Sequence record: SRR22947727_4407
Reading direction: 5' to 3' (one strand)
Length of the DNA: 43,657 bases
Part shown: positions 1 through 43,657 of the stretch, piece after piece
How positions within the stretch are numbered: position 1 is the stretch's first letter
Layout of the letters: every line of letters starts with the position of its first letter
Program-made: the position numbers and the translations under genes
Notes under the pieces: generated by a model
The model's input: only the letters and a program-made list of their open reading frames with translations
Database searches by the model: none
Told to the model about the DNA's origin: nothing

Positions 1-106
1 TGTTCGGGATAGCGATAGCTGCGATGATGCCGATAACAGCGATCACAACGAGCATCTCAACAAGGCTGAATCCAGCCACCAACGGGTTTTTCTTAGTAAT
101 TTTCAT
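1..106 (-). CDS. Prepilin-type N-terminal cleavage/methylation protein (type IV pilin/pseudopilin), 5' part only
   Basis: Manual translation from ATG at 106 gives MKITKKNPLVAG|FSLVEMLVVIAVIGIIAAIAIPN, a class III signal peptide (G|FxxxE). It runs off the window edge and is absent from the ORF track. Confidence 0.92.
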   Translation of the reverse strand, partial: MKITKKNPLVAGFSLVEMLVVIAVIGIIAAIAIPN

Positions 107-613
107 AAGGGCATTTACTCAGGTGAGTTCTTAGTATTTTTGTTTTTTTGCTTGGTTCATTGCACAAGATTTAGAGTCCGGCGGTCAGGCCGAAATCCCT
201 TGCACGCTTTTAATAGAACTCATAATAACCATAAATGAAAGGAAAGATTATAAAAAAATGGGAGAATTTTTAAAAAACGAGCCTTTACGGGGCATGGGAT
301 CACATATTTGGGATTTTTTCCATAATTACCATAGTTTAAGAAGTCTAGAATTTTCTGTTTTTAAAAAAACAGCCCTCAATTCAGCTTTTGATTTTAAATT
401 TTTGCCGCGAATTGATCCAAACGGCGAAGCAAAACACCCATTTTCTGAGTTCTTGAGTCGATTCTGCTCTATTTGTCCTCCACTCCTCTGAATCTCCCCA
501 CAGTTCACCGCGCAAATGTAATTCCTTTTATCCTAAATCCGGCAGCATCTCCCCATTCGACGTCAATCGAGCACAATTCAGCCTTAAGCCCCCCATCTCG
601 GGCAACCGTCAGC

Positions 614-1366
614 TCATTTCCAAATCAGGACAGGCACGATCCAACGGACTGCCACATCGCAACTCGCCGGGCGCCACACATCAATTCCAGGCCCCAGAGG
701 ATCATCTTCTCCCCAATAAAGGTCGATTTGGCTCTTATATAAGCCACCGCCAGTATCGCCGACTTCCATCCGAACTGCGCCGAACTCATTGTATATTTCG
801 TGATCCATCACCCACACACGACGACCAGACGCCAGTAGCGGATTTCCCCGATGAACCGCAATCGATTCTCTTGGTAGGAGCGTATTATTGTGGTTTCCCA
901 GGATTCGATTATGAAACTTCCCATCATAAGAAAGATAATTCCTGCCATTCTCCGGCGTTTTCAACCGACCAAAGCCCTCCACATAGGTTGCTTTCAAGAA
1001 ATCCGTCCCGAATTTCCTACTGCGCAGCGCCCTCAACGAATCCGGCGCTTCATTAAACCCACGTGATTCTACAAAGCCTTTCTCCTGCGGCGTATAATAA
1101 ACCGTGCAGAAAAAGTAATGCGTTTCAGGCGGATTCTCGAATGTCTCATAAACCGCCTTTAATACGTCGGTGAACGGTCGAATCCCCTCTTTTGCCACAA
1201 AACGGGGCGGAACAATGTCCGTAAACGACTCTGCGTCATCTAAAAGCCCCTCGTTCACTACCGGAGTCGCCAGAATCTCCTGCCACGTAACTTTCGGGCC
1301 GGCTTCCGCGTGGGCAGTTTGAAAACCAGTCGCCAATCCGAGAAGCAAAAGTAAGTACCTGAGCAT
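614..1366 (-). CDS. Secreted 3D-domain (MltA-like) protein
   Basis: Signal peptide MLRYLLLLLGLATGFQTAHA (ATG 1366) and C-terminal GDTGGGLYKSQIDLYWG, the 3D-domain DTG...IDxY motif. Confidence 0.7.
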   Translation of the reverse strand: MLRYLLLLLGLATGFQTAHAEAGPKVTWQEILATPVVNEGLLDDAESFTDIVPPRFVAKEGIRPFTDVLKAVYETFENPPETHYFFCTVYYTPQEKGFVESRGFNEAPDSLRALRSRKFGTDFLKATYVEGFGRLKTPENGRNYLSYDGKFHNRILGNHNNTLLPRESIAVHRGNPLLASGRRVWVMDHEIYNEFGAVRMEVGDTGGGLYKSQIDLYWGEDDPLGPGIDVWRPASCDVAVRWIVPVLIWK

Positions 1367-1423
1367 TCCCGAATTTACAGGAATTCTCCAATTTCTGCAA
1401 CTTTGAGGCAACACTGCTCATTT

Positions 1424-2995
1424 TTACTCACCAAAAGCAATCACCTCACGAATCGTCCGGCCAAAAACCAGACTTCCATCCGTAGAAACGCTCGCTCGCG
1501 AATACGCCTGCCCGAGTGGACCGAGATCATTGATCGCCATGACCGCTTTTTCGTCGAGAACCTCAGCATCTGCCTGAATCACAAACACCATTCCACTTAG
1601 TAAGGGAACCATCAGCCGATTTCCGAACGCCGTCGGAGCAGCCGAAGCCGTATGCCCCCAGCCGTTGCCAATATCACGAGCGTCGCCACTCACCTTAAAA
1701 CCACGCGAATTCATCATATCGTTAAATTTCAGCGATGTGTAACTCAGACCTTTTTTCGTCTTCTTATTAGTAGAAACCGCCAAATCCGCCTTTCGGTGCT
1801 CCGCATTCCACAAAACCTGTTCCGCCGCGCCTTTTTCGCGCGACACCTGAAGCGGAAGCTCCAAATACTCAACCGCACCGAATTTCACATTCACCCGCCC
1901 GAGATAATTTCGCGTATAAGACCGGAAATAGTGAAAATCCCCTACCCTCAGATTCGATCCCTGAGTGATCGGACGAGGCTTTTTCAATTCCAAAGTCTCC
2001 GTCACCGTCTCGCGGCCCTCCTCCGTCCGCCGCCGCACCAGCACATTTTCCACCACCGAAACCGTTTTCGAGATCTTCCCCGTTTTCACATCCACCCACA
2101 GATGGTCGTTTTTGTGAAAAATCAGCGCCTGACCATCCGCAATCGGAAACGTCTGCGTCGACATGTAACCCGGTAGCTCCAGCGACCAGATCGTTTTACC
2201 GTCTTTCGCACCGATCATCGAAATTCCTTCCGGCTCCGGAGGACCGTGCCCCCCTCCCCGTCCAACAACAATCACCGCCGTTCCATCGTCCAAATGCTGA
2301 ACCATCGGACAGCTTCCCATGTTCACCCCACACTCGCTGATCCAGACCAGCTCCCCCGAATTTGCATCGAGCGCTTGCAACTGCGTCCACTTTTCCAACG
2401 GCGCATCCTTATTAGAATGTTCAAAATGACCTTTTTCATCAGGCAGATAGACTTGCCTATGAAAAATCAGCTTTCCATCAAACAACATCGGCTGAGTCCG
2501 AGCGCATGAGGTCACCTCGCGATTCCAGACCTCTTTACCTTCAAAATCAAAACACACAATCCGTCCCGTGGGATTCAAAAACCACACATGCGTTCCATCC
2601 GTCATTGCCGGCGGAGATGACGCATCCGAAAACGGCCCACTCAGTTTCGTCATGTATCCACCCGCGATCGGCCGCTCCCACAGAATTTTTCCATCCGTCG
2701 CCGACAGGCAATACGCCACGGTATCATTGCCCACCGTCGCATCTGCCTCGACTGGTTTCATTGTCGTGAGAAAAACACGATCGCCCCACACCACAGGCGT
2801 TGATTGCCCCGTCTCCGGCAGCGTTGTCCGCCAAGCGACATTTTCATCCAACGAAGCACTCCATTTCAAATGCAGCCCCTCGCCACTCTCGATCGCAAAA
2901 TCAACATTCGGCCCCATCCCCTGCGGCCAGTTTTCCGAAAAACCAACCGTAGCCGCACAAAAAACGCCTATTATAAGGGAGCCCAAAAATTTCAT
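1424..2995 (-). CDS. PQQ-binding-like beta-propeller protein (BamB-like family)
   Basis: Signal peptide, NWPQGMGP, QSTPVVWGDRVFLT and repeated xDxxxGxxxW blades. Confidence 0.85.
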   Translation of the reverse strand: MKFLGSLIIGVFCAATVGFSENWPQGMGPNVDFAIESGEGLHLKWSASLDENVAWRTTLPETGQSTPVVWGDRVFLTTMKPVEADATVGNDTVAYCLSATDGKILWERPIAGGYMTKLSGPFSDASSPPAMTDGTHVWFLNPTGRIVCFDFEGKEVWNREVTSCARTQPMLFDGKLIFHRQVYLPDEKGHFEHSNKDAPLEKWTQLQALDANSGELVWISECGVNMGSCPMVQHLDDGTAVIVVGRGGGHGPPEPEGISMIGAKDGKTIWSLELPGYMSTQTFPIADGQALIFHKNDHLWVDVKTGKISKTVSVVENVLVRRRTEEGRETVTETLELKKPRPITQGSNLRVGDFHYFRSYTRNYLGRVNVKFGAVEYLELPLQVSREKGAAEQVLWNAEHRKADLAVSTNKKTKKGLSYTSLKFNDMMNSRGFKVSGDARDIGNGWGHTASAAPTAFGNRLMVPLLSGMVFVIQADAEVLDEKAVMAINDLGPLGQAYSRASVSTDGSLVFGRTIREVIAFGE

Positions 2996-3113
2996 TGCGA
3001 AATCATTCGCTGAAATAGCCCGAAATCACATCGCAGAATCGCGTTTCGGGTCAGCAGGGCCAGAATTAGGAAATTGATAGAACAGAAGAAATTCACGGGT
3101 TATCCTGAAATCC

Positions 3114-3647
3114 ATGCTTGATCCACTTACTATTCTGGCCAATCAAAACGGAGACTTTTCACACTCCGTTCTATTCATTGGAGGATATGGATTGCGGGTT
3201 CATGGATATTTTCGAAACACGAACGATATCGACGTTCTCAGTTCACGTAGCGACCTTGAGTCTCTCGAACTTGAGTTACAAAAAATCGGATACAAACGAG
3301 CCGCCGAAACACCTATTTTTGCCCGATTCGAAAACGACGACCTCATTTTTGCCCCCATCGACGTATTACTATTGGACGATCAAGTCTTTGAGAAGTTAGC
3401 CGCCACAGCGACCGAAGGACAACTTTCAAACAACTCAGTTCTCGCGCCCTCGCCTCTGAATTTTATTGCCTTAAAACTTCACGCCATCAAAAACGATCCC
3501 GTTCGCAAGCACAAAGACCTTGCCGACATACGCGAATTGATCACCCGCCACGGTAGCGAAATCGACGAAGCTGAGTATCTTGAAATTATAGAGAAATACG
3601 CCCCGCCCCAAATTGTAGAAGAAATTCGCGAATGGATAAACTTTTGA
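3114..3647 (+). CDS. Minimal nucleotidyltransferase-family protein (Pol-beta fold; AbiEii/DUF6036-like)
   Basis: IGGYGLRVHGYFRNTNDIDVL (GG...DxD) and C-terminal LKLHA...RKHKDLADI. Confidence 0.75.
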   Translation: MLDPLTILANQNGDFSHSVLFIGGYGLRVHGYFRNTNDIDVLSSRSDLESLELELQKIGYKRAAETPIFARFENDDLIFAPIDVLLLDDQVFEKLAATATEGQLSNNSVLAPSPLNFIALKLHAIKNDPVRKHKDLADIRELITRHGSEIDEAEYLEIIEKYAPPQIVEEIREWINF

Positions 3648-3835
3648 AAGAATCCAGCGATCTCCCCGATTTTCCGAACTGGGAAATACCGCCCTTGGAA
3701 GAACGCACGGTTGATCCCGTGAAAGCCCACGAAGAGTGGCTCGCAGACTGGCGCGCCCGCGTCGCATCGGGTGAGTTAACGCTCGAAATACTTCGAAATC
3801 GGCAGCAGCCCGTGCCCGTTCCTTTCGAAATGTGA
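3632..3835 (+). CDS. Small hypothetical protein, probable partner of the nucleotidyltransferase
   Basis: 67 aa; overlaps the upstream gene by 16 bp and fills the gap to the gmd stop. Confidence 0.6.
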   Translation: MDKLLKESSDLPDFPNWEIPPLEERTVDPVKAHEEWLADWRARVASGELTLEILRNRQQPVPVPFEM

Positions 3836-3844
3836 TCGCTTTCC

Positions 3845-4915
3845 CTATCCCCCTTTTCGAAAAGCCGCCTGATGCGCTTCGGCCTTTGCCAAATCCCAAT
3901 CGGCTTCCGCCATCAATTCCGCCAGCTCCGCAAATTTCACCTGCGGATTCCAATTCAGTTGTTCGCGCGCTTTTGTGGCATCGCCTACGAGGTGCTCGAC
4001 TTCAGCTGGACGGAGATATTTTTGATCCACTTTCACCCGAACTTCACCAGTCGCGGAATCAACCCCCTGCTCATTTTCGTCCGCGTCCCGAAAGGTAAGT
4101 TCAATTCCAACCGCGCGAAACGCCGCCAGGCAAAAATCACGCACCGTATGCATTTCCCCTGTCGCACAGACATAATCACCCGGCTCATCCTGCTGCAGCA
4201 TTTGCCACATGAAATCCGTATATTCCGGTGCGTATCCCCAATCCCGCGCGGCATCCAGATTCCCCAGCTGAACCGATTTCTGCAATCCCTCTCGAATTCG
4301 CCCCGCCGCTCGCGTGATTTTCCGGGAGACAAACGTCTCACCGCGTCGCGGGCTTTCATGATTAAACAAAATCCCGTTCGACGCGTGCAGCCCGTATGAT
4401 TCCCGGTAATTCACCACCATCCAATACGCATACAACTTCGCCACGCCATAAGGCGACCGCGGATGAAACGGCGTCTCCTCAGTCTGCGGCGACTCGTTGA
4501 CCTTTCCAAAAAGCTCGCTCGTCGACGCCTGGTAAAATCGCACCTGTTTTTCCAAACCCACCTCTTTAATAGCATCCAGCAACCGCAACGTGCCGAGCCC
4601 ATCGACATCCGACGTATATTCAGGAAGCTCGAACGACACCTTCACATGGCTTTGCGCACCGAGGTGATAAATCTCATCCGGTACTGTTTTATCCAAAATT
4701 CGGTTCAGATTCGACGAATCAGTCAGATCGCCGTAATGAAGAAACAGCCGCTGATCCATGATTTCAGGATCGTGAAAGAGGTGATCAATCCGCGCCGTAT
4801 TGAACGTGCTGGCACGTCGAATCATCCCATGAACCTCGTATCCGCGCGCGAGCAATTGCTCCGCCAGATACGATCCATCCTGACCGGTGATCCCTGTTAT
4901 TAATGCCTTTTTCAT
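3845..4915 (-). CDS. gmd: GDP-mannose 4,6-dehydratase
   Basis: [60 protein letters not shown]. Confidence 0.98.
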
Positions 4916-5024
4916 ACAAGAAAGTCTCGACCACTATTTATCGCCGTTCCCGTCCCATTTCCCAACCAAAAAACACCGCGAAAATCGGTTTAGAAATAGA
5001 AATTCGAAATTAAAGTTCCCCGCA

Positions 5025-5504
5025 ATGGAAGCACTCCTCGAACTCCTTCAACAAAACGCACGTCTCACCAATTCCGAACTCGCAGATAGACTCGGAACTA
5101 CAGCTGAGGCGGTTGCCGCCCGGATTGCAGCGTTCGAAGTGGAGAAAACAATCCTCGGTTACAATGCTGTCATAGACCCCGATAAAACCGAAAGCAGTGA
5201 TGTCTCTGCACTGATTGAAGTTCGGCTGCGTCCCGAGCGCGAAGGCGGATTCGACCATATTGCCGAGCGAATCGCTAAATTTGGCCAGGTTACCAACTGC
5301 TATCTCATGAGCGGTGGCTACGATCTTGCCATCATTGTCGAAGGTCCTGACCTCCGTGAAGTCGCCAGTTTCGTCAGTGAAAAGCTCAGTACCATCGACG
5401 GCGTCCTTTCGACCACGACTCACTTTCAGCTCAAGGTTTACAAACAAGCCGGCTTTCTCGCTGAAACCGAAAACGAGCTAACACGTCTTCCCGTCACGCC
5501 GTAA
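5025..5504 (+). CDS. Lrp/AsnC family transcriptional regulator
   Basis: From ATG 5025: LLQQNARLTNSELADRLG HTH, then CYLMSGGYDL and TTTHFQLKVYK in the RAM domain; directly upstream of an aminotransferase. Confidence 0.93.
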   Translation: MEALLELLQQNARLTNSELADRLGTTAEAVAARIAAFEVEKTILGYNAVIDPDKTESSDVSALIEVRLRPEREGGFDHIAERIAKFGQVTNCYLMSGGYDLAIIVEGPDLREVASFVSEKLSTIDGVLSTTTHFQLKVYKQAGFLAETENELTRLPVTP

Positions 5505-5514
5505 ACCAATTTCA

Positions 5515-5559
5515 ACGAAGCAACAGGGTACGTTCGATGAACCAACCCTATTGATTCGT
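5515..5559. repeat. 45-bp double-palindrome element, copy 1 (intergenic)
   Basis: A CGAAGCAA CAGGG TACGTTCG A TGAACCAA CCCTA TTGATTCG T. Confidence 0.95.
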
Positions 5560-5638
5560 AAGCCCCGAAATTTCACTGTCCCCATTTTTTACGTCTTTTG
5601 CGCTTTTTTGCGGCTAAAAAAATCCAGCATTTCCTGCC

Positions 5639-6829
5639 ATGTCCATCGACCTCAATTCAAAAATCGCAACTCAAGTCGCTGCGATCCCGCGCTCGGGAAT
5701 TCGTGACTTTTTCGAACTCGTTCAGGGGCGCGACGATGTCATTTCCCTTGGCGTCGGCGAGCCTGATTTCTCCGCCCCGTGGCACATCCGCGAAGCCGCA
5801 ATTTATTCGCTTGAGCAGGGCGAAACAAGCTACACGTCAAACCTCGGGCTGCTTTCTCTTCGGAAATCCATTTCCAAATACGTGACCCGCCAGTTCGATG
5901 TCACCTACGATCCTGAGAAGGAAGTTCTCGTAACCGTCGGCGTTTCCGAAGCCCTCGACCTCGCGTGTCGTGCCCTTTTGAATCCCGGCGACGAAGTGAT
6001 TTATCACGAGCCCTGCTACGTGAGTTACAGCCCGAGCATCATCATGGCCTATGGAAAGGCCGTCGCGATTCAAACCAAAGTTGAAGACGAATTTATTCTC
6101 AAGGCAGAAGACGTGGCTGCTGCAATCACCGACAAAACGCGAGTGATCATGCTGAATTTCCCGACCAACCCAACCGGTGCGGTTGAGCCAATCGAAGAAC
6201 TGGAGAAAATCGCCAAACTCGCCATCGAGCACGATCTAATCGTCATCAGTGACGAGATCTACAGCGAGCTCACCTACACAGGTGACGACGGCATGTCTCG
6301 AATCGATCACATCAGCATCGCCAGCCTGCCCGACATGCGCGAACGGACTATTTTGCTTCACGGATTTTCCAAAGCCTACGCAATGACCGGTTTCCGTCTC
6401 GGCTACGCCTGCGCCCCGAATATCCTGACCGAGGCTATGATGAAAATTCACCAGTATTCCATGCTGTGCGCCCCGATCATGAGCCAAAAAGCGGCCATCG
6501 AAGCGCTCGAAAACGGCGACGCCGAAATGGAAAACATGCGCAAAGCCTACGCTCAGCGGCGGAACCTGTTGCTCAAGCGGTTCAAGGAAATGGGCGTTCC
6601 CTGCTTTTCACCCGGCGGCGCATTTTACGCCTTCCCCGACATCCGAAAATTCGGACTCAGCAGTCACGACTTCGCCATGAAACTTCTCGAGGAAGAAAGC
6701 GTCGCCGTCGTTCCCGGAACGGCCTTCGGTAAAGCCGGCGAAGGATGTGTCCGTGCGTGTTATGCGACCGCGTATGACAAATTGGAAATTGCGCTGGATC
6801 GGATTGAGGCTTTTGTGGGGCGGCTTTGA
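5639..6829 (+). CDS. PLP-dependent aminotransferase class I/II
   Basis: ISLGVGEPDF, NFPTNPTG, SDEIY, GFSKAYAMTGFRLGY (PLP lysine). Confidence 0.96.
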   Translation: MSIDLNSKIATQVAAIPRSGIRDFFELVQGRDDVISLGVGEPDFSAPWHIREAAIYSLEQGETSYTSNLGLLSLRKSISKYVTRQFDVTYDPEKEVLVTVGVSEALDLACRALLNPGDEVIYHEPCYVSYSPSIIMAYGKAVAIQTKVEDEFILKAEDVAAAITDKTRVIMLNFPTNPTGAVEPIEELEKIAKLAIEHDLIVISDEIYSELTYTGDDGMSRIDHISIASLPDMRERTILLHGFSKAYAMTGFRLGYACAPNILTEAMMKIHQYSMLCAPIMSQKAAIEALENGDAEMENMRKAYAQRRNLLLKRFKEMGVPCFSPGGAFYAFPDIRKFGLSSHDFAMKLLEEESVAVVPGTAFGKAGEGCVRACYATAYDKLEIALDRIEAFVGRL

Positions 6830-6837
6830 AGGAATCT

Positions 6838-7779
6838 TTATTCCCCCAAATACCCCGCCGCCTGCAAGAACAAATCAGTATGGGCTGCCACGCTGGTTTC
6901 GATCGGAATGCCATAGCCGCCGCCCATTGTCACGACGAGTGGAATCCCCTGCTCTTCGGCATGGGTGAAAACGAGTTCGTTTCGCGTTCGCAAACCTTCG
7001 CGGGTCATCGCTAAATGTCCCAACCGATCGGTTGCGAGGGAATCAACTCCTGCCTGATACAAAATCAAATCGGGCTCAAACGTTTCGGATTCCTTTTTTA
7101 GACGATTTTCCAACGCGAGCAAAAATTCGGCGTCTTCAGTGCCTTCTTCGAAAATTTCGTCGTGGTCGGATCGCATTTTTCGAAACGGAAAGTTCTTCCC
7201 ACAATGAAATGACACGGTTCTAACGCTTGGATCTTCCTCAAAAATCGACGCTGTTCCGTCACCTTGGTGCACATCCAAATCGAGAATCAGCACGCGCTCG
7301 ACGTCAAAATCCCGCTGAGCCACCCGCGCTGCGATTGCGAGGTCATTGAAAATGCAATAGCCCGATCCAAAGTCAAAATAGGCATGATGGGTTCCGCCGC
7401 CGAGATTTCCGGCTCGCGCCCCCTTCCCTTTCTCGAGAACATGACGAGTCGCGCTGACCGTTCCGTTGGTCAAAATCAGAGTTCGCTCCACAATAACCTC
7501 AATCCAGGGACGCAGGCCGATTCTTCGAATCTTCTCCTCGCTCAGGTTCCCTGACAAAAATTCGTCCACATAATGTGAATCGTGCGCCAATCTCAAATCG
7601 TCGATCGCAATCGGAGTTGGCTGCTTCCAGCAAATCCCGCCGACAAGTTCGAGCCCTTCCAAACCGGCACGAACCAACTGATATCGCTCACGCGGAAATC
7701 GGGCTTCTGGATCGAGGCCGTCGGTGTAAATCGGGTGATACCAAAGATGAAGCATAAAAATCGGGGCTTCGATTGCCAT
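6838..7779 (-). CDS. Histone deacetylase family protein
   Basis: GGTHHA, GYCIFND, DLDVHQGDGT, YQAGVD, GGGY; the true start may be ATG 7755. Confidence 0.95.
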   Translation of the reverse strand: MAIEAPIFMLHLWYHPIYTDGLDPEARFPRERYQLVRAGLEGLELVGGICWKQPTPIAIDDLRLAHDSHYVDEFLSGNLSEEKIRRIGLRPWIEVIVERTLILTNGTVSATRHVLEKGKGARAGNLGGGTHHAYFDFGSGYCIFNDLAIAARVAQRDFDVERVLILDLDVHQGDGTASIFEEDPSVRTVSFHCGKNFPFRKMRSDHDEIFEEGTEDAEFLLALENRLKKESETFEPDLILYQAGVDSLATDRLGHLAMTREGLRTRNELVFTHAEEQGIPLVVTMGGGYGIPIETSVAAHTDLFLQAAGYLGE

Positions 7780-7836
7780 TCGAAGCTACGCCATTATAAT
7801 TACGCTTTCTAAAATTTCCATATTTTCATTATTTTC

Positions 7837-8547
7837 ATGAGCCAAATCAAAAAAGCCTGCATTCTCGCCGCCGGACGCGGAACCCGGATGAAAGATCTCA
7901 CCGACGACATCCCGAAACCGATGATTCCGGTGAAGGGCACGCCGATTCTCGAATCGATTGTCACGGGTCTCGTTGCAAACGGTGTTGAGGAAGTGCTCAT
8001 CGTGGTTGGCTATCAAAAACACGTCATCACCGATCACTTCGGCGACGGATCAAAGTTCGGCTGCAAGGTCGAATACATCGAGCAGGTCGTGCAGGACGGC
8101 ACCGGCAAAGTCGTTGAGCTTGCCACAGATTTCGCGGGCGAAGATTCGTTCATTCTCAGCTACGGCGACATTCTCGTTGCGCCCGAAGCCTACGCTCCAC
8201 TCGTCGCATTGCAGGAAGGCATTGAATCCAAAGTTTCCGTAAAAATCGACGAAGACGTTCGCAAAGGCGGAGCGGTTTTTATCGAAAATGGATTGGTCAC
8301 CGATCTAATCGAAAAACCAGCCGCAAATCAGCCAACCAGCCCCTACTACAACGCAGGAATTTACGCATTTTCACCGCTGATTTTTGAATACACGGCCAAG
8401 CTCGAACTCAGCCCGCGCGGCGAATATGAGCTGACCGACGCGATCGCTGATCAGGTTAAAACTGGTGTGAAAGTCGCAGCTGTAGAGCTTGACGGCGACT
8501 GGGCCGATGTCCGCGATCCCGATGTCTTGGCCGAATTGAACGACTAA
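7837..8547 (+). CDS. Sugar-phosphate nucleotidyltransferase (NTP_transferase family)
   Basis: ILAAGRGTRM...PKPM, YGD, IEKP, SPRGEYELTDA. Confidence 0.93.
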   Translation: MSQIKKACILAAGRGTRMKDLTDDIPKPMIPVKGTPILESIVTGLVANGVEEVLIVVGYQKHVITDHFGDGSKFGCKVEYIEQVVQDGTGKVVELATDFAGEDSFILSYGDILVAPEAYAPLVALQEGIESKVSVKIDEDVRKGGAVFIENGLVTDLIEKPAANQPTSPYYNAGIYAFSPLIFEYTAKLELSPRGEYELTDAIADQVKTGVKVAAVELDGDWADVRDPDVLAELND

Positions 8548-8563
8548 TCGTTTATGTGGCACC

Positions 8564-9058
8564 TCACTCCCGCTCAAGTTTTACATGAGGCTTAACCTTC
8601 GGCTGCTTGTTCTCTTCCCAAACAGATTCGATGATAGTCTTGAATGTTTGGCCTCCGTTAAGCGGCGCAATTTCGATGTGAATTAGATTGCCGTCGGAGC
8701 CGACAACGTCAAAAACATCACCGATCAACATTTCTTTCCGGTAATTGATTTTTAAAACATCGCTCCAGGGAATTGCAGTCTGCTCACCATTGCGCAAATA
8801 GATCACGCGCTCATCGGTGACGATTGCGGCCTCCGTTCCATCAAGAGAAAGCGTCACGTCGCAGTAGGCCCGGATTTACTTCGTTTCGTTTAAGACCTTA
8901 TTTTCTTTCAGATAAACCGTCGCGTATTCCTCCATCTCTATTGGGGTTCGGACGCCCCCTTCGTTTCCAGAAAGCAGAAATGCGAAGCCAATAATAACGG
9001 CAAGACCCGCCAGAAAAGCTAGCACTCCGCAGCCAATTAAAAGATGTTTTCCCTTCAT
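8564..9058 (-). pseudogene. Membrane-anchored hypothetical protein interrupted by an in-frame TAA
   Basis: ORFs 8876-9058 and 8564-8857 share a frame: VLNETK*IRAYCDVTLSLDG, with TAA at 8876-8878. Confidence 0.75.
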
Positions 9059-9140
9059 TGACCGGGGCTAGCCGAAATTGTGGCGGATTTCAAATAGAAC
9101 ACAATCCGTCAACTCGTGTTAAAGTCTGAAAACTCATTCC

Positions 9141-9854
9141 ATGCCCGAACTCAGCCAGTTCCAACGCAATAAAACTGCCGCGCACATCCTTCCGCTGGCG
9201 TTGTTTCTTGGTTTGCAGTTTTTGATTCCACTGATCAAAATCGAGAACCCGGATCTTCCCTGGTGGCGATCTGCCCCGGAGCATTTCATTTACCCACTCC
9301 AAACGATAGTATGCGCTGTCCTGCTCGTCTTCTGGCGACGGCAATTCGATTTTGGAAAGCCAAAACTGATCGGATTCGGCATCGTTTTCGGTATAATCGG
9401 AATCGCAATCTGGCTCGCGCCAACAGCCCTCGGCTGGCAGGATCGTTCAGGGGAAACGGGCGGTTTCGATCCAACCCTATTGGATCATCGAACGAACCCT
9501 ATTGGATCGTGGAGTATTCTCATTCTGAGATTTTTCCGCCTCGTTGTTGTCGTTCCGTTCGTCGAAGAGATTTTCTGGCGGGGATTTTTGATGCGATGGC
9601 TGATCGATTCAAAAAAACGGTGGGACAAAGTCGAGATCGGCACTTTTGGCCAGAAATCTTTCTGGATCACCACGCTGATGATCGGTCTCGCCCACTCGGG
9701 ACCTGACTTCTGGGTCGCGCTTGTTTGGTGAGCCTTGATTGGCTTTGTCACCATTCGCGCCAAAAATCTCTGGGCACCGATCGCCGCTCACGCCGCTGCC
9801 AATCTTGCGCTCGGGATTTACATCATGAAAACCGGGTCGTGGGGGCTGTGGTAA
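9141..9854 (+). pseudogene. CAAX prenyl protease-related (CPBP) membrane protease with an in-frame TGA
   Basis: EEIFWRGFL motif. TGA at 9729-9731 is followed in frame by ALIGFVTIRAKNLWAPIAAHAAANLALGIYIMKTGSWGLW* (conserved HxxxN motif), ending at 9854. Confidence 0.88.
9466..9510. repeat. 45-bp element, copy 2 (inside CPBP gene; cores in direct orientation)
   Basis: T CGATCCAA CCCTA TTGGATCA T CGAACGAA CCCTA TTGGATCG T; encodes FDPTLLDHRTNPIGSW. Confidence 0.93.
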
Positions 9855-9857
9855 ATT

Positions 9858-11036
9858 TCACAAAACCGAACGCACAATTCCCGGTGCAATCGCGCCCAAA
9901 AGCGTCAACAGGGCGATAGCAACAATCACTGAAATCACGAGGACAGCGAGCGCTTCAAAAGCGACCAGCAGCCGAATCGTTGATAAATCAGCCCCGAGAT
10001 TTCGAAGGTTCGAAAACTCACGAATGCGAAGTTTGTTCGACAATAAAAACACCAAAATCGCGATGCCGAAGGTGGCAATTCCGACTGCCACAAGAGCGGC
10101 AATGACGAAATTCCGAATTTGAAAGACGGTTGAGAACAACTCGTCGGTCACCACGGCCGGATCGGCGAGCTGAACCGACTCCGTCGCCGATTCCTGATAG
10201 CGCCCTTTCAAAATTATGCCCGATTTTTGATCTCTCGGGATCACGATCGCCGCAGTAATCGGGAATTCACCAGCGTCTCCATGAAAATGAAAATCACCGA
10301 CATTGTCCGGCGTGATTTCATTGAATTGAACCACCGACGCATTGAGAACGGGGTTGCCCTCCGCATCCATGCTGAGCACCGATTTCTTGTCTTTCGGATC
10401 CACTTCATCATGGCCGTGAGCAAGCCCTTCAATGACCCACGCCGTCTTCACATCGCAGAAAACTGCGCGATCATCGGCATTTCCAGATCGGGTTAGAACA
10501 CCTGTGATCCGCATTTTTAAAGGATAAACCCCAGCCAGATCAAACATCGCTTCAGGTGTGGATATGATCGAATCACCTACGCCAAGACCTAGCTCCGCCG
10601 CGACTTCTGCTCCGAGAACACAATCGCCTAACCTGGCCATAAAATTACCTGAATCCGTTTTCAAATTCCGAAATCGAAAGTAGTCGATCGAAGTCCCCAC
10701 GATCCGAAATCCGTCCGCCGAAAACTTCGCGTAAATCGGGATCGTATTTGCTAAATCCCCGACCTCTTTTGATTTCTGAATCGGGAACGTCGCGATTGCC
10801 GGTTTGGAAAAATAGAGCCCGTTGAAAACCAACTCCAGCGGACTGCCCTGCGCACCCAACATCAGGGGCGTCACTCGTGCCCGCGATCGCAAATGAGATT
10901 CCGCTTCTTTTACAAAAATCGAAATCCCAAACGGCAGAATGATCGAAAGCGATAACGCCGCCACCAACAATACGACTTTGCCCCGCTGTCTTCGGAGGTA
11001 GCGCGTGCCGAGGTGAATGATGCCCGAGGAGTTCAT
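9858..11036 (-). CDS. ABC transporter permease (FtsX/MacB-like)
   Basis: N-terminal TM, large periplasmic domain, C-terminal TMs with RIREFSNLRNLGA; 4-bp overlap with the ATPase gene. Confidence 0.88.
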   Translation of the reverse strand: MNSSGIIHLGTRYLRRQRGKVVLLVAALSLSIILPFGISIFVKEAESHLRSRARVTPLMLGAQGSPLELVFNGLYFSKPAIATFPIQKSKEVGDLANTIPIYAKFSADGFRIVGTSIDYFRFRNLKTDSGNFMARLGDCVLGAEVAAELGLGVGDSIISTPEAMFDLAGVYPLKMRITGVLTRSGNADDRAVFCDVKTAWVIEGLAHGHDEVDPKDKKSVLSMDAEGNPVLNASVVQFNEITPDNVGDFHFHGDAGEFPITAAIVIPRDQKSGIILKGRYQESATESVQLADPAVVTDELFSTVFQIRNFVIAALVAVGIATFGIAILVFLLSNKLRIREFSNLRNLGADLSTIRLLVAFEALAVLVISVIVAIALLTLLGAIAPGIVRSVL

Positions 11037-11686
11037 ATCGCCTCCCCCATGTTAATGACCCGCTCAAAATTCAGCAGCAAATCGTGCTCGTGCGTCACCA
11101 TTAACAACGTGGCCTCACATCGGTTAGCCTCGGATTTCAAAAGATCGACCGCCTTTTGCTGATTTTCAGGATCGAGATTTCCGGTCGGCTCATCGGCTAA
11201 AATGATCTTGGGATTGGTCACCAAGGCCCGGCAAATCGAAACCCGCTGACGTTCGCCCTGCGACATTTCTGCAGGATGACGATCCAGCAAATGATCAATA
11301 CCTGCGGTCGCCGCTAAAGTTTCGCAACGGCCTTGTGCGGCTTCGTCGAGCAGCAATGCAGAGCTCACCCGATAAGGCAGCAGGATATTTTCGCGGGCCG
11401 TCAGGTAATCGAGCAATTCGAATTCCTGAAAAACCAACCCGATGTTTTTGATTCGAAACTGCTGCAATTCGTTTTGCGACATTTCATGAACCGACAGGGT
11501 CTGCACGTTGATCGAACCCTGTTCGATCGGAAGAATCCCCGCAACTAGTCGGAGCAGGGTCGTCTTCCCGCAACCGCTCGGCCCGATCACTGCTGTGTGC
11601 TGGCCCTCTGGAATTTTCAAATCGTCGACCGCCAACGCGAAGGAATCGCGCGGGTAAGAAAATCGGACGTTTTGGAGGTGAATCAT
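11033..11686 (-). CDS. ABC transporter ATP-binding protein (LolD-like)
   Basis: Walker A GPSGCGKT, signature MSQGERQR, Walker B ILADEPTGNLD, H-loop VTH. Confidence 0.96.
   Translation of the reverse strand: MIHLQNVRFSYPRDSFALAVDDLKIPEGQHTAVIGPSGCGKTTLLRLVAGILPIEQGSINVQTLSVHEMSQNELQQFRIKNIGLVFQEFELLDYLTARENILLPYRVSSALLLDEAAQGRCETLAATAGIDHLLDRHPAEMSQGERQRVSICRALVTNPKIILADEPTGNLDPENQQKAVDLLKSEANRCEATLLMVTHEHDLLLNFERVINMGEAI
11486..11530. repeat. 45-bp element, copy 3 (inside ABC ATPase gene)
   Basis: A TGAACCGA CAGGG TCTGCACG T TGATCGAA CCCTG TTCGATCG G with the TTTC left flank seen in other copies; equals codons 53-67, PIEQGSINVQTLSVH. Confidence 0.8.
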
Positions 11687-11768
11687 CGGCCCTGAAATTT
11701 AGACACAATTGACGAGAATTACAGAAATGATTCCTCAGATTTTTTCGGTCGAAGTCCAATTGCCTCCA

Positions 11769-11990
11769 TCAATCTTCGATCGTTGTTGGCAACAACAACG
11801 CATCGCAATTGGTACAGTGGTAGGAACGTGCGCCCATAGACGGCCGCAAATAATCGACCCACTTCTTTTCTTTGAACGAAAAAATTTGAAGCACCGAGCT
11901 ACCCAATTCAAAGAATAGAAAATTCCACGGCTTACGATTCAATTCCGCAACCACTTGTTCCATTTCACTTTCACAATTAGGACATTTCAT
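11769..11990 (-). CDS. Small zinc-ribbon protein
   Basis: MKCPNCESEM...YHCTNC, two CxxC motifs; ATG 11990. Confidence 0.7.
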   Translation of the reverse strand: MKCPNCESEMEQVVAELNRKPWNFLFFELGSSVLQIFSFKEKKWVDYLRPSMGARSYHCTNCDALLLPTTIED

Positions 11991-12000
11991 CTTCAAAATT

Positions 12001-13239
12001 TCACTCAGAATTCTTCTTCGATTGCTGATCAATCCGCTCCTCGTTCACCAGTTTCAGATCACTCAGCTTCCACACATTGCCCACGGGATCGACGGTCAAA
12101 ACCGCGTCGTACCGATTGGTGCGTTCATGGGTGTGCCCCCAATGTGTGACGGTTCCCGCCGTGATCCAATTACAATCCGCGATGAATCCTGCAGTGGCTG
12201 TTTGCTCGGTCGGATCGCATTTTCTCAAATCCACATTGTAAACGCGGACCCGCGCGCCACCTTGGTTTTCCAGTTGAAGCGACGCCTGAATTTCGAGATA
12301 AATTTTCTCTAACAAATTACCTGCCACGCTTTTGTCCAACGCATCGTAGACATCGGATTCACTTCGATATTCGAACGCTTTGTAAACGTTCCGCAACAGG
12401 GCATACGTCACGCTTTCCGCCGCATCAGCGCTCACCAATTCAGGTTTCGAAAACGGATTCGGTAGCGGAATTCGCGGGGCTTTTCGTAGAACAACCGCCG
12501 CAGCGATACAAACAATCAAACCGATGCCCGCCCATGCGGGAGCTCCTTTTTTCGCAAATGCAATGGCAATAACAAAACCAAAACCAATCACCGAAATAAT
12601 GAGCGACCACGGTAAATTCAATGGCTTCCTGCTGTTCGGTGCTGGAACATTTTCGAGCGTTGGCGTCACCAATTCGTTGTCGGAATTCTGCCACATCACG
12701 GTATTTTTCGAAGGCGTCACGATGCGGGCGGACCACTTACCGGGGCTGCCGAATTCGACCGTCGCCTCTTGAATCTCGTCAGTGAAAAAATCCCATTTCA
12801 GCTCCACCGTCTCGGGCGGGGCTGGAATTTTCGCCGCAAAGACCAATCCGATTTTCGCCTCGGCCAACGGAATTTGTTCGCGGTCATCCACGGCGATTCC
12901 AAGCACGGGATCGGGCTTCACAAAGTCGACTCGAGTCAATTCATGGGCCAGCGGCCCTGCATCAGTTGTCACTGAGAACTTCGTTCCTGACAACTGCTTC
13001 ATCTTTTTTTGCAACAGTTCACGAACCACGCCTGCATCCAGGTTTTCACCCTTTGGTAACTCCAATGCGTCAACCACGGCGGCAGCCTCCAGTAAAAATT
13101 CAACCCGCGTTTCAAATGGCTCGACAATGAGAAATCCCCGAATGGGTGAATCCTTTTTTTGCCCAAACGCAGCCCCGGCAGACAACCCAACAAATACGGC
13201 AATCAAAATGGCTGGGACTCTTTTTTCTGAAAATAACAT
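12001..13239 (-). CDS. Hypothetical membrane/exported protein upstream of the ABC transporter genes
   Basis: Signal peptide, two internal TMs and a C-terminal WITAGTVTHWGHTHERTNRY motif; co-oriented with the ABC genes. Confidence 0.8.
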   Translation of the reverse strand: MLFSEKRVPAILIAVFVGLSAGAAFGQKKDSPIRGFLIVEPFETRVEFLLEAAAVVDALELPKGENLDAGVVRELLQKKMKQLSGTKFSVTTDAGPLAHELTRVDFVKPDPVLGIAVDDREQIPLAEAKIGLVFAAKIPAPPETVELKWDFFTDEIQEATVEFGSPGKWSARIVTPSKNTVMWQNSDNELVTPTLENVPAPNSRKPLNLPWSLIISVIGFGFVIAIAFAKKGAPAWAGIGLIVCIAAAVVLRKAPRIPLPNPFSKPELVSADAAESVTYALLRNVYKAFEYRSESDVYDALDKSVAGNLLEKIYLEIQASLQLENQGGARVRVYNVDLRKCDPTEQTATAGFIADCNWITAGTVTHWGHTHERTNRYDAVLTVDPVGNVWKLSDLKLVNEERIDQQSKKNSE

Positions 13240-13330
13240 CGCCACACGTATGCAACCAATTCACCCGAGATTCACACGAAAAAACGGATTTGATTGCGTG
13301 ATGCGTCATTTTCTGTCCTAGTTGCCAAAG

Positions 13331-14278
13331 ATGTTTTCGAAACGGCAACTCGTTTTCCTCATCGCGATTGTCATCATCGGCAGTGCGATTGGTTTCAATA
13401 CAGCTGCGCAAAACAAACGAATTCGTCGCCTCGCAGCAACCGAAGCAAAACTCGCCTATTATTCAAGCGCTCTGGAAATCAACCGCCGCTACGTTGACGA
13501 TCTCGCCGCCAAGTTCCGAACGACTTCGGAACATCGTAAAGAACTGCAGGACTCAATCGAGAAACGGAACGAACTTGAATCTGCAATTCAGACGCTAAGA
13601 AAGGAGCCGGAGCCCGATTCAAAGGTGAAATGGGCGACGGGAGCGACCGTTCTTGTCGAGGAGTTCATTGTCCCCCGGGAGACTGCAGAGAAACTGTTAG
13701 GAAAATTTGATCGGCGCGATTTGGACCAGGAGATGCGCGAAGAACTTCTGGCAAGACCCAATCATGTCCGCTTTCAACACCGGTTCGAAACGGTTGTTTT
13801 ACCGGCCTTGACCGCCAAAAACCAAATCCGCCGCTCTTTTGAGTTCGGCCAGCAAGGGGAATTCACGACCTCCTTCTCAGACACGACTGTCGGTGAGCTT
13901 TCACCCATTCAGCATGCCCGGAACACCAAAGGTAGCTACGCCAGCGGCCTGGAAGAGCTCATCGTTCACACTGCACTTGAACGCAACGAAGTGACCAGCC
14001 AGATAAGTTTCACACTCCGCGAGTCTGCTGGATTTACTCTGGGGACCTGGTCGATTTACCGTATTGCCGAGCCCTTCCAAAATCCAAAATGGGTCTATCG
14101 AATTCAGCTCGACACTCAGCTTCCGGTTGCACCGAATCGGTTTCAATATATCGGTTCAAGCCCATTCCAAGTGAGAACAGGAGATCGTTCCAGTTCAGGC
14201 CAAAACCAGGGGACGATGCTGGTATTCACCAAGGTGGATTTTCACAATGACGGTAAAGCTGAACCCGCTGTCGAATGA
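13331..14278 (+). CDS. Membrane-anchored protein with coiled coil and possible secretin-like domain (1 of 3)
   Basis: N-terminal TM, coiled coil, then TVLVEEFIVPRETAEKLL...EMREELL and a beta-rich C-terminus; 4-bp overlap with the next gene. Confidence 0.6.
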   Translation: MFSKRQLVFLIAIVIIGSAIGFNTAAQNKRIRRLAATEAKLAYYSSALEINRRYVDDLAAKFRTTSEHRKELQDSIEKRNELESAIQTLRKEPEPDSKVKWATGATVLVEEFIVPRETAEKLLGKFDRRDLDQEMREELLARPNHVRFQHRFETVVLPALTAKNQIRRSFEFGQQGEFTTSFSDTTVGELSPIQHARNTKGSYASGLEELIVHTALERNEVTSQISFTLRESAGFTLGTWSIYRIAEPFQNPKWVYRIQLDTQLPVAPNRFQYIGSSPFQVRTGDRSSSGQNQGTMLVFTKVDFHNDGKAEPAVE

Positions 14279-15132
14279 ACAATCAGAATTTACAATTCAG
14301 TTTCATCGTTCTCATCGCTACTTTTCTGACAGGCTGCGAACCGGGATTTTACGAACAAAAATTGAATTCAAAGATTGATAATCACCTCGACAAAATTCGG
14401 AATCTGAACGAATCAATCGCAAATGCCGAATCCGAAATCAAGAGCCATCAACCGCTCGCTTTCGAAGCTCAACCTGAAGTAAGATCAAATTCCCGAACTT
14501 TTTTTCGGGTCGATGAACGGATGGACTTCTTACTGCTTCAAAAGCGATGTGAAGTGGATAAAAAATGGCTGAAATCTCACAACGACGTTACCGGCGAGGA
14601 TTTGCTTGCCGCAATAGAGTTCGATGAAAAAATCAAACTTGAGACTCTAGCCTGCACCCGATTTCCCGCCGATCATTTCCAATTTTCTGAATCCGTTTCA
14701 AATTCGAATCGCCAATTTTTTGTCAAGCCTTCGACCGGAGAAGATGGAAATCGTTCAATCCAGCAATTCCGTGACGTGTTCGGCTACCCTCTCGATCAAC
14801 TCATCTTAACTCAATCATTTGTCGTGGTGCCGGACGGAAATACATTACGAATTAACGCCGCGTTTGATCCCGACCAACAAGTCGTTCAATTGGAAATCTC
14901 TCACAACCATTTCTCGAATCCGGCCCTCGAAAAAATCCTTTTCCGTGATCGAACGAACTCACCTTCCCCTGAATTTTTCGAAATGGCAATCCCGGCCCCG
15001 AAAGCCTCAACCCATCAAACGCACACTGTCCGGGTGCCAATCTCTCAGTGGCTGATATCATCCACTCTTCCCTTATCTAACAACCCCAATCGGGTTACCC
15101 TTCATTTTCTCAAGGCAATCGAAGTGAACTGA
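14275..15132 (+). CDS. Lipoprotein with possible secretin-like domain (2 of 3)
   Basis: Lipobox FLTGC, coiled coil and a beta-rich C-terminus with the same layout as its neighbours. Confidence 0.6.
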   Translation: MNNQNLQFSFIVLIATFLTGCEPGFYEQKLNSKIDNHLDKIRNLNESIANAESEIKSHQPLAFEAQPEVRSNSRTFFRVDERMDFLLLQKRCEVDKKWLKSHNDVTGEDLLAAIEFDEKIKLETLACTRFPADHFQFSESVSNSNRQFFVKPSTGEDGNRSIQQFRDVFGYPLDQLILTQSFVVVPDGNTLRINAAFDPDQQVVQLEISHNHFSNPALEKILFRDRTNSPSPEFFEMAIPAPKASTHQTHTVRVPISQWLISSTLPLSNNPNRVTLHFLKAIEVN

Positions 15133-15990
15133 ATGAATCTATTTTTTCAAAATTCTCCCTCCATCCTTTTCTTAATCGGCTGCGCGATCTTCTCAGTTAG
15201 CTGTAGCGAGAACGGTGATTCAGCAGCGATGAAGGAAACGCTTTTGCAAACCGAAGTGGAGCTCCTTTCCAAGCGACTTGAGTCATTAGATCAAGAGATG
15301 GACCTCCAGGTTTTACAGTTGGAGAAAGACCAACGATTGCTCATTCGGGGATCCTCGATGAGCATTCGAGATCTCGGCGAAGCCAACTTAACAGCAAAAA
15401 TTGAGCGCTTTCTTCTTTCGCCAGAAGACTTTTCCACGCTGCTTGAAAACGGAAACGTCAGCGAACTTCACAACGGGATTCAGAAACTCGTTTCGGAAAA
15501 CAAGGCGACTACCAAACCAATTTTCATTGCCAGTCTTTCGACCGTCAGCAGAAAAGGTGAACCTCCAAAATTTACCGTTTCGGATCAGAATAATCTCAAC
15601 GTGCCCATTAATTTTGAACCCGTTTTGAGGAATGAAATAGAAAAGCCGGACTCAAAGCTGGCGCCCAACGAATGGATGAAAGAGGACCTCGGGACGTCCT
15701 TCACTGCTGATTTACTAGCGCGGGAAGACGACCGGTTTTTACTCGACTTGGAATTCAAAGACACCACTCGACTGAAGAACGAGCGCTATCCATTTCCCAA
15801 AATATTCGTCGAAAAAGATCCCGGTCACCTCGATATGCCGGTTTTTCATCAGGGCGAAATTGAGACCACAATCACTGCCGCTGTTGGTGTCGCAGAATTT
15901 ATCGGGACAACGATCATCCCTGGATTCGAAGTCGAAAATCCAGAGCAATTTCAGGCAGTGTTTATCACAATTTTGGGTGACACGAAGTAA
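15133..15990 (+). CDS. Lipoprotein with possible secretin-like domain (3 of 3)
   Basis: Lipobox SVSC; VPINFEP, EDLGTSFTAD, MPVFHQGEIETTIT...G...IG, resembling the secretin C-terminal pattern. Confidence 0.65.
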   Translation: MNLFFQNSPSILFLIGCAIFSVSCSENGDSAAMKETLLQTEVELLSKRLESLDQEMDLQVLQLEKDQRLLIRGSSMSIRDLGEANLTAKIERFLLSPEDFSTLLENGNVSELHNGIQKLVSENKATTKPIFIASLSTVSRKGEPPKFTVSDQNNLNVPINFEPVLRNEIEKPDSKLAPNEWMKEDLGTSFTADLLAREDDRFLLDLEFKDTTRLKNERYPFPKIFVEKDPGHLDMPVFHQGEIETTITAAVGVAEFIGTTIIPGFEVENPEQFQAVFITILGDTK

Positions 15991-16026
15991 CCGGGTTGGC
16001 TCGCCAAACACACCCTGTTCGTTCGA
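15982..16026. repeat. 45-bp element, copy 4 (contains the stop codon of 15133-15990; convergent gene ends)
   Basis: A CGAAGTAA CCGGG TTGGCTCG C CAAACACA CCCTG TTCGTTCG A. Confidence 0.85.
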
Positions 16027-16031
16027 AAAGA

Positions 16032-18656
16032 TCACTCTTCGTGGGTATCGATTTCTCCGGTGAACTGCCCGGGATTTTTTTCCCGAAGTATTTTCAATGC
16101 CTCCGCCTTTGAAACCGGAAGCGCCTCGCTCTCGTCGAGCCCCGGAGTTCGCGACAATTCAAGAGCGCAATGATTCAGGTAGAGCTGCTCGGGCGTGGGA
16201 GGCGTTTCAAACTCTTCAAACGACGACCAGGTCATTGTACCTCCTTGAAGTCTGTAGGCGGTTTCGAACGGGTCGCTATCGTTAAATCGATAAGTGAATT
16301 TGAATAGATAGAGCGGCACTTTTTCCTCAAGTAGCGGCCAAAAAATCTCGCGCGTATCAAACGGCTCAATCGTCTCCGGCGCGCCACCAAGTCCATTTGG
16401 ATGACTAAGCCATTCCATCATGGCCGCCTTCGCCGCGAAGTCGGGTTCGAGCGCCGCCGCGGGGATGTCGGCTTCGTGATCCAATTCGATCAAATAGTTT
16501 TTTGCGGTCTCCGACCAATAGGGTTTTAAGGTGGCATCCTGGAGAACTTTGAGCCCTCGCTTTGCCTCCGCGCTTTTCACTTCTGCCCACGCCGTTTCCA
16601 GTTGAATGTCATATCCAGGATGGGCGTAGCCAAGTTCGAAGGCACTATTACTACTTTTGTGTTTGATGAACCCGAGTGCGAGCGCAGCTGAAAACGAGTG
16701 ATCCATTTCATCAGGGCCCACAGGTTGGAGCCATTTTTTCAGCTGCTCAATCCCCTGTTCTGAGTCAAAGAAATGGAGGTTGTCCGGCTCGACTTCAAAG
16801 AATAAATCATTGTTCCATTCGAGCGATCGTGCTCCCATCATTCCAGTTGGTGGACTCTTTCGAAGCAGGATATCAACGGGTTCGAAGGTGGGAAGTTCGG
16901 GATCTAATGAAGAAAAGACCTCACTCCAAATCGAAGATTCCGCACCGAAATTTGAGGCAATCAATTCCGCAACCAATTCACCAGATTCCTCAGTCCCTAC
17001 ATTCATCAGGGTATCAAGTGTCCACACAGTGAAGTTTACAGTCTCTTCCGACTGCTGCGATTTTCGTGTAGCCACACTGCGAACATAATCATGGAAAAGA
17101 GGCACTATCTCTGTTTCAAACTGCCGAATAATCGATTCTTCCTCGATGTTGTAACCGAGATCGACCAGGTCAGAAATTCTCTGAGTTGCGGCAACCGAAT
17201 CAACTTTGGCCAACCGCTTCACGGCTGCCTTTAGCTGCGCGATATCTGCTGCCGTTGTCGGGGCGGCATCCACACTAAGGTTACTCAAGACGCCTTTCAG
17301 ATCTTCCGGACTTCCACTTCGCGCCAGCTATTCGGCAACTTCTGAAGCTAACGAAATGTCGTTCAATACCTTCCAGGCAGACTCTATTTCGGCCGAGGTG
17401 AAACTAATCTTGCAGGACTCTCCGGTATCTTCGAGAATTTTTTTCTGCAATCAATCCAGTCGTCGATGCGAGAATGTTGAAGTGGTCACCTTCCGCAACT
17501 GAGAAGGCGGTAAACGGTGTTCCCGTTGCGTTGGCCCGAGTCTGCATCGTATCAGCATCGTATCAGCATCGTAGTAATAATCTTCTTCACCCTCGAAGTA
17601 GAACGTGGGACTGGTGATTAATTTGGTATATCGAATCGGGCTTCTCAATTCGGTATCACGCGGACTTTTCTTATGATCATACGGAGTATTTCCGTAGCCG
17701 TAGCCCTCCCCCTCTTCGCCGTCAGTCATCAGCGCACCCATATCGGGGCGACCGCCAAAAGAAAATGCTGCACGAAAATCCGTTTCGGAACCGGATACCG
17801 CAGCTAGCAACGTGATCGTTCCACCGATGCTATGTCCGCCGATATAGACTCGCTCAGGGTCCACGTAGGGCAACGATTTAACATGCTCGATCGCAGCGAT
17901 GAAGTCATCGACTTCGCCATAGAAAAGCTCGAACTGACCCAGATTTTCGTTTTCCCCGCGAAACGATGGACACATCAAAACGATTCCCGCATCTCGAAAT
18001 GCCTGAGCCGATTGATCATTCAGACGATTTTGTTCACCCCATAAAAAATCGCCAATTCCCCCGAATCCACCTTTCGCCCAGACCATGGCGGGATGCCGTT
18101 TCCCATCACCGGGGTCCGGAGTGAGGTAGGCCGACATTTCACCGGCGGGCGAAGTATATTTGATCAAATCGAAATTCTCTTCGTCCGGCGGAGCAGGCGC
18201 CTCGCCATCAGATTCAAAATCAACCTCATCGGGATCCAGCCATTCTGTGTCGTGCCCTTTGCGATCTTCCAATAGCGCGACAGGTGCTTGACCCACCATC
18301 TGCGCGGCATTCATTAAATCCGAAAACGATTTGAATGCGAGCCCGATCAATCCGATCACGAGCACTCCAACAATCGCCAACGAAATCCATAGCCATTTTA
18401 GGGAACCCTTCTTGGGCGCACTCACAGTGGCCGTCTGTTGCCGGAGCGGCGGCGGAGTTGTGCGAGCAATTGTCGTTGGTCCTGCCTTAGGCAACGGAGG
18501 CGGGGCTGTGGGCGCCCCCAGGAGACCCAATACAGTTAACGCTTCGCTCTGCCCCTCGGGGATCACAAATTGATTGGGATCGATCTGTCCGCTTGAAACC
18601 CGTTCCCGGATTTCTGCAATTGTCAGGGCGGTGCCGTCGGGGAAAAAATAATTCAT
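16032..18656 (-). pseudogene. Disrupted multidomain gene: GYF-like N-terminus, TM, alpha/beta-hydrolase (S9 peptidase-like), helical-repeat C-terminal domain
   Basis: KGGFGG and GHSIGG nucleophile motifs. An 11-bp duplication at 17544-17573 shifts GDHFNIL (catalytic His motif) out of frame. The restored frame meets TAG at 17328-17330 and then continues in frame into ORF 16032-17288. Confidence 0.85.
17544..17573 (+). repeat. 11-bp tandem repeat, GCATCGTATCA x2.7
   Basis: gcatcgtatca gcatcgtatca gcatcgta, read directly. Confidence 0.95.
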
Positions 18657-18673
18657 CAGTAAAAAGATATTTC

Positions 18674-18718
18674 ACGATCCAACAGGGTCGATTCATCGAT
18701 CAAATACTATTGGATCGT
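18674..18718. repeat. 45-bp element, copy 5 (intergenic)
   Basis: A CGATCCAA CAGGG TCGATTCA T CGATCAAA TACTA TTGGATCG T. Confidence 0.92.
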
Positions 18719-18786
18719 GCTACAGCATTTTCTGCGGGACAGCATTGCGTCCGTCAATCACAGAGCCGTTCACTTCCGTTAAAAAT

Positions 18787-20241
18787 TCATTCTCCATCGA
18801 CAAATTGAATCGAATAAAGGTCGGATTCGTTCATGACAAATCGAAGCTGAATCACCTTACCCACAAGTGAACTGACGTCGGTGTTCCCCTCTTTTTCTTC
18901 GCCCCACTTGACGATACGGCTGATGTCATCGCCATAAATATCACGGGAATCGGCTTCAGAAAATCCAGGAAAAGGGTTGCCGGTTTTTGCATCGAGAATT
19001 TCCACCCGCATCCGCCCTGCCGCACTGGTCGAGTAATTGAGATCGAGATGCTTACCTGAAAAAATCAGCGGTTTGGTAATAAATTCTCCGGGTTCGTAGC
19101 CTGCATGAACAGAAATGAACCCATCCGTTCGGAGAACGTAATGCCCGCCGCCATACATGTACATCGACATCTCGCTTGGACCGGTTGGAACCACGCCCCA
19201 GGCAATATAGTTTGAGCGATTCCCCCAGCCTTGAGCGCCGAGCCCTGGCCGGATAAACGCTTCTTTAAATGGACGGTCATAGTGATCGCTTCCCGGTCGC
19301 GTGCTCATAAAAACGACATCCGTGATCGCAGCTCGCTTGGTCTGAAATCGAGTCGCCAATGCGATATAAAGGTGCGGAGCCCGAAAATAAGGCTGGGTTC
19401 CACTGGTATAAAGATGCTCACCGGGTTGATTCGCCTGCATTTCAGTCGGATCAGACCACGTGATGAAATCTTTACTCGTCACCCGACGCATCGAGCGATA
19501 GCCATTTCGAAACCACCGATAATAACAGACATAACACTGCTCCGCTTCCGACCAAAATGACACATTTTGCGAATCAAAATTTCCGATGGCCTCGGGAAGT
19601 ACGGGTGATTTTTGCATCAATTTCCATCGCAACCCGTCCGGCGAAGAAAAGGCGCACAATCCGCCCGGCCCGTATTTTTCAATCAGCTTGGCGCGTTCAT
19701 CTTCAGATTTCCAGCTTCCCCAATTTTCCGCAGGATAACGGCCACCACCAAGGGCTTTATAGCGCTCTTCTTTGGGAACACCCGGACGATTATCAATGAA
19801 GGGCGAGAAATTGTGTGTCTTTAGAAAAGTGCCTTCGTCCACATCCAGAACCACATTTCCTTTCGGCATCGATTCAATGTCATAGATCCCGAGGTCCGGC
19901 TCAACCCAGTCGTAACCATTTTTCGACTCAGCATAGAGCGTGACCTCGTTTTCGTGATACTTCCCCCAGCCGTTTCGCCAATGCATGCCCGGGATTTTGT
20001 CACCTCTGTAATATAACCGATAGCGGTCCCCATCTTTGAAAACCGTTGCGTAGTGACCACTCGGGCGCGGTGGCGACTTCGGCTTGAGCAAGGTCGGTTC
20101 ATGCAGTTTCAACTTTGTGCCCTCCATTTTCCCGATCAATAAATCATCGACGAAAAGCTCCCTGCGTCCGCCGATATCGACTGGCTCTTGCGCGAACAGC
20201 GGAATTGAAATCAGGGCGAAAAGTTTCAGCAATCGATTCAT
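18787..20241 (-). CDS. Secreted glycoside hydrolase-like beta-propeller protein
   Basis: Signal peptide, RRELFVDD, YAESKNGYDW, SSPDGLRW, FDSQN, LRTDGFISV; the family is a pattern-level guess. Confidence 0.7.
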   Translation of the reverse strand: MNRLLKLFALISIPLFAQEPVDIGGRRELFVDDLLIGKMEGTKLKLHEPTLLKPKSPPRPSGHYATVFKDGDRYRLYYRGDKIPGMHWRNGWGKYHENEVTLYAESKNGYDWVEPDLGIYDIESMPKGNVVLDVDEGTFLKTHNFSPFIDNRPGVPKEERYKALGGGRYPAENWGSWKSEDERAKLIEKYGPGGLCAFSSPDGLRWKLMQKSPVLPEAIGNFDSQNVSFWSEAEQCYVCYYRWFRNGYRSMRRVTSKDFITWSDPTEMQANQPGEHLYTSGTQPYFRAPHLYIALATRFQTKRAAITDVVFMSTRPGSDHYDRPFKEAFIRPGLGAQGWGNRSNYIAWGVVPTGPSEMSMYMYGGGHYVLRTDGFISVHAGYEPGEFITKPLIFSGKHLDLNYSTSAAGRMRVEILDAKTGNPFPGFSEADSRDIYGDDISRIVKWGEEKEGNTDVSSLVGKVIQLRFVMNESDLYSIQFVDGE

Positions 20242-20336
20242 AGAAGCCCTTCAAGCAAAGCGGAAAGCTCACTTTTTGTGAAGTGCGTGATGACGGAAGT
20301 TTTTTCAGGCCGCATGAGTTCCCGGCATTTGCCTAC

Positions 20337-20378
20337 AAAAAAACGGAGCCGCGACTGTTGAAAGCCGGACTCCGTTTT
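20337..20378 (-). terminator. Probable intrinsic terminator of the response regulator gene
   Basis: AAAACGGAG...CTCCGTTTT stem with a 7-nt U tract on the minus strand, about 30 bp past the stop. Confidence 0.7.
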
Positions 20379-20409
20379 CTAAATAGAAGAAGTTTTTGAA
20401 GCTGAAAAA

Positions 20410-21780
20410 TCAGCCGAGAATCTTATCACGCTCGAGCTTAAGCCCCATCTTGCGGTAAAGCGTCGCAATGGAAACTCCAAGCATCGAAGCCGTTTTCTCA
20501 CGCGAACCACCATTGTATTTTAGGGTTTCACGGATGAACATTTTCTCCTGCTTCTTGATGTATTCGGTGAGCTTGCTCCCGATTGGAAGGTGATGCGTGG
20601 TCTTCTCGTCTTCGTCAGTAATTTCGACCTTCTGAGCCACTTTTGGCGGAAGATCGACGGGGCGGATCCGATTTTTCTCTGAAAATGAACAGGCACGCTC
20701 CATTGCATTCTGCAATTCTCCAACATTGCCTGGCCAGCTGTAACCTTCGAGCAGACGATGCGCATATTTGTCGACCTCCTGAATCGGAGTTCCAGTCCGC
20801 TCAGCGTGACGTTTGAGGAAATACTCAGCCAAAAGCGGTATATCTTCAGCACGCCCCCGCAATGGTGGCACGGCAATTGGGATAACCGAAAGCTTGTAGA
20901 AGAGATCTTCACGGAACGTGCCCTTTTCAATGCACTCTTCCAGCGGCTTCGCGGATGAAGCAATGAAGCGAACGTCCATATGATTCGGAAGTGCTCCGGT
21001 CATCCGGCGACTGTTGATTTCTTCAAGATAGCTTTCAAGCTGCGACTGAAGTCGAAGTGGAAGCATGTGAATCTCTTCGAGAAGAACGGTTCCACCCATT
21101 GCACGAGAGAAAATCGTTTCGCCACGGCTGCCAACCGAACCAAAAAGCTCAGCTTCAAGAAGGTTTTCAGGAAGCGCAGAACACTGCAACACTTTGAACG
21201 GAGCGCTGTTACGCTCGCTTGTGTTGTGAAGACTGCGAGCAACCATTTGCTTACCGGAACCAAACTCACCTTCAAGTAAAACCGGAGAGTCGCTGTCAGC
21301 GATCTTATTGATAATCTCAAAAATCGCCTTCATTTTCGGGCTTTGACCGATCAACTCACTTGGAGCAACCGCGAGATCAAAACCGGAGTTTCCAGCGATT
21401 TCAGTCTGCTTAGGCTTACCTTTCTGATGAAGCCCAAGTTCAACTGTCCGCTGAAGATCAGCGAGTTCGAACGGCTTTGTCAGGTAATCAAATGCACCAA
21501 GACGCATTGCCTCAACTGCAGTCTCAATCGTTCCATGACCGGTAACCATAATCACCTGAGTCTCAGGGTGGTTCTCCTGGCTATATTCGATGATTTCAAT
21601 ACCTGTCATGTCACCGATCAGGAGATCGACAATCATGAGGTCAGGATTCTCTTTATCGAGAGCGGTGAGACCTTCACGGCCTGTTTGAACGGGGACGACG
21701 TCGTGACCTTGTTGACGGCACAACTTGGTCATCAAGTTGAGGATGCCGGCTTCGTCGTCAATGATGAGAATTTTTGCCAT
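20410..21780 (-). CDS. NtrC-family response regulator (REC-AAA+-Fis HTH), atypical AAA+ domain
   Basis: REC (IIDDE, VDL, TG, KPF), WPGNVGELQN and HTH LGVSIATLYRKM; GAFTGA loop absent. Confidence 0.93.
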   Translation of the reverse strand: MAKILIIDDEAGILNLMTKLCRQQGHDVVPVQTGREGLTALDKENPDLMIVDLLIGDMTGIEIIEYSQENHPETQVIMVTGHGTIETAVEAMRLGAFDYLTKPFELADLQRTVELGLHQKGKPKQTEIAGNSGFDLAVAPSELIGQSPKMKAIFEIINKIADSDSPVLLEGEFGSGKQMVARSLHNTSERNSAPFKVLQCSALPENLLEAELFGSVGSRGETIFSRAMGGTVLLEEIHMLPLRLQSQLESYLEEINSRRMTGALPNHMDVRFIASSAKPLEECIEKGTFREDLFYKLSVIPIAVPPLRGRAEDIPLLAEYFLKRHAERTGTPIQEVDKYAHRLLEGYSWPGNVGELQNAMERACSFSEKNRIRPVDLPPKVAQKVEITDEDEKTTHHLPIGSKLTEYIKKQEKMFIRETLKYNGGSREKTASMLGVSIATLYRKMGLKLERDKILG

Positions 21781-22010
21781 GGGTTGGGTGCGGTTTGAGT
21801 TTAACTTAGAACTAAATGACGTTTATCTTCTCAGATATTACAGATTACTTAACAATTGCAAAGTAAAAATCTCATATTTGCAAAAAACGTGACTTTCTTT
21901 TTTCACGGATGGTTCGCAAATTCGTTACAAAAAGCCCGAAAACAGGGCCTCAGCGGCGTAAAAATGAGTTTTGTGGGCATTTGCTTTTCAAAACCGAAAA
22001 AAGCACCTCA

Positions 22011-23432
22011 TCACTCAGCTTTTGGAGCCGGGATCAGATTATTCCATGATTTTCTGATTTTCAGCCAGCGGAAAAGCCACAAACCAGTCATAGCAAGAAG
22101 GATATACATCCACCACCAGCTGGCAGCTTCCGCAAATACCTGATGACCCAATTCATCGCGCTCCGCTTTTAGCATTGCCTCTGGATTCGCCGGGCCCAGT
22201 TTTTCCATCAAAATCTTTGTCTGAAGTCCAAAAGCCCACGTCATGATTCCGTAAGACAAGTTCATAGTCAGACCTTTAAAACTCAAAATGGTGGCCCGAT
22301 TTTCGGAATCAGTGACCCGATTTAGATAATTCGAGAGGAAAAAATGGAGAAACCGCATGGCAATCCACAACAATGGCAAAAACAAAACCGACCAATATTG
22401 GATCGGAAACGCAAGGCTCAGAATTCCTCCAAATACAAGCACAGCGAGCAACCGGAAATTAAAATTCGGCGTGTGATTCCGGATCAGTCGCTCACCCAGG
22501 ATCGCTGCCAATATCCCCATGAACGATCCAGCCACGCTGATGATTCCAAATTGAGCTGGTTGGTAGCCGATCACCTCCAACCAAATTGACCCGACCGTAT
22601 AATACAGCCGGATGATACTGTCGTAAAACAGTCCCACGAGAATCAGCATCAGCGCGACAGGCGTTCGTAAAATCCATCCTCCCGCAGCGAACGTGCGCTT
22701 AAAACTGCGTCGGATGGCTTCCCCCAGCGGAAGATCTGATTTCGGCCGCATTGAGGCCGGTTCTTGCATCTTCAAAGCCGTAATCAACGCGCCAATCGCC
22801 ATTCCGAACGTCAGATAAATCGGAAATTTCACCGTTTGGTTTTGAACGAACCCGCCCACTCCTCCAAACAACGACGTAAACCAATTCAGAGTTTCAGGAT
22901 CATAAACACAGGCCCCGATCAGAGTGACCACTATAAAAGCGACTGATTGCCACTTCATCAAATTTGTCGTCAATCGCGCCCAGCCACTACCCCGATTTCC
23001 TTCAGGAAGCGAATCGTAGGCCAACGCCTCGTCCGCTCCGCTCGCGGCCGCCTCCGCCGCACCGGAAATGATCCGATTAAAGATAAACACGACGAACAGC
23101 ACCATCGCCGCAGCGCTGAGCCCCTCAGGATCCCCCGCAAAACTGTCTCGATCAACCACCGGCATTGCACACATCACCCCGATCTCGATGAGCATTAGCA
23201 CCGAGGCAAAGATCACAAGCGATCGCCTTCCAATCTGATCAGCCAGCGCTCCCGAAGGAACTTCCAGCAAAACAATCGACGCCGCCCACGCCACATTCAG
23301 CCAGGCAAACTGCTCAGTCGAAAGACCAAAATCGAGAAACAAAATTGCGTAAACCGGATAGTAAAAGCGGCAATTGAAGAAAATCCGAAACAGAATAAAC
23401 AGCTTCGGATTTTTGGAGACGTCATCAGGCAT
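22011..23432 (-). CDS. MFS transporter
   Basis: LEVPSGALADQIGRR (motif A), SGADEALAYDSL and about 12 TMs; ATG 23432. Confidence 0.93.
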   Translation of the reverse strand: MPDDVSKNPKLFILFRIFFNCRFYYPVYAILFLDFGLSTEQFAWLNVAWAASIVLLEVPSGALADQIGRRSLVIFASVLMLIEIGVMCAMPVVDRDSFAGDPEGLSAAAMVLFVVFIFNRIISGAAEAAASGADEALAYDSLPEGNRGSGWARLTTNLMKWQSVAFIVVTLIGACVYDPETLNWFTSLFGGVGGFVQNQTVKFPIYLTFGMAIGALITALKMQEPASMRPKSDLPLGEAIRRSFKRTFAAGGWILRTPVALMLILVGLFYDSIIRLYYTVGSIWLEVIGYQPAQFGIISVAGSFMGILAAILGERLIRNHTPNFNFRLLAVLVFGGILSLAFPIQYWSVLFLPLLWIAMRFLHFFLSNYLNRVTDSENRATILSFKGLTMNLSYGIMTWAFGLQTKILMEKLGPANPEAMLKAERDELGHQVFAEAASWWWMYILLAMTGLWLFRWLKIRKSWNNLIPAPKAE

Positions 23433-23807
23433 TAAAGAAAAGGGTGACGCATTCAACCCCGCGAACTTTCAAGCCACAAGCCAATATCATCAAACCCGCA
23501 TGAAAGCGGTTTTTCGAGTCTAAACCCGATGCCTGAAAATAAGAACGCCAGTGCCGCAAGACCTCTCCTTCCCACGACACTAGCTAGATTCCAAGGGAAC
23601 CTGTTCGAAGTTAGCCGAACTCACATTAATTTTCAACCTCGAACGCATTTGCTGCCTTAGTATCAACAGTCTAACGAAGAGAGTTACTTTTCGGCTCCTA
23701 ATTTTCAGGACAAAAAATAGGAGCGACATCTCATTGAGGCGCCAGAATACCCATTGATTCGTGAACGATCTGATTTATCCAAAGCAAATTAAGCCTCAAT
23801 TGTTTGA

Positions 23808-24740
23808 ATGATCGATACCCTCCCAACAAACGGCCCTTTCGATCTCGCCGCGACGCTCAATTCAGGACAAGTTTTTCACTGGAATGAGCATTCCCACAAT
23901 TCTCATTCGGGATTTCTTGGGACAATCGGTGATGCCCCCACCTTTCTCGCTCAAATTGGTGATAATCAAATTTTCACGATCCAACAGGGTCTGTTCGACG
24001 AATCAACTGGGTTGGATCGAAACGCTGAAAATCGCCCTCACGATCCAATAGGGTCCATTCATCGAACGAACCCTGTTGCTTCGTATTTAGCTCTCGATCA
24101 GGCCGATGCAGATATCCGCGCAACTTTCCCTCAGAACGATCCGTTTTTTGATTCCGCACTCAATTATTGTCCGGGACTTCGAATTTTGCATCAACCGATG
24201 TGGGAGTGTCTCGCCACTTTCATCACGTCGTCATTAAAACAAGTGGCTCACATTCGGGACATTTCTCTGACCCTTCGACGCAACCACGGGACGCGGCACG
24301 AATTTTTGGGTGAGGAGCTTTTTGCCTATCCCACTCCTGCAGCACTCGCTGAAGCGGGCGAGGCCAAATTGCGCGCCTGCGCCCTCGGATATCGTGCTAA
24401 ATCGCTCCACTTAACCGCTGCGGCGATTGCCGATGGCTCCATCGATTTGGCGGAACTCGACAGCATCGAAGATCACGCTGAGGCCGTGAAATTTCTCTGC
24501 CAGTTTCACGGCGTTGGCGAGAAAATTGCAAATTGCGCGCTCCTGTTTGGAGCGAATCGATTGGGCGCATTTCCGATCGATGTATGGATCGAACGCGTCC
24601 TCCGGCAGGGATATCGGAAGCGGGTGAAGGGCGCGAAATTACAGCGATGGGCGGAAGGTTATTTCGGCCCCTACGCTGGATACGCACAGCAGTTTTTGTT
24701 TCACTACGGCCGAGTTGGCGGCTTAGGTAAAAACTCATAA
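23808..24740 (+). CDS. 8-oxoguanine DNA glycosylase (OGG1-like, HhH-GPD)
   Basis: TLNSGQVFHW, GLRILHQ, LGYRAK, HhH GVGEKIANC, FPIDVW, YAGYAQQFLF; carries two 45-bp elements in frame. Confidence 0.93.
   Translation: MIDTLPTNGPFDLAATLNSGQVFHWNEHSHNSHSGFLGTIGDAPTFLAQIGDNQIFTIQQGLFDESTGLDRNAENRPHDPIGSIHRTNPVASYLALDQADADIRATFPQNDPFFDSALNYCPGLRILHQPMWECLATFITSSLKQVAHIRDISLTLRRNHGTRHEFLGEELFAYPTPAALAEAGEAKLRACALGYRAKSLHLTAAAIADGSIDLAELDSIEDHAEAVKFLCQFHGVGEKIANCALLFGANRLGAFPIDVWIERVLRQGYRKRVKGAKLQRWAEGYFGPYAGYAQQFLFHYGRVGGLGKNS
23976..24020. repeat. 45-bp element, copy 6 (inside glycosylase gene; cores direct)
   Basis: A CGATCCAA CAGGG TCTGTTCG A CGAATCAA CTGGG TTGGATCG A; equals codons 57-71, TIQQGLFDESTGLDR. 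Confidence 0.93.
24040..24084. repeat. 45-bp element, copy 7 (inside glycosylase gene)
   Basis: A CGATCCAA TAGGG TCCATTCA T CGAACGAA CCCTG TTGCTTCG T; 19 bp after copy 6. Confidence 0.95.
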
Positions 24741-24976
24741 ACCTCTCAGCCTTCTGATAAAAGCGACTTTTTATATAATTTCCAGCAAATGTGATGGAAT
24801 ACGCCTCCCTTTAGCATATAAGCTATGCGAAACGGCCTGAAATTCAATGGCTGTGGGGAGAATTAAAGGCGAAACACTATGAGTTTTAAAAAAACTGCTG
24901 ATTTTTTAAAATCCAGGAGATCTGAGCCCAATTTTCTACGCTTTTGAATTTTCGTGCTAACGTTCAAGGATTCCTC

Positions 24977-25450
24977 ATGTCACTCTCGAATTTTCTTTTT
25001 CAAAAGCTAGACCGCACACTGACGATGCCGGTGACGTATCCTCCTGATTTCACAGATTGGGAGCGGGGAAAACGAAGCGCTTTCATTGGTGAATACGGCG
25101 AGCAACTTGCAGCGAAATTCCTTCGGCACGAAGGTCTATCCGTCTTGTATCGAAACTACCGCGCACCTCGCGGAGGTGAAGTCGATATCGTCTGCAAACA
25201 CCGTGGCGGACTTGTTTTTGCGGAAGTTAAAACTCGAACCAGCGTCGACTTCGGCCGCCCCGCCAGCGCGGTTGATCTGGACAAACAGCGCCTGATTTCA
25301 AAAGGCGCGTTGTCGTGGCTTCGCGAATTAAATCATCCCGACTTGGTATTCCGGTTCGACATAGTCGAAGTGATTCTGATCGAAGGAAAGCCGCCTCAAT
25401 TCACCAGACTCGAAAATGCATTTCGAATGCCGAAGTCATTCCGCTATTGA
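24977..25450 (+). CDS. yraN: YraN family endonuclease-like protein (UPF0102)
   Basis: GEYGEQLAAKFL, RNYR...GEVDIV, FAEVKTR, RFDIVEV; start uncertain (24977 or 25025). Confidence 0.92.
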   Translation: MSLSNFLFQKLDRTLTMPVTYPPDFTDWERGKRSAFIGEYGEQLAAKFLRHEGLSVLYRNYRAPRGGEVDIVCKHRGGLVFAEVKTRTSVDFGRPASAVDLDKQRLISKGALSWLRELNHPDLVFRFDIVEVILIEGKPPQFTRLENAFRMPKSFRY

Positions 25451-25500
25451 TCGTTGATCGGTCCCGCTGTGGTCAGAACTAGATTGGCAGAAAGAAAAGA

Positions 25501-25584
25501 TGCTCACGAGAGGACTCGAACCTCCACGGGTATAACCCCACTAGAACCTGAATCTAGCGCGTCTACCAATTCCGCCACGTGAGC
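25501..25584 (-). tRNA. tRNA-Leu(CAG)
   Basis: Reverse complement GCTCACGTGGCGGAATTGGTAGACGCG-CTAGA-TTCAGGT-TCTAG-...GGAGGTTCGAGTCCTCT-CGTGAGCA; long variable arm; CCA not encoded. Confidence 0.97.
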
Positions 25585-25667
25585 ATTCAGGATCGCGAAC
25601 ATGCACTTTTTTTTTACCGAAACAACTGGAAAAACGGTCGGATTTCACCAGAAATTGCTTTCCTCGA

Positions 25668-27450
25668 TCACTCCGGCATATCGGACAAATCCACTTCACC
25701 CAGAATCGTCGCAAAACTGACGATCGTGTCGCCGTCAGCTGCTGGAGGCGACTCGGAGGTGATTACGTCAGTTCCCCTGCTTTGCGAATGATGAACATGG
25801 GCAACACGTCTTCGCCGTTTCGCTCGATGAAATTCTCCTGCATGAACTCATCCGTAATCGGCGTGAGCTTGGCTTCAGATTCGGTGACTTCGAATTTTTT
25901 GATTTGCTCGCTGGTAATATTTTCCCCCAGAATGCTCGGCGTCAATGGGCTGGAGTTGATAAACGTTAGAACGGCCCAAAGCATGAGCAAAGCCGATGCA
26001 GGCAAGCGAGTTTACTTGATCGTTTGGCGTCACCGCTAGCATTCGGCCGATGCCGGAAAGGTCGATTTCCTCGATCACGAAATCTGAAATCGCATTGGCC
26101 GTGACTGCCGGCACCCCGGCCATTCGCGCATTTTTGGTGGCGCTATAATTGGCATCAATAATTAAAATCCGGAAACCCGCTTCCTGCAATGCGACGCCCA
26201 TTTTGATGGTCCAATCGTTTACCCCGGCAAAAATAATGCCCTGAGGGTTTGGTGAAGCGAGCCCGAGTTTTCGGGCAATCGGAGCAGCAAGAAGTCCATA
26301 AAACGTAACGGTTCCAAAAATAATGCTGAATACGACTGGCACGATTTTCGCCGCTTCTTCCGCGAAGGGACCCGCGGTTTGAGCAAGCTCCAATGCAAAA
26401 ATAGCCGACACTGCCGCAGCAACAATTCCGCGCGGCGCAAGGAGAGCAAGAAAGACTTTCTCGGGAAGCTTCAGATCGGTTCCTATCATGCTGATGAATA
26501 CGGAAAGCGGACGAATCACAAAAATCAGCGCAGCAATGAAGAGGAGTGATTCCTTCCAAACGGCCACAATTTCATCAAGACCGACACGACCACCCAGAAC
26601 GATGAACAAACAGGAAATAAGAATGACGCGGAGGTTTTCTTTGAACTCGACGATGTGCCGCACCGGCGTGTGATGCTGGTCGGCGAGGCCGATCCCTAAA
26701 ATCGTCACAGTAAGCAATCCAGACTCGTGCTGGAGTAGATTTGACACAGAAAAAAGCGCGAGGCCAACCGCGAGGAGAAAGACGCTTTGAAGATAATCCG
26801 GAATCCAGTGCCGACGCAACACCGAGACCAGCAGCTTCGCCGCGACATAGCCAAAACCGACGCCAATCAGTAAAGTTGCCCCCAGATTGAGCCCGGTTTC
26901 TTTCCAGGACGCAGAGTGATCGCCGTGTCCAAAAACGACGCCAAAAACGAGCACGGCGAGGATTGCCCCGATCGGATCGATCACGATACCCTACCATTTT
27001 AGAATCGAATCGAGATGCCGCTTCGGCCGGACATTACGCAGCAACGGCCCAATAACCGTTGGTCCAGTGACAACAAGAACCGCCCCAATGAGAGCTGAGA
27101 GCTGAGACCTGCCAGCTAAAATTGGCCAAATAATGCAGCGCAGTCATCGACAATCCCCAGGTCACTGCTGCGCCAACGCTGATAAGCCGTAGCAATGGCT
27201 TCCCCGCATCCTTCAAATCGCGGAAGTGAAGCGTCAGGCCGTCTTCTAACATGATCACTGCAACCGAAAGCGAGACGACCGCAAAAAGGACATCACTTTT
27301 TACAAACTCCGTTTGATCATAAAATTGCCCGGCGATAAAACCGAATACGAGCAGCGCCAAAATGGAAGGAAAACGAAATTTCCACGCCAGCCATTGCGAG
27401 AAAATGCCGAGCAGAATAACGGAGCTGAAAAAGATAAGCCAAATTTCCAT
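25668..27450 (-). pseudogene. CPA1-family Na+/H+ antiporter with C-terminal KTN-like domain, multiply disrupted
   Basis: A 7-bp duplication (27091-27104) shifts VTGPTVIGPLLR out of frame. W*GIVIDPIG has TAG at 26991-26993 (family motif WEG). Further frame breaks occur near 25930 and 25765. PRGIVAAAVS is intact. Confidence 0.9.
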
Positions 27451-27586
27451 GAGGGGAACGGGTGTCCAAAAAATTGAGGTGAGTTTCCCTCAGTCCTGCG
27501 CAAAGACAAAGGAAACGTGAAGCATAGACGAAAACTTCACGGGTCTATTGCAGTGATTTCGCATCTTCTGCTACGGCGTAAATTTT

Positions 27587-27631
27587 TCGAAACCACAGGG
27601 TCTGTTCGACAAATCAACCCTGTTCGTTCGT
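27587..27631. repeat. 45-bp element, copy 8 (just downstream of the dnaB stop)
   Basis: T CGAAACCA CAGGG TCTGTTCG A CAAATCAA CCCTG TTCGTTCG T, then GAAAA. Confidence 0.93.
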
Positions 27632-27644
27632 GAAAACTGTTTCG

Positions 27645-29150
27645 TTAAAAATCAGCGTGCTCGCCTTCTTCGCGGGCGCGGGAAACAAAACGCATGGATG
27701 ACGCATTGAAAGTCAGCGGCACTTCACCGGTCGGACCGTTACGCTGTTTCGCGATAATCAGCTTGGCGATGCCTTCTTTTTCATCCCGCTCCTCTTCGCT
27801 TTCGGCGTAGTAAAGATCACGCATCAGCAATGAAACGAGGTCGGCGTCCTGCTCGATTGAGCCCGACTCACGAAGGTCACTCATTTTCGGCGTTCCACCG
27901 GTTCGCGCATCAGGATTTCGGTTAAGCTGCGCCAAAACGATGACCGGAATATTCAGCTCTTTGGCAATTCCTTTGAGACCGCCGGAAATCTCGGAAACCT
28001 CTTTCTCACGACCATCCCGTTTTCCGGTGTCGGGCGATTTCAGAAGCTGCAAGTAGTCAATCATGATCATCTTGATGTCATGCTGCTGCTTGAGCCGGCG
28101 GGCTTTCGCCTGCAACTCGTTGATCGATATACCCGGGGTATCATCAATGAAAATCGGGGCATCCCGAAGCTGCGAGGCGTAGTGAGTAATCTTGTGAAAA
28201 TCCGCTTTCCCGAGGAAACCTCCCCGCATTTTCTTCATGTCGATCTTCGCGAGCGAACAGAGCAGTCGTTGAACAAGCTGCTCGCTACTCATCTCCAAAC
28301 TAAAGACGGCTACGGCGTTTTTATCGACCATGGCAACGTGCTCAACGATGTTCATCGCGAATGACGTTTTACCCATCGCAGGACGAGCCGCGATGACGAT
28401 CATCTCCCCGCCGTGAAAGCCGGTTGTCATTTCATCGAGATCTGGAAACCCGGACGAAATACCCGGCTTGGCACCGGTTCCGTATTGATCCTCAAGTGTT
28501 TGAATCAGATCCATGACGATTTCCGCCATGTGTTTGATCTCGTTCGAGTTTTCCGTCTCATCACGAATCGTGAGGATTTTCTTCTCAACAGAATCGAGAA
28601 ACTGCGAGGCACTTTCAGGACGATCGTAGGCGAGCGACGCCATTTCCGAGCAATCTTGAATTACCCGACGAAGGATGAATTTGCTCTTTAAAATCTCCGC
28701 GTAGTGCTTGAAAAGCGCCGTAGTGGGCAATTCGTTCAGCAAATCGGCAATGAACTGGGGGCCGCCGACTTTGTCGATCAGCTCCTTATCCGTCAGCTCT
28801 GCGTTCAGCGTGATGATGTCGAGTTCACCATTCGGCCGCGTTTTGTAAAGGTGCAGAATGGTTTCGAAAACGATCCGGTGACCTGGCAGATAGAAAAAGC
28901 CCGGCGACAAATCCTCGACCGCCTTTGGCACAATCTCGCTGGGGTCCAGCAGCATGCAACTGAGGACAGCCCGCTCTGCCTCGGCATTTACCGGCATGGA
29001 GCGAAGCGCATCATCGACCGCATTCGCGATCTTTTTCTTATTCGGCTTTCCTGATTTCAGCGATGCTCCGCCACCGGGAGGCTGGGCATAGCTCTGTCCG
29101 GGAGGAGATCCCCCCATGAATTCTTCAGGGTTTTGATACGTATCTGGCAT
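27645..29150 (-). CDS. dnaB: Replicative DNA helicase
   Basis: AARPAMGKT, FSLEMS, IDYLQL, AQLNR, SDLRESGSIEQDAD, AKQRNGPTG; start uncertain (29117-29168). Confidence 0.98.
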   Translation of the reverse strand: MPDTYQNPEEFMGGSPPGQSYAQPPGGGASLKSGKPNKKKIANAVDDALRSMPVNAEAERAVLSCMLLDPSEIVPKAVEDLSPGFFYLPGHRIVFETILHLYKTRPNGELDIITLNAELTDKELIDKVGGPQFIADLLNELPTTALFKHYAEILKSKFILRRVIQDCSEMASLAYDRPESASQFLDSVEKKILTIRDETENSNEIKHMAEIVMDLIQTLEDQYGTGAKPGISSGFPDLDEMTTGFHGGEMIVIAARPAMGKTSFAMNIVEHVAMVDKNAVAVFSLEMSSEQLVQRLLCSLAKIDMKKMRGGFLGKADFHKITHYASQLRDAPIFIDDTPGISINELQAKARRLKQQHDIKMIMIDYLQLLKSPDTGKRDGREKEVSEISGGLKGIAKELNIPVIVLAQLNRNPDARTGGTPKMSDLRESGSIEQDADLVSLLMRDLYYAESEEERDEKEGIAKLIIAKQRNGPTGEVPLTFNASSMRFVSRAREEGEHADF

Positions 29151-29418
29151 GGTGTTTTCGGAACCCACGGATCGCGTGGTTTCGCTTCATTTACAAACGA
29201 GAAGCTTTGTGGAAGCACAATTCTATTTTGGATTTTATTCAAAGCTGCGCTCAGAAAGTTGGTCGGGTTCTCTTCGAAGAAATCCGCGTGACCGAAATTA
29301 CTGAAACCGTTCGCGGAACTTTAGGAACGGCGACCTCGTGGCAATTCATGGTGACAATGGACTTTTGAGCGATTTCTAGATTGAGACATGAGCTGAAGTG
29401 GTTCCTCCTCCCAGACAC

Positions 29419-29452
29419 AAAAACGGGCGGATGGTTAACTAACCGTCCGCCC
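29419..29452 (-). terminator. Intrinsic terminator downstream of rplI
   Basis: GGGCGGATGGTTA-AC-TAACCGTCCGCCC hairpin followed by GTTTTT on the minus strand. Confidence 0.8.
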
Positions 29453-29488
29453 AGTCTTCTCAAAATTGATATAAGTGATTTACAGCAC

Positions 29489-29538
29489 TGTGAACAATGG
29501 TGGAAAGCTGTGCATAACTAAACAACTCCCTGTTCACA
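29489..29538. promoter_or_regulatory. Cluster of DnaA-box-like 9-mers
   Basis: TGTGAACAA 29489, GGTGGAAAG 29499 (weak), TGTGCATAA 29509 (fits TTATNCACA) and CTGTTCACA 29530. Confidence 0.4.
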
Positions 29539-29547
29539 AATGACTAA

Positions 29548-30033
29548 TCACTCAGCTGCATTGTCTTCTTCAGAATCTTGCGCCTTAACGGTAATCGTTA
29601 CCGTCGCTTCCACTTCAGCGTGTAATTTCACAGGAATTGTGAAAGAACCAGTCGATTTGATTGGCTTGTCGAGATCGAGCTGATGACGATCGAGAACCGT
29701 CTTCTTTGATTTCGCCTGGATCGCTTCAACGATGTCTTTCGTTGTAATCGAACCGAAAGCTTTGCCGCCTTCACCGATAGAGAGTTCCAAAACCAACTTC
29801 ATCTTCTTCAACTTAGAAGCGAGCGAAGTAGCTTCGCTGAGCTCATCGGCCTCACGAAGTGCACGTGACTTCTTGAGTGATTCAATGTTACGAAGATTCC
29901 CTTTGGTGGCTTCAAAAGCCTTTCCTTTTGGGATGAGAAAATTTCGGGCGAAACCGCGCTTTACGCTTACAACGTCAGCTTCGGCGCCGAGATTGTTGAT
30001 TTTAGTGCGGAGAATTACGTTTGTAGTGGCCAT
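29548..30033 (-). CDS. rplI: 50S ribosomal protein L9
   Basis: LGAEADVVSVKRGFARNFLIPKGKA, GKAFGSIT, PIKSTG, VKLHAEV. Confidence 0.98.
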   Translation of the reverse strand: MATTNVILRTKINNLGAEADVVSVKRGFARNFLIPKGKAFEATKGNLRNIESLKKSRALREADELSEATSLASKLKKMKLVLELSIGEGGKAFGSITTKDIVEAIQAKSKKTVLDRHQLDLDKPIKSTGSFTIPVKLHAEVEATVTITVKAQDSEEDNAAE

Positions 30034-30097
30034 GGTTACCTTTGATTATAAAGATTCAAAAAAAGGGCAGGACTTTTCGACTCGAACCTACACTTTG

Positions 30098-30775
30098 TCA
30101 AGACGCCGAAATGATTTCTAAATCCGGCTTCTTTTCCCGCAGCCGCTTGATGATTTCCCCTGACCCCTCGAACTTGTAATCGTCGACTTTCAATGATTGC
30201 CCGGAATCCGTTTTTAGCACCCCAACTCCACGATCCCACTTGGATAAATCAAGCGACTTAACCGACTCAAAATCAACGTGTTTTTCATTGGTAAAATCAA
30301 TTCCAGACTGATCACACGCGATGCTTTTTCGTTGCTGCCAGAGTGCGAAAAACATTACCAAAACCAAGATCACGACGAACCCGGCGGCAAAGCCCTTCTG
30401 CTCATTCATTTCATCTATGCTAAATTTTTTCGGTTCAGAAGCCGCCAAATGGCGAGTCGCGGCAAATTTTGACCACGTATCTCCTGCTTTTCCGGCATCT
30501 ACCGCAGCTTGAAGTCCCTCCTGCTGTTTCTCAGAAAATTCAGCGATCGAAAAGTCTGACGGTTTCGGTAAATCCGACGCAACATCCTTCCCCGATTGAA
30601 ACGCAGAAAACAAAGCCGCATTGAAATTCTTCTTCGGATAGCCGAACAATCCGTCGTAGAGAAAGACGAGTGTCGATATCGCCAGTAATCCCATCAGAAT
30701 CGCCATGCGCCGCCGAAACCAGCTGCCGACGTGGCATACGATTCGATCAGGAGTGGAGGTTTCGGAATCAGGCAT
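30098..30775 (-). CDS. Hypothetical membrane protein
   Basis: Two TMs and FLYDGLFGYPKKN. The start is set at ATG 30775 because the longer ORF would overlap tRNA-Pro. Confidence 0.75.
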   Translation of the reverse strand: MPDSETSTPDRIVCHVGSWFRRRMAILMGLLAISTLVFLYDGLFGYPKKNFNAALFSAFQSGKDVASDLPKPSDFSIAEFSEKQQEGLQAAVDAGKAGDTWSKFAATRHLAASEPKKFSIDEMNEQKGFAAGFVVILVLVMFFALWQQRKSIACDQSGIDFTNEKHVDFESVKSLDLSKWDRGVGVLKTDSGQSLKVDDYKFEGSGEIIKRLREKKPDLEIISAS

Positions 30776-30870
30776 GGTGGGTTTGAATTCGGCTGGTTTA
30801 TGGATGGAAAAATAGCATACCGCAGAATCTTGCGCTTTGAGAAATTTGATGCACCATAAATGACAGTCGA

Positions 30871-30944
30871 CGGAATGTGGCGCAGTTTGGTAGCGCATCA
30901 CACTGGGGGTGTGGGGGTCGCAGGTTCAAATCCTGTCATTCCGA
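30871..30944 (+). tRNA. tRNA-Pro(GGG)
   Basis: CGGAATG-TGGCGCAGTTTGGTAGCGCA-TCACA-CTGGGGG-TGTGG-GGGTC-GCAGGTTCAAATCCTGT-CATTCCG-A. Confidence 0.97.
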
Positions 30945-30955
30945 CTGTTGACTAT

Positions 30956-31420
30956 TCAAACCGCACGGACAAACACACTCGGACCGCGTGTGTCGACCAC
31001 TTCGATCGACGTTCCTTTCGCAATCACGCCGGATTCCGACATCACATCGAGTTTTTCGCCGCCGATTTTTGCGTGTCCCGATGGTCTCAAATCTGTAAGC
31101 GCCTCTCCGGTTTGACCAACGAGTGTCTGACGCGCTTTTAATTCGTCGTCGCTACCCACAGCTGCTTCCAATACCAACTTGCGAGTGAAGGGCAGTCGGT
31201 GAAAAAATTTCATCCAGATCCACGTCATTGTCCCCGCAAACGCCAGCATGATCACCAGCGCGACGATTCCCCACATCAATCCAAATTCAGCGAACGAGAG
31301 CACCACCGCAGCAACCATGCAGATCGCGCCTGCAATACCGAGAATTCCGCCCGGCAACACCAATTCGAAGAGAAAGGCCAGGATGCCGATGACGGCGAGA
31401 ACTACAATCGTGGTTACCAT
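30956..31420 (-). CDS. NfeD-like membrane protein (C-terminal OB fold)
   Basis: ELVLPGGILG TMs and LVGQTGEALTDLRPSG; ATG 31420. Confidence 0.9.
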   Translation of the reverse strand: MVTTIVVLAVIGILAFLFELVLPGGILGIAGAICMVAAVVLSFAEFGLMWGIVALVIMLAFAGTMTWIWMKFFHRLPFTRKLVLEAAVGSDDELKARQTLVGQTGEALTDLRPSGHAKIGGEKLDVMSESGVIAKGTSIEVVDTRGPSVFVRAV

Positions 31421-31426
31421 GCTTCT

Positions 31427-31471
31427 ACGAATCAACAGGGTCTGATCGACAAATCAACCCTATTTGATCGT
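31427..31471. repeat. 45-bp element, copy 9 (divergent intergenic region)
   Basis: A CGAATCAA CAGGG TCTGATCG A CAAATCAA CCCTA TTTGATCG T, then GAAA. Confidence 0.93.
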
Positions 31472-31553
31472 GAAAGACCTGAACTTGAAGACGCCAATTC
31501 GACTGCCTTTTTCAACTTCTCGACGTTTGGTTTTCACCCTAAAATCCAAAGAG

Positions 31554-33590
31554 ATGACTGCCAGTTTCCGACTCATTTTTACAATCAACATCTGCCTAGC
31601 TGGATTTTTTTCCGTTCAAGCAGCGCCTCTGAAAATTTCGACGGATCATCCTGGCGGAAACGGAATTGTTCTCGAAAACACCGGAAATGGCGTGGTAAAA
31701 ATGAAGCCCGATCTTCGCGGGGGGCGGGATTGGTTTTACTGGAACTTCGAGGCCACCCCGACGGAGCCTGGCGACGTGGAATTTATTTTTGAAGGCAAAC
31801 TTCGCATCGGCGTTCGCGGTCCTGCCGTCAGTCGCGACGGCGGGAAAACGTGGCAATGGCTTGGCTACGAAGCCGTTCGGTATTTCGATAAAAATGATGA
31901 TCCCAAATCGGCTACGGAGTCTTTCACGTTTCGATTTGAGGCAAAAAACGAGACCGTTCGATTCGCTGTCGCTATTCCCTATCAGAAGAAAAATCTCGAT
32001 GACTTCGTTCGGGCTTTGGAAGGAATACCCGATGTCTTTCATCGTGAATTCACCAAATCCCGCAGCGGCAAGTCGGTTAAACTGATTCAAATAGGAAAAC
32101 CCTTTCCTGAGAAAAAAGCGATCATCGTGACAGCTCGCCATCACGCCTGCGAAAGCATGGCCAGCTATGTTTTGGAGGGATTTCTCGCCGAAGCCGCCTC
32201 CGATTCTCAAAGCAGCCAGGCCTTTCGCGATCAGTATGTAATTTATGCCATTCCGATGATGGACAGCGACGGCGTTCAGGCGGGCGATCAGGGGAAATGG
32301 CGTTTTCCGCACGATCACAATCGCGACTACGGAACGGATGCAATGTATCCCGAAGTGCAGGCCGTAATGGCGCTGGCACAGGAGGTTAAACCCACGCTTG
32401 CGCTCGATTTTCATTGCCCGTCCTTGCGCGGTGAGACGCACGAAGTTTTTTATTTCATCGGCATCGGCCTACCTCACATCGACAGTAACACCAATGAACT
32501 ACGCGGATGGATTGCCGAAGAATGCCCGCAGATTTTTCCGCGTGGACCCCATAATTTTCTACGTTATCCGCCTGAAAAAATCCCCGCAGAATTAAAGGAT
32601 ACAAAGTTCTCCGCATGGTTCAGCTATTTTTCAGGAATCAGGTTTGCGGCGACTTTTGAAATTCCATATTCCCAGCGAAATTTCGATTTTACTCCCGACA
32701 TGGCTCGCGAATACGGTCGCGCCACGTTGCAAGCTTGGGCAAAAACCGAGTTCGTTACCGATGAGAAAACGCCCCGAAAAAATGGGATCCAAGACTTGCT
32801 GGCCTATCGTAAAAAATTTCATGCTGACATCAAATCGAACTCCAAAAAAGCGAGTCTTGAACTCTCGAAATCGATCAGCCGAAAAAAGGTCCAACCGAAT
32901 TCTGAATTGCCAGGCGAGTTGATGATTGTTCAGGAAAATCCGCAAACCATCGCAGAACTGGGCAATTTGAGAGGGCTCATCGACATGCGACAGCGGGATT
33001 TTGAATCGGCGAAAATCTGGTTCGAACGCGAAGCGACAAACACCTCAGCCACTGAATCGCAGCGAATGTTTGCGGCCACTCAGCTTGTCGTTGCTGTTAC
33101 GAAAAATGAAGGTTCTACCGCCAACGACGTTTTGCGAGCGGTCAAAAACTTCGAGCAATTCCCTTACCCATCCACTGCCGGCCAGTTCGAGGCGTTCGGA
33201 GCGGTTGCTGATTGTTTCGAGAAACGCGAAGCACTCCACGATGCCATGAACTTTCTCGAAAAGCAGCTTCCGCATGCCAAGACTTACGAAAAAGGAGCAG
33301 TTCTAAATCGAATCGCTGATTTATCAGCCAAGACCGGTGATTCAGAAAAAGCCCTCAGAACCTGGCGTGAAGCAGTGACCCATCTTCGCACACAACTCGA
33401 TCCCGAAGTACCCGTTGGAATATTTGGAGTGTTGATGGCCCGTGATTTATTCGAAGCGTTAATCGAACTTACTGATACACCCCAAGCCGAACTGGAAGCG
33501 GCCGCCGAAATGATTTTTCAGCACAAAGTCGCCTCGCAAATGATTAAAGATCACGTTCGGGCCGGGTTGGCTGCGAGAGAAAAGAAGTGA
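31554..33590 (+). CDS. Secreted M14-family zinc carboxypeptidase with TPR-like C-terminus
   Basis: ARHHACE (HxxE), DHNRDY and LDFH; signal peptide from ATG 31554; helical C-terminal repeats. Confidence 0.85.
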   Translation: MTASFRLIFTINICLAGFFSVQAAPLKISTDHPGGNGIVLENTGNGVVKMKPDLRGGRDWFYWNFEATPTEPGDVEFIFEGKLRIGVRGPAVSRDGGKTWQWLGYEAVRYFDKNDDPKSATESFTFRFEAKNETVRFAVAIPYQKKNLDDFVRALEGIPDVFHREFTKSRSGKSVKLIQIGKPFPEKKAIIVTARHHACESMASYVLEGFLAEAASDSQSSQAFRDQYVIYAIPMMDSDGVQAGDQGKWRFPHDHNRDYGTDAMYPEVQAVMALAQEVKPTLALDFHCPSLRGETHEVFYFIGIGLPHIDSNTNELRGWIAEECPQIFPRGPHNFLRYPPEKIPAELKDTKFSAWFSYFSGIRFAATFEIPYSQRNFDFTPDMAREYGRATLQAWAKTEFVTDEKTPRKNGIQDLLAYRKKFHADIKSNSKKASLELSKSISRKKVQPNSELPGELMIVQENPQTIAELGNLRGLIDMRQRDFESAKIWFEREATNTSATESQRMFAATQLVVAVTKNEGSTANDVLRAVKNFEQFPYPSTAGQFEAFGAVADCFEKREALHDAMNFLEKQLPHAKTYEKGAVLNRIADLSAKTGDSEKALRTWREAVTHLRTQLDPEVPVGIFGVLMARDLFEALIELTDTPQAELEAAAEMIFQHKVASQMIKDHVRAGLAAREKK

Positions 33591-33593
33591 TTG

Positions 33594-35147
33594 CTATAGC
33601 GCATCCGCACAGCGCAAACCATCGAGCGCGGCACTGACAATTCCACCGGCAAAACCGGCGCCTTCACCACACGGATACAACCCTTCGACATCCGGGTGCT
33701 GTAGCGTTTCGTCATCGCGCGGAATCCGCACAGGTGAGCTGGTTCGCGTTTCGAAACCGATCAAATTCGCTACGGGACTGGTGAAACCACGCATGGGTTT
33801 GTTGAAGCGAATGAGCGCTTCCTGCATCCGATTTACAATCCATTTTGGTAAAATTTGATCGAGTCGCGCCGGATTGATTCCCGGCGTATAACTCGTCGGA
33901 TTCAAATTCTCCACGGTTGAATCACGGTTTTTTATGAAGTCGACAACGCGTTGAGCGGGAGCAACCTGGCCGCCACCACCTGCGATTTTCGCTGCTTGCT
34001 CGAGCTTTTTCTGAAAGCCAATTCCGTCGCCGTCTTTGATATCTTTGGGCTCGACCGTTACGACAAATCCGCTGTTTGCGAATGGCGAATCGCGTTTGGC
34101 GAGACTCATTCCGTTCACGACGACTTCGTCGTTTTTAGTCGCTGCCGGAACAATGAATCCTCCCGGGCACATGCAAAATGAATGCACGCCCCGACCCCGA
34201 ATTTTCGTCGCCAGCGTGTAACTCGCCGCCGGCAGGAGCTCGGAGCGCTTGCCGGTTTCGCTAAGATTATATTGAATCCGGTCGATCAACGGCTGCGGGT
34301 GCTCGATCCGAACGCCCACGGCAAAGGCCTTTGCCTCGGTGCGAATGTTCTTCTCTGCCAAAATTCGATAAATATCTCGCGCCGAATGACCCGTCGCCAA
34401 AATAACAGCATCGCCCGTGAACTCGCCGCCATCAGCCGTGATGACTCCTCTCGCCTTTCCGTCATCGACGATGAAATCCGCGACCTTCGTTTCAAAATGA
34501 ACCTCGCCGCCCGCCGTTCGAATGCTCTCCCGCATCGCTTTCACGACGTTCGGCAAGAGGTTCGAGCCAATGTGCGGATGTGCGTCGATCAAAATCCGTT
34601 CGGGCGCTCCGTGAGCTACCAGCGTTTCATAAACCGTGCGAACCGGACCGCGTTTCGTCGCGCGCGTATACAGTTTGCCATCCGAAAATGTGCCTGCACC
34701 GCCTTCTCCGAAACAATAATTCGACTCTTCGATAACGGTTCCCTCTTTCAAAATAGGGCGCAGATCAAAACGACGCGCGGAGGCATCTTTTCCCCGCTCC
34801 AAAACAATCGGGCACCAGCCTCGCTCGATCGCCCGCAGCGCAGCAAACATTCCCGCAGGTCCGCAACCGACGATGACGACGCGTTTTGCGCCAGCTTTCA
34901 CCTCTGGGTAATCCGGACGAAATTCAGGCTCTACTTCCAACTCCATGCCGATCCCTACCTCGAATCGCAAATTCACTTTGACGTCCTTTTTTCGCGCATC
35001 GATCGAGTGCTTTCGCAACCGCATTTCGTAAATCGCCTTCGGCGGAACGTTCAGCCTCCGCGAAACGGCACGAAGCTGCGCCTCTTTATCCTCAGATTTC
35101 TCCAAAGGTAAAATGACATCACAGGTTTGAGTTCGGGCTTCGCGCAT
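33594..35147 (-). CDS. FAD-dependent oxidoreductase (COG2509-like)
   Basis: VGCGPAGMFAA, FGEGGAGTFSDGKL, SFCMCPGG, GEGAGFAGGIVSAALDG. The start is set at ATG 35147 because the longer ORF overlaps the divergent gene. Confidence 0.93.
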   Translation of the reverse strand: MREARTQTCDVILPLEKSEDKEAQLRAVSRRLNVPPKAIYEMRLRKHSIDARKKDVKVNLRFEVGIGMELEVEPEFRPDYPEVKAGAKRVVIVGCGPAGMFAALRAIERGWCPIVLERGKDASARRFDLRPILKEGTVIEESNYCFGEGGAGTFSDGKLYTRATKRGPVRTVYETLVAHGAPERILIDAHPHIGSNLLPNVVKAMRESIRTAGGEVHFETKVADFIVDDGKARGVITADGGEFTGDAVILATGHSARDIYRILAEKNIRTEAKAFAVGVRIEHPQPLIDRIQYNLSETGKRSELLPAASYTLATKIRGRGVHSFCMCPGGFIVPAATKNDEVVVNGMSLAKRDSPFANSGFVVTVEPKDIKDGDGIGFQKKLEQAAKIAGGGGQVAPAQRVVDFIKNRDSTVENLNPTSYTPGINPARLDQILPKWIVNRMQEALIRFNKPMRGFTSPVANLIGFETRTSSPVRIPRDDETLQHPDVEGLYPCGEGAGFAGGIVSAALDGLRCADAL

Positions 35148-35262
35148 AGGTAGGGAGCGTCGCACCAAGCGGGGACGATTCAAGGCAAGACCCTTCCTTC
35201 GCATTACAAATTGCGCCTCGTCGTAGAATTGCCCCACTCCAAATTTCTGACATCGTATCAAC

Positions 35263-35817
35263 ATGGCCACCGACGACGACACCCCTTCCGTAACCGAATC
35301 CCTAAAACGCGAGATCGATTCTCTGATTCTGCAGCTGAATTTGGGAAAAGCTGATGCGGTCGATTTTGTAGAAAAACACAAAGGCGATTTCAGCTCCCTG
35401 GTTGGGAAAGCCCGGGAAAAAGTCGAGTCTGGCTCGCTCCGGCAAAAGCTCGATACCTTAAAACTGCAGCTGGCCCTTGGGAAAATGGAATCGAAAGAAG
35501 CCCTCGAAGAACAGCGCGAGAAGATCAAAGCTGCGCTCGACGATGCCAAAAAGGAGTGGGATCCGGTTCAAGACGAACTTAAAATCGCCTTCGAAGAAAC
35601 CGGCGAGTCCCTCAAAACGAAGTTCGACGCCCTCGCGCTCGATTTAGGCATTCGTAAAATCGTCGCCGAAGAAGATTTAAAAATCAGGAAAGACCAAATC
35701 AAACACGAATTGGAGTCCGCTAAAGCAAAGCTCGAGCCCGCGCTTCACGAAGCCGCTGATGAGGCTAAGGAGGCCTTCCATCACGTGCGCGATAATTTGC
35801 GCTCGTTGTTTGATTGA
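35263..35817 (+). CDS. Coiled-coil hypothetical protein
   Basis: E/K/L-rich amphipathic helices with a repeated LxLQLxLGK motif. Confidence 0.8.
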   Translation: MATDDDTPSVTESLKREIDSLILQLNLGKADAVDFVEKHKGDFSSLVGKAREKVESGSLRQKLDTLKLQLALGKMESKEALEEQREKIKAALDDAKKEWDPVQDELKIAFEETGESLKTKFDALALDLGIRKIVAEEDLKIRKDQIKHELESAKAKLEPALHEAADEAKEAFHHVRDNLRSLFD

Positions 35818-35834
35818 TCGAATCGAATTCGGCG

Positions 35835-38800
35835 CTATTTCCCCAGATTTGCTTCTGGAGTCACTCGCAATTCTTCGGCGATCATCTTTGAGAAAGGCGC
35901 AAGATGGATCAAGATTGAATATCGTTGGTCTGGTGTTAACCACTGGCTTTGTTTCGAATATTGCTGCTCCACGGCTTCAACTCGTTGCTCCCGATTTGGT
36001 GTAGTAGGGGATAAATCCGGCGCATCGGGCAAGCCTGCAAAAATAGCCTCTACCACCAATTCGCGCAATGTGTTGGTTTCGTAGCACTCAGTCAATTGCT
36101 CGTGAAATGTCGCCGTGTATTCTTCCGTGAGTCCTCGAGTGAGTTGCCACGGCTTTCGGTAAAGGATGGGTTTAGCGATCTTGAAATCTCCCGCTTCGAT
36201 CAAATCGCGACACTCTTTAATTTCCATGATCCCTTCATGCAAATTTTTCGAATGTTTGAACATGGCCCCAAACTTCGATTGGCTATCGGATAATTTTGCT
36301 ATCTAAAACAGGTCAACAAAGTGCTGACGATTGTGGGCCACTCGCCCAACTCGGAGCCGGGCCGGACCATGCGCAGTCTAAAATAACGCCGTATTCCCGA
36401 TATATGATTGAATGAACTCATTTGCGATCGGTTTGAAAGAGTCTGGATTTCCTTCAACTTTCTCCCGAACCAAACTCTCCAGTTCTATTGTCACCTCCGG
36501 GCGGAAATTCGCCTCATGCTCGTGATCAATCTCAAGCTGGATTGTCGCCGAAACCAACCACTCAATGAATTCATCAGGCAGCGAAATTCGGTCACGTTGC
36601 TGAAGGAGAGTCGCAATCGCAGTCATCTTGTAAGCCGGAAACAGCTCTGGGCTTTCGATCAGTTTTTGATAGAACCCTGCAATTTTTTCAGGAATCTCAC
36701 GGTCCGCTCCGGAGATGAAAATCGTTGTCGCAATTCCGATTTCTTCAGCAACTGACGGATTTAATTTAGCCCGCCCAGAACTACGAATCCACTTATTAAC
36801 CTCAGTTATAGTCGCGGTATCACAGTGCGAAAAGACTTCGTTCAACAAAACAATCGCCGCTCCAAATTCGAAGGCTTCTTCATTTATATTAAATAGGAAT
36901 TCCTTCAAGTGATCGATGTGAATTTCCGCGAGCGAATCCACTGCGAGCAGTTTTTTGAGCAGCCGATCATTGATGTTCGGGTATCCCCGAGGAACCTCTT
37001 TCTCTCGCCAACTTGAGCAGGCAAGAATCAAACCAAGCGCGGAATCCGGCGGAAGATCACTCAGCAAGGAACCAACCAGCAAATCATCAAACGGAAAGTC
37101 CTGAGTATCTGATACTCTCCACTGTGAATAAGAATTGGACTCAACTGAATTTTCGACGTCCTCGGGGCGTAGTAGAATTTGATGCAAAACCTCTGCCAAT
37201 GGGATGTCCAACTTCCTTACCGCGGTTGAGTTTACCGCTTTTGAGTTTTGATATTTAGCGAACGAAATACCACCAAGCTCCCGCTCTAGCCATTCAACCA
37301 ATCGATAATCCAAGAATTCGATTTCGAAATCACGATTAAAACGAGGCATGACATCTGTGAGGAAAAATGCCAAATCGAACCGCTCCTTGCATGACCATGT
37401 TTTGATCTCAGGTCATTCATTTAAAATGAGCGCCTCCAATTCAATCTCAGGAGATTCAAAAAATGCTGCTCCTGAAATTTTTGGCCCTAACAAATGAGGC
37501 TTCTCAGCCTTCATTTTTGCAACCCACTGCTCAAACTCACGGCGGTGCAGGCCAGAGGCGCGATGAGCCGCCCCATAAATCCAACTCGCCACAGTCCGCC
37601 CCATGGGTCCACACCAGCGTGGACAATATCGACCACAATAAATTCCACGATTAAAAACCGGATCAAATTTCGAGTATGAAAAAGTAGAGCCATCCAAAAA
37701 ATCTTCGATGCAGTCGACGTATTCCAATTCTTCCGGTGATGTCACAGATTCGCCGATCGCCTCAAAAGTCGAGCTTTCATAAGGCAGGTAATCGAACTCT
37801 TTCACTGCCTGATGATTCAGTAAAATGCTTTTTGAGAACTCCGCAGGGTCATGATGAAAACCTGTTTCAGGGATTCTACGAATATCCGGATACTGGTCGT
37901 GCTCATCAAAAAGCCACACGAAATAGGGCTGCTTGGCTCGCTCCACTCCAAAGGCAGCCTCAGAAGTTCGAACCAACAACGATTCAATTCGATCACGCTG
38001 GTCCGTTCTTACATAAGCCGCCGCCAAAGCCGAAAGCGCTCGGTAACAGACTTCTTTCTCGGACTTCCCCTCTGCTCCCGCAAATCGTTGAAGCAGCGCG
38101 TCTTCCAGTTCTACTGGGCAGCCCCGATGTTCCCACGTCTCGATTTTTTCAGCCATGCTCCGTTCGACTTTAGAAAATTCTCCAGAAAATCAGCCTCATC
38201 ACAAAAATAGAGTTCACCGAGCATTTTTAATTTTTGGGAAGCTCGGTCCGGCTCTCTTTTGGCCAAAACCAAATCATCGATCCATTCTCGTCGATATTCC
38301 TCGTAAGCACGTCTCGCTAAATACTCCAGCGGCCCGGACCAATCATCACGGTATGTCCCCCATTGCCTGTAAGAATCGTATTCACGCTCATTCAGCAGCT
38401 CAACCTCCTGCACGGTCGATGCAATTTCGATAGAGAGCCGATCGAGTTCCCGCCGCGAAAAGAAACCACGCTCCTCTGCTTCTCGAAGCCGGTGAAATGC
38501 ATCAACCGAAAACTCCGGATCGCGCGCCAGTTTTCGAGCCGCATTGATATATAGCGCCTTTCGCCACGGTTCGATGCGATGATAGGTCACCCACTCGACT
38601 GGATTATCAAATCGCGGCTTCCAGGAATTCGTGAGAGAACCAAATTCCATCCCCCGGGTGCTGCCCGGCGCCCCGGCAATTCGATCCAGAAACTGAATCT
38701 TCCGATTCTCAGGAAAAATCCACTCATCAACCGGCTTTCTGATTATCTTTTCAGCTGCCGCAAAAAATTGATCCGCACTCTTTTCTTGGTAGTGCCGCGT

Positions 38801-38938
38801 AAGATCAAGCCTCACCACTTCATATTCTGTACCCGAAGGATGAAAACAGAGCCAAATTCGCGCCCAGTTATAAAAGACCGCAGACATCATCAAAACAGCG
38901 GCACTCCAAGAGATAAAATGGCGTTTCCGACGGCTCAT
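35835..38938 (-). pseudogene. Large decayed hypothetical gene
   Basis: ORFs 37413-38156, 36378-37373 and 35835-36263 share one frame, separated by TGA 37413, TAG 36378 and TAG 36303. ORF 38111-38938 (N-terminal TM) is joined by a probable frameshift or is a separate overlapping gene. Confidence 0.7.
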
Positions 38939-39025
38939 TGGAATTAGGACGAATCAATACCGTGGAAATTAGATGGTTGTTTAATGGGAATCACTCAGGA
39001 TAGAATTACACCACGATCACTGTTC

Positions 39026-39070
39026 ACGAACCAACCCTGTCCATTCATCGAACGCACCCTGTTCGTTCGT
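39026..39070. repeat. 45-bp element, copy 10 (divergent intergenic region; cores direct)
   Basis: A CGAACCAA CCCTG TCCATTCA T CGAACGCA CCCTG TTCGTTCG T, then GAAAA. Confidence 0.92.
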
Positions 39071-39283
39071 GAAAACGAGATCGCGACGGTTCGACGTGAG
39101 TTTTCTAGGAAAAATAATTTTCGGGCTCTGGAGCACCTCAAATTCGGAGCTCTTTCCTACCGAACGGGTTTAAGCGCAACCCCAGACTCAGTTCCAGAGC
39201 TACCGCTATCAGAATAATCAACGCTGTGAGCATGGGGAAAGCGCGCTCGTTTAGAAAAAATTTAATTAAAGTGATTATATAGC

Positions 39284-39319
39284 TTGACGAATGCCATTAA
39301 ATCCCGATAAAAATGGCAT
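39284..39319 (+). promoter_or_regulatory. Sigma70-like promoter overlapped by a perfect 8-bp inverted repeat
   Basis: -35 TTGACG at 39284, weak -10 near 39308, and ATGCCATT-N13-AATGGCAT at 39291-39319; AT-rich upstream tract. Confidence 0.55.
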
Positions 39320-39349
39320 ACTTATTCGCTAAAACGGTGAATTCATTGA

Positions 39350-39577
39350 ATGGCCAGACCAAAAAATACGCTCAAGACTGTGCAAGTCACGATCTCGACG
39401 ACCGAACAGGTGAAGGATGTCCTTGAGGCACTCACTAATTCGGGGATGTACGGCAAGAATGCCGCGGACACGGCCCAGCGTCTGATGCTGGAACGAATCC
39501 GCGACCTTCAGCAAACTGGTATGGCCCCCCGGCCTACGTTCAATGGCTCCACCGTTGTATCGAATGATGATAACTGA
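39350..39577 (+). CDS. Small ribbon-helix-helix-like DNA-binding protein
   Basis: MARPK, beta strand TVQVTIST, helix EQVKDVLEAL, turn SGMYGKN, helix AADTAQRLMLERIRDL. Confidence 0.65.
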   Translation: MARPKNTLKTVQVTISTTEQVKDVLEALTNSGMYGKNAADTAQRLMLERIRDLQQTGMAPRPTFNGSTVVSNDDN

Positions 39578-39619
39578 CCTTATTCATTCATTCCTATAAC
39601 CTCCTGACCCCACACTGCT

Positions 39620-39850
39620 ATGTTCCCAGACGACTCAAATCCCGCTCAAACGGCTGAAAACCTCCGCGTTCTCGACGCTGGAGCAGACGATGCGAAGTAC
39701 GCATTCGAAAATGACGCTGAATTCCGCAACACATTCGAAGAAGAACTCCGGACGCTTGCTGAGGAAATCGTGCAAAGCCACCCCAGTTTGACTCAGCTTT
39801 TGCTGTCGATGAGCCAGCCGGAAATGAACCCGGTTCACGGCAAGAACTAA
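39620..39850 (+). CDS. Small acidic hypothetical protein
   Basis: 76 aa, D/E-rich, 42 bp downstream of the RHH-like gene. Confidence 0.6.
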   Translation: MFPDDSNPAQTAENLRVLDAGADDAKYAFENDAEFRNTFEEELRTLAEEIVQSHPSLTQLLLSMSQPEMNPVHGKN

Positions 39851-40070
39851 CCCACTCTCACCACCCTAAAAGGTGGTGCAGAATTCTGGACTCGATTCAG
39901 CAATTTCCTGCAAAGGTTGCAGGCTCCTCTTCTCAATCAACACGGCTTATTACAAGCCAAGCTGGGGGAGGAATCGGATTCGGGGTAAATGGACTCTACA
40001 AACTTCCATTTGGGCGCGAAAGTGTGCAGAAATCCATTGAATTTACGATATTTCCAGTAAATCATAATAA

Positions 40071-41617
40071 ATGATGGAACGCTCGATCGCGTTATCGGTA
40101 CGTATGCTGTGTTTTGGCATTGGTTGGCGGAGGTTCAGTTTGACGCTAATGTATTGGGCGGCGTCGCGAGCCTATGAGGATGGGGTTCGTCAGCAGATTC
40201 TTACAATCGGGACAACAACGGCCACGAGTCTGGACGGGCAGCTGGTTGAGACGCTGGCAAAGGACAATGACGACTCGGTTCGACCGCGCCTCGCAAATCG
40301 ACTGACGGGAATTTGGCAGGTCCCTGCGGGCGCCGAAATCGAGATGTCGCTTCAGCTGGTGGAAAAGACTGGTAACAGTCTGGCAAGCGTCCTTCTACGG
40401 ACATGCAGGTCGTGAAAGAGACGATGGCTTCGAATGCGGAGATTGAGTCTGCTTTTGAGGAACGCCCTAAATCGTCCGGACTCAAGCGAGAAGTGCCATC
40501 TCGTACTCCGTTCGACAAATCCCGACAGATGTTTCTTGAGGCTTTCGGTAAAAGTGTTCCGGCGAATATTTCAGCAGCGGGTCCTATTAAAAACGGATCT
40601 GAAATTGTTGCCGTTCTTGCGATGCAGGGTCGAGTGCGTCCGGAAAATTTCGCGTGGTATTCGCTTCTAGGATGAGAGCAGCTACTCGTTCTAGCAGGTT
40701 TGATCCCCGGACTACTGGCTTTGTTTTGGGTGGGATTCGGAATTTCGAATGAGTTGAAGGGATTGCAAAACGGAATGGAGACGGTTGCTGAAGGTTGTTA
40801 CGATTTCCGCCTCCCTGAAAATGGACCCACTGAATTCCAGTCAGTCCATATCATCTTCAACAAGATGGCTGAGAGTCTTGAGGCAAGTAATGTGAAGATC
40901 CACAACTCGATCGAAGAGATTCAAGTGGCTCGCCAACAGGCTGAAGTGGCAAAAGAAGCGAAATCCGATTTCCTGGCGAACATGAGTCATGAAATTCGCA
41001 CACCGATGAACGGCGACGAAAAAAACCACTTGGTGCACCTTTTATACAAACCTGTCAGCGAGCTAAAGTTGATGCGTGCGCTCGTCGAAGTGCTCCATCA
41101 CTCCGTCGGCACAACGATTCCAGCGAGTTTGATGCACACTTCCGCAGACGGTGGTGGAACCACAGTTGGCAAATTCGCCGACCAACACGCAGCGCAAATT
41201 CTCGTTGTTGAGGACGTTTTGATGAACCAAAAAATCGCCTGAATGGTTTTGCAAAAACTCGGTTACGAAAACATTCTCTTTGCCAACAATGGCGAGGAAG
41301 GTGTCGAAAAAGTCCTCGCAGGTGGCGTCGATTTGATTTTTATGGACCTCCAAATGCCGGTGATGGGCAGGATTGATGCGACCTTGAAAATTCGCGAGAG
41401 CTTCCACCTTGAACGGCAGCCACTGATCATTGCAATGACCGGCCACGCTCTGGCAGGTGTGAAAGACAGCTGCCTCCAGGCAGGAATGGATGCTTACATT
41501 ACCAAACCGATCAGCGTGGATGATGTGAAGCGTTCGTTTGCCGAAGTTTACAACAAAGCAGCCCACGCAACCGCCACGACCGCGAACAGCGCGAACGCCC
41601 CGTTCGCCCAAGCGTGA
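40071..41617 (+). pseudogene. Hybrid sensor histidine kinase remnant (sensor-HAMP-HisKA-[deleted]-REC)
   Basis: Frame change near 40410 and in-frame TGA at 40673 and 41240. The H-box [18 protein letters not shown] runs directly into [14 protein letters not shown] with no HATPase domain. Terminal REC has FMDLQMP...KP. The 5' end is uncertain. Confidence 0.88.
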
Positions 41618-41664
41618 TTTCGGGCCTTGTGTCCTCCCGATTCATTCGCTTACGATGCCGTTCC

Positions 41665-42888
41665 ATGAATTTGAAACTGCTTGTCGTTGCTCTTTTCTCG
41701 ATCATTCCCCTAACCTTTGCTCAGGCCGATGACTGGCTACAATGGCGTGGTCCCAACGGAAACGGCATGGCCGAAGATGGGCAAAACCCGCCCACCAAAT
41801 TGGAAAAACCAAAGTGGTCGGTCGATCTCACAGGTCGCAGTCACGGCACACCAATTGTCGCAAAAGGCCGGGTTTACCTCGCAGCAGCAGACGAAGAAAA
41901 ACAAACGCAGTCCACGCTTTGTTTTGATCGGAAATCAGGAAAAGAAATTTGGAAAACAGTGGTTCACGAAGGCAGTTTTAAGCAGAAACTAAACAAAAAG
42001 GGAACTTGGGCATCGTCCTCACCCGCGACAGATGGAGAGCGAATTTTTGTGAATTTTGTGAACAATAAATCAGCGTTTACGACAGCGCTCGACCTCAATG
42101 GAAAGCAGCTTTGGCAGACCAAAATTTGCGATTACAAAGTTCATCAAGCTTACGGATCTTCTCCGACGATTTACAAAAATCTCGTCATCGTTTCCGCCGA
42201 CAACAAACTCGGCGGCGCGATTAGCGGACTCGATCGAAAAACCGGCGACGTCGTCTGGACCGTGAAACGCGAAAAAGAACCGAACTACCCTTCGCCGATT
42301 ATTTTGAAAGCAGCTGGGAAAGATCAGCTCTTCATGACAGGCACAAAAAAAGTCACCAGCATTGATCCTGCAACCGGAGCGATTAATTGGGAAATCGATG
42401 GAGCAACCACCGAGTGCGTCACGACAACAGTGACCGATGGAAAGCGAATTTACAGCTCAGGCGGTTACCCAAAAAATCACGTCGCGGCAATCGAAGCCGA
42501 CGGCTCAGGAAAGATTTCGTGGGAAACCAAAGACCGAGTTTATGTGCCCTCAATGCTGATCAAAGACGGCTTTCTTTTTGCGGTGATGGATAGCGGCGTC
42601 GCGATTTGCTGGAATGCCGAAACCGGCGACGAACAGTGGAAAGCTCGTCTAGGAGGAAACTTTAGCGCCTCGCCGATTCTGGTCGGCGAGAACATTTACG
42701 CCGCCAATGAATCCGGAACCGTATACGTCTTCAAAGCAAGCACGAGCGGCCTGGAGGTAATCTCCGAACAAAAAATCGGCGACGCCATTTTTGCATCGCC
42801 GGTCATTTGTGGCGGTCAGATTTTTCTGCGTGTTGCTGATTTTACAGGCGATAAGCGAAGCGAGCGTCTCGTTTGTTTTGGCGAATAA
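41665..42888 (+). CDS. PQQ-binding-like beta-propeller protein (BamB-like family)
   Basis: Signal peptide from ATG 41665, DDWLQWRGPNGNG, ASSSPATDG, FSASP, FASP. Confidence 0.9.
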   Translation: MNLKLLVVALFSIIPLTFAQADDWLQWRGPNGNGMAEDGQNPPTKLEKPKWSVDLTGRSHGTPIVAKGRVYLAAADEEKQTQSTLCFDRKSGKEIWKTVVHEGSFKQKLNKKGTWASSSPATDGERIFVNFVNNKSAFTTALDLNGKQLWQTKICDYKVHQAYGSSPTIYKNLVIVSADNKLGGAISGLDRKTGDVVWTVKREKEPNYPSPIILKAAGKDQLFMTGTKKVTSIDPATGAINWEIDGATTECVTTTVTDGKRIYSSGGYPKNHVAAIEADGSGKISWETKDRVYVPSMLIKDGFLFAVMDSGVAICWNAETGDEQWKARLGGNFSASPILVGENIYAANESGTVYVFKASTSGLEVISEQKIGDAIFASPVICGGQIFLRVADFTGDKRSERLVCFGE

Positions 42889-42977
42889 CGACCGTTCAAC
42901 GATCCTCGGAAATCTCATCAGTCAGGGTTTACGTGAGGAAAAGGTCGCGTAATTTTGAGTAGAATTTTCTTCCTGAA

Positions 42978-43538
42978 ATGAATCTGAAAGACCTAAAAGC
43001 TCACCTAGCCGCATCACCCGAAAAACTCGTTCAATTGATCCTTCCCGGAGGATCAACAGTCCCGCAGCATTTCCACGTGACCGAGGTGGGGCAAGTTCAA
43101 AAGGACTTCATCGATTGCGGCGGCGAGGTTCGAAACTCCACCGTCTGCTTGATTCAAGCTTGGGTGGCGAACGACCTCGATCATCGAATCGAAACTGACA
43201 AGCTTCTCAAAATCCTCGAACTCGCTGACAAAGTCATTCCATCCGATAACATTCCCGTCGAATTCGAATACCAAGAGCGCGTCATTTCTCAATATCCGCT
43301 CAAAGCATCAGGTATCACCGACGACGGCGAAGCAGTCACCCTGACATTGGGCCTCAAATTCACCGATTGTCTTTCAAAAGACAAATGCGGTATCCCAGAA
43401 GATTATGTCGGCGAGCGTCAATCTGGAGAAGCAGCTACCGCACCTTGTTGCGGTCCGGGCGAAACGTGTGGGCCAGATTCAGGAGAAACCCGTGATTTTC
43501 AGGTGGCGCCAACTTCGTCTCCGATAAAATTCGGATAA
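42978..43538 (+). CDS. DUF6428-like protein with Cys-rich tail
   Basis: VPQHFHVTEVG, FIDCGG, IQAWVANDLDHR, TDCLSKDKCG, CCGPGETC. Confidence 0.75.
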   Translation: MNLKDLKAHLAASPEKLVQLILPGGSTVPQHFHVTEVGQVQKDFIDCGGEVRNSTVCLIQAWVANDLDHRIETDKLLKILELADKVIPSDNIPVEFEYQERVISQYPLKASGITDDGEAVTLTLGLKFTDCLSKDKCGIPEDYVGERQSGEAATAPCCGPGETCGPDSGETRDFQVAPTSSPIKFG

Positions 43539-43556
43539 TCACCAGAAGCCAATTTT

Positions 43557-43601
43557 ACGAAGCAATAGGGTAGGTTCAACGAATCATCCCTGTCTGTTCG
43601 A
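43557..43601. repeat. 45-bp element, copy 11
   Basis: A CGAAGCAA TAGGG TAGGTTCA A CGAATCAT CCCTG TCTGTTCG A. Confidence 0.92.
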
Positions 43602-43610
43602 AAACGGATT

Positions 43611-43655
43611 TCGATCCAATAGGGTACGTTCGATGAACCTACCCTGTTGCTTCGT
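43611..43655. repeat. 45-bp element, copy 12 (9 bp after copy 11)
   Basis: T CGATCCAA TAGGG TACGTTCG A TGAACCTA CCCTG TTGCTTCG T. Confidence 0.95.
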
Positions 43656-43657
43656 GA

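Follow-up and report, generated by a model that had tools for sequence, protein, structure and literature searches.

A paired motif of fixed geometry is abundant in three related genera of one family of Verrucomicrobiales (uncultured Verrucomicrobia). It is kept by selection and is written even into enzyme genes. Very probably, to judge from sequence comparison, it is a double-stranded DNA site of some kind for a protein. The first-pass annotation had proposed a site for a multimeric protein, and its proposal is supported by helical phasing, orientation-free cores, synonymous-site conservation, in-place origin and even spacing. The function that we favour, by analogy and with a probability of roughly 0.4, is that of a self-mark for DNA uptake or recombination that may spread by mutation and recombination, like uptake sequences or HIP1. 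A chromosome-organising site ranks close behind. The paired motif points to a protein that would read DNA over long distances, perhaps so as to recognise DNA of its own cell. A search of the open-access literature found no description of the motif.

Structure of the element and its copies in the window

The window, that is, the whole analysed stretch of 43,657 nt from SRR22947727_4407, contains 12 paired copies that align without indels, all of them at the positions reported by the first-pass annotation. The copies and the genes that host some of them are as follows (G002, G003 and G020 are related genomes).

5515..5559, paired site with inverted cores, in the co-directional gap between an Lrp/AsnC gene and a class I/II aminotransferase gene; this gap holds a degenerate pair in G002, a half-site match in G003 and none in G020
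9141..9731, plus strand, CAAX-protease-like gene hosting a site (Pfam Rce1-like; homologues)
9466..9510, paired site with both cores leftward, in frame in the CAAX-protease-like gene, on conserved GFDPT codons; same position in G002 and G003
11033..11686, minus strand, ABC transporter ATPase gene hosting a site at unchanged length (Pfam ABC_tran; gapless against solved homologues across the site)
11486..11530, paired site with inverted cores, in frame in the ABC ATPase gene, no indel; same position in G002 and G003, and no site in the G020 orthologue of equal length
15982..16026, paired site in a convergent gap, overlapping the stop codon of an ORF that ends at 15990
18674..18718, paired site with a degenerate second core, in a co-directional gap; G003 has a pair where the orthologous gene ends, G002 has none
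23808..24740, plus strand, 8-oxoguanine DNA glycosylase gene with two sites inside one in-frame insertion (Pfam OGG_N; alignment)
23976..24020, paired site with both cores rightward, in frame in the glycosylase gene, within an insertion of about 25 codons
24040..24084, another pair within that insertion, at a distance of 64 bp or about six turns from the 23976 site; two pairs also in G003, a half-site remnant in G002
27587..27631, paired site in a co-directional gap just downstream of dnaB; this gap also holds a pair in G003 and G020, but none in G002
31427..31471, paired site in the divergent gap between an NfeD-like gene and an M14 peptidase gene; same position in G002
39026..39070, paired site with both cores leftward, in a divergent gap; the corresponding region of G003 has a pair that lies about 150 bp off, and G002 has none
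43557..43601, paired site downstream of a DUF6428 gene
43611..43655, pair that follows the 43557 site at 54 bp (about five turns)

With a cut-off of 15 bits, a matrix built from the 24 halves matches just those 24 positions of the window, compared with 0.2 in order-3 Markov shuffles. The repeat unit is a 21-bp quasi-palindrome that consists of a 7-bp arm, a near-invariant asymmetric 7-bp core (ACAGGGT) and a second 7-bp arm, and its period is exactly 22 bp. All three relative orientations of the cores are represented: in the window, the cores are inverted in 9 of the 12 pairs, both leftward in two (9466 and 39026) and both rightward in one (23976). Since the orientations are mixed, the repeated unit is the 22-bp half. 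Thus, the half spacing of the 45-bp element described earlier holds, but the 45-mer itself is not fixed. Likewise, the consensus given for all copies stands as an indel-free alignment, but it is matched exactly by only two of the 12, the others having one to five mismatches. Flanking TTTC and GAAA, said to be frequent, were overstated, with TTTC on the left in 3/12 and GAAA on the right in 3/12.

Elsewhere in the genome, arrays of three to four halves with the 22-bp period are present, and a search of five genomes with the exact pattern yielded no three full elements in tandem. The placement of the cores follows the helical phase: they pair at 22 bp, and neighbours are found only at approximately 32, 42-44, 54 and 63-64 bp.

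Distribution and dialects

The nearest genome contains 1,598 half-site matches, versus one in the control. Across genera, the invariant part is ACAGGGT-N15-ACCCTGT, and the arms form species-specific dialects. CGAW arms are the dialect of the window's own genus, the arms in genera g2 and g18 often read RYYYAAC and GTTRRRY, and the presence of GATC in the arms depends on the dialect. The number of exact inverted pairs among relatives varies from 0 to 599. Inverted pairs predominate in genus g1. Direct orientation accounts for 203 of the 558 exact pairs in G001 and for 320 of 579 in G082, with no strand excess among the direct pairs of G001 (106 versus 97).

Spacing and genomic context

Site clusters are spaced evenly, every 6-8 kb, in two genera. 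In G001, 88 clusters in 512 kb have a mean spacing of 5.9 kb and a coefficient of variation (CV) of 0.54. A null model matched by gap class gives an expected CV of 0.92, and none of its 3,000 draws was as low. Both tails are affected: six gaps shorter than 2 kb were observed versus 21 expected, and the longest is 14.2 kb (P 0.0004). In G148, the CV for 50 clusters in 400 kb is 0.59 versus 0.91, the longest gap being 19.4 kb (P 0.003). The placement is blind to transcription, with sites in 45/239 co-directional, 16/85 convergent and 15/84 divergent gaps of G001, where 78 of the 88 clusters lie outside gene bodies and 10 (11%) in genes. On a 5.26-Mb contig (G116), the sites listed occur all round, on both replichores and beside both skew switches, as located by sampling the skew at 20 points.

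Origin in place and conservation

Several in-gene sites were built in place without an indel. In the ABC ATPase gene, the site region aligns without a gap, and the site-free G020 orthologue has the same length; in the CAAX-protease-like gene, the site coincides with the conserved GFDPT motif. In 15 of the 28 in-gene rows compared, the net indel is at most three residues; copies in argG and pyrD lie inside short inserts relative to solved homologues. Within the site, 31 of 38 comparisons of synonymous codons show identity, versus 143 of 315 outside it. Copies are kept at orthologous places between genomes that are 70-80% identical, and gene content and order are intact through these sites.

Alternative explanations

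A non-autonomous mobile element of the REP/REPIN or MITE type would have been spread by an unrecognised enzyme, and its even spacing would result from target immunity or later purging. Such an origin could account for the high, lineage-dependent copy number, the predominance of clusters outside gene bodies and of inverted pairs in g1, the inserts around the glycosylase, argG and pyrD copies, and the presence of Y1 transposase genes in all four genomes searched. However, all sampled copies differ (84/84 and, in a second set, 36/36), the nearest-neighbour distance between copies equals that of arm-shuffled sets, and no master copy was seen. Target duplications of 2-9 bp showed no excess at six end offsets in 94 copies. 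The in-gene sites without indels also argue against insertion. Across seven copies, no empty allele was present among the strain contigs listed; in contigs of four runs, which are blind to rare inversions and RNA ends, joints at elements fit cross-matches to other copies. Of 25 Y1 loci in the four genomes, 18 have no element within three mismatches, one (L012) lies between two pairs, at distances of 1.3 kb and 0.3 kb, and the only match in G001 is interrupted by a stop, with no site over 3.3 kb. Among these loci, no shared Y1 transposase has the element on its flanks, although a divergent Y1 could escape such a search. Finally, REPINs are randomly spaced beyond 200 bp, as described in the accessible part of PMC3116915. 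The mobile-element reading is largely refuted, and we regard it as improbable; neither the target-site duplications nor the cognate transposase that the first-pass annotation had named as evidence for it were seen. A primary function as an RNA hairpin (terminator or stabiliser) is the least likely of all explanations. The inverted form has a predicted fold of about -17 to -20 kcal/mol, the conserved g2 copies that follow rpsR and rpsI combine T runs with inner arms that pair, and when g2 copies are pooled, their inner arms pair more often than expected (z -3.8 for 58 copies that are not independent). Yet the direct pairs, so numerous in G001 and G082, are unable to form the stem, convergent gaps are not favoured, and a T-rich run follows only 3 of 120 ends in G001. 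Pairing covariation was not detected, and complementarity is at or below expectation in four within-genome sets, the inner arms being less complementary than re-paired halves (z 3.1, 5.1, 3.2, 3.0). The variation had been described earlier as often non-compensatory, and the compensatory pairing that would have spoken for a hairpin was not seen. At the gathering score, an Rfam search of the window returned only two tRNAs and no family for the element. The hairpin is refuted as a general function, and a secondary terminator role stands for some copies.

Two further explanations involve DNA-processing enzymes. The element could be a site-specific recombination site (att-, dif- or integron-like) or the binding site of a domesticated tyrosine recombinase. 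It resembles integron attC/attI and lambda-type att cores in that it comprises two simple sites with an arm-core-arm layout (7/7/7), and the g2/g18 arms are similar to integron boxes. The arms are unlinked to each other. The site lies at most about 100 bp downstream of five of nine xerC/xerD-like loci, but the xerD-like loci do not count as independent cases, and a site is present anyway in about 19% of G001 gaps. In G148, an array is located between two intI genes. In several cargo-bearing copies of an ICE-like element with a DUF3150 gene, homology stops at the core. On the other hand, integron attC sites have extrahelical bases, cassette arrays beside intI and a spacing of 5-6 bp between the R and L boxes, whereas here AAC and GTT are 3 bp apart, the 39-bp span is too short, the spacers are fully paired and structural covariation is absent. 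No cassette arrays were seen, the element occurs inside housekeeping genes as well, and genes and gene order are unbroken through orthologous sites. The far end of the one fully seen ICE cargo has no site. An IntI query matches 48 of 134 genomes, including those of site-free genera, and misses the site-rich G020 and G082; IntI and the site are not co-distributed. A recombination site is thus very unlikely. Only slightly more credible is a Chi-like, defence-related self-mark against a scanning nuclease or translocase, where bound sites would protect or redirect DNA processing and resident mobile elements would keep one. It agrees with the truncation of long gaps in G001 and G148, with one phage contig that carries an in-gene copy, and with the ICE-like element, in which a site follows the DUF3150 gene in 22 of 24 loci in g2/g18 hosts and in 0 of 6 in other genera. 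Chi and KOPS, however, are short, polar, single motifs, and the direct pairs here have no strand excess. Moreover, the ICE copies may share one ancestor, many of them form good hairpins, and no candidate enzyme was found. Viral contigs gave no match with the strict pattern and one with the skeleton. As a source of the sites, the ICE-like element was rejected: its query has no match in g1 genomes (0/3), and its cargo junctions have no site duplication. The verrucomicrobial LexA box, TGTTC-N4-GAACA, was rejected as well, the spacing here being 3.

Functional interpretation

The uptake reading is favoured by even spacing, in-place origin and a core with dialects, which match traits of uptake sequences. 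According to the accessible parts of PMC2817400, PMC2397512 and PMC3630211, these originate by mutation and recombination, are evenly spread and less frequent in genes, have dyad pairs that double as terminators, and form dialects round a fixed core. In the proposed mechanism, a symmetric multimeric protein would read the mark in double-stranded DNA. Each 21-bp half, made up of an arm, the ACAGGGT core and the inverted arm, would hold one protein unit, and at least two units would bind cooperatively at a distance of two helical turns. Selection would favour one cluster per several kb, so that a nearby second cluster adds little and a long site-free stretch is disfavoured. Substitution and recombination would create new sites in situ, preferably in gaps but also in genes that tolerate them. 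Self DNA would be recognised in uptake or recombination, and, with marked fragments favoured, the mark would spread by drive as uptake sequences do.

Against the uptake reading, a paired, helically phased site suits an intracellular multimer better. The ICE-like element keeps its site, unlike DUS, which are absent from recently acquired genes in the accessible part of PMC2397512. The in-gene share is low. An intact comEC frame is present in G001, G002, G020, G148 and G116, but site-free genera have comEC just as often (115/134), and among clusters seen in at least three genomes no clade-specific comEC neighbour stood out. A ComP family query matched 0 of 95 genomes but also 0 of 14 controls and is therefore uninformative. 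The first-pass annotation had identified no cognate protein in the window, and surveys of Y1, comEC neighbours, IntI and XerC/D found none either.

The main rival, possible but on balance rather unlikely, is a chromosome-organising site: a sequence-specific nucleoid protein (a dimer of dimers, bridging or clamp-loading) bound every 6-8 kb would set loop or domain size. The 22-bp pairing with phased neighbours, the evenness at both tails, the sites listed round both replichores of the 5.26-Mb contig, and the reduced inner-arm complementarity, as expected if cruciforms are disfavoured, are consistent with it. The same idea was raised for the quasi-periodicity of HIP1 in the accessible part of PMC13756078. 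On the other side, 95%-complete low-copy g2 genomes have 0, 1 or 3 exact inverted pairs (G113, G081 and G114), which is difficult to reconcile with an indispensable structural role, and no protein was found. Among the G116 sites listed, no origin or terminus bias was seen, unlike for matS, NBS, SBS and parS. Thus, of the nucleoid organiser or recombinase suggested earlier, the recombinase is unsupported, and the nucleoid organiser ranks close behind an uptake mark.

At slightly less than even odds, the element would represent either a third independently evolved system of DNA self-recognition or a sequence-specific loop-anchor system tiling the whole chromosome, with a multimeric protein, paired 22-bp units every 6-8 kb, rewritten enzyme sequences and resident mobile elements that must carry the mark. 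If the uptake reading is true, another phylum has evolved sequence-specific transformation, the third origin of this trait, and these marine bacteria could become transformable with the help of the site. If the nucleoid reading is true, the site is a chromosome-wide, sequence-encoded loop anchor. With its long bipartite sequence, fixed helical geometry and measurable even spacing, the site is a precise bait for its protein.

Comparison with known systems

To our knowledge, few genome-wide, selected bacterial DNA marks that evolve in place have been described (DUS, USS, HIP1 and the short polar Chi and KOPS), and all of them are at most 12 bp long. Palindromic sites that are likewise dispersed, matS/MatP, NBS/Noc, SBS/SlmA and parS/ParB, comprise tens of double-stranded sites, are bound by chromosome proteins that act as dimers or tetramers, and either are limited to one region of the chromosome or avoid it. 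The element, also a predicted double-stranded protein site, differs in being bipartite and present in up to about a thousand copies all round the chromosome.

As far as the accessible parts of PMC2817400, PMC2397512 and PMC3630211 show, the element is like DUS of Neisseriaceae and USS of Pasteurellaceae in being clade-restricted and over-represented, with copy numbers in the hundreds to thousands, an invariant core surrounded by dialects, spacing more even than random, in-place construction in genes, and some dyad pairs that are also terminators. Uptake sequences are non-palindromic, 9-12 bp long and act singly (PMC2817400, PMC2397512, accessible parts), whereas the element has 43 bp, about 26 bits per half, a fixed 22-bp pairing and helically phased neighbours. 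Its density is one per 6-8 kb versus about one per kb, and its in-gene share is 11% (10/88 clusters) versus 34-65%. The sequences are unrelated: ACAGGGT differs from the three cores tabulated in PMC2817400, and the element is without the neisserial context round CTG given in the accessible part of PMC3630211.

HIP1 of cyanobacteria is similarly genome-wide, quasi-periodic and conserved in coding and non-coding DNA, and roles in both chromosome structure and DNA uptake were proposed for it (PMC13756078, accessible part). It is, however, an 8-bp perfect palindrome read by methylases, in contrast to the bipartite, mostly intergenic element with its asymmetric invariant core. REP/REPIN/BIME repeats with RAYT are also short, palindromic, dispersed, of high copy number, usually paired and intergenic, and sometimes in frame (accessible parts of PMC3733652, PMC3116915 and PMC6006769). 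Unlike them, the element lacks a covarying hairpin with a GTAG/CGTC/CnGA foot, a master sequence and a flanked RAYT, and it is evenly spaced, unbiased to transcribed 3' gaps and of indel-free origin.

Relatives with anything from 0 to about 1,000 copies provide a natural experiment on the rise and decay of such marks. Conserved sites of the low-copy g2 genomes adjoin or sit in ordinary genes, and as pointers they indicated no cognate gene. By eye, the few copies in g7, g19 and G068 lie within clusters that look horizontally acquired.

Structure and abundance of the element

Twelve copies are present in the window, starting at 5515, 9466, 11486, 15982, 18674, 23976, 24040, 27587, 31427, 39026, 43557, and 43611, and their alignment without indels was confirmed. 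With a matrix derived from the 24 halves, the only window positions scoring above 15 bits are those same 24 (0.2 in Markov shuffles). The consensus proposed in the first-pass annotation is exact in two copies and has one to five mismatches in the other ten. The cores are inverted in nine copies and direct in the other three. Thus, the unit is a 21-bp half repeated at 22 bp; information per half is ~26–30 bits in genus g1. The window is otherwise ordinary chromosome (dnaB, rplI, two tRNAs, transporters). The nearest genome, G001, shares all of its sampled words and carries positions 3800–43657 on two contigs.

Exact core pairs at 22 bp (inverted:direct:everted) number 345:203:10 in G001, 599:53:4 in G003, 477:202:15 in G148, 66:29:10 in G116, and 160:320:99 in G082, the last ratio being close to expectation for independent core orientation. 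In the G001 sample, the remaining core-to-core distances below 70 bp are 32, 42–44, 54, and 63–64 bp, plus a single 21; all lie near multiples of the helical turn. Halves also form arrays of three or four.

With up to one mismatch allowed, G001 contains 1,598 half-site matches, compared with one for the reversed pattern. In 512 kb of this genome, 95 pairs and 18 further halves form 88 clusters (none in an equal-length Markov control), which extrapolates to ~1,000 clusters. Exact counts among 134 genomes of the family are 320–599 in g1 (3/3 genomes), 64–477 in g18 (6/6), 0–160 in g2 (55/58), 0–7 in g7 (3/4), and 0–1 in the other 26 genera. Outside the family, 147 genomes of the order yielded two single matches, and 300 further genomes of the phylum gave no match to a longer skeleton. 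An exact scan of named genomes found at least 60 loci, all 60 listed being titled Verrucomicrobiales; these may overlap the numbered genomes and were not added to the genome counts. In a ComEC tree of 26 rows, built on one gene with a short search, g1 groups with g2 (support 99), and these two join g18 and g19, the latter nearly site-free, in a single group (93). The part invariant across genera is AYAGGGT-N15-ACCCTRT. The arms are species-specific: CGAWCCA in g1, GATCAGA in G020, GATTGTA in G088, and GACCCA both in G148 and in much of g2.

Conservation and origin in place

At the window loci compared, a match lies in the same gene or gap in G003 at seven of seven (one a half-site, one displaced by ~150 bp), in G002 at five of eight (two degenerate), and in G020 at one of three. 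Site 11486 lies inside an ABC ATPase gene that aligns without gaps both to solved homologues and to the G020 orthologue, which has no site. Among three g1 orthologues of this gene, same-residue codons are identical in 31/38 comparisons inside the site and 143/315 outside, the pairs not being independent. Site 9466 is written on the codons of a GFDPT motif conserved across the homologue family, with no insertion. In a survey of 28 in-gene rows, several of them duplicates or shadow frames, the net indel is at most three residues in 15, intermediate in seven, and at least eight in six, four of which are the glycosylase gene. Insertions do exist: the glycosylase copies fall within one of ~25 codons, and g2 copies in argG and pyrD fall within short inserts relative to solved homologues.

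Several observations concern the surrounding DNA. A CAAX-protease-like ORF (9141–9731) seems to end at an early stop, with 196 aa vs. 232–237 aa in the three closest homologues. Strain contigs from sequencing runs X11 and X16 show dense differences at 9054–9349 and several indels at 17438–18441, ending 120–230 bp short of a site; these two stretches, the sole cases, are possibly recombined tracts. A Na+/H+ exchanger with a TrkA domain occupies two ORFs (27034–27450 and 25875–26984). ORF runs at 13322–15990 and 35835–38938 have no Pfam match and include two adjacent 285-aa ORFs.

Spacing along the chromosome

In G001, clusters have a mean spacing of 5.9 kb and a CV of 0.54, vs. 0.92–0.93 in gap-class-preserving nulls with or without length weighting; none of 3,000 null draws was as low. 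Six gaps are shorter than 2 kb (21 expected), and the longest is 14.2 kb (P 0.0004). In 400 kb of G148, from another genus with 65% G+C, 50 clusters have a mean spacing of 8.1 kb, a CV of 0.59 vs. 0.91, and a longest gap with P 0.003 under a simpler lattice null. Evenness at both tails implies that one cluster per several kilobases is what counts. On the single 5.26-Mb contig of G116, the matches listed include sites on each replichore and next to each of the two skew switches.

Nature and function of the site

Judged from sequence, the element is a real DNA signal that spans the genome and bears strong signs of selection. It is apparently undescribed so far; a literature search covering passages of text found no description of the motif. 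Its geometry is fixed and its cores can face either way; neighbours keep helical phase, degeneracy falls at set positions, and perfect pairing is avoided. From these traits together we infer a dsDNA site for a symmetric multimer (probability about 0.8). The first-pass annotation had preferred such a site to a hairpin or a young MITE; geometry, phasing, avoided pairing, and non-replicating copies back this reading.

An RNA element is the least probable function. In 141 inverted pairs, complementarity within halves is as expected; across the pair it falls below expectation at three inner positions. Inner-arm mismatches exceed those of re-paired halves in four sets (z 3.1, 5.1, 3.2, 3.0). Thus, the covariation check proposed earlier does not support a pairing-driven hairpin, complementarity within genomes being at or below expectation. 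Occupancy is also similar across gap orientations (co-directional 45/239, convergent 16/85, divergent 15/84, with gene calls from our own hexamer model). Pooled g2 copies do show excess inner-arm pairing (z −3.8, 58 copies), in part because of orthologous terminator-like copies after rpsR/rpsI and related copies in ICE-like gene clusters; a hairpin role in RNA is probable for some copies as a second function. A replicating REP- or MITE-like repeat is unlikely as well. No two of the 84 copies in the first G001 set are the same, nor are any two of the 36 inverted copies in G148. Nearest-neighbour distances are those of arm-shuffled sets, and cluster spacing is even, whereas REPINs are reported as random beyond 200 bp (PMC3116915). 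Y1 transposases occur in all four genomes searched; G001 has a single match, which is broken and has no site, and a site is lacking at 18 of the 25 Y1 loci. The first-pass annotation had named target-site duplications with a cognate transposase as evidence against a binding site; neither was found (94 copies; 25 Y1 loci in four genomes). Strain contigs from three DNA runs traverse copies, with no empty allele among the matches listed.

Among functions of a dsDNA site, a self-mark for uptake or recombination ranks first, tentatively and short of even odds, because of its likeness to uptake sequences and because drive would account for the range of 0–1,000 copies among relatives. A nucleoid or loop-anchor protein site, a possible but less likely function, accounts better for pairing and phasing and worse for site losses. 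A defence or Chi-like mark is improbable, ranking below a mobile repeat, and a recombination site slightly more so. The element shares with DUS/USS an origin in place, an even distribution, dialects, few copies in genes, and a secondary use as terminators, as described for uptake sequences (PMC2817400, PMC2397512, PMC3630211). The nearest phenomenon is HIP1, for which the same two hypotheses stand (PMC13756078). Membership of REP/REPIN, MITE, attC, DUS/USS, and HIP1 failed in each case on the features tested; we infer that DUS or HIP1 would be the closest counterpart in its way of working. Lambda att, integron boxes, matS, NBS, SBS, parS, Chi, KOPS, and the LexA box were compared by their general descriptions.

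Mobile elements and candidate proteins

In an ICE-like cluster (DUF3150, DUF1257, AAA ATPase), a site directly downstream of the DUF3150 gene is present in 22 of the 24 loci that come from g2 and g18 hosts (inverted in 20 and everted in two, the latter by eye) and in none of six from other genera, these 30 loci being cut out of 43 matches. The site copies in these loci may all stem from a single gain. The cluster (L235–L240, L254–L283) is common in the family (27/134 genomes). In several of its copies, acetyltransferase/nucleotidyltransferase-type cargo replaces the DNA beyond the site. In G065, a site-containing 230-bp direct repeat, 96% identical (L234:699–928 and 2718–2946), flanks a 2-kb segment that carries a DUF6036 gene. 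A single viral contig, from a phage, has the motif, inside an ORF amid virion-like genes (L191:4678–4718).

No co-distributed protein was found among the candidates tested (comEC, ComP, integron integrase, ICE protein). comEC is present in 115/134 family genomes; it occurs in 1/13 genomes of the small-genome genus g23 vs. 114/121 in the rest. An orthologous site lies just beyond the open frame at the comEC 3′ end in two g2 genomes (L195:619, L196:3158). The ComP family gave 0/95 genomes, with controls equally silent. Integron integrase (48/134 genomes, site-free genera included) and the ICE protein (0/3 in g1) were rejected. A site lies ~100 bp or less downstream of a xerC/xerD-like gene in five of nine loci (L344, L346, L347, L348, L349), a weak pointer to a cognate protein because of shared ancestry and base rate.

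G148 has eight or more tyrosine-recombinase genes that resemble one another, 324–328 codons long (L353, L357, L359, L368, L370–L372), which suggests an expanded mobile element. In the same genome, a three-half array lies between two divergent integron-integrase genes (L373:3079–3145); one of these genes has an insert of ~28 residues, and short tandem repeats then follow. Integron integrases of this family (L354, L356) have long N-terminal extensions, with degenerate ~22–24 bp tandem repeats upstream.

Follow-up and report, generated by a model that had tools for sequence, protein, structure and literature searches.

The repeat-bearing ABC transporter gene and its neighbours

The window analysed here, a single stretch of 43,657 nt read on one strand, contains an ABC transporter ATPase gene whose coding sequence also carries a copy of a dispersed palindromic repeat. 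The gene, its neighbour and the parts of the repeat copy are as follows.

11033..11686, minus strand: ABC transporter ATPase gene, 217 aa (Pfam PF00005, E=2.1e-33)
9858..11036, minus strand: MacB/FtsX-type permease gene (MacB_PCD, E=2e-7; FtsX, E=6e-4)
11482..11535, minus strand: repeat copy in the ATPase gene, codons 52-69 (LPIEQGSINVQTLSVHEM), palindromic and matching the family model on both strands
11516..11533, minus strand: left arm, codons 52-57, CTT CCG ATC GAA CAG GGT in coding orientation
11501..11515, minus strand: centre, TCG ATC AAC GTG CAG, encoding S-I-N-V-Q, the least repeat-like part
11482..11500, minus strand: right arm, codons 63-69, ACC CTG TCG GTT CAT GAA A in coding orientation
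25501-25584 (minus strand) and 30871-30944 (plus strand): two tRNA genes, at Rfam gathering thresholds

The ATPase scores 116.2 bits against PF00005, compared to a curated cut-off of 25, and belongs to that family. All of the Walker A, Q-loop, signature, Walker B and H-loop motifs are present in the 217 residues, and the residues of Walker A, the Q-loop, the signature and Walker B form invariant columns in an alignment of 23 database homologues. Orthologues were found in all 41 relatives searched. The permease gene overlaps the ATPase gene by 4 nt, and its product is probably the ATPase's partner. A small ORF with two CxxC pairs (MKCPNCE...CTNCD) occupies 11769-12032 (minus strand) in the 314-nt gap upstream of the ATPase gene. 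Elsewhere in the window, the ORF 30956..31435 adjoins one of the tRNA genes, overlaps a repeat copy and is probably spurious.

A degenerate copy of the repeat lies within the coding sequence

A repeat search of the window identified 11487-11530 as a member of a 12-copy family of 44-nt repeats. On the ATPase gene, codons 53-67 (PIEQGSINVQTLSVH) map to 11530..11486, between Walker A and the Q-loop, where the sequence-only reading had placed a full copy of the element. We constructed a sequence-only covariance model (R1) from 10 full window copies, leaving the ABC copy out, and searched the window with it. At the ABC site, R1 scores 26.1 bits on the minus strand (11484-11530) and 25.1 bits on the plus strand (11482-11530), with E=2.5e-7 for the window, a rough value since the model's calibration was shortened. 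The 11 other window loci score 44.9-55.8 bits, including 47.5 bits for 43609-43657, which was outside the training set; the strongest unrelated match in the window reaches 6.9 bits. The ABC copy aligns to the other family copies without gaps and keeps the canonical spacing between the arms.

A weight matrix made from 36 copies outside the window gave the ABC site 39.3 bits, with the best position starting at CDS nt 152. The same matrix gave the window copies 49-68 bits and a background maximum of 24.9 over 433 kb. We then compared the observed score with three codon-aware controls. Permuting synonymous codons within the ATPase gene never reached 39.3 bits (0 of 2000; mean -0.1, maximum 29.5), shuffling the gene's codon order never reached it either (0 of 2000; mean -32.5, maximum -0.8), and the same held when the 20-residue peptide was re-coded with the genome's codon usage (0 of 10,000; mean -3.0, maximum 33.4). 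The matrix score is thus significant against codon-shuffled genes, the comparison that the sequence-only reading had called for, and from these controls it follows that both the peptide and the choice of codons are shaped towards the repeat.

The copy was confirmed by the repeat search, R1 and the weight matrix, with two refinements. It is a genuine family copy, yet degenerate, and it reaches slightly past codons 53-67, to about 11482-11535 (codons 52-69). Matches are found at 21 of the 27 most conserved family positions. The right arm agrees with the consensus at 17 of 19 letters, with one or two differences in each of three species, and the central 15 nt agree at about 6 of 15. This centre encodes the I-x-V strand typical of ABC ATPases, and orthologues keep G-x-I-x-V at the same place. 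The stretch in the ATPase gene is a real, old copy of the repeat family.

The copy is shared by the genus and adds no residues

We found the ABC copy at the same codons in three genomes of one Verrucomicrobiales genus, here called G001, G002 and G003 (26.1, 28.4 and 31.1 bits, respectively), and in a metagenome strain that is 93.6% identical. At the 27 orthologue loci of other genera, no match was found; there, the segment reads, for example, VPSSGEINVADQKLT, and is written in unrelated DNA. The copy therefore is shared by the genus and probably dates to its common ancestor. A metagenome scan for the ABC gene returned a 100% relative, a 96% relative and one distant ABC gene only.

The protein's length is unaffected by the copy. 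Of the 30 orthologue loci fetched, 20 have a top tblastn alignment free of gaps, including those of G002 (83% identical) and G003 (76%); for the remaining 10, gap positions were not located. The 23 database homologues align with no internal gap between the N-terminus and the end of the Q-loop, and residues 17-118 align ungapped to the solved PsdA ATPase (chain 9ugg_A). In the AlphaFold model of the ATPase (mean pLDDT 92.7), residues 56-61 form a strand in an ordered fold, and the 10-residue blocks over the repeat site have pLDDT values of 94 and 90. The sequence-only reading had proposed a normal distance from Walker A to the Q-loop and no indel of 15 aa, and the orthologues, the homologues and PsdA all bear this out. 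Accordingly, the ABC copy is present without a change in length.

These data leave next to no credence for either a chance resemblance or a plain in-frame insertion that lengthens the protein. The family does insert in frame in other genes, which would favour the latter, but the ungapped alignments are contrary to it. Nothing favours chance, as 0 of 14,000 codon-aware controls reach the observed score and the background maximum is far lower.

The repeat arms are constrained at the DNA level

We compared codon identity inside and outside the copy in the three species. Among codons whose amino acid is conserved, 12 of 15 are identical in all three species within codons 51-69, compared to 33 of 138 outside (Fisher p=2.8e-5); such Fisher p-values are indicative only, because the species are related and the region was preselected by the finding, which overstates independence. 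Codon bias predicts 2.4-3.8 identical codons rather than the 12 observed. Over the whole ATPase gene, identity at third codon positions among the three species is only 46-55%. The longest run that is identical in all three is 23 nt (11511-11533, CDS nt 154-176) and holds the left arm, while the next longest is 11 nt. In the 93.6% strain, none of the 42 differences in 654 nt falls in CDS nt 142-218. Strain contigs from public runs have 5 differences in 1201 nt, all outside the repeat, a number too small for a test of constraint.

The arms are under synonymous-site constraint beyond the protein code. Because their DNA has stayed nearly constant to a degree that the protein does not require, the same 54 bases serve as codons and as a repeat site. 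The sequence-only reading had called this dual-coding DNA, and the synonymous excess, the failure of every re-coding and the lack of strain differences within the site all agree with that description.

The synonymous conservation could instead belong to a different feature that overlaps the site, for example an ORF on the opposite strand, a small RNA, a structure in the mRNA or a promoter inside the gene, whose likeness to the repeat would then be incidental. A 71-aa antisense ORF (11333..11548, plus strand) does overlap the site, and a contig from an RNA library covers 11352-11531. However, the ends of that contig are uninformative because repeats break assemblies, and additional short pieces from public runs on 11488-11529 are other repeat copies. 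There is no Rfam match at the site, its folding is no better than that of shuffled sequences in G001 and G003, and a scan of 11000-12100 found no promoter- or terminator-like site on the copy, its one promoter-like hit being upstream (11970-11999). The conserved run coincides exactly with the repeat arms. We consider this explanation very improbable.

Structure, number and range of the repeat family

The family consensus is roughly TTTCACGA-ACCAACAGGGT-nnGTTCGAYGAAYCA-ACCCTGTTGG-TTCGTGAAA, with inverted ends (TTTCACGA...TCGTGAAA). The repeat is a palindrome of about 53 nt made of two units of about 22 nt, and the consensus unit, CGAAnCAA-YAGGG-TTGnTTCG, is self-complementary over about 8 nt per side. 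Eight intergenic copies in the window score 44.9-54.2 bits.

5511-5561: intergenic copy
15981-16030: intergenic copy
18671-18720: intergenic copy
27583-27634: intergenic copy
31423-31474: intergenic copy
39023-39074: intergenic copy
43553-43603: intergenic copy
43609-43657: intergenic copy

We took a census in 444 kb, consisting of the window and 400 kb of G001, a genome of about 6 Mb in 230 contigs that shares 100% of the window's sampled words. Using nhmmer, 87 sites were found in 71 merged loci, about one per 5 kb, with scores that run continuously from 18 to 57 bits. About 16 of the 71 loci are close pairs of sites. Roughly 90% of copies are intergenic, and about 7-9 sites lie within long ORFs. 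In its high copy number, dispersal, mainly intergenic location and frequent dimers, the family agrees with REP families.

The family occurs in five of the 41 relatives. It is strong in the three genus genomes, where all scored candidates match; a weaker relative of it is present in G020 (57 of 142 scored) and in G009 (4 of 142), and it was not found in the 36 other relatives searched. The exact core pattern is present in only 2 MAGs, both labelled Verrucomicrobiales bacterium, of a 185,579-species collection from which the window's own genome was possibly left out. The public runs that contain the stretch are marine or aquatic metagenomes. Near the ABC locus, G003 has a copy of its own, so copies differ between species; as this copy is intergenic, it is silent on how copies enter genes.

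We examined whether the palindrome acts through a folded hairpin. Across 46 copies, the arms show no covariation, either as one long hairpin (73.8% of cells paired, compared to 76.1% when shuffled) or as two hairpins (76.1% compared to 77.1%), and z-scores between -0.7 and -5.6 show a weak, inconsistent tendency to fold. Neither the covariation analysis nor the folding supports selection for a hairpin. At gathering thresholds, Rfam has no match at any repeat copy in the window. A 10-bp periodicity of the conserved blocks was also considered and dropped, as the spacing of the high-information blocks is irregular. Among the loci compared, no pair of filled and empty sites was close enough to read a target-site duplication, which together with the inverted ends would mark a MITE.

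Around the six Y1-transposase loci fetched from G001-G003, R1 finds no copy in the 1.5 kb to either side. PF01797 matches eight places in these genomes, six of them in G002. The only match in G001 (contig C171, 2452-2754) contains an in-frame TAA.

Other genes carry copies that add variable numbers of residues

Within the window, three further copies lie in two other ORFs.

9464..9513, plus strand: copy in an Rce1-like (CAAX protease family) ORF, 9141..9731 (GFDPTLLDHRTNPIGSW), 48.1 bits
23972-24022 and 24038-24085, plus strand: two near-consensus copies, in frame in an 8-oxoguanine glycosylase (OGG) gene, 23808..24740, 55.8 and 54.1 bits

The OGG copies lengthen their protein. The distance from SGQxFHW to CPGLR is 102 aa in the window and G001, 100 in G003 and 80 in G002, compared to 72-78 aa in nine of ten measured orthologues from outside the genus; the tenth has 88, and an eleventh could not be measured. 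G003 keeps both OGG copies in altered form, while in G002 a collapsed remnant of seven residues is seen (CGATCCAAC-CTCG-GTTGGAT).

A 1097-aa HEAT-repeat protein has a 17-aa insert with respect to G005 and G009, which it has in common with G020, a member of another genus. Identical codons are more frequent in this copy than in the rest of the gene (6 of 8 compared to 155 of 617, p=0.005; with G020 included, 4 of 6 compared to 40 of 438, p=0.001). Its scores are 34.7 bits in G001 (contig C97, 27049-27095), 22.9 in G002, 46.7 in G003 and 30.5 in G020. That such an old copy is near the consensus in G003 alone suggests its refreshment by conversion or re-insertion. Because the OGG and HEAT-repeat gene copies add residues, as classic in-frame palindromic insertions do and the ABC copy does not, the family does insert. 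The ABC copy had been put forward as the strongest argument against an insertion element; for the family this does not hold, since the two OGG copies and the HEAT copy add residues and copies differ between species.

Other copies add less. In the dihydroorotate dehydrogenase PyrD (G001, contig C97 around 132064; locus 11193-12212, minus strand), a partial copy fills a loop that is exactly as long as the one in repeat-free G005. With PyrD there are two length-neutral cases, although the length of this loop is variable. The Rce1-like copy, which scores 37.7 and 24.3 bits in G002 and G003, codes for 17 aa and adds only 4 with respect to G005. Its left arm falls on GFDP codons, which repeat-free G005 already has, an overlap that hints at microhomology-guided integration or at selection of compatible sites. 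Copies in DnaE and in an L,D-transpeptidase-like protein are located in variable linkers. Several intragenic copies cover more sequence than they contribute. Four further comparisons of intragenic copies gave no significant synonymous excess (Rce1-like, p=0.11 and 0.47; PyrD, p=0.09; OGG, p=0.07).

Origin of the copy in the ABC gene

The explanation that we judge to be probable is that a genus-specific REP-like repeat was acquired by replacing about 17 codons of the ABC gene and that its arms were then constrained as DNA. In the ancestor of the genus, a copy would have entered the frame in place of about 17 codons, adding none, either by in-frame acquisition with the loss of an equal length of native sequence or by a patch-like recombination. 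The centre, which encodes the S-I-N-V strand, would have been retuned after acquisition or retained from the native gene. The arms would then be held constant by the same force that presumably keeps the whole family near its consensus. The most likely candidate for this force is a putative trans-acting protein that recognizes the double-stranded site, possibly together with occasional conversion. A reading of double-stranded DNA, rather than of a hairpin, is favoured because the arms do not covary and folding is weak.

The sequence-only reading had proposed that the site arose by substitution or by sequence replacement. The length-neutral character of the site agrees with both; as to the choice between stepwise and block change, block replacement is favoured because the match is full-length, its spacing is canonical and the family moves as blocks. 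The length of the PyrD loop, equal to that of G005, the addition of only 4 of 17 aa in the Rce1-like protein and the remnant in the G002 OGG gene make replacement plausible. No intermediate, neither a longer protein nor a plain pre-repeat sequence of known DNA, was recovered among the orthologues and homologues compared, and the route of replacement is therefore not observed.

The alternative is that the site was written stepwise, by motif-favoured point substitutions in native codons, under selection for a binding site or an uptake-like drive, and without foreign DNA. Several observations agree with this mechanism. The protein's length is unchanged, and the conserved P, G, I and V are at their usual ABC positions between repeat-derived residues. 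In G002, a His-to-Arg change at codon 67 shifts the DNA towards the consensus, and the left arm of the Rce1-like copy lies on GFDP codons found in a repeat-free genus. Uptake sequences provide a precedent, at least in the part of that work considered here, for the accumulation of a motif in coding DNA by substitution (PMC2817400).

However, the resemblance covers about 53 nt, keeps the canonical spacing and includes about 40 matching letters. At the left arm, the DNA of the nearest outgroup agrees in only about 4 of 15 letters, and stepwise writing would therefore need about 25 directed changes. In addition, the family enters other genes as blocks, about 90% of its copies are intergenic, unlike motifs that spread by substitution, and the left two-thirds of the centre also resemble a common family variant. 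On balance, we consider stepwise writing unlikely.

A database protein from a 942-nt contig, P0004, bears on both mechanisms. It is 74% identical and of equal length, and it reads PLGEGKITVGSVSVHEQ at the segment, without the repeat peptide. It shares P53, G57, I59, V61 and S-V-H-E with the repeat-bearing proteins, an interleaving of shared residues at equal length that speaks for stepwise change, and it differs from its nearest relative at 10 of 17 segment positions. Judged from the protein alignment, these differences look like substitutional turnover and not like block replacement, and P0004 shows that the repeat and non-repeat states interconvert at constant length. When the segment was left out of the tree, P0004 joined G003 (support 82/81) within a five-member clade (96/92). 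If this position is correct, P0004 lost the repeat through substitution; should it instead be an outgroup, it displays the pre-repeat state. The G-S-I-N-V of the centre is within the natural variation of orthologues (G005 has G-E-I-N-V), which fits a native centre with written arms equally well.

The arms could also stay near the consensus with no selection at all, if about 1000 other copies in the genome convert them in concerted evolution and the protein tolerates the passenger DNA. The wide range of scores among orthologous intragenic copies (22.9-46.7 bits for HEAT) looks as if copies were refreshed, and the right-arm variant of G002, GTCTGTTCG, is also present in other copies. The arms, at only 15-19 nt, are nevertheless short for homologous conversion. 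The left arm is identical in four taxa with no switching between sub-variants, and the centre, although it departs from the consensus, is stable as well. We regard conversion without selection as quite unlikely.

Beyond the replacement that we judge to be probable, we can only tentatively propose a more general mechanism, which is doubtful in its entirety: the repeat would be a selected double-stranded DNA site with a putative genus-specific reader, and the family would overwrite host sequence by templated, length-neutral patches in addition to inserting. If both the selected site and the overwriting are true, a non-coding signal would sit in the codons of essential genes, namely those for the ABC ATPase, PyrD and the Rce1-like protease, and would have stayed there for the lifetime of the genus.

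Few features of bacterial genomes are as abundant and as poorly understood as REP-type repeats, and whether individual copies are functional or selfish has long been debated. A copy inside a well-understood protein brings a built-in control, namely the synonymous sites of the same gene. Here, repeat letters are conserved for their own sake across species in which about half of the silent sites have changed, and the question becomes testable. The ABC copy also shows that a structured region of an enzyme can accommodate a 50-nt repeat while the enzyme keeps its length. Annotation pipelines and models of repeat spread that assume insertion would miss such length-neutral copies.

Relation to known repeats and motifs

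REP super-families with GTAG or CGTC tags include intragenic, translated copies, some of them in DNA repair and replication genes and in the verrucomicrobium Opitutus terrae (Di Nocera et al. 2013, PMC3733652). The present family shares with them, as they are described in the portions of that paper considered here, the small palindromic units, in which about 8 bp of potential stem enclose a loop of about 5 nt, the hundreds to thousands of mostly intergenic copies that are often inverted dimers, and a minority of translated copies in ORFs, here OGG and DnaE. In the same portions, the CGTC-type REPs likewise have no dedicated transposase. Unlike those super-families, the present repeat has no conserved tag: GTAG and CGTC are absent from the consensus and its invariant columns, and CGTC arises only with a C at one variable central position. 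The intragenic REPs in print there are inserts of 20-30 residues in linkers or loops (PMC3733652). By contrast with these, as they are described in that paper's text rather than in its case table, the ABC copy adds no residues, lies in an ordered strand region and is synonymously constrained.

The Rickettsia palindromic elements (RPE) are the classic in-frame palindromic insertions (PMC10969869). According to the part of that source considered here, they resemble the present repeat in being palindromic, in frame in unrelated housekeeping genes and compatible with protein function. They are Rickettsia-specific, about 100-150 bp long and peptide-adding, whereas the present repeat is about 53 nt long, occurs in Verrucomicrobiales and leaves the length of the ABC protein unchanged.

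DNA uptake sequences (USS/DUS) occupy codons without a change in length, and a third to two thirds of their copies lie in ORFs (Findlay & Redfield 2009, PMC2817400). In the sections of that paper considered here, they are likewise abundant motifs that shape the encoded peptide and sit at poorly conserved residues. They depend on competence, whereas the present repeat, at about 53 nt and about 90% intergenic, shows block insertions in some genes; it is not a short motif spread by substitution in ORFs, as an uptake-type sequence would be.

Three points of background complete the comparison. The cores of uptake sequences are about 9-12 nt. HIP1, the highly iterated palindrome of cyanobacteria, is 8 bp long and has been reported to spread in coding DNA by nucleotide substitution; the present motif is palindromic too, but six times longer and with a two-unit architecture. 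REPIN/RAYT systems consist of inverted REP doublets at high copy number, and the present family differs from them in having no repeat within 1.5 kb of the six Y1-transposase loci and no covariation between its arms. Searches of open-access text found no report of the present family, nor of a REP-type copy that lies in a structured protein core, is length-neutral and is synonymously constrained. Intragenic insertions of the REP type are already in print, and the length-neutral, DNA-constrained case appears to be a new form of them.

Variant copies and spacing

A minority of copies have the 5-nt core of the right unit flipped (CCCTG to CAGGG) with its flanks kept, so that the two units form a direct rather than an inverted repeat. 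This variant is found at 9467-9510, 23977-24020 and 39027-39070 and in several copies of the sample. Solo half-units also exist, for example in G001 at C97:112434 and C163:96910. Across the 444 kb, the loci are spaced more evenly than random placement outside ORFs predicts (CV 0.56, compared to 0.78-0.85 in two null models; 2 of 3000 and 0 of 3000 trials), and no two loci are less than 1.4 kb apart except for tandem doublets. The even spacing may reflect one copy per transcription unit.
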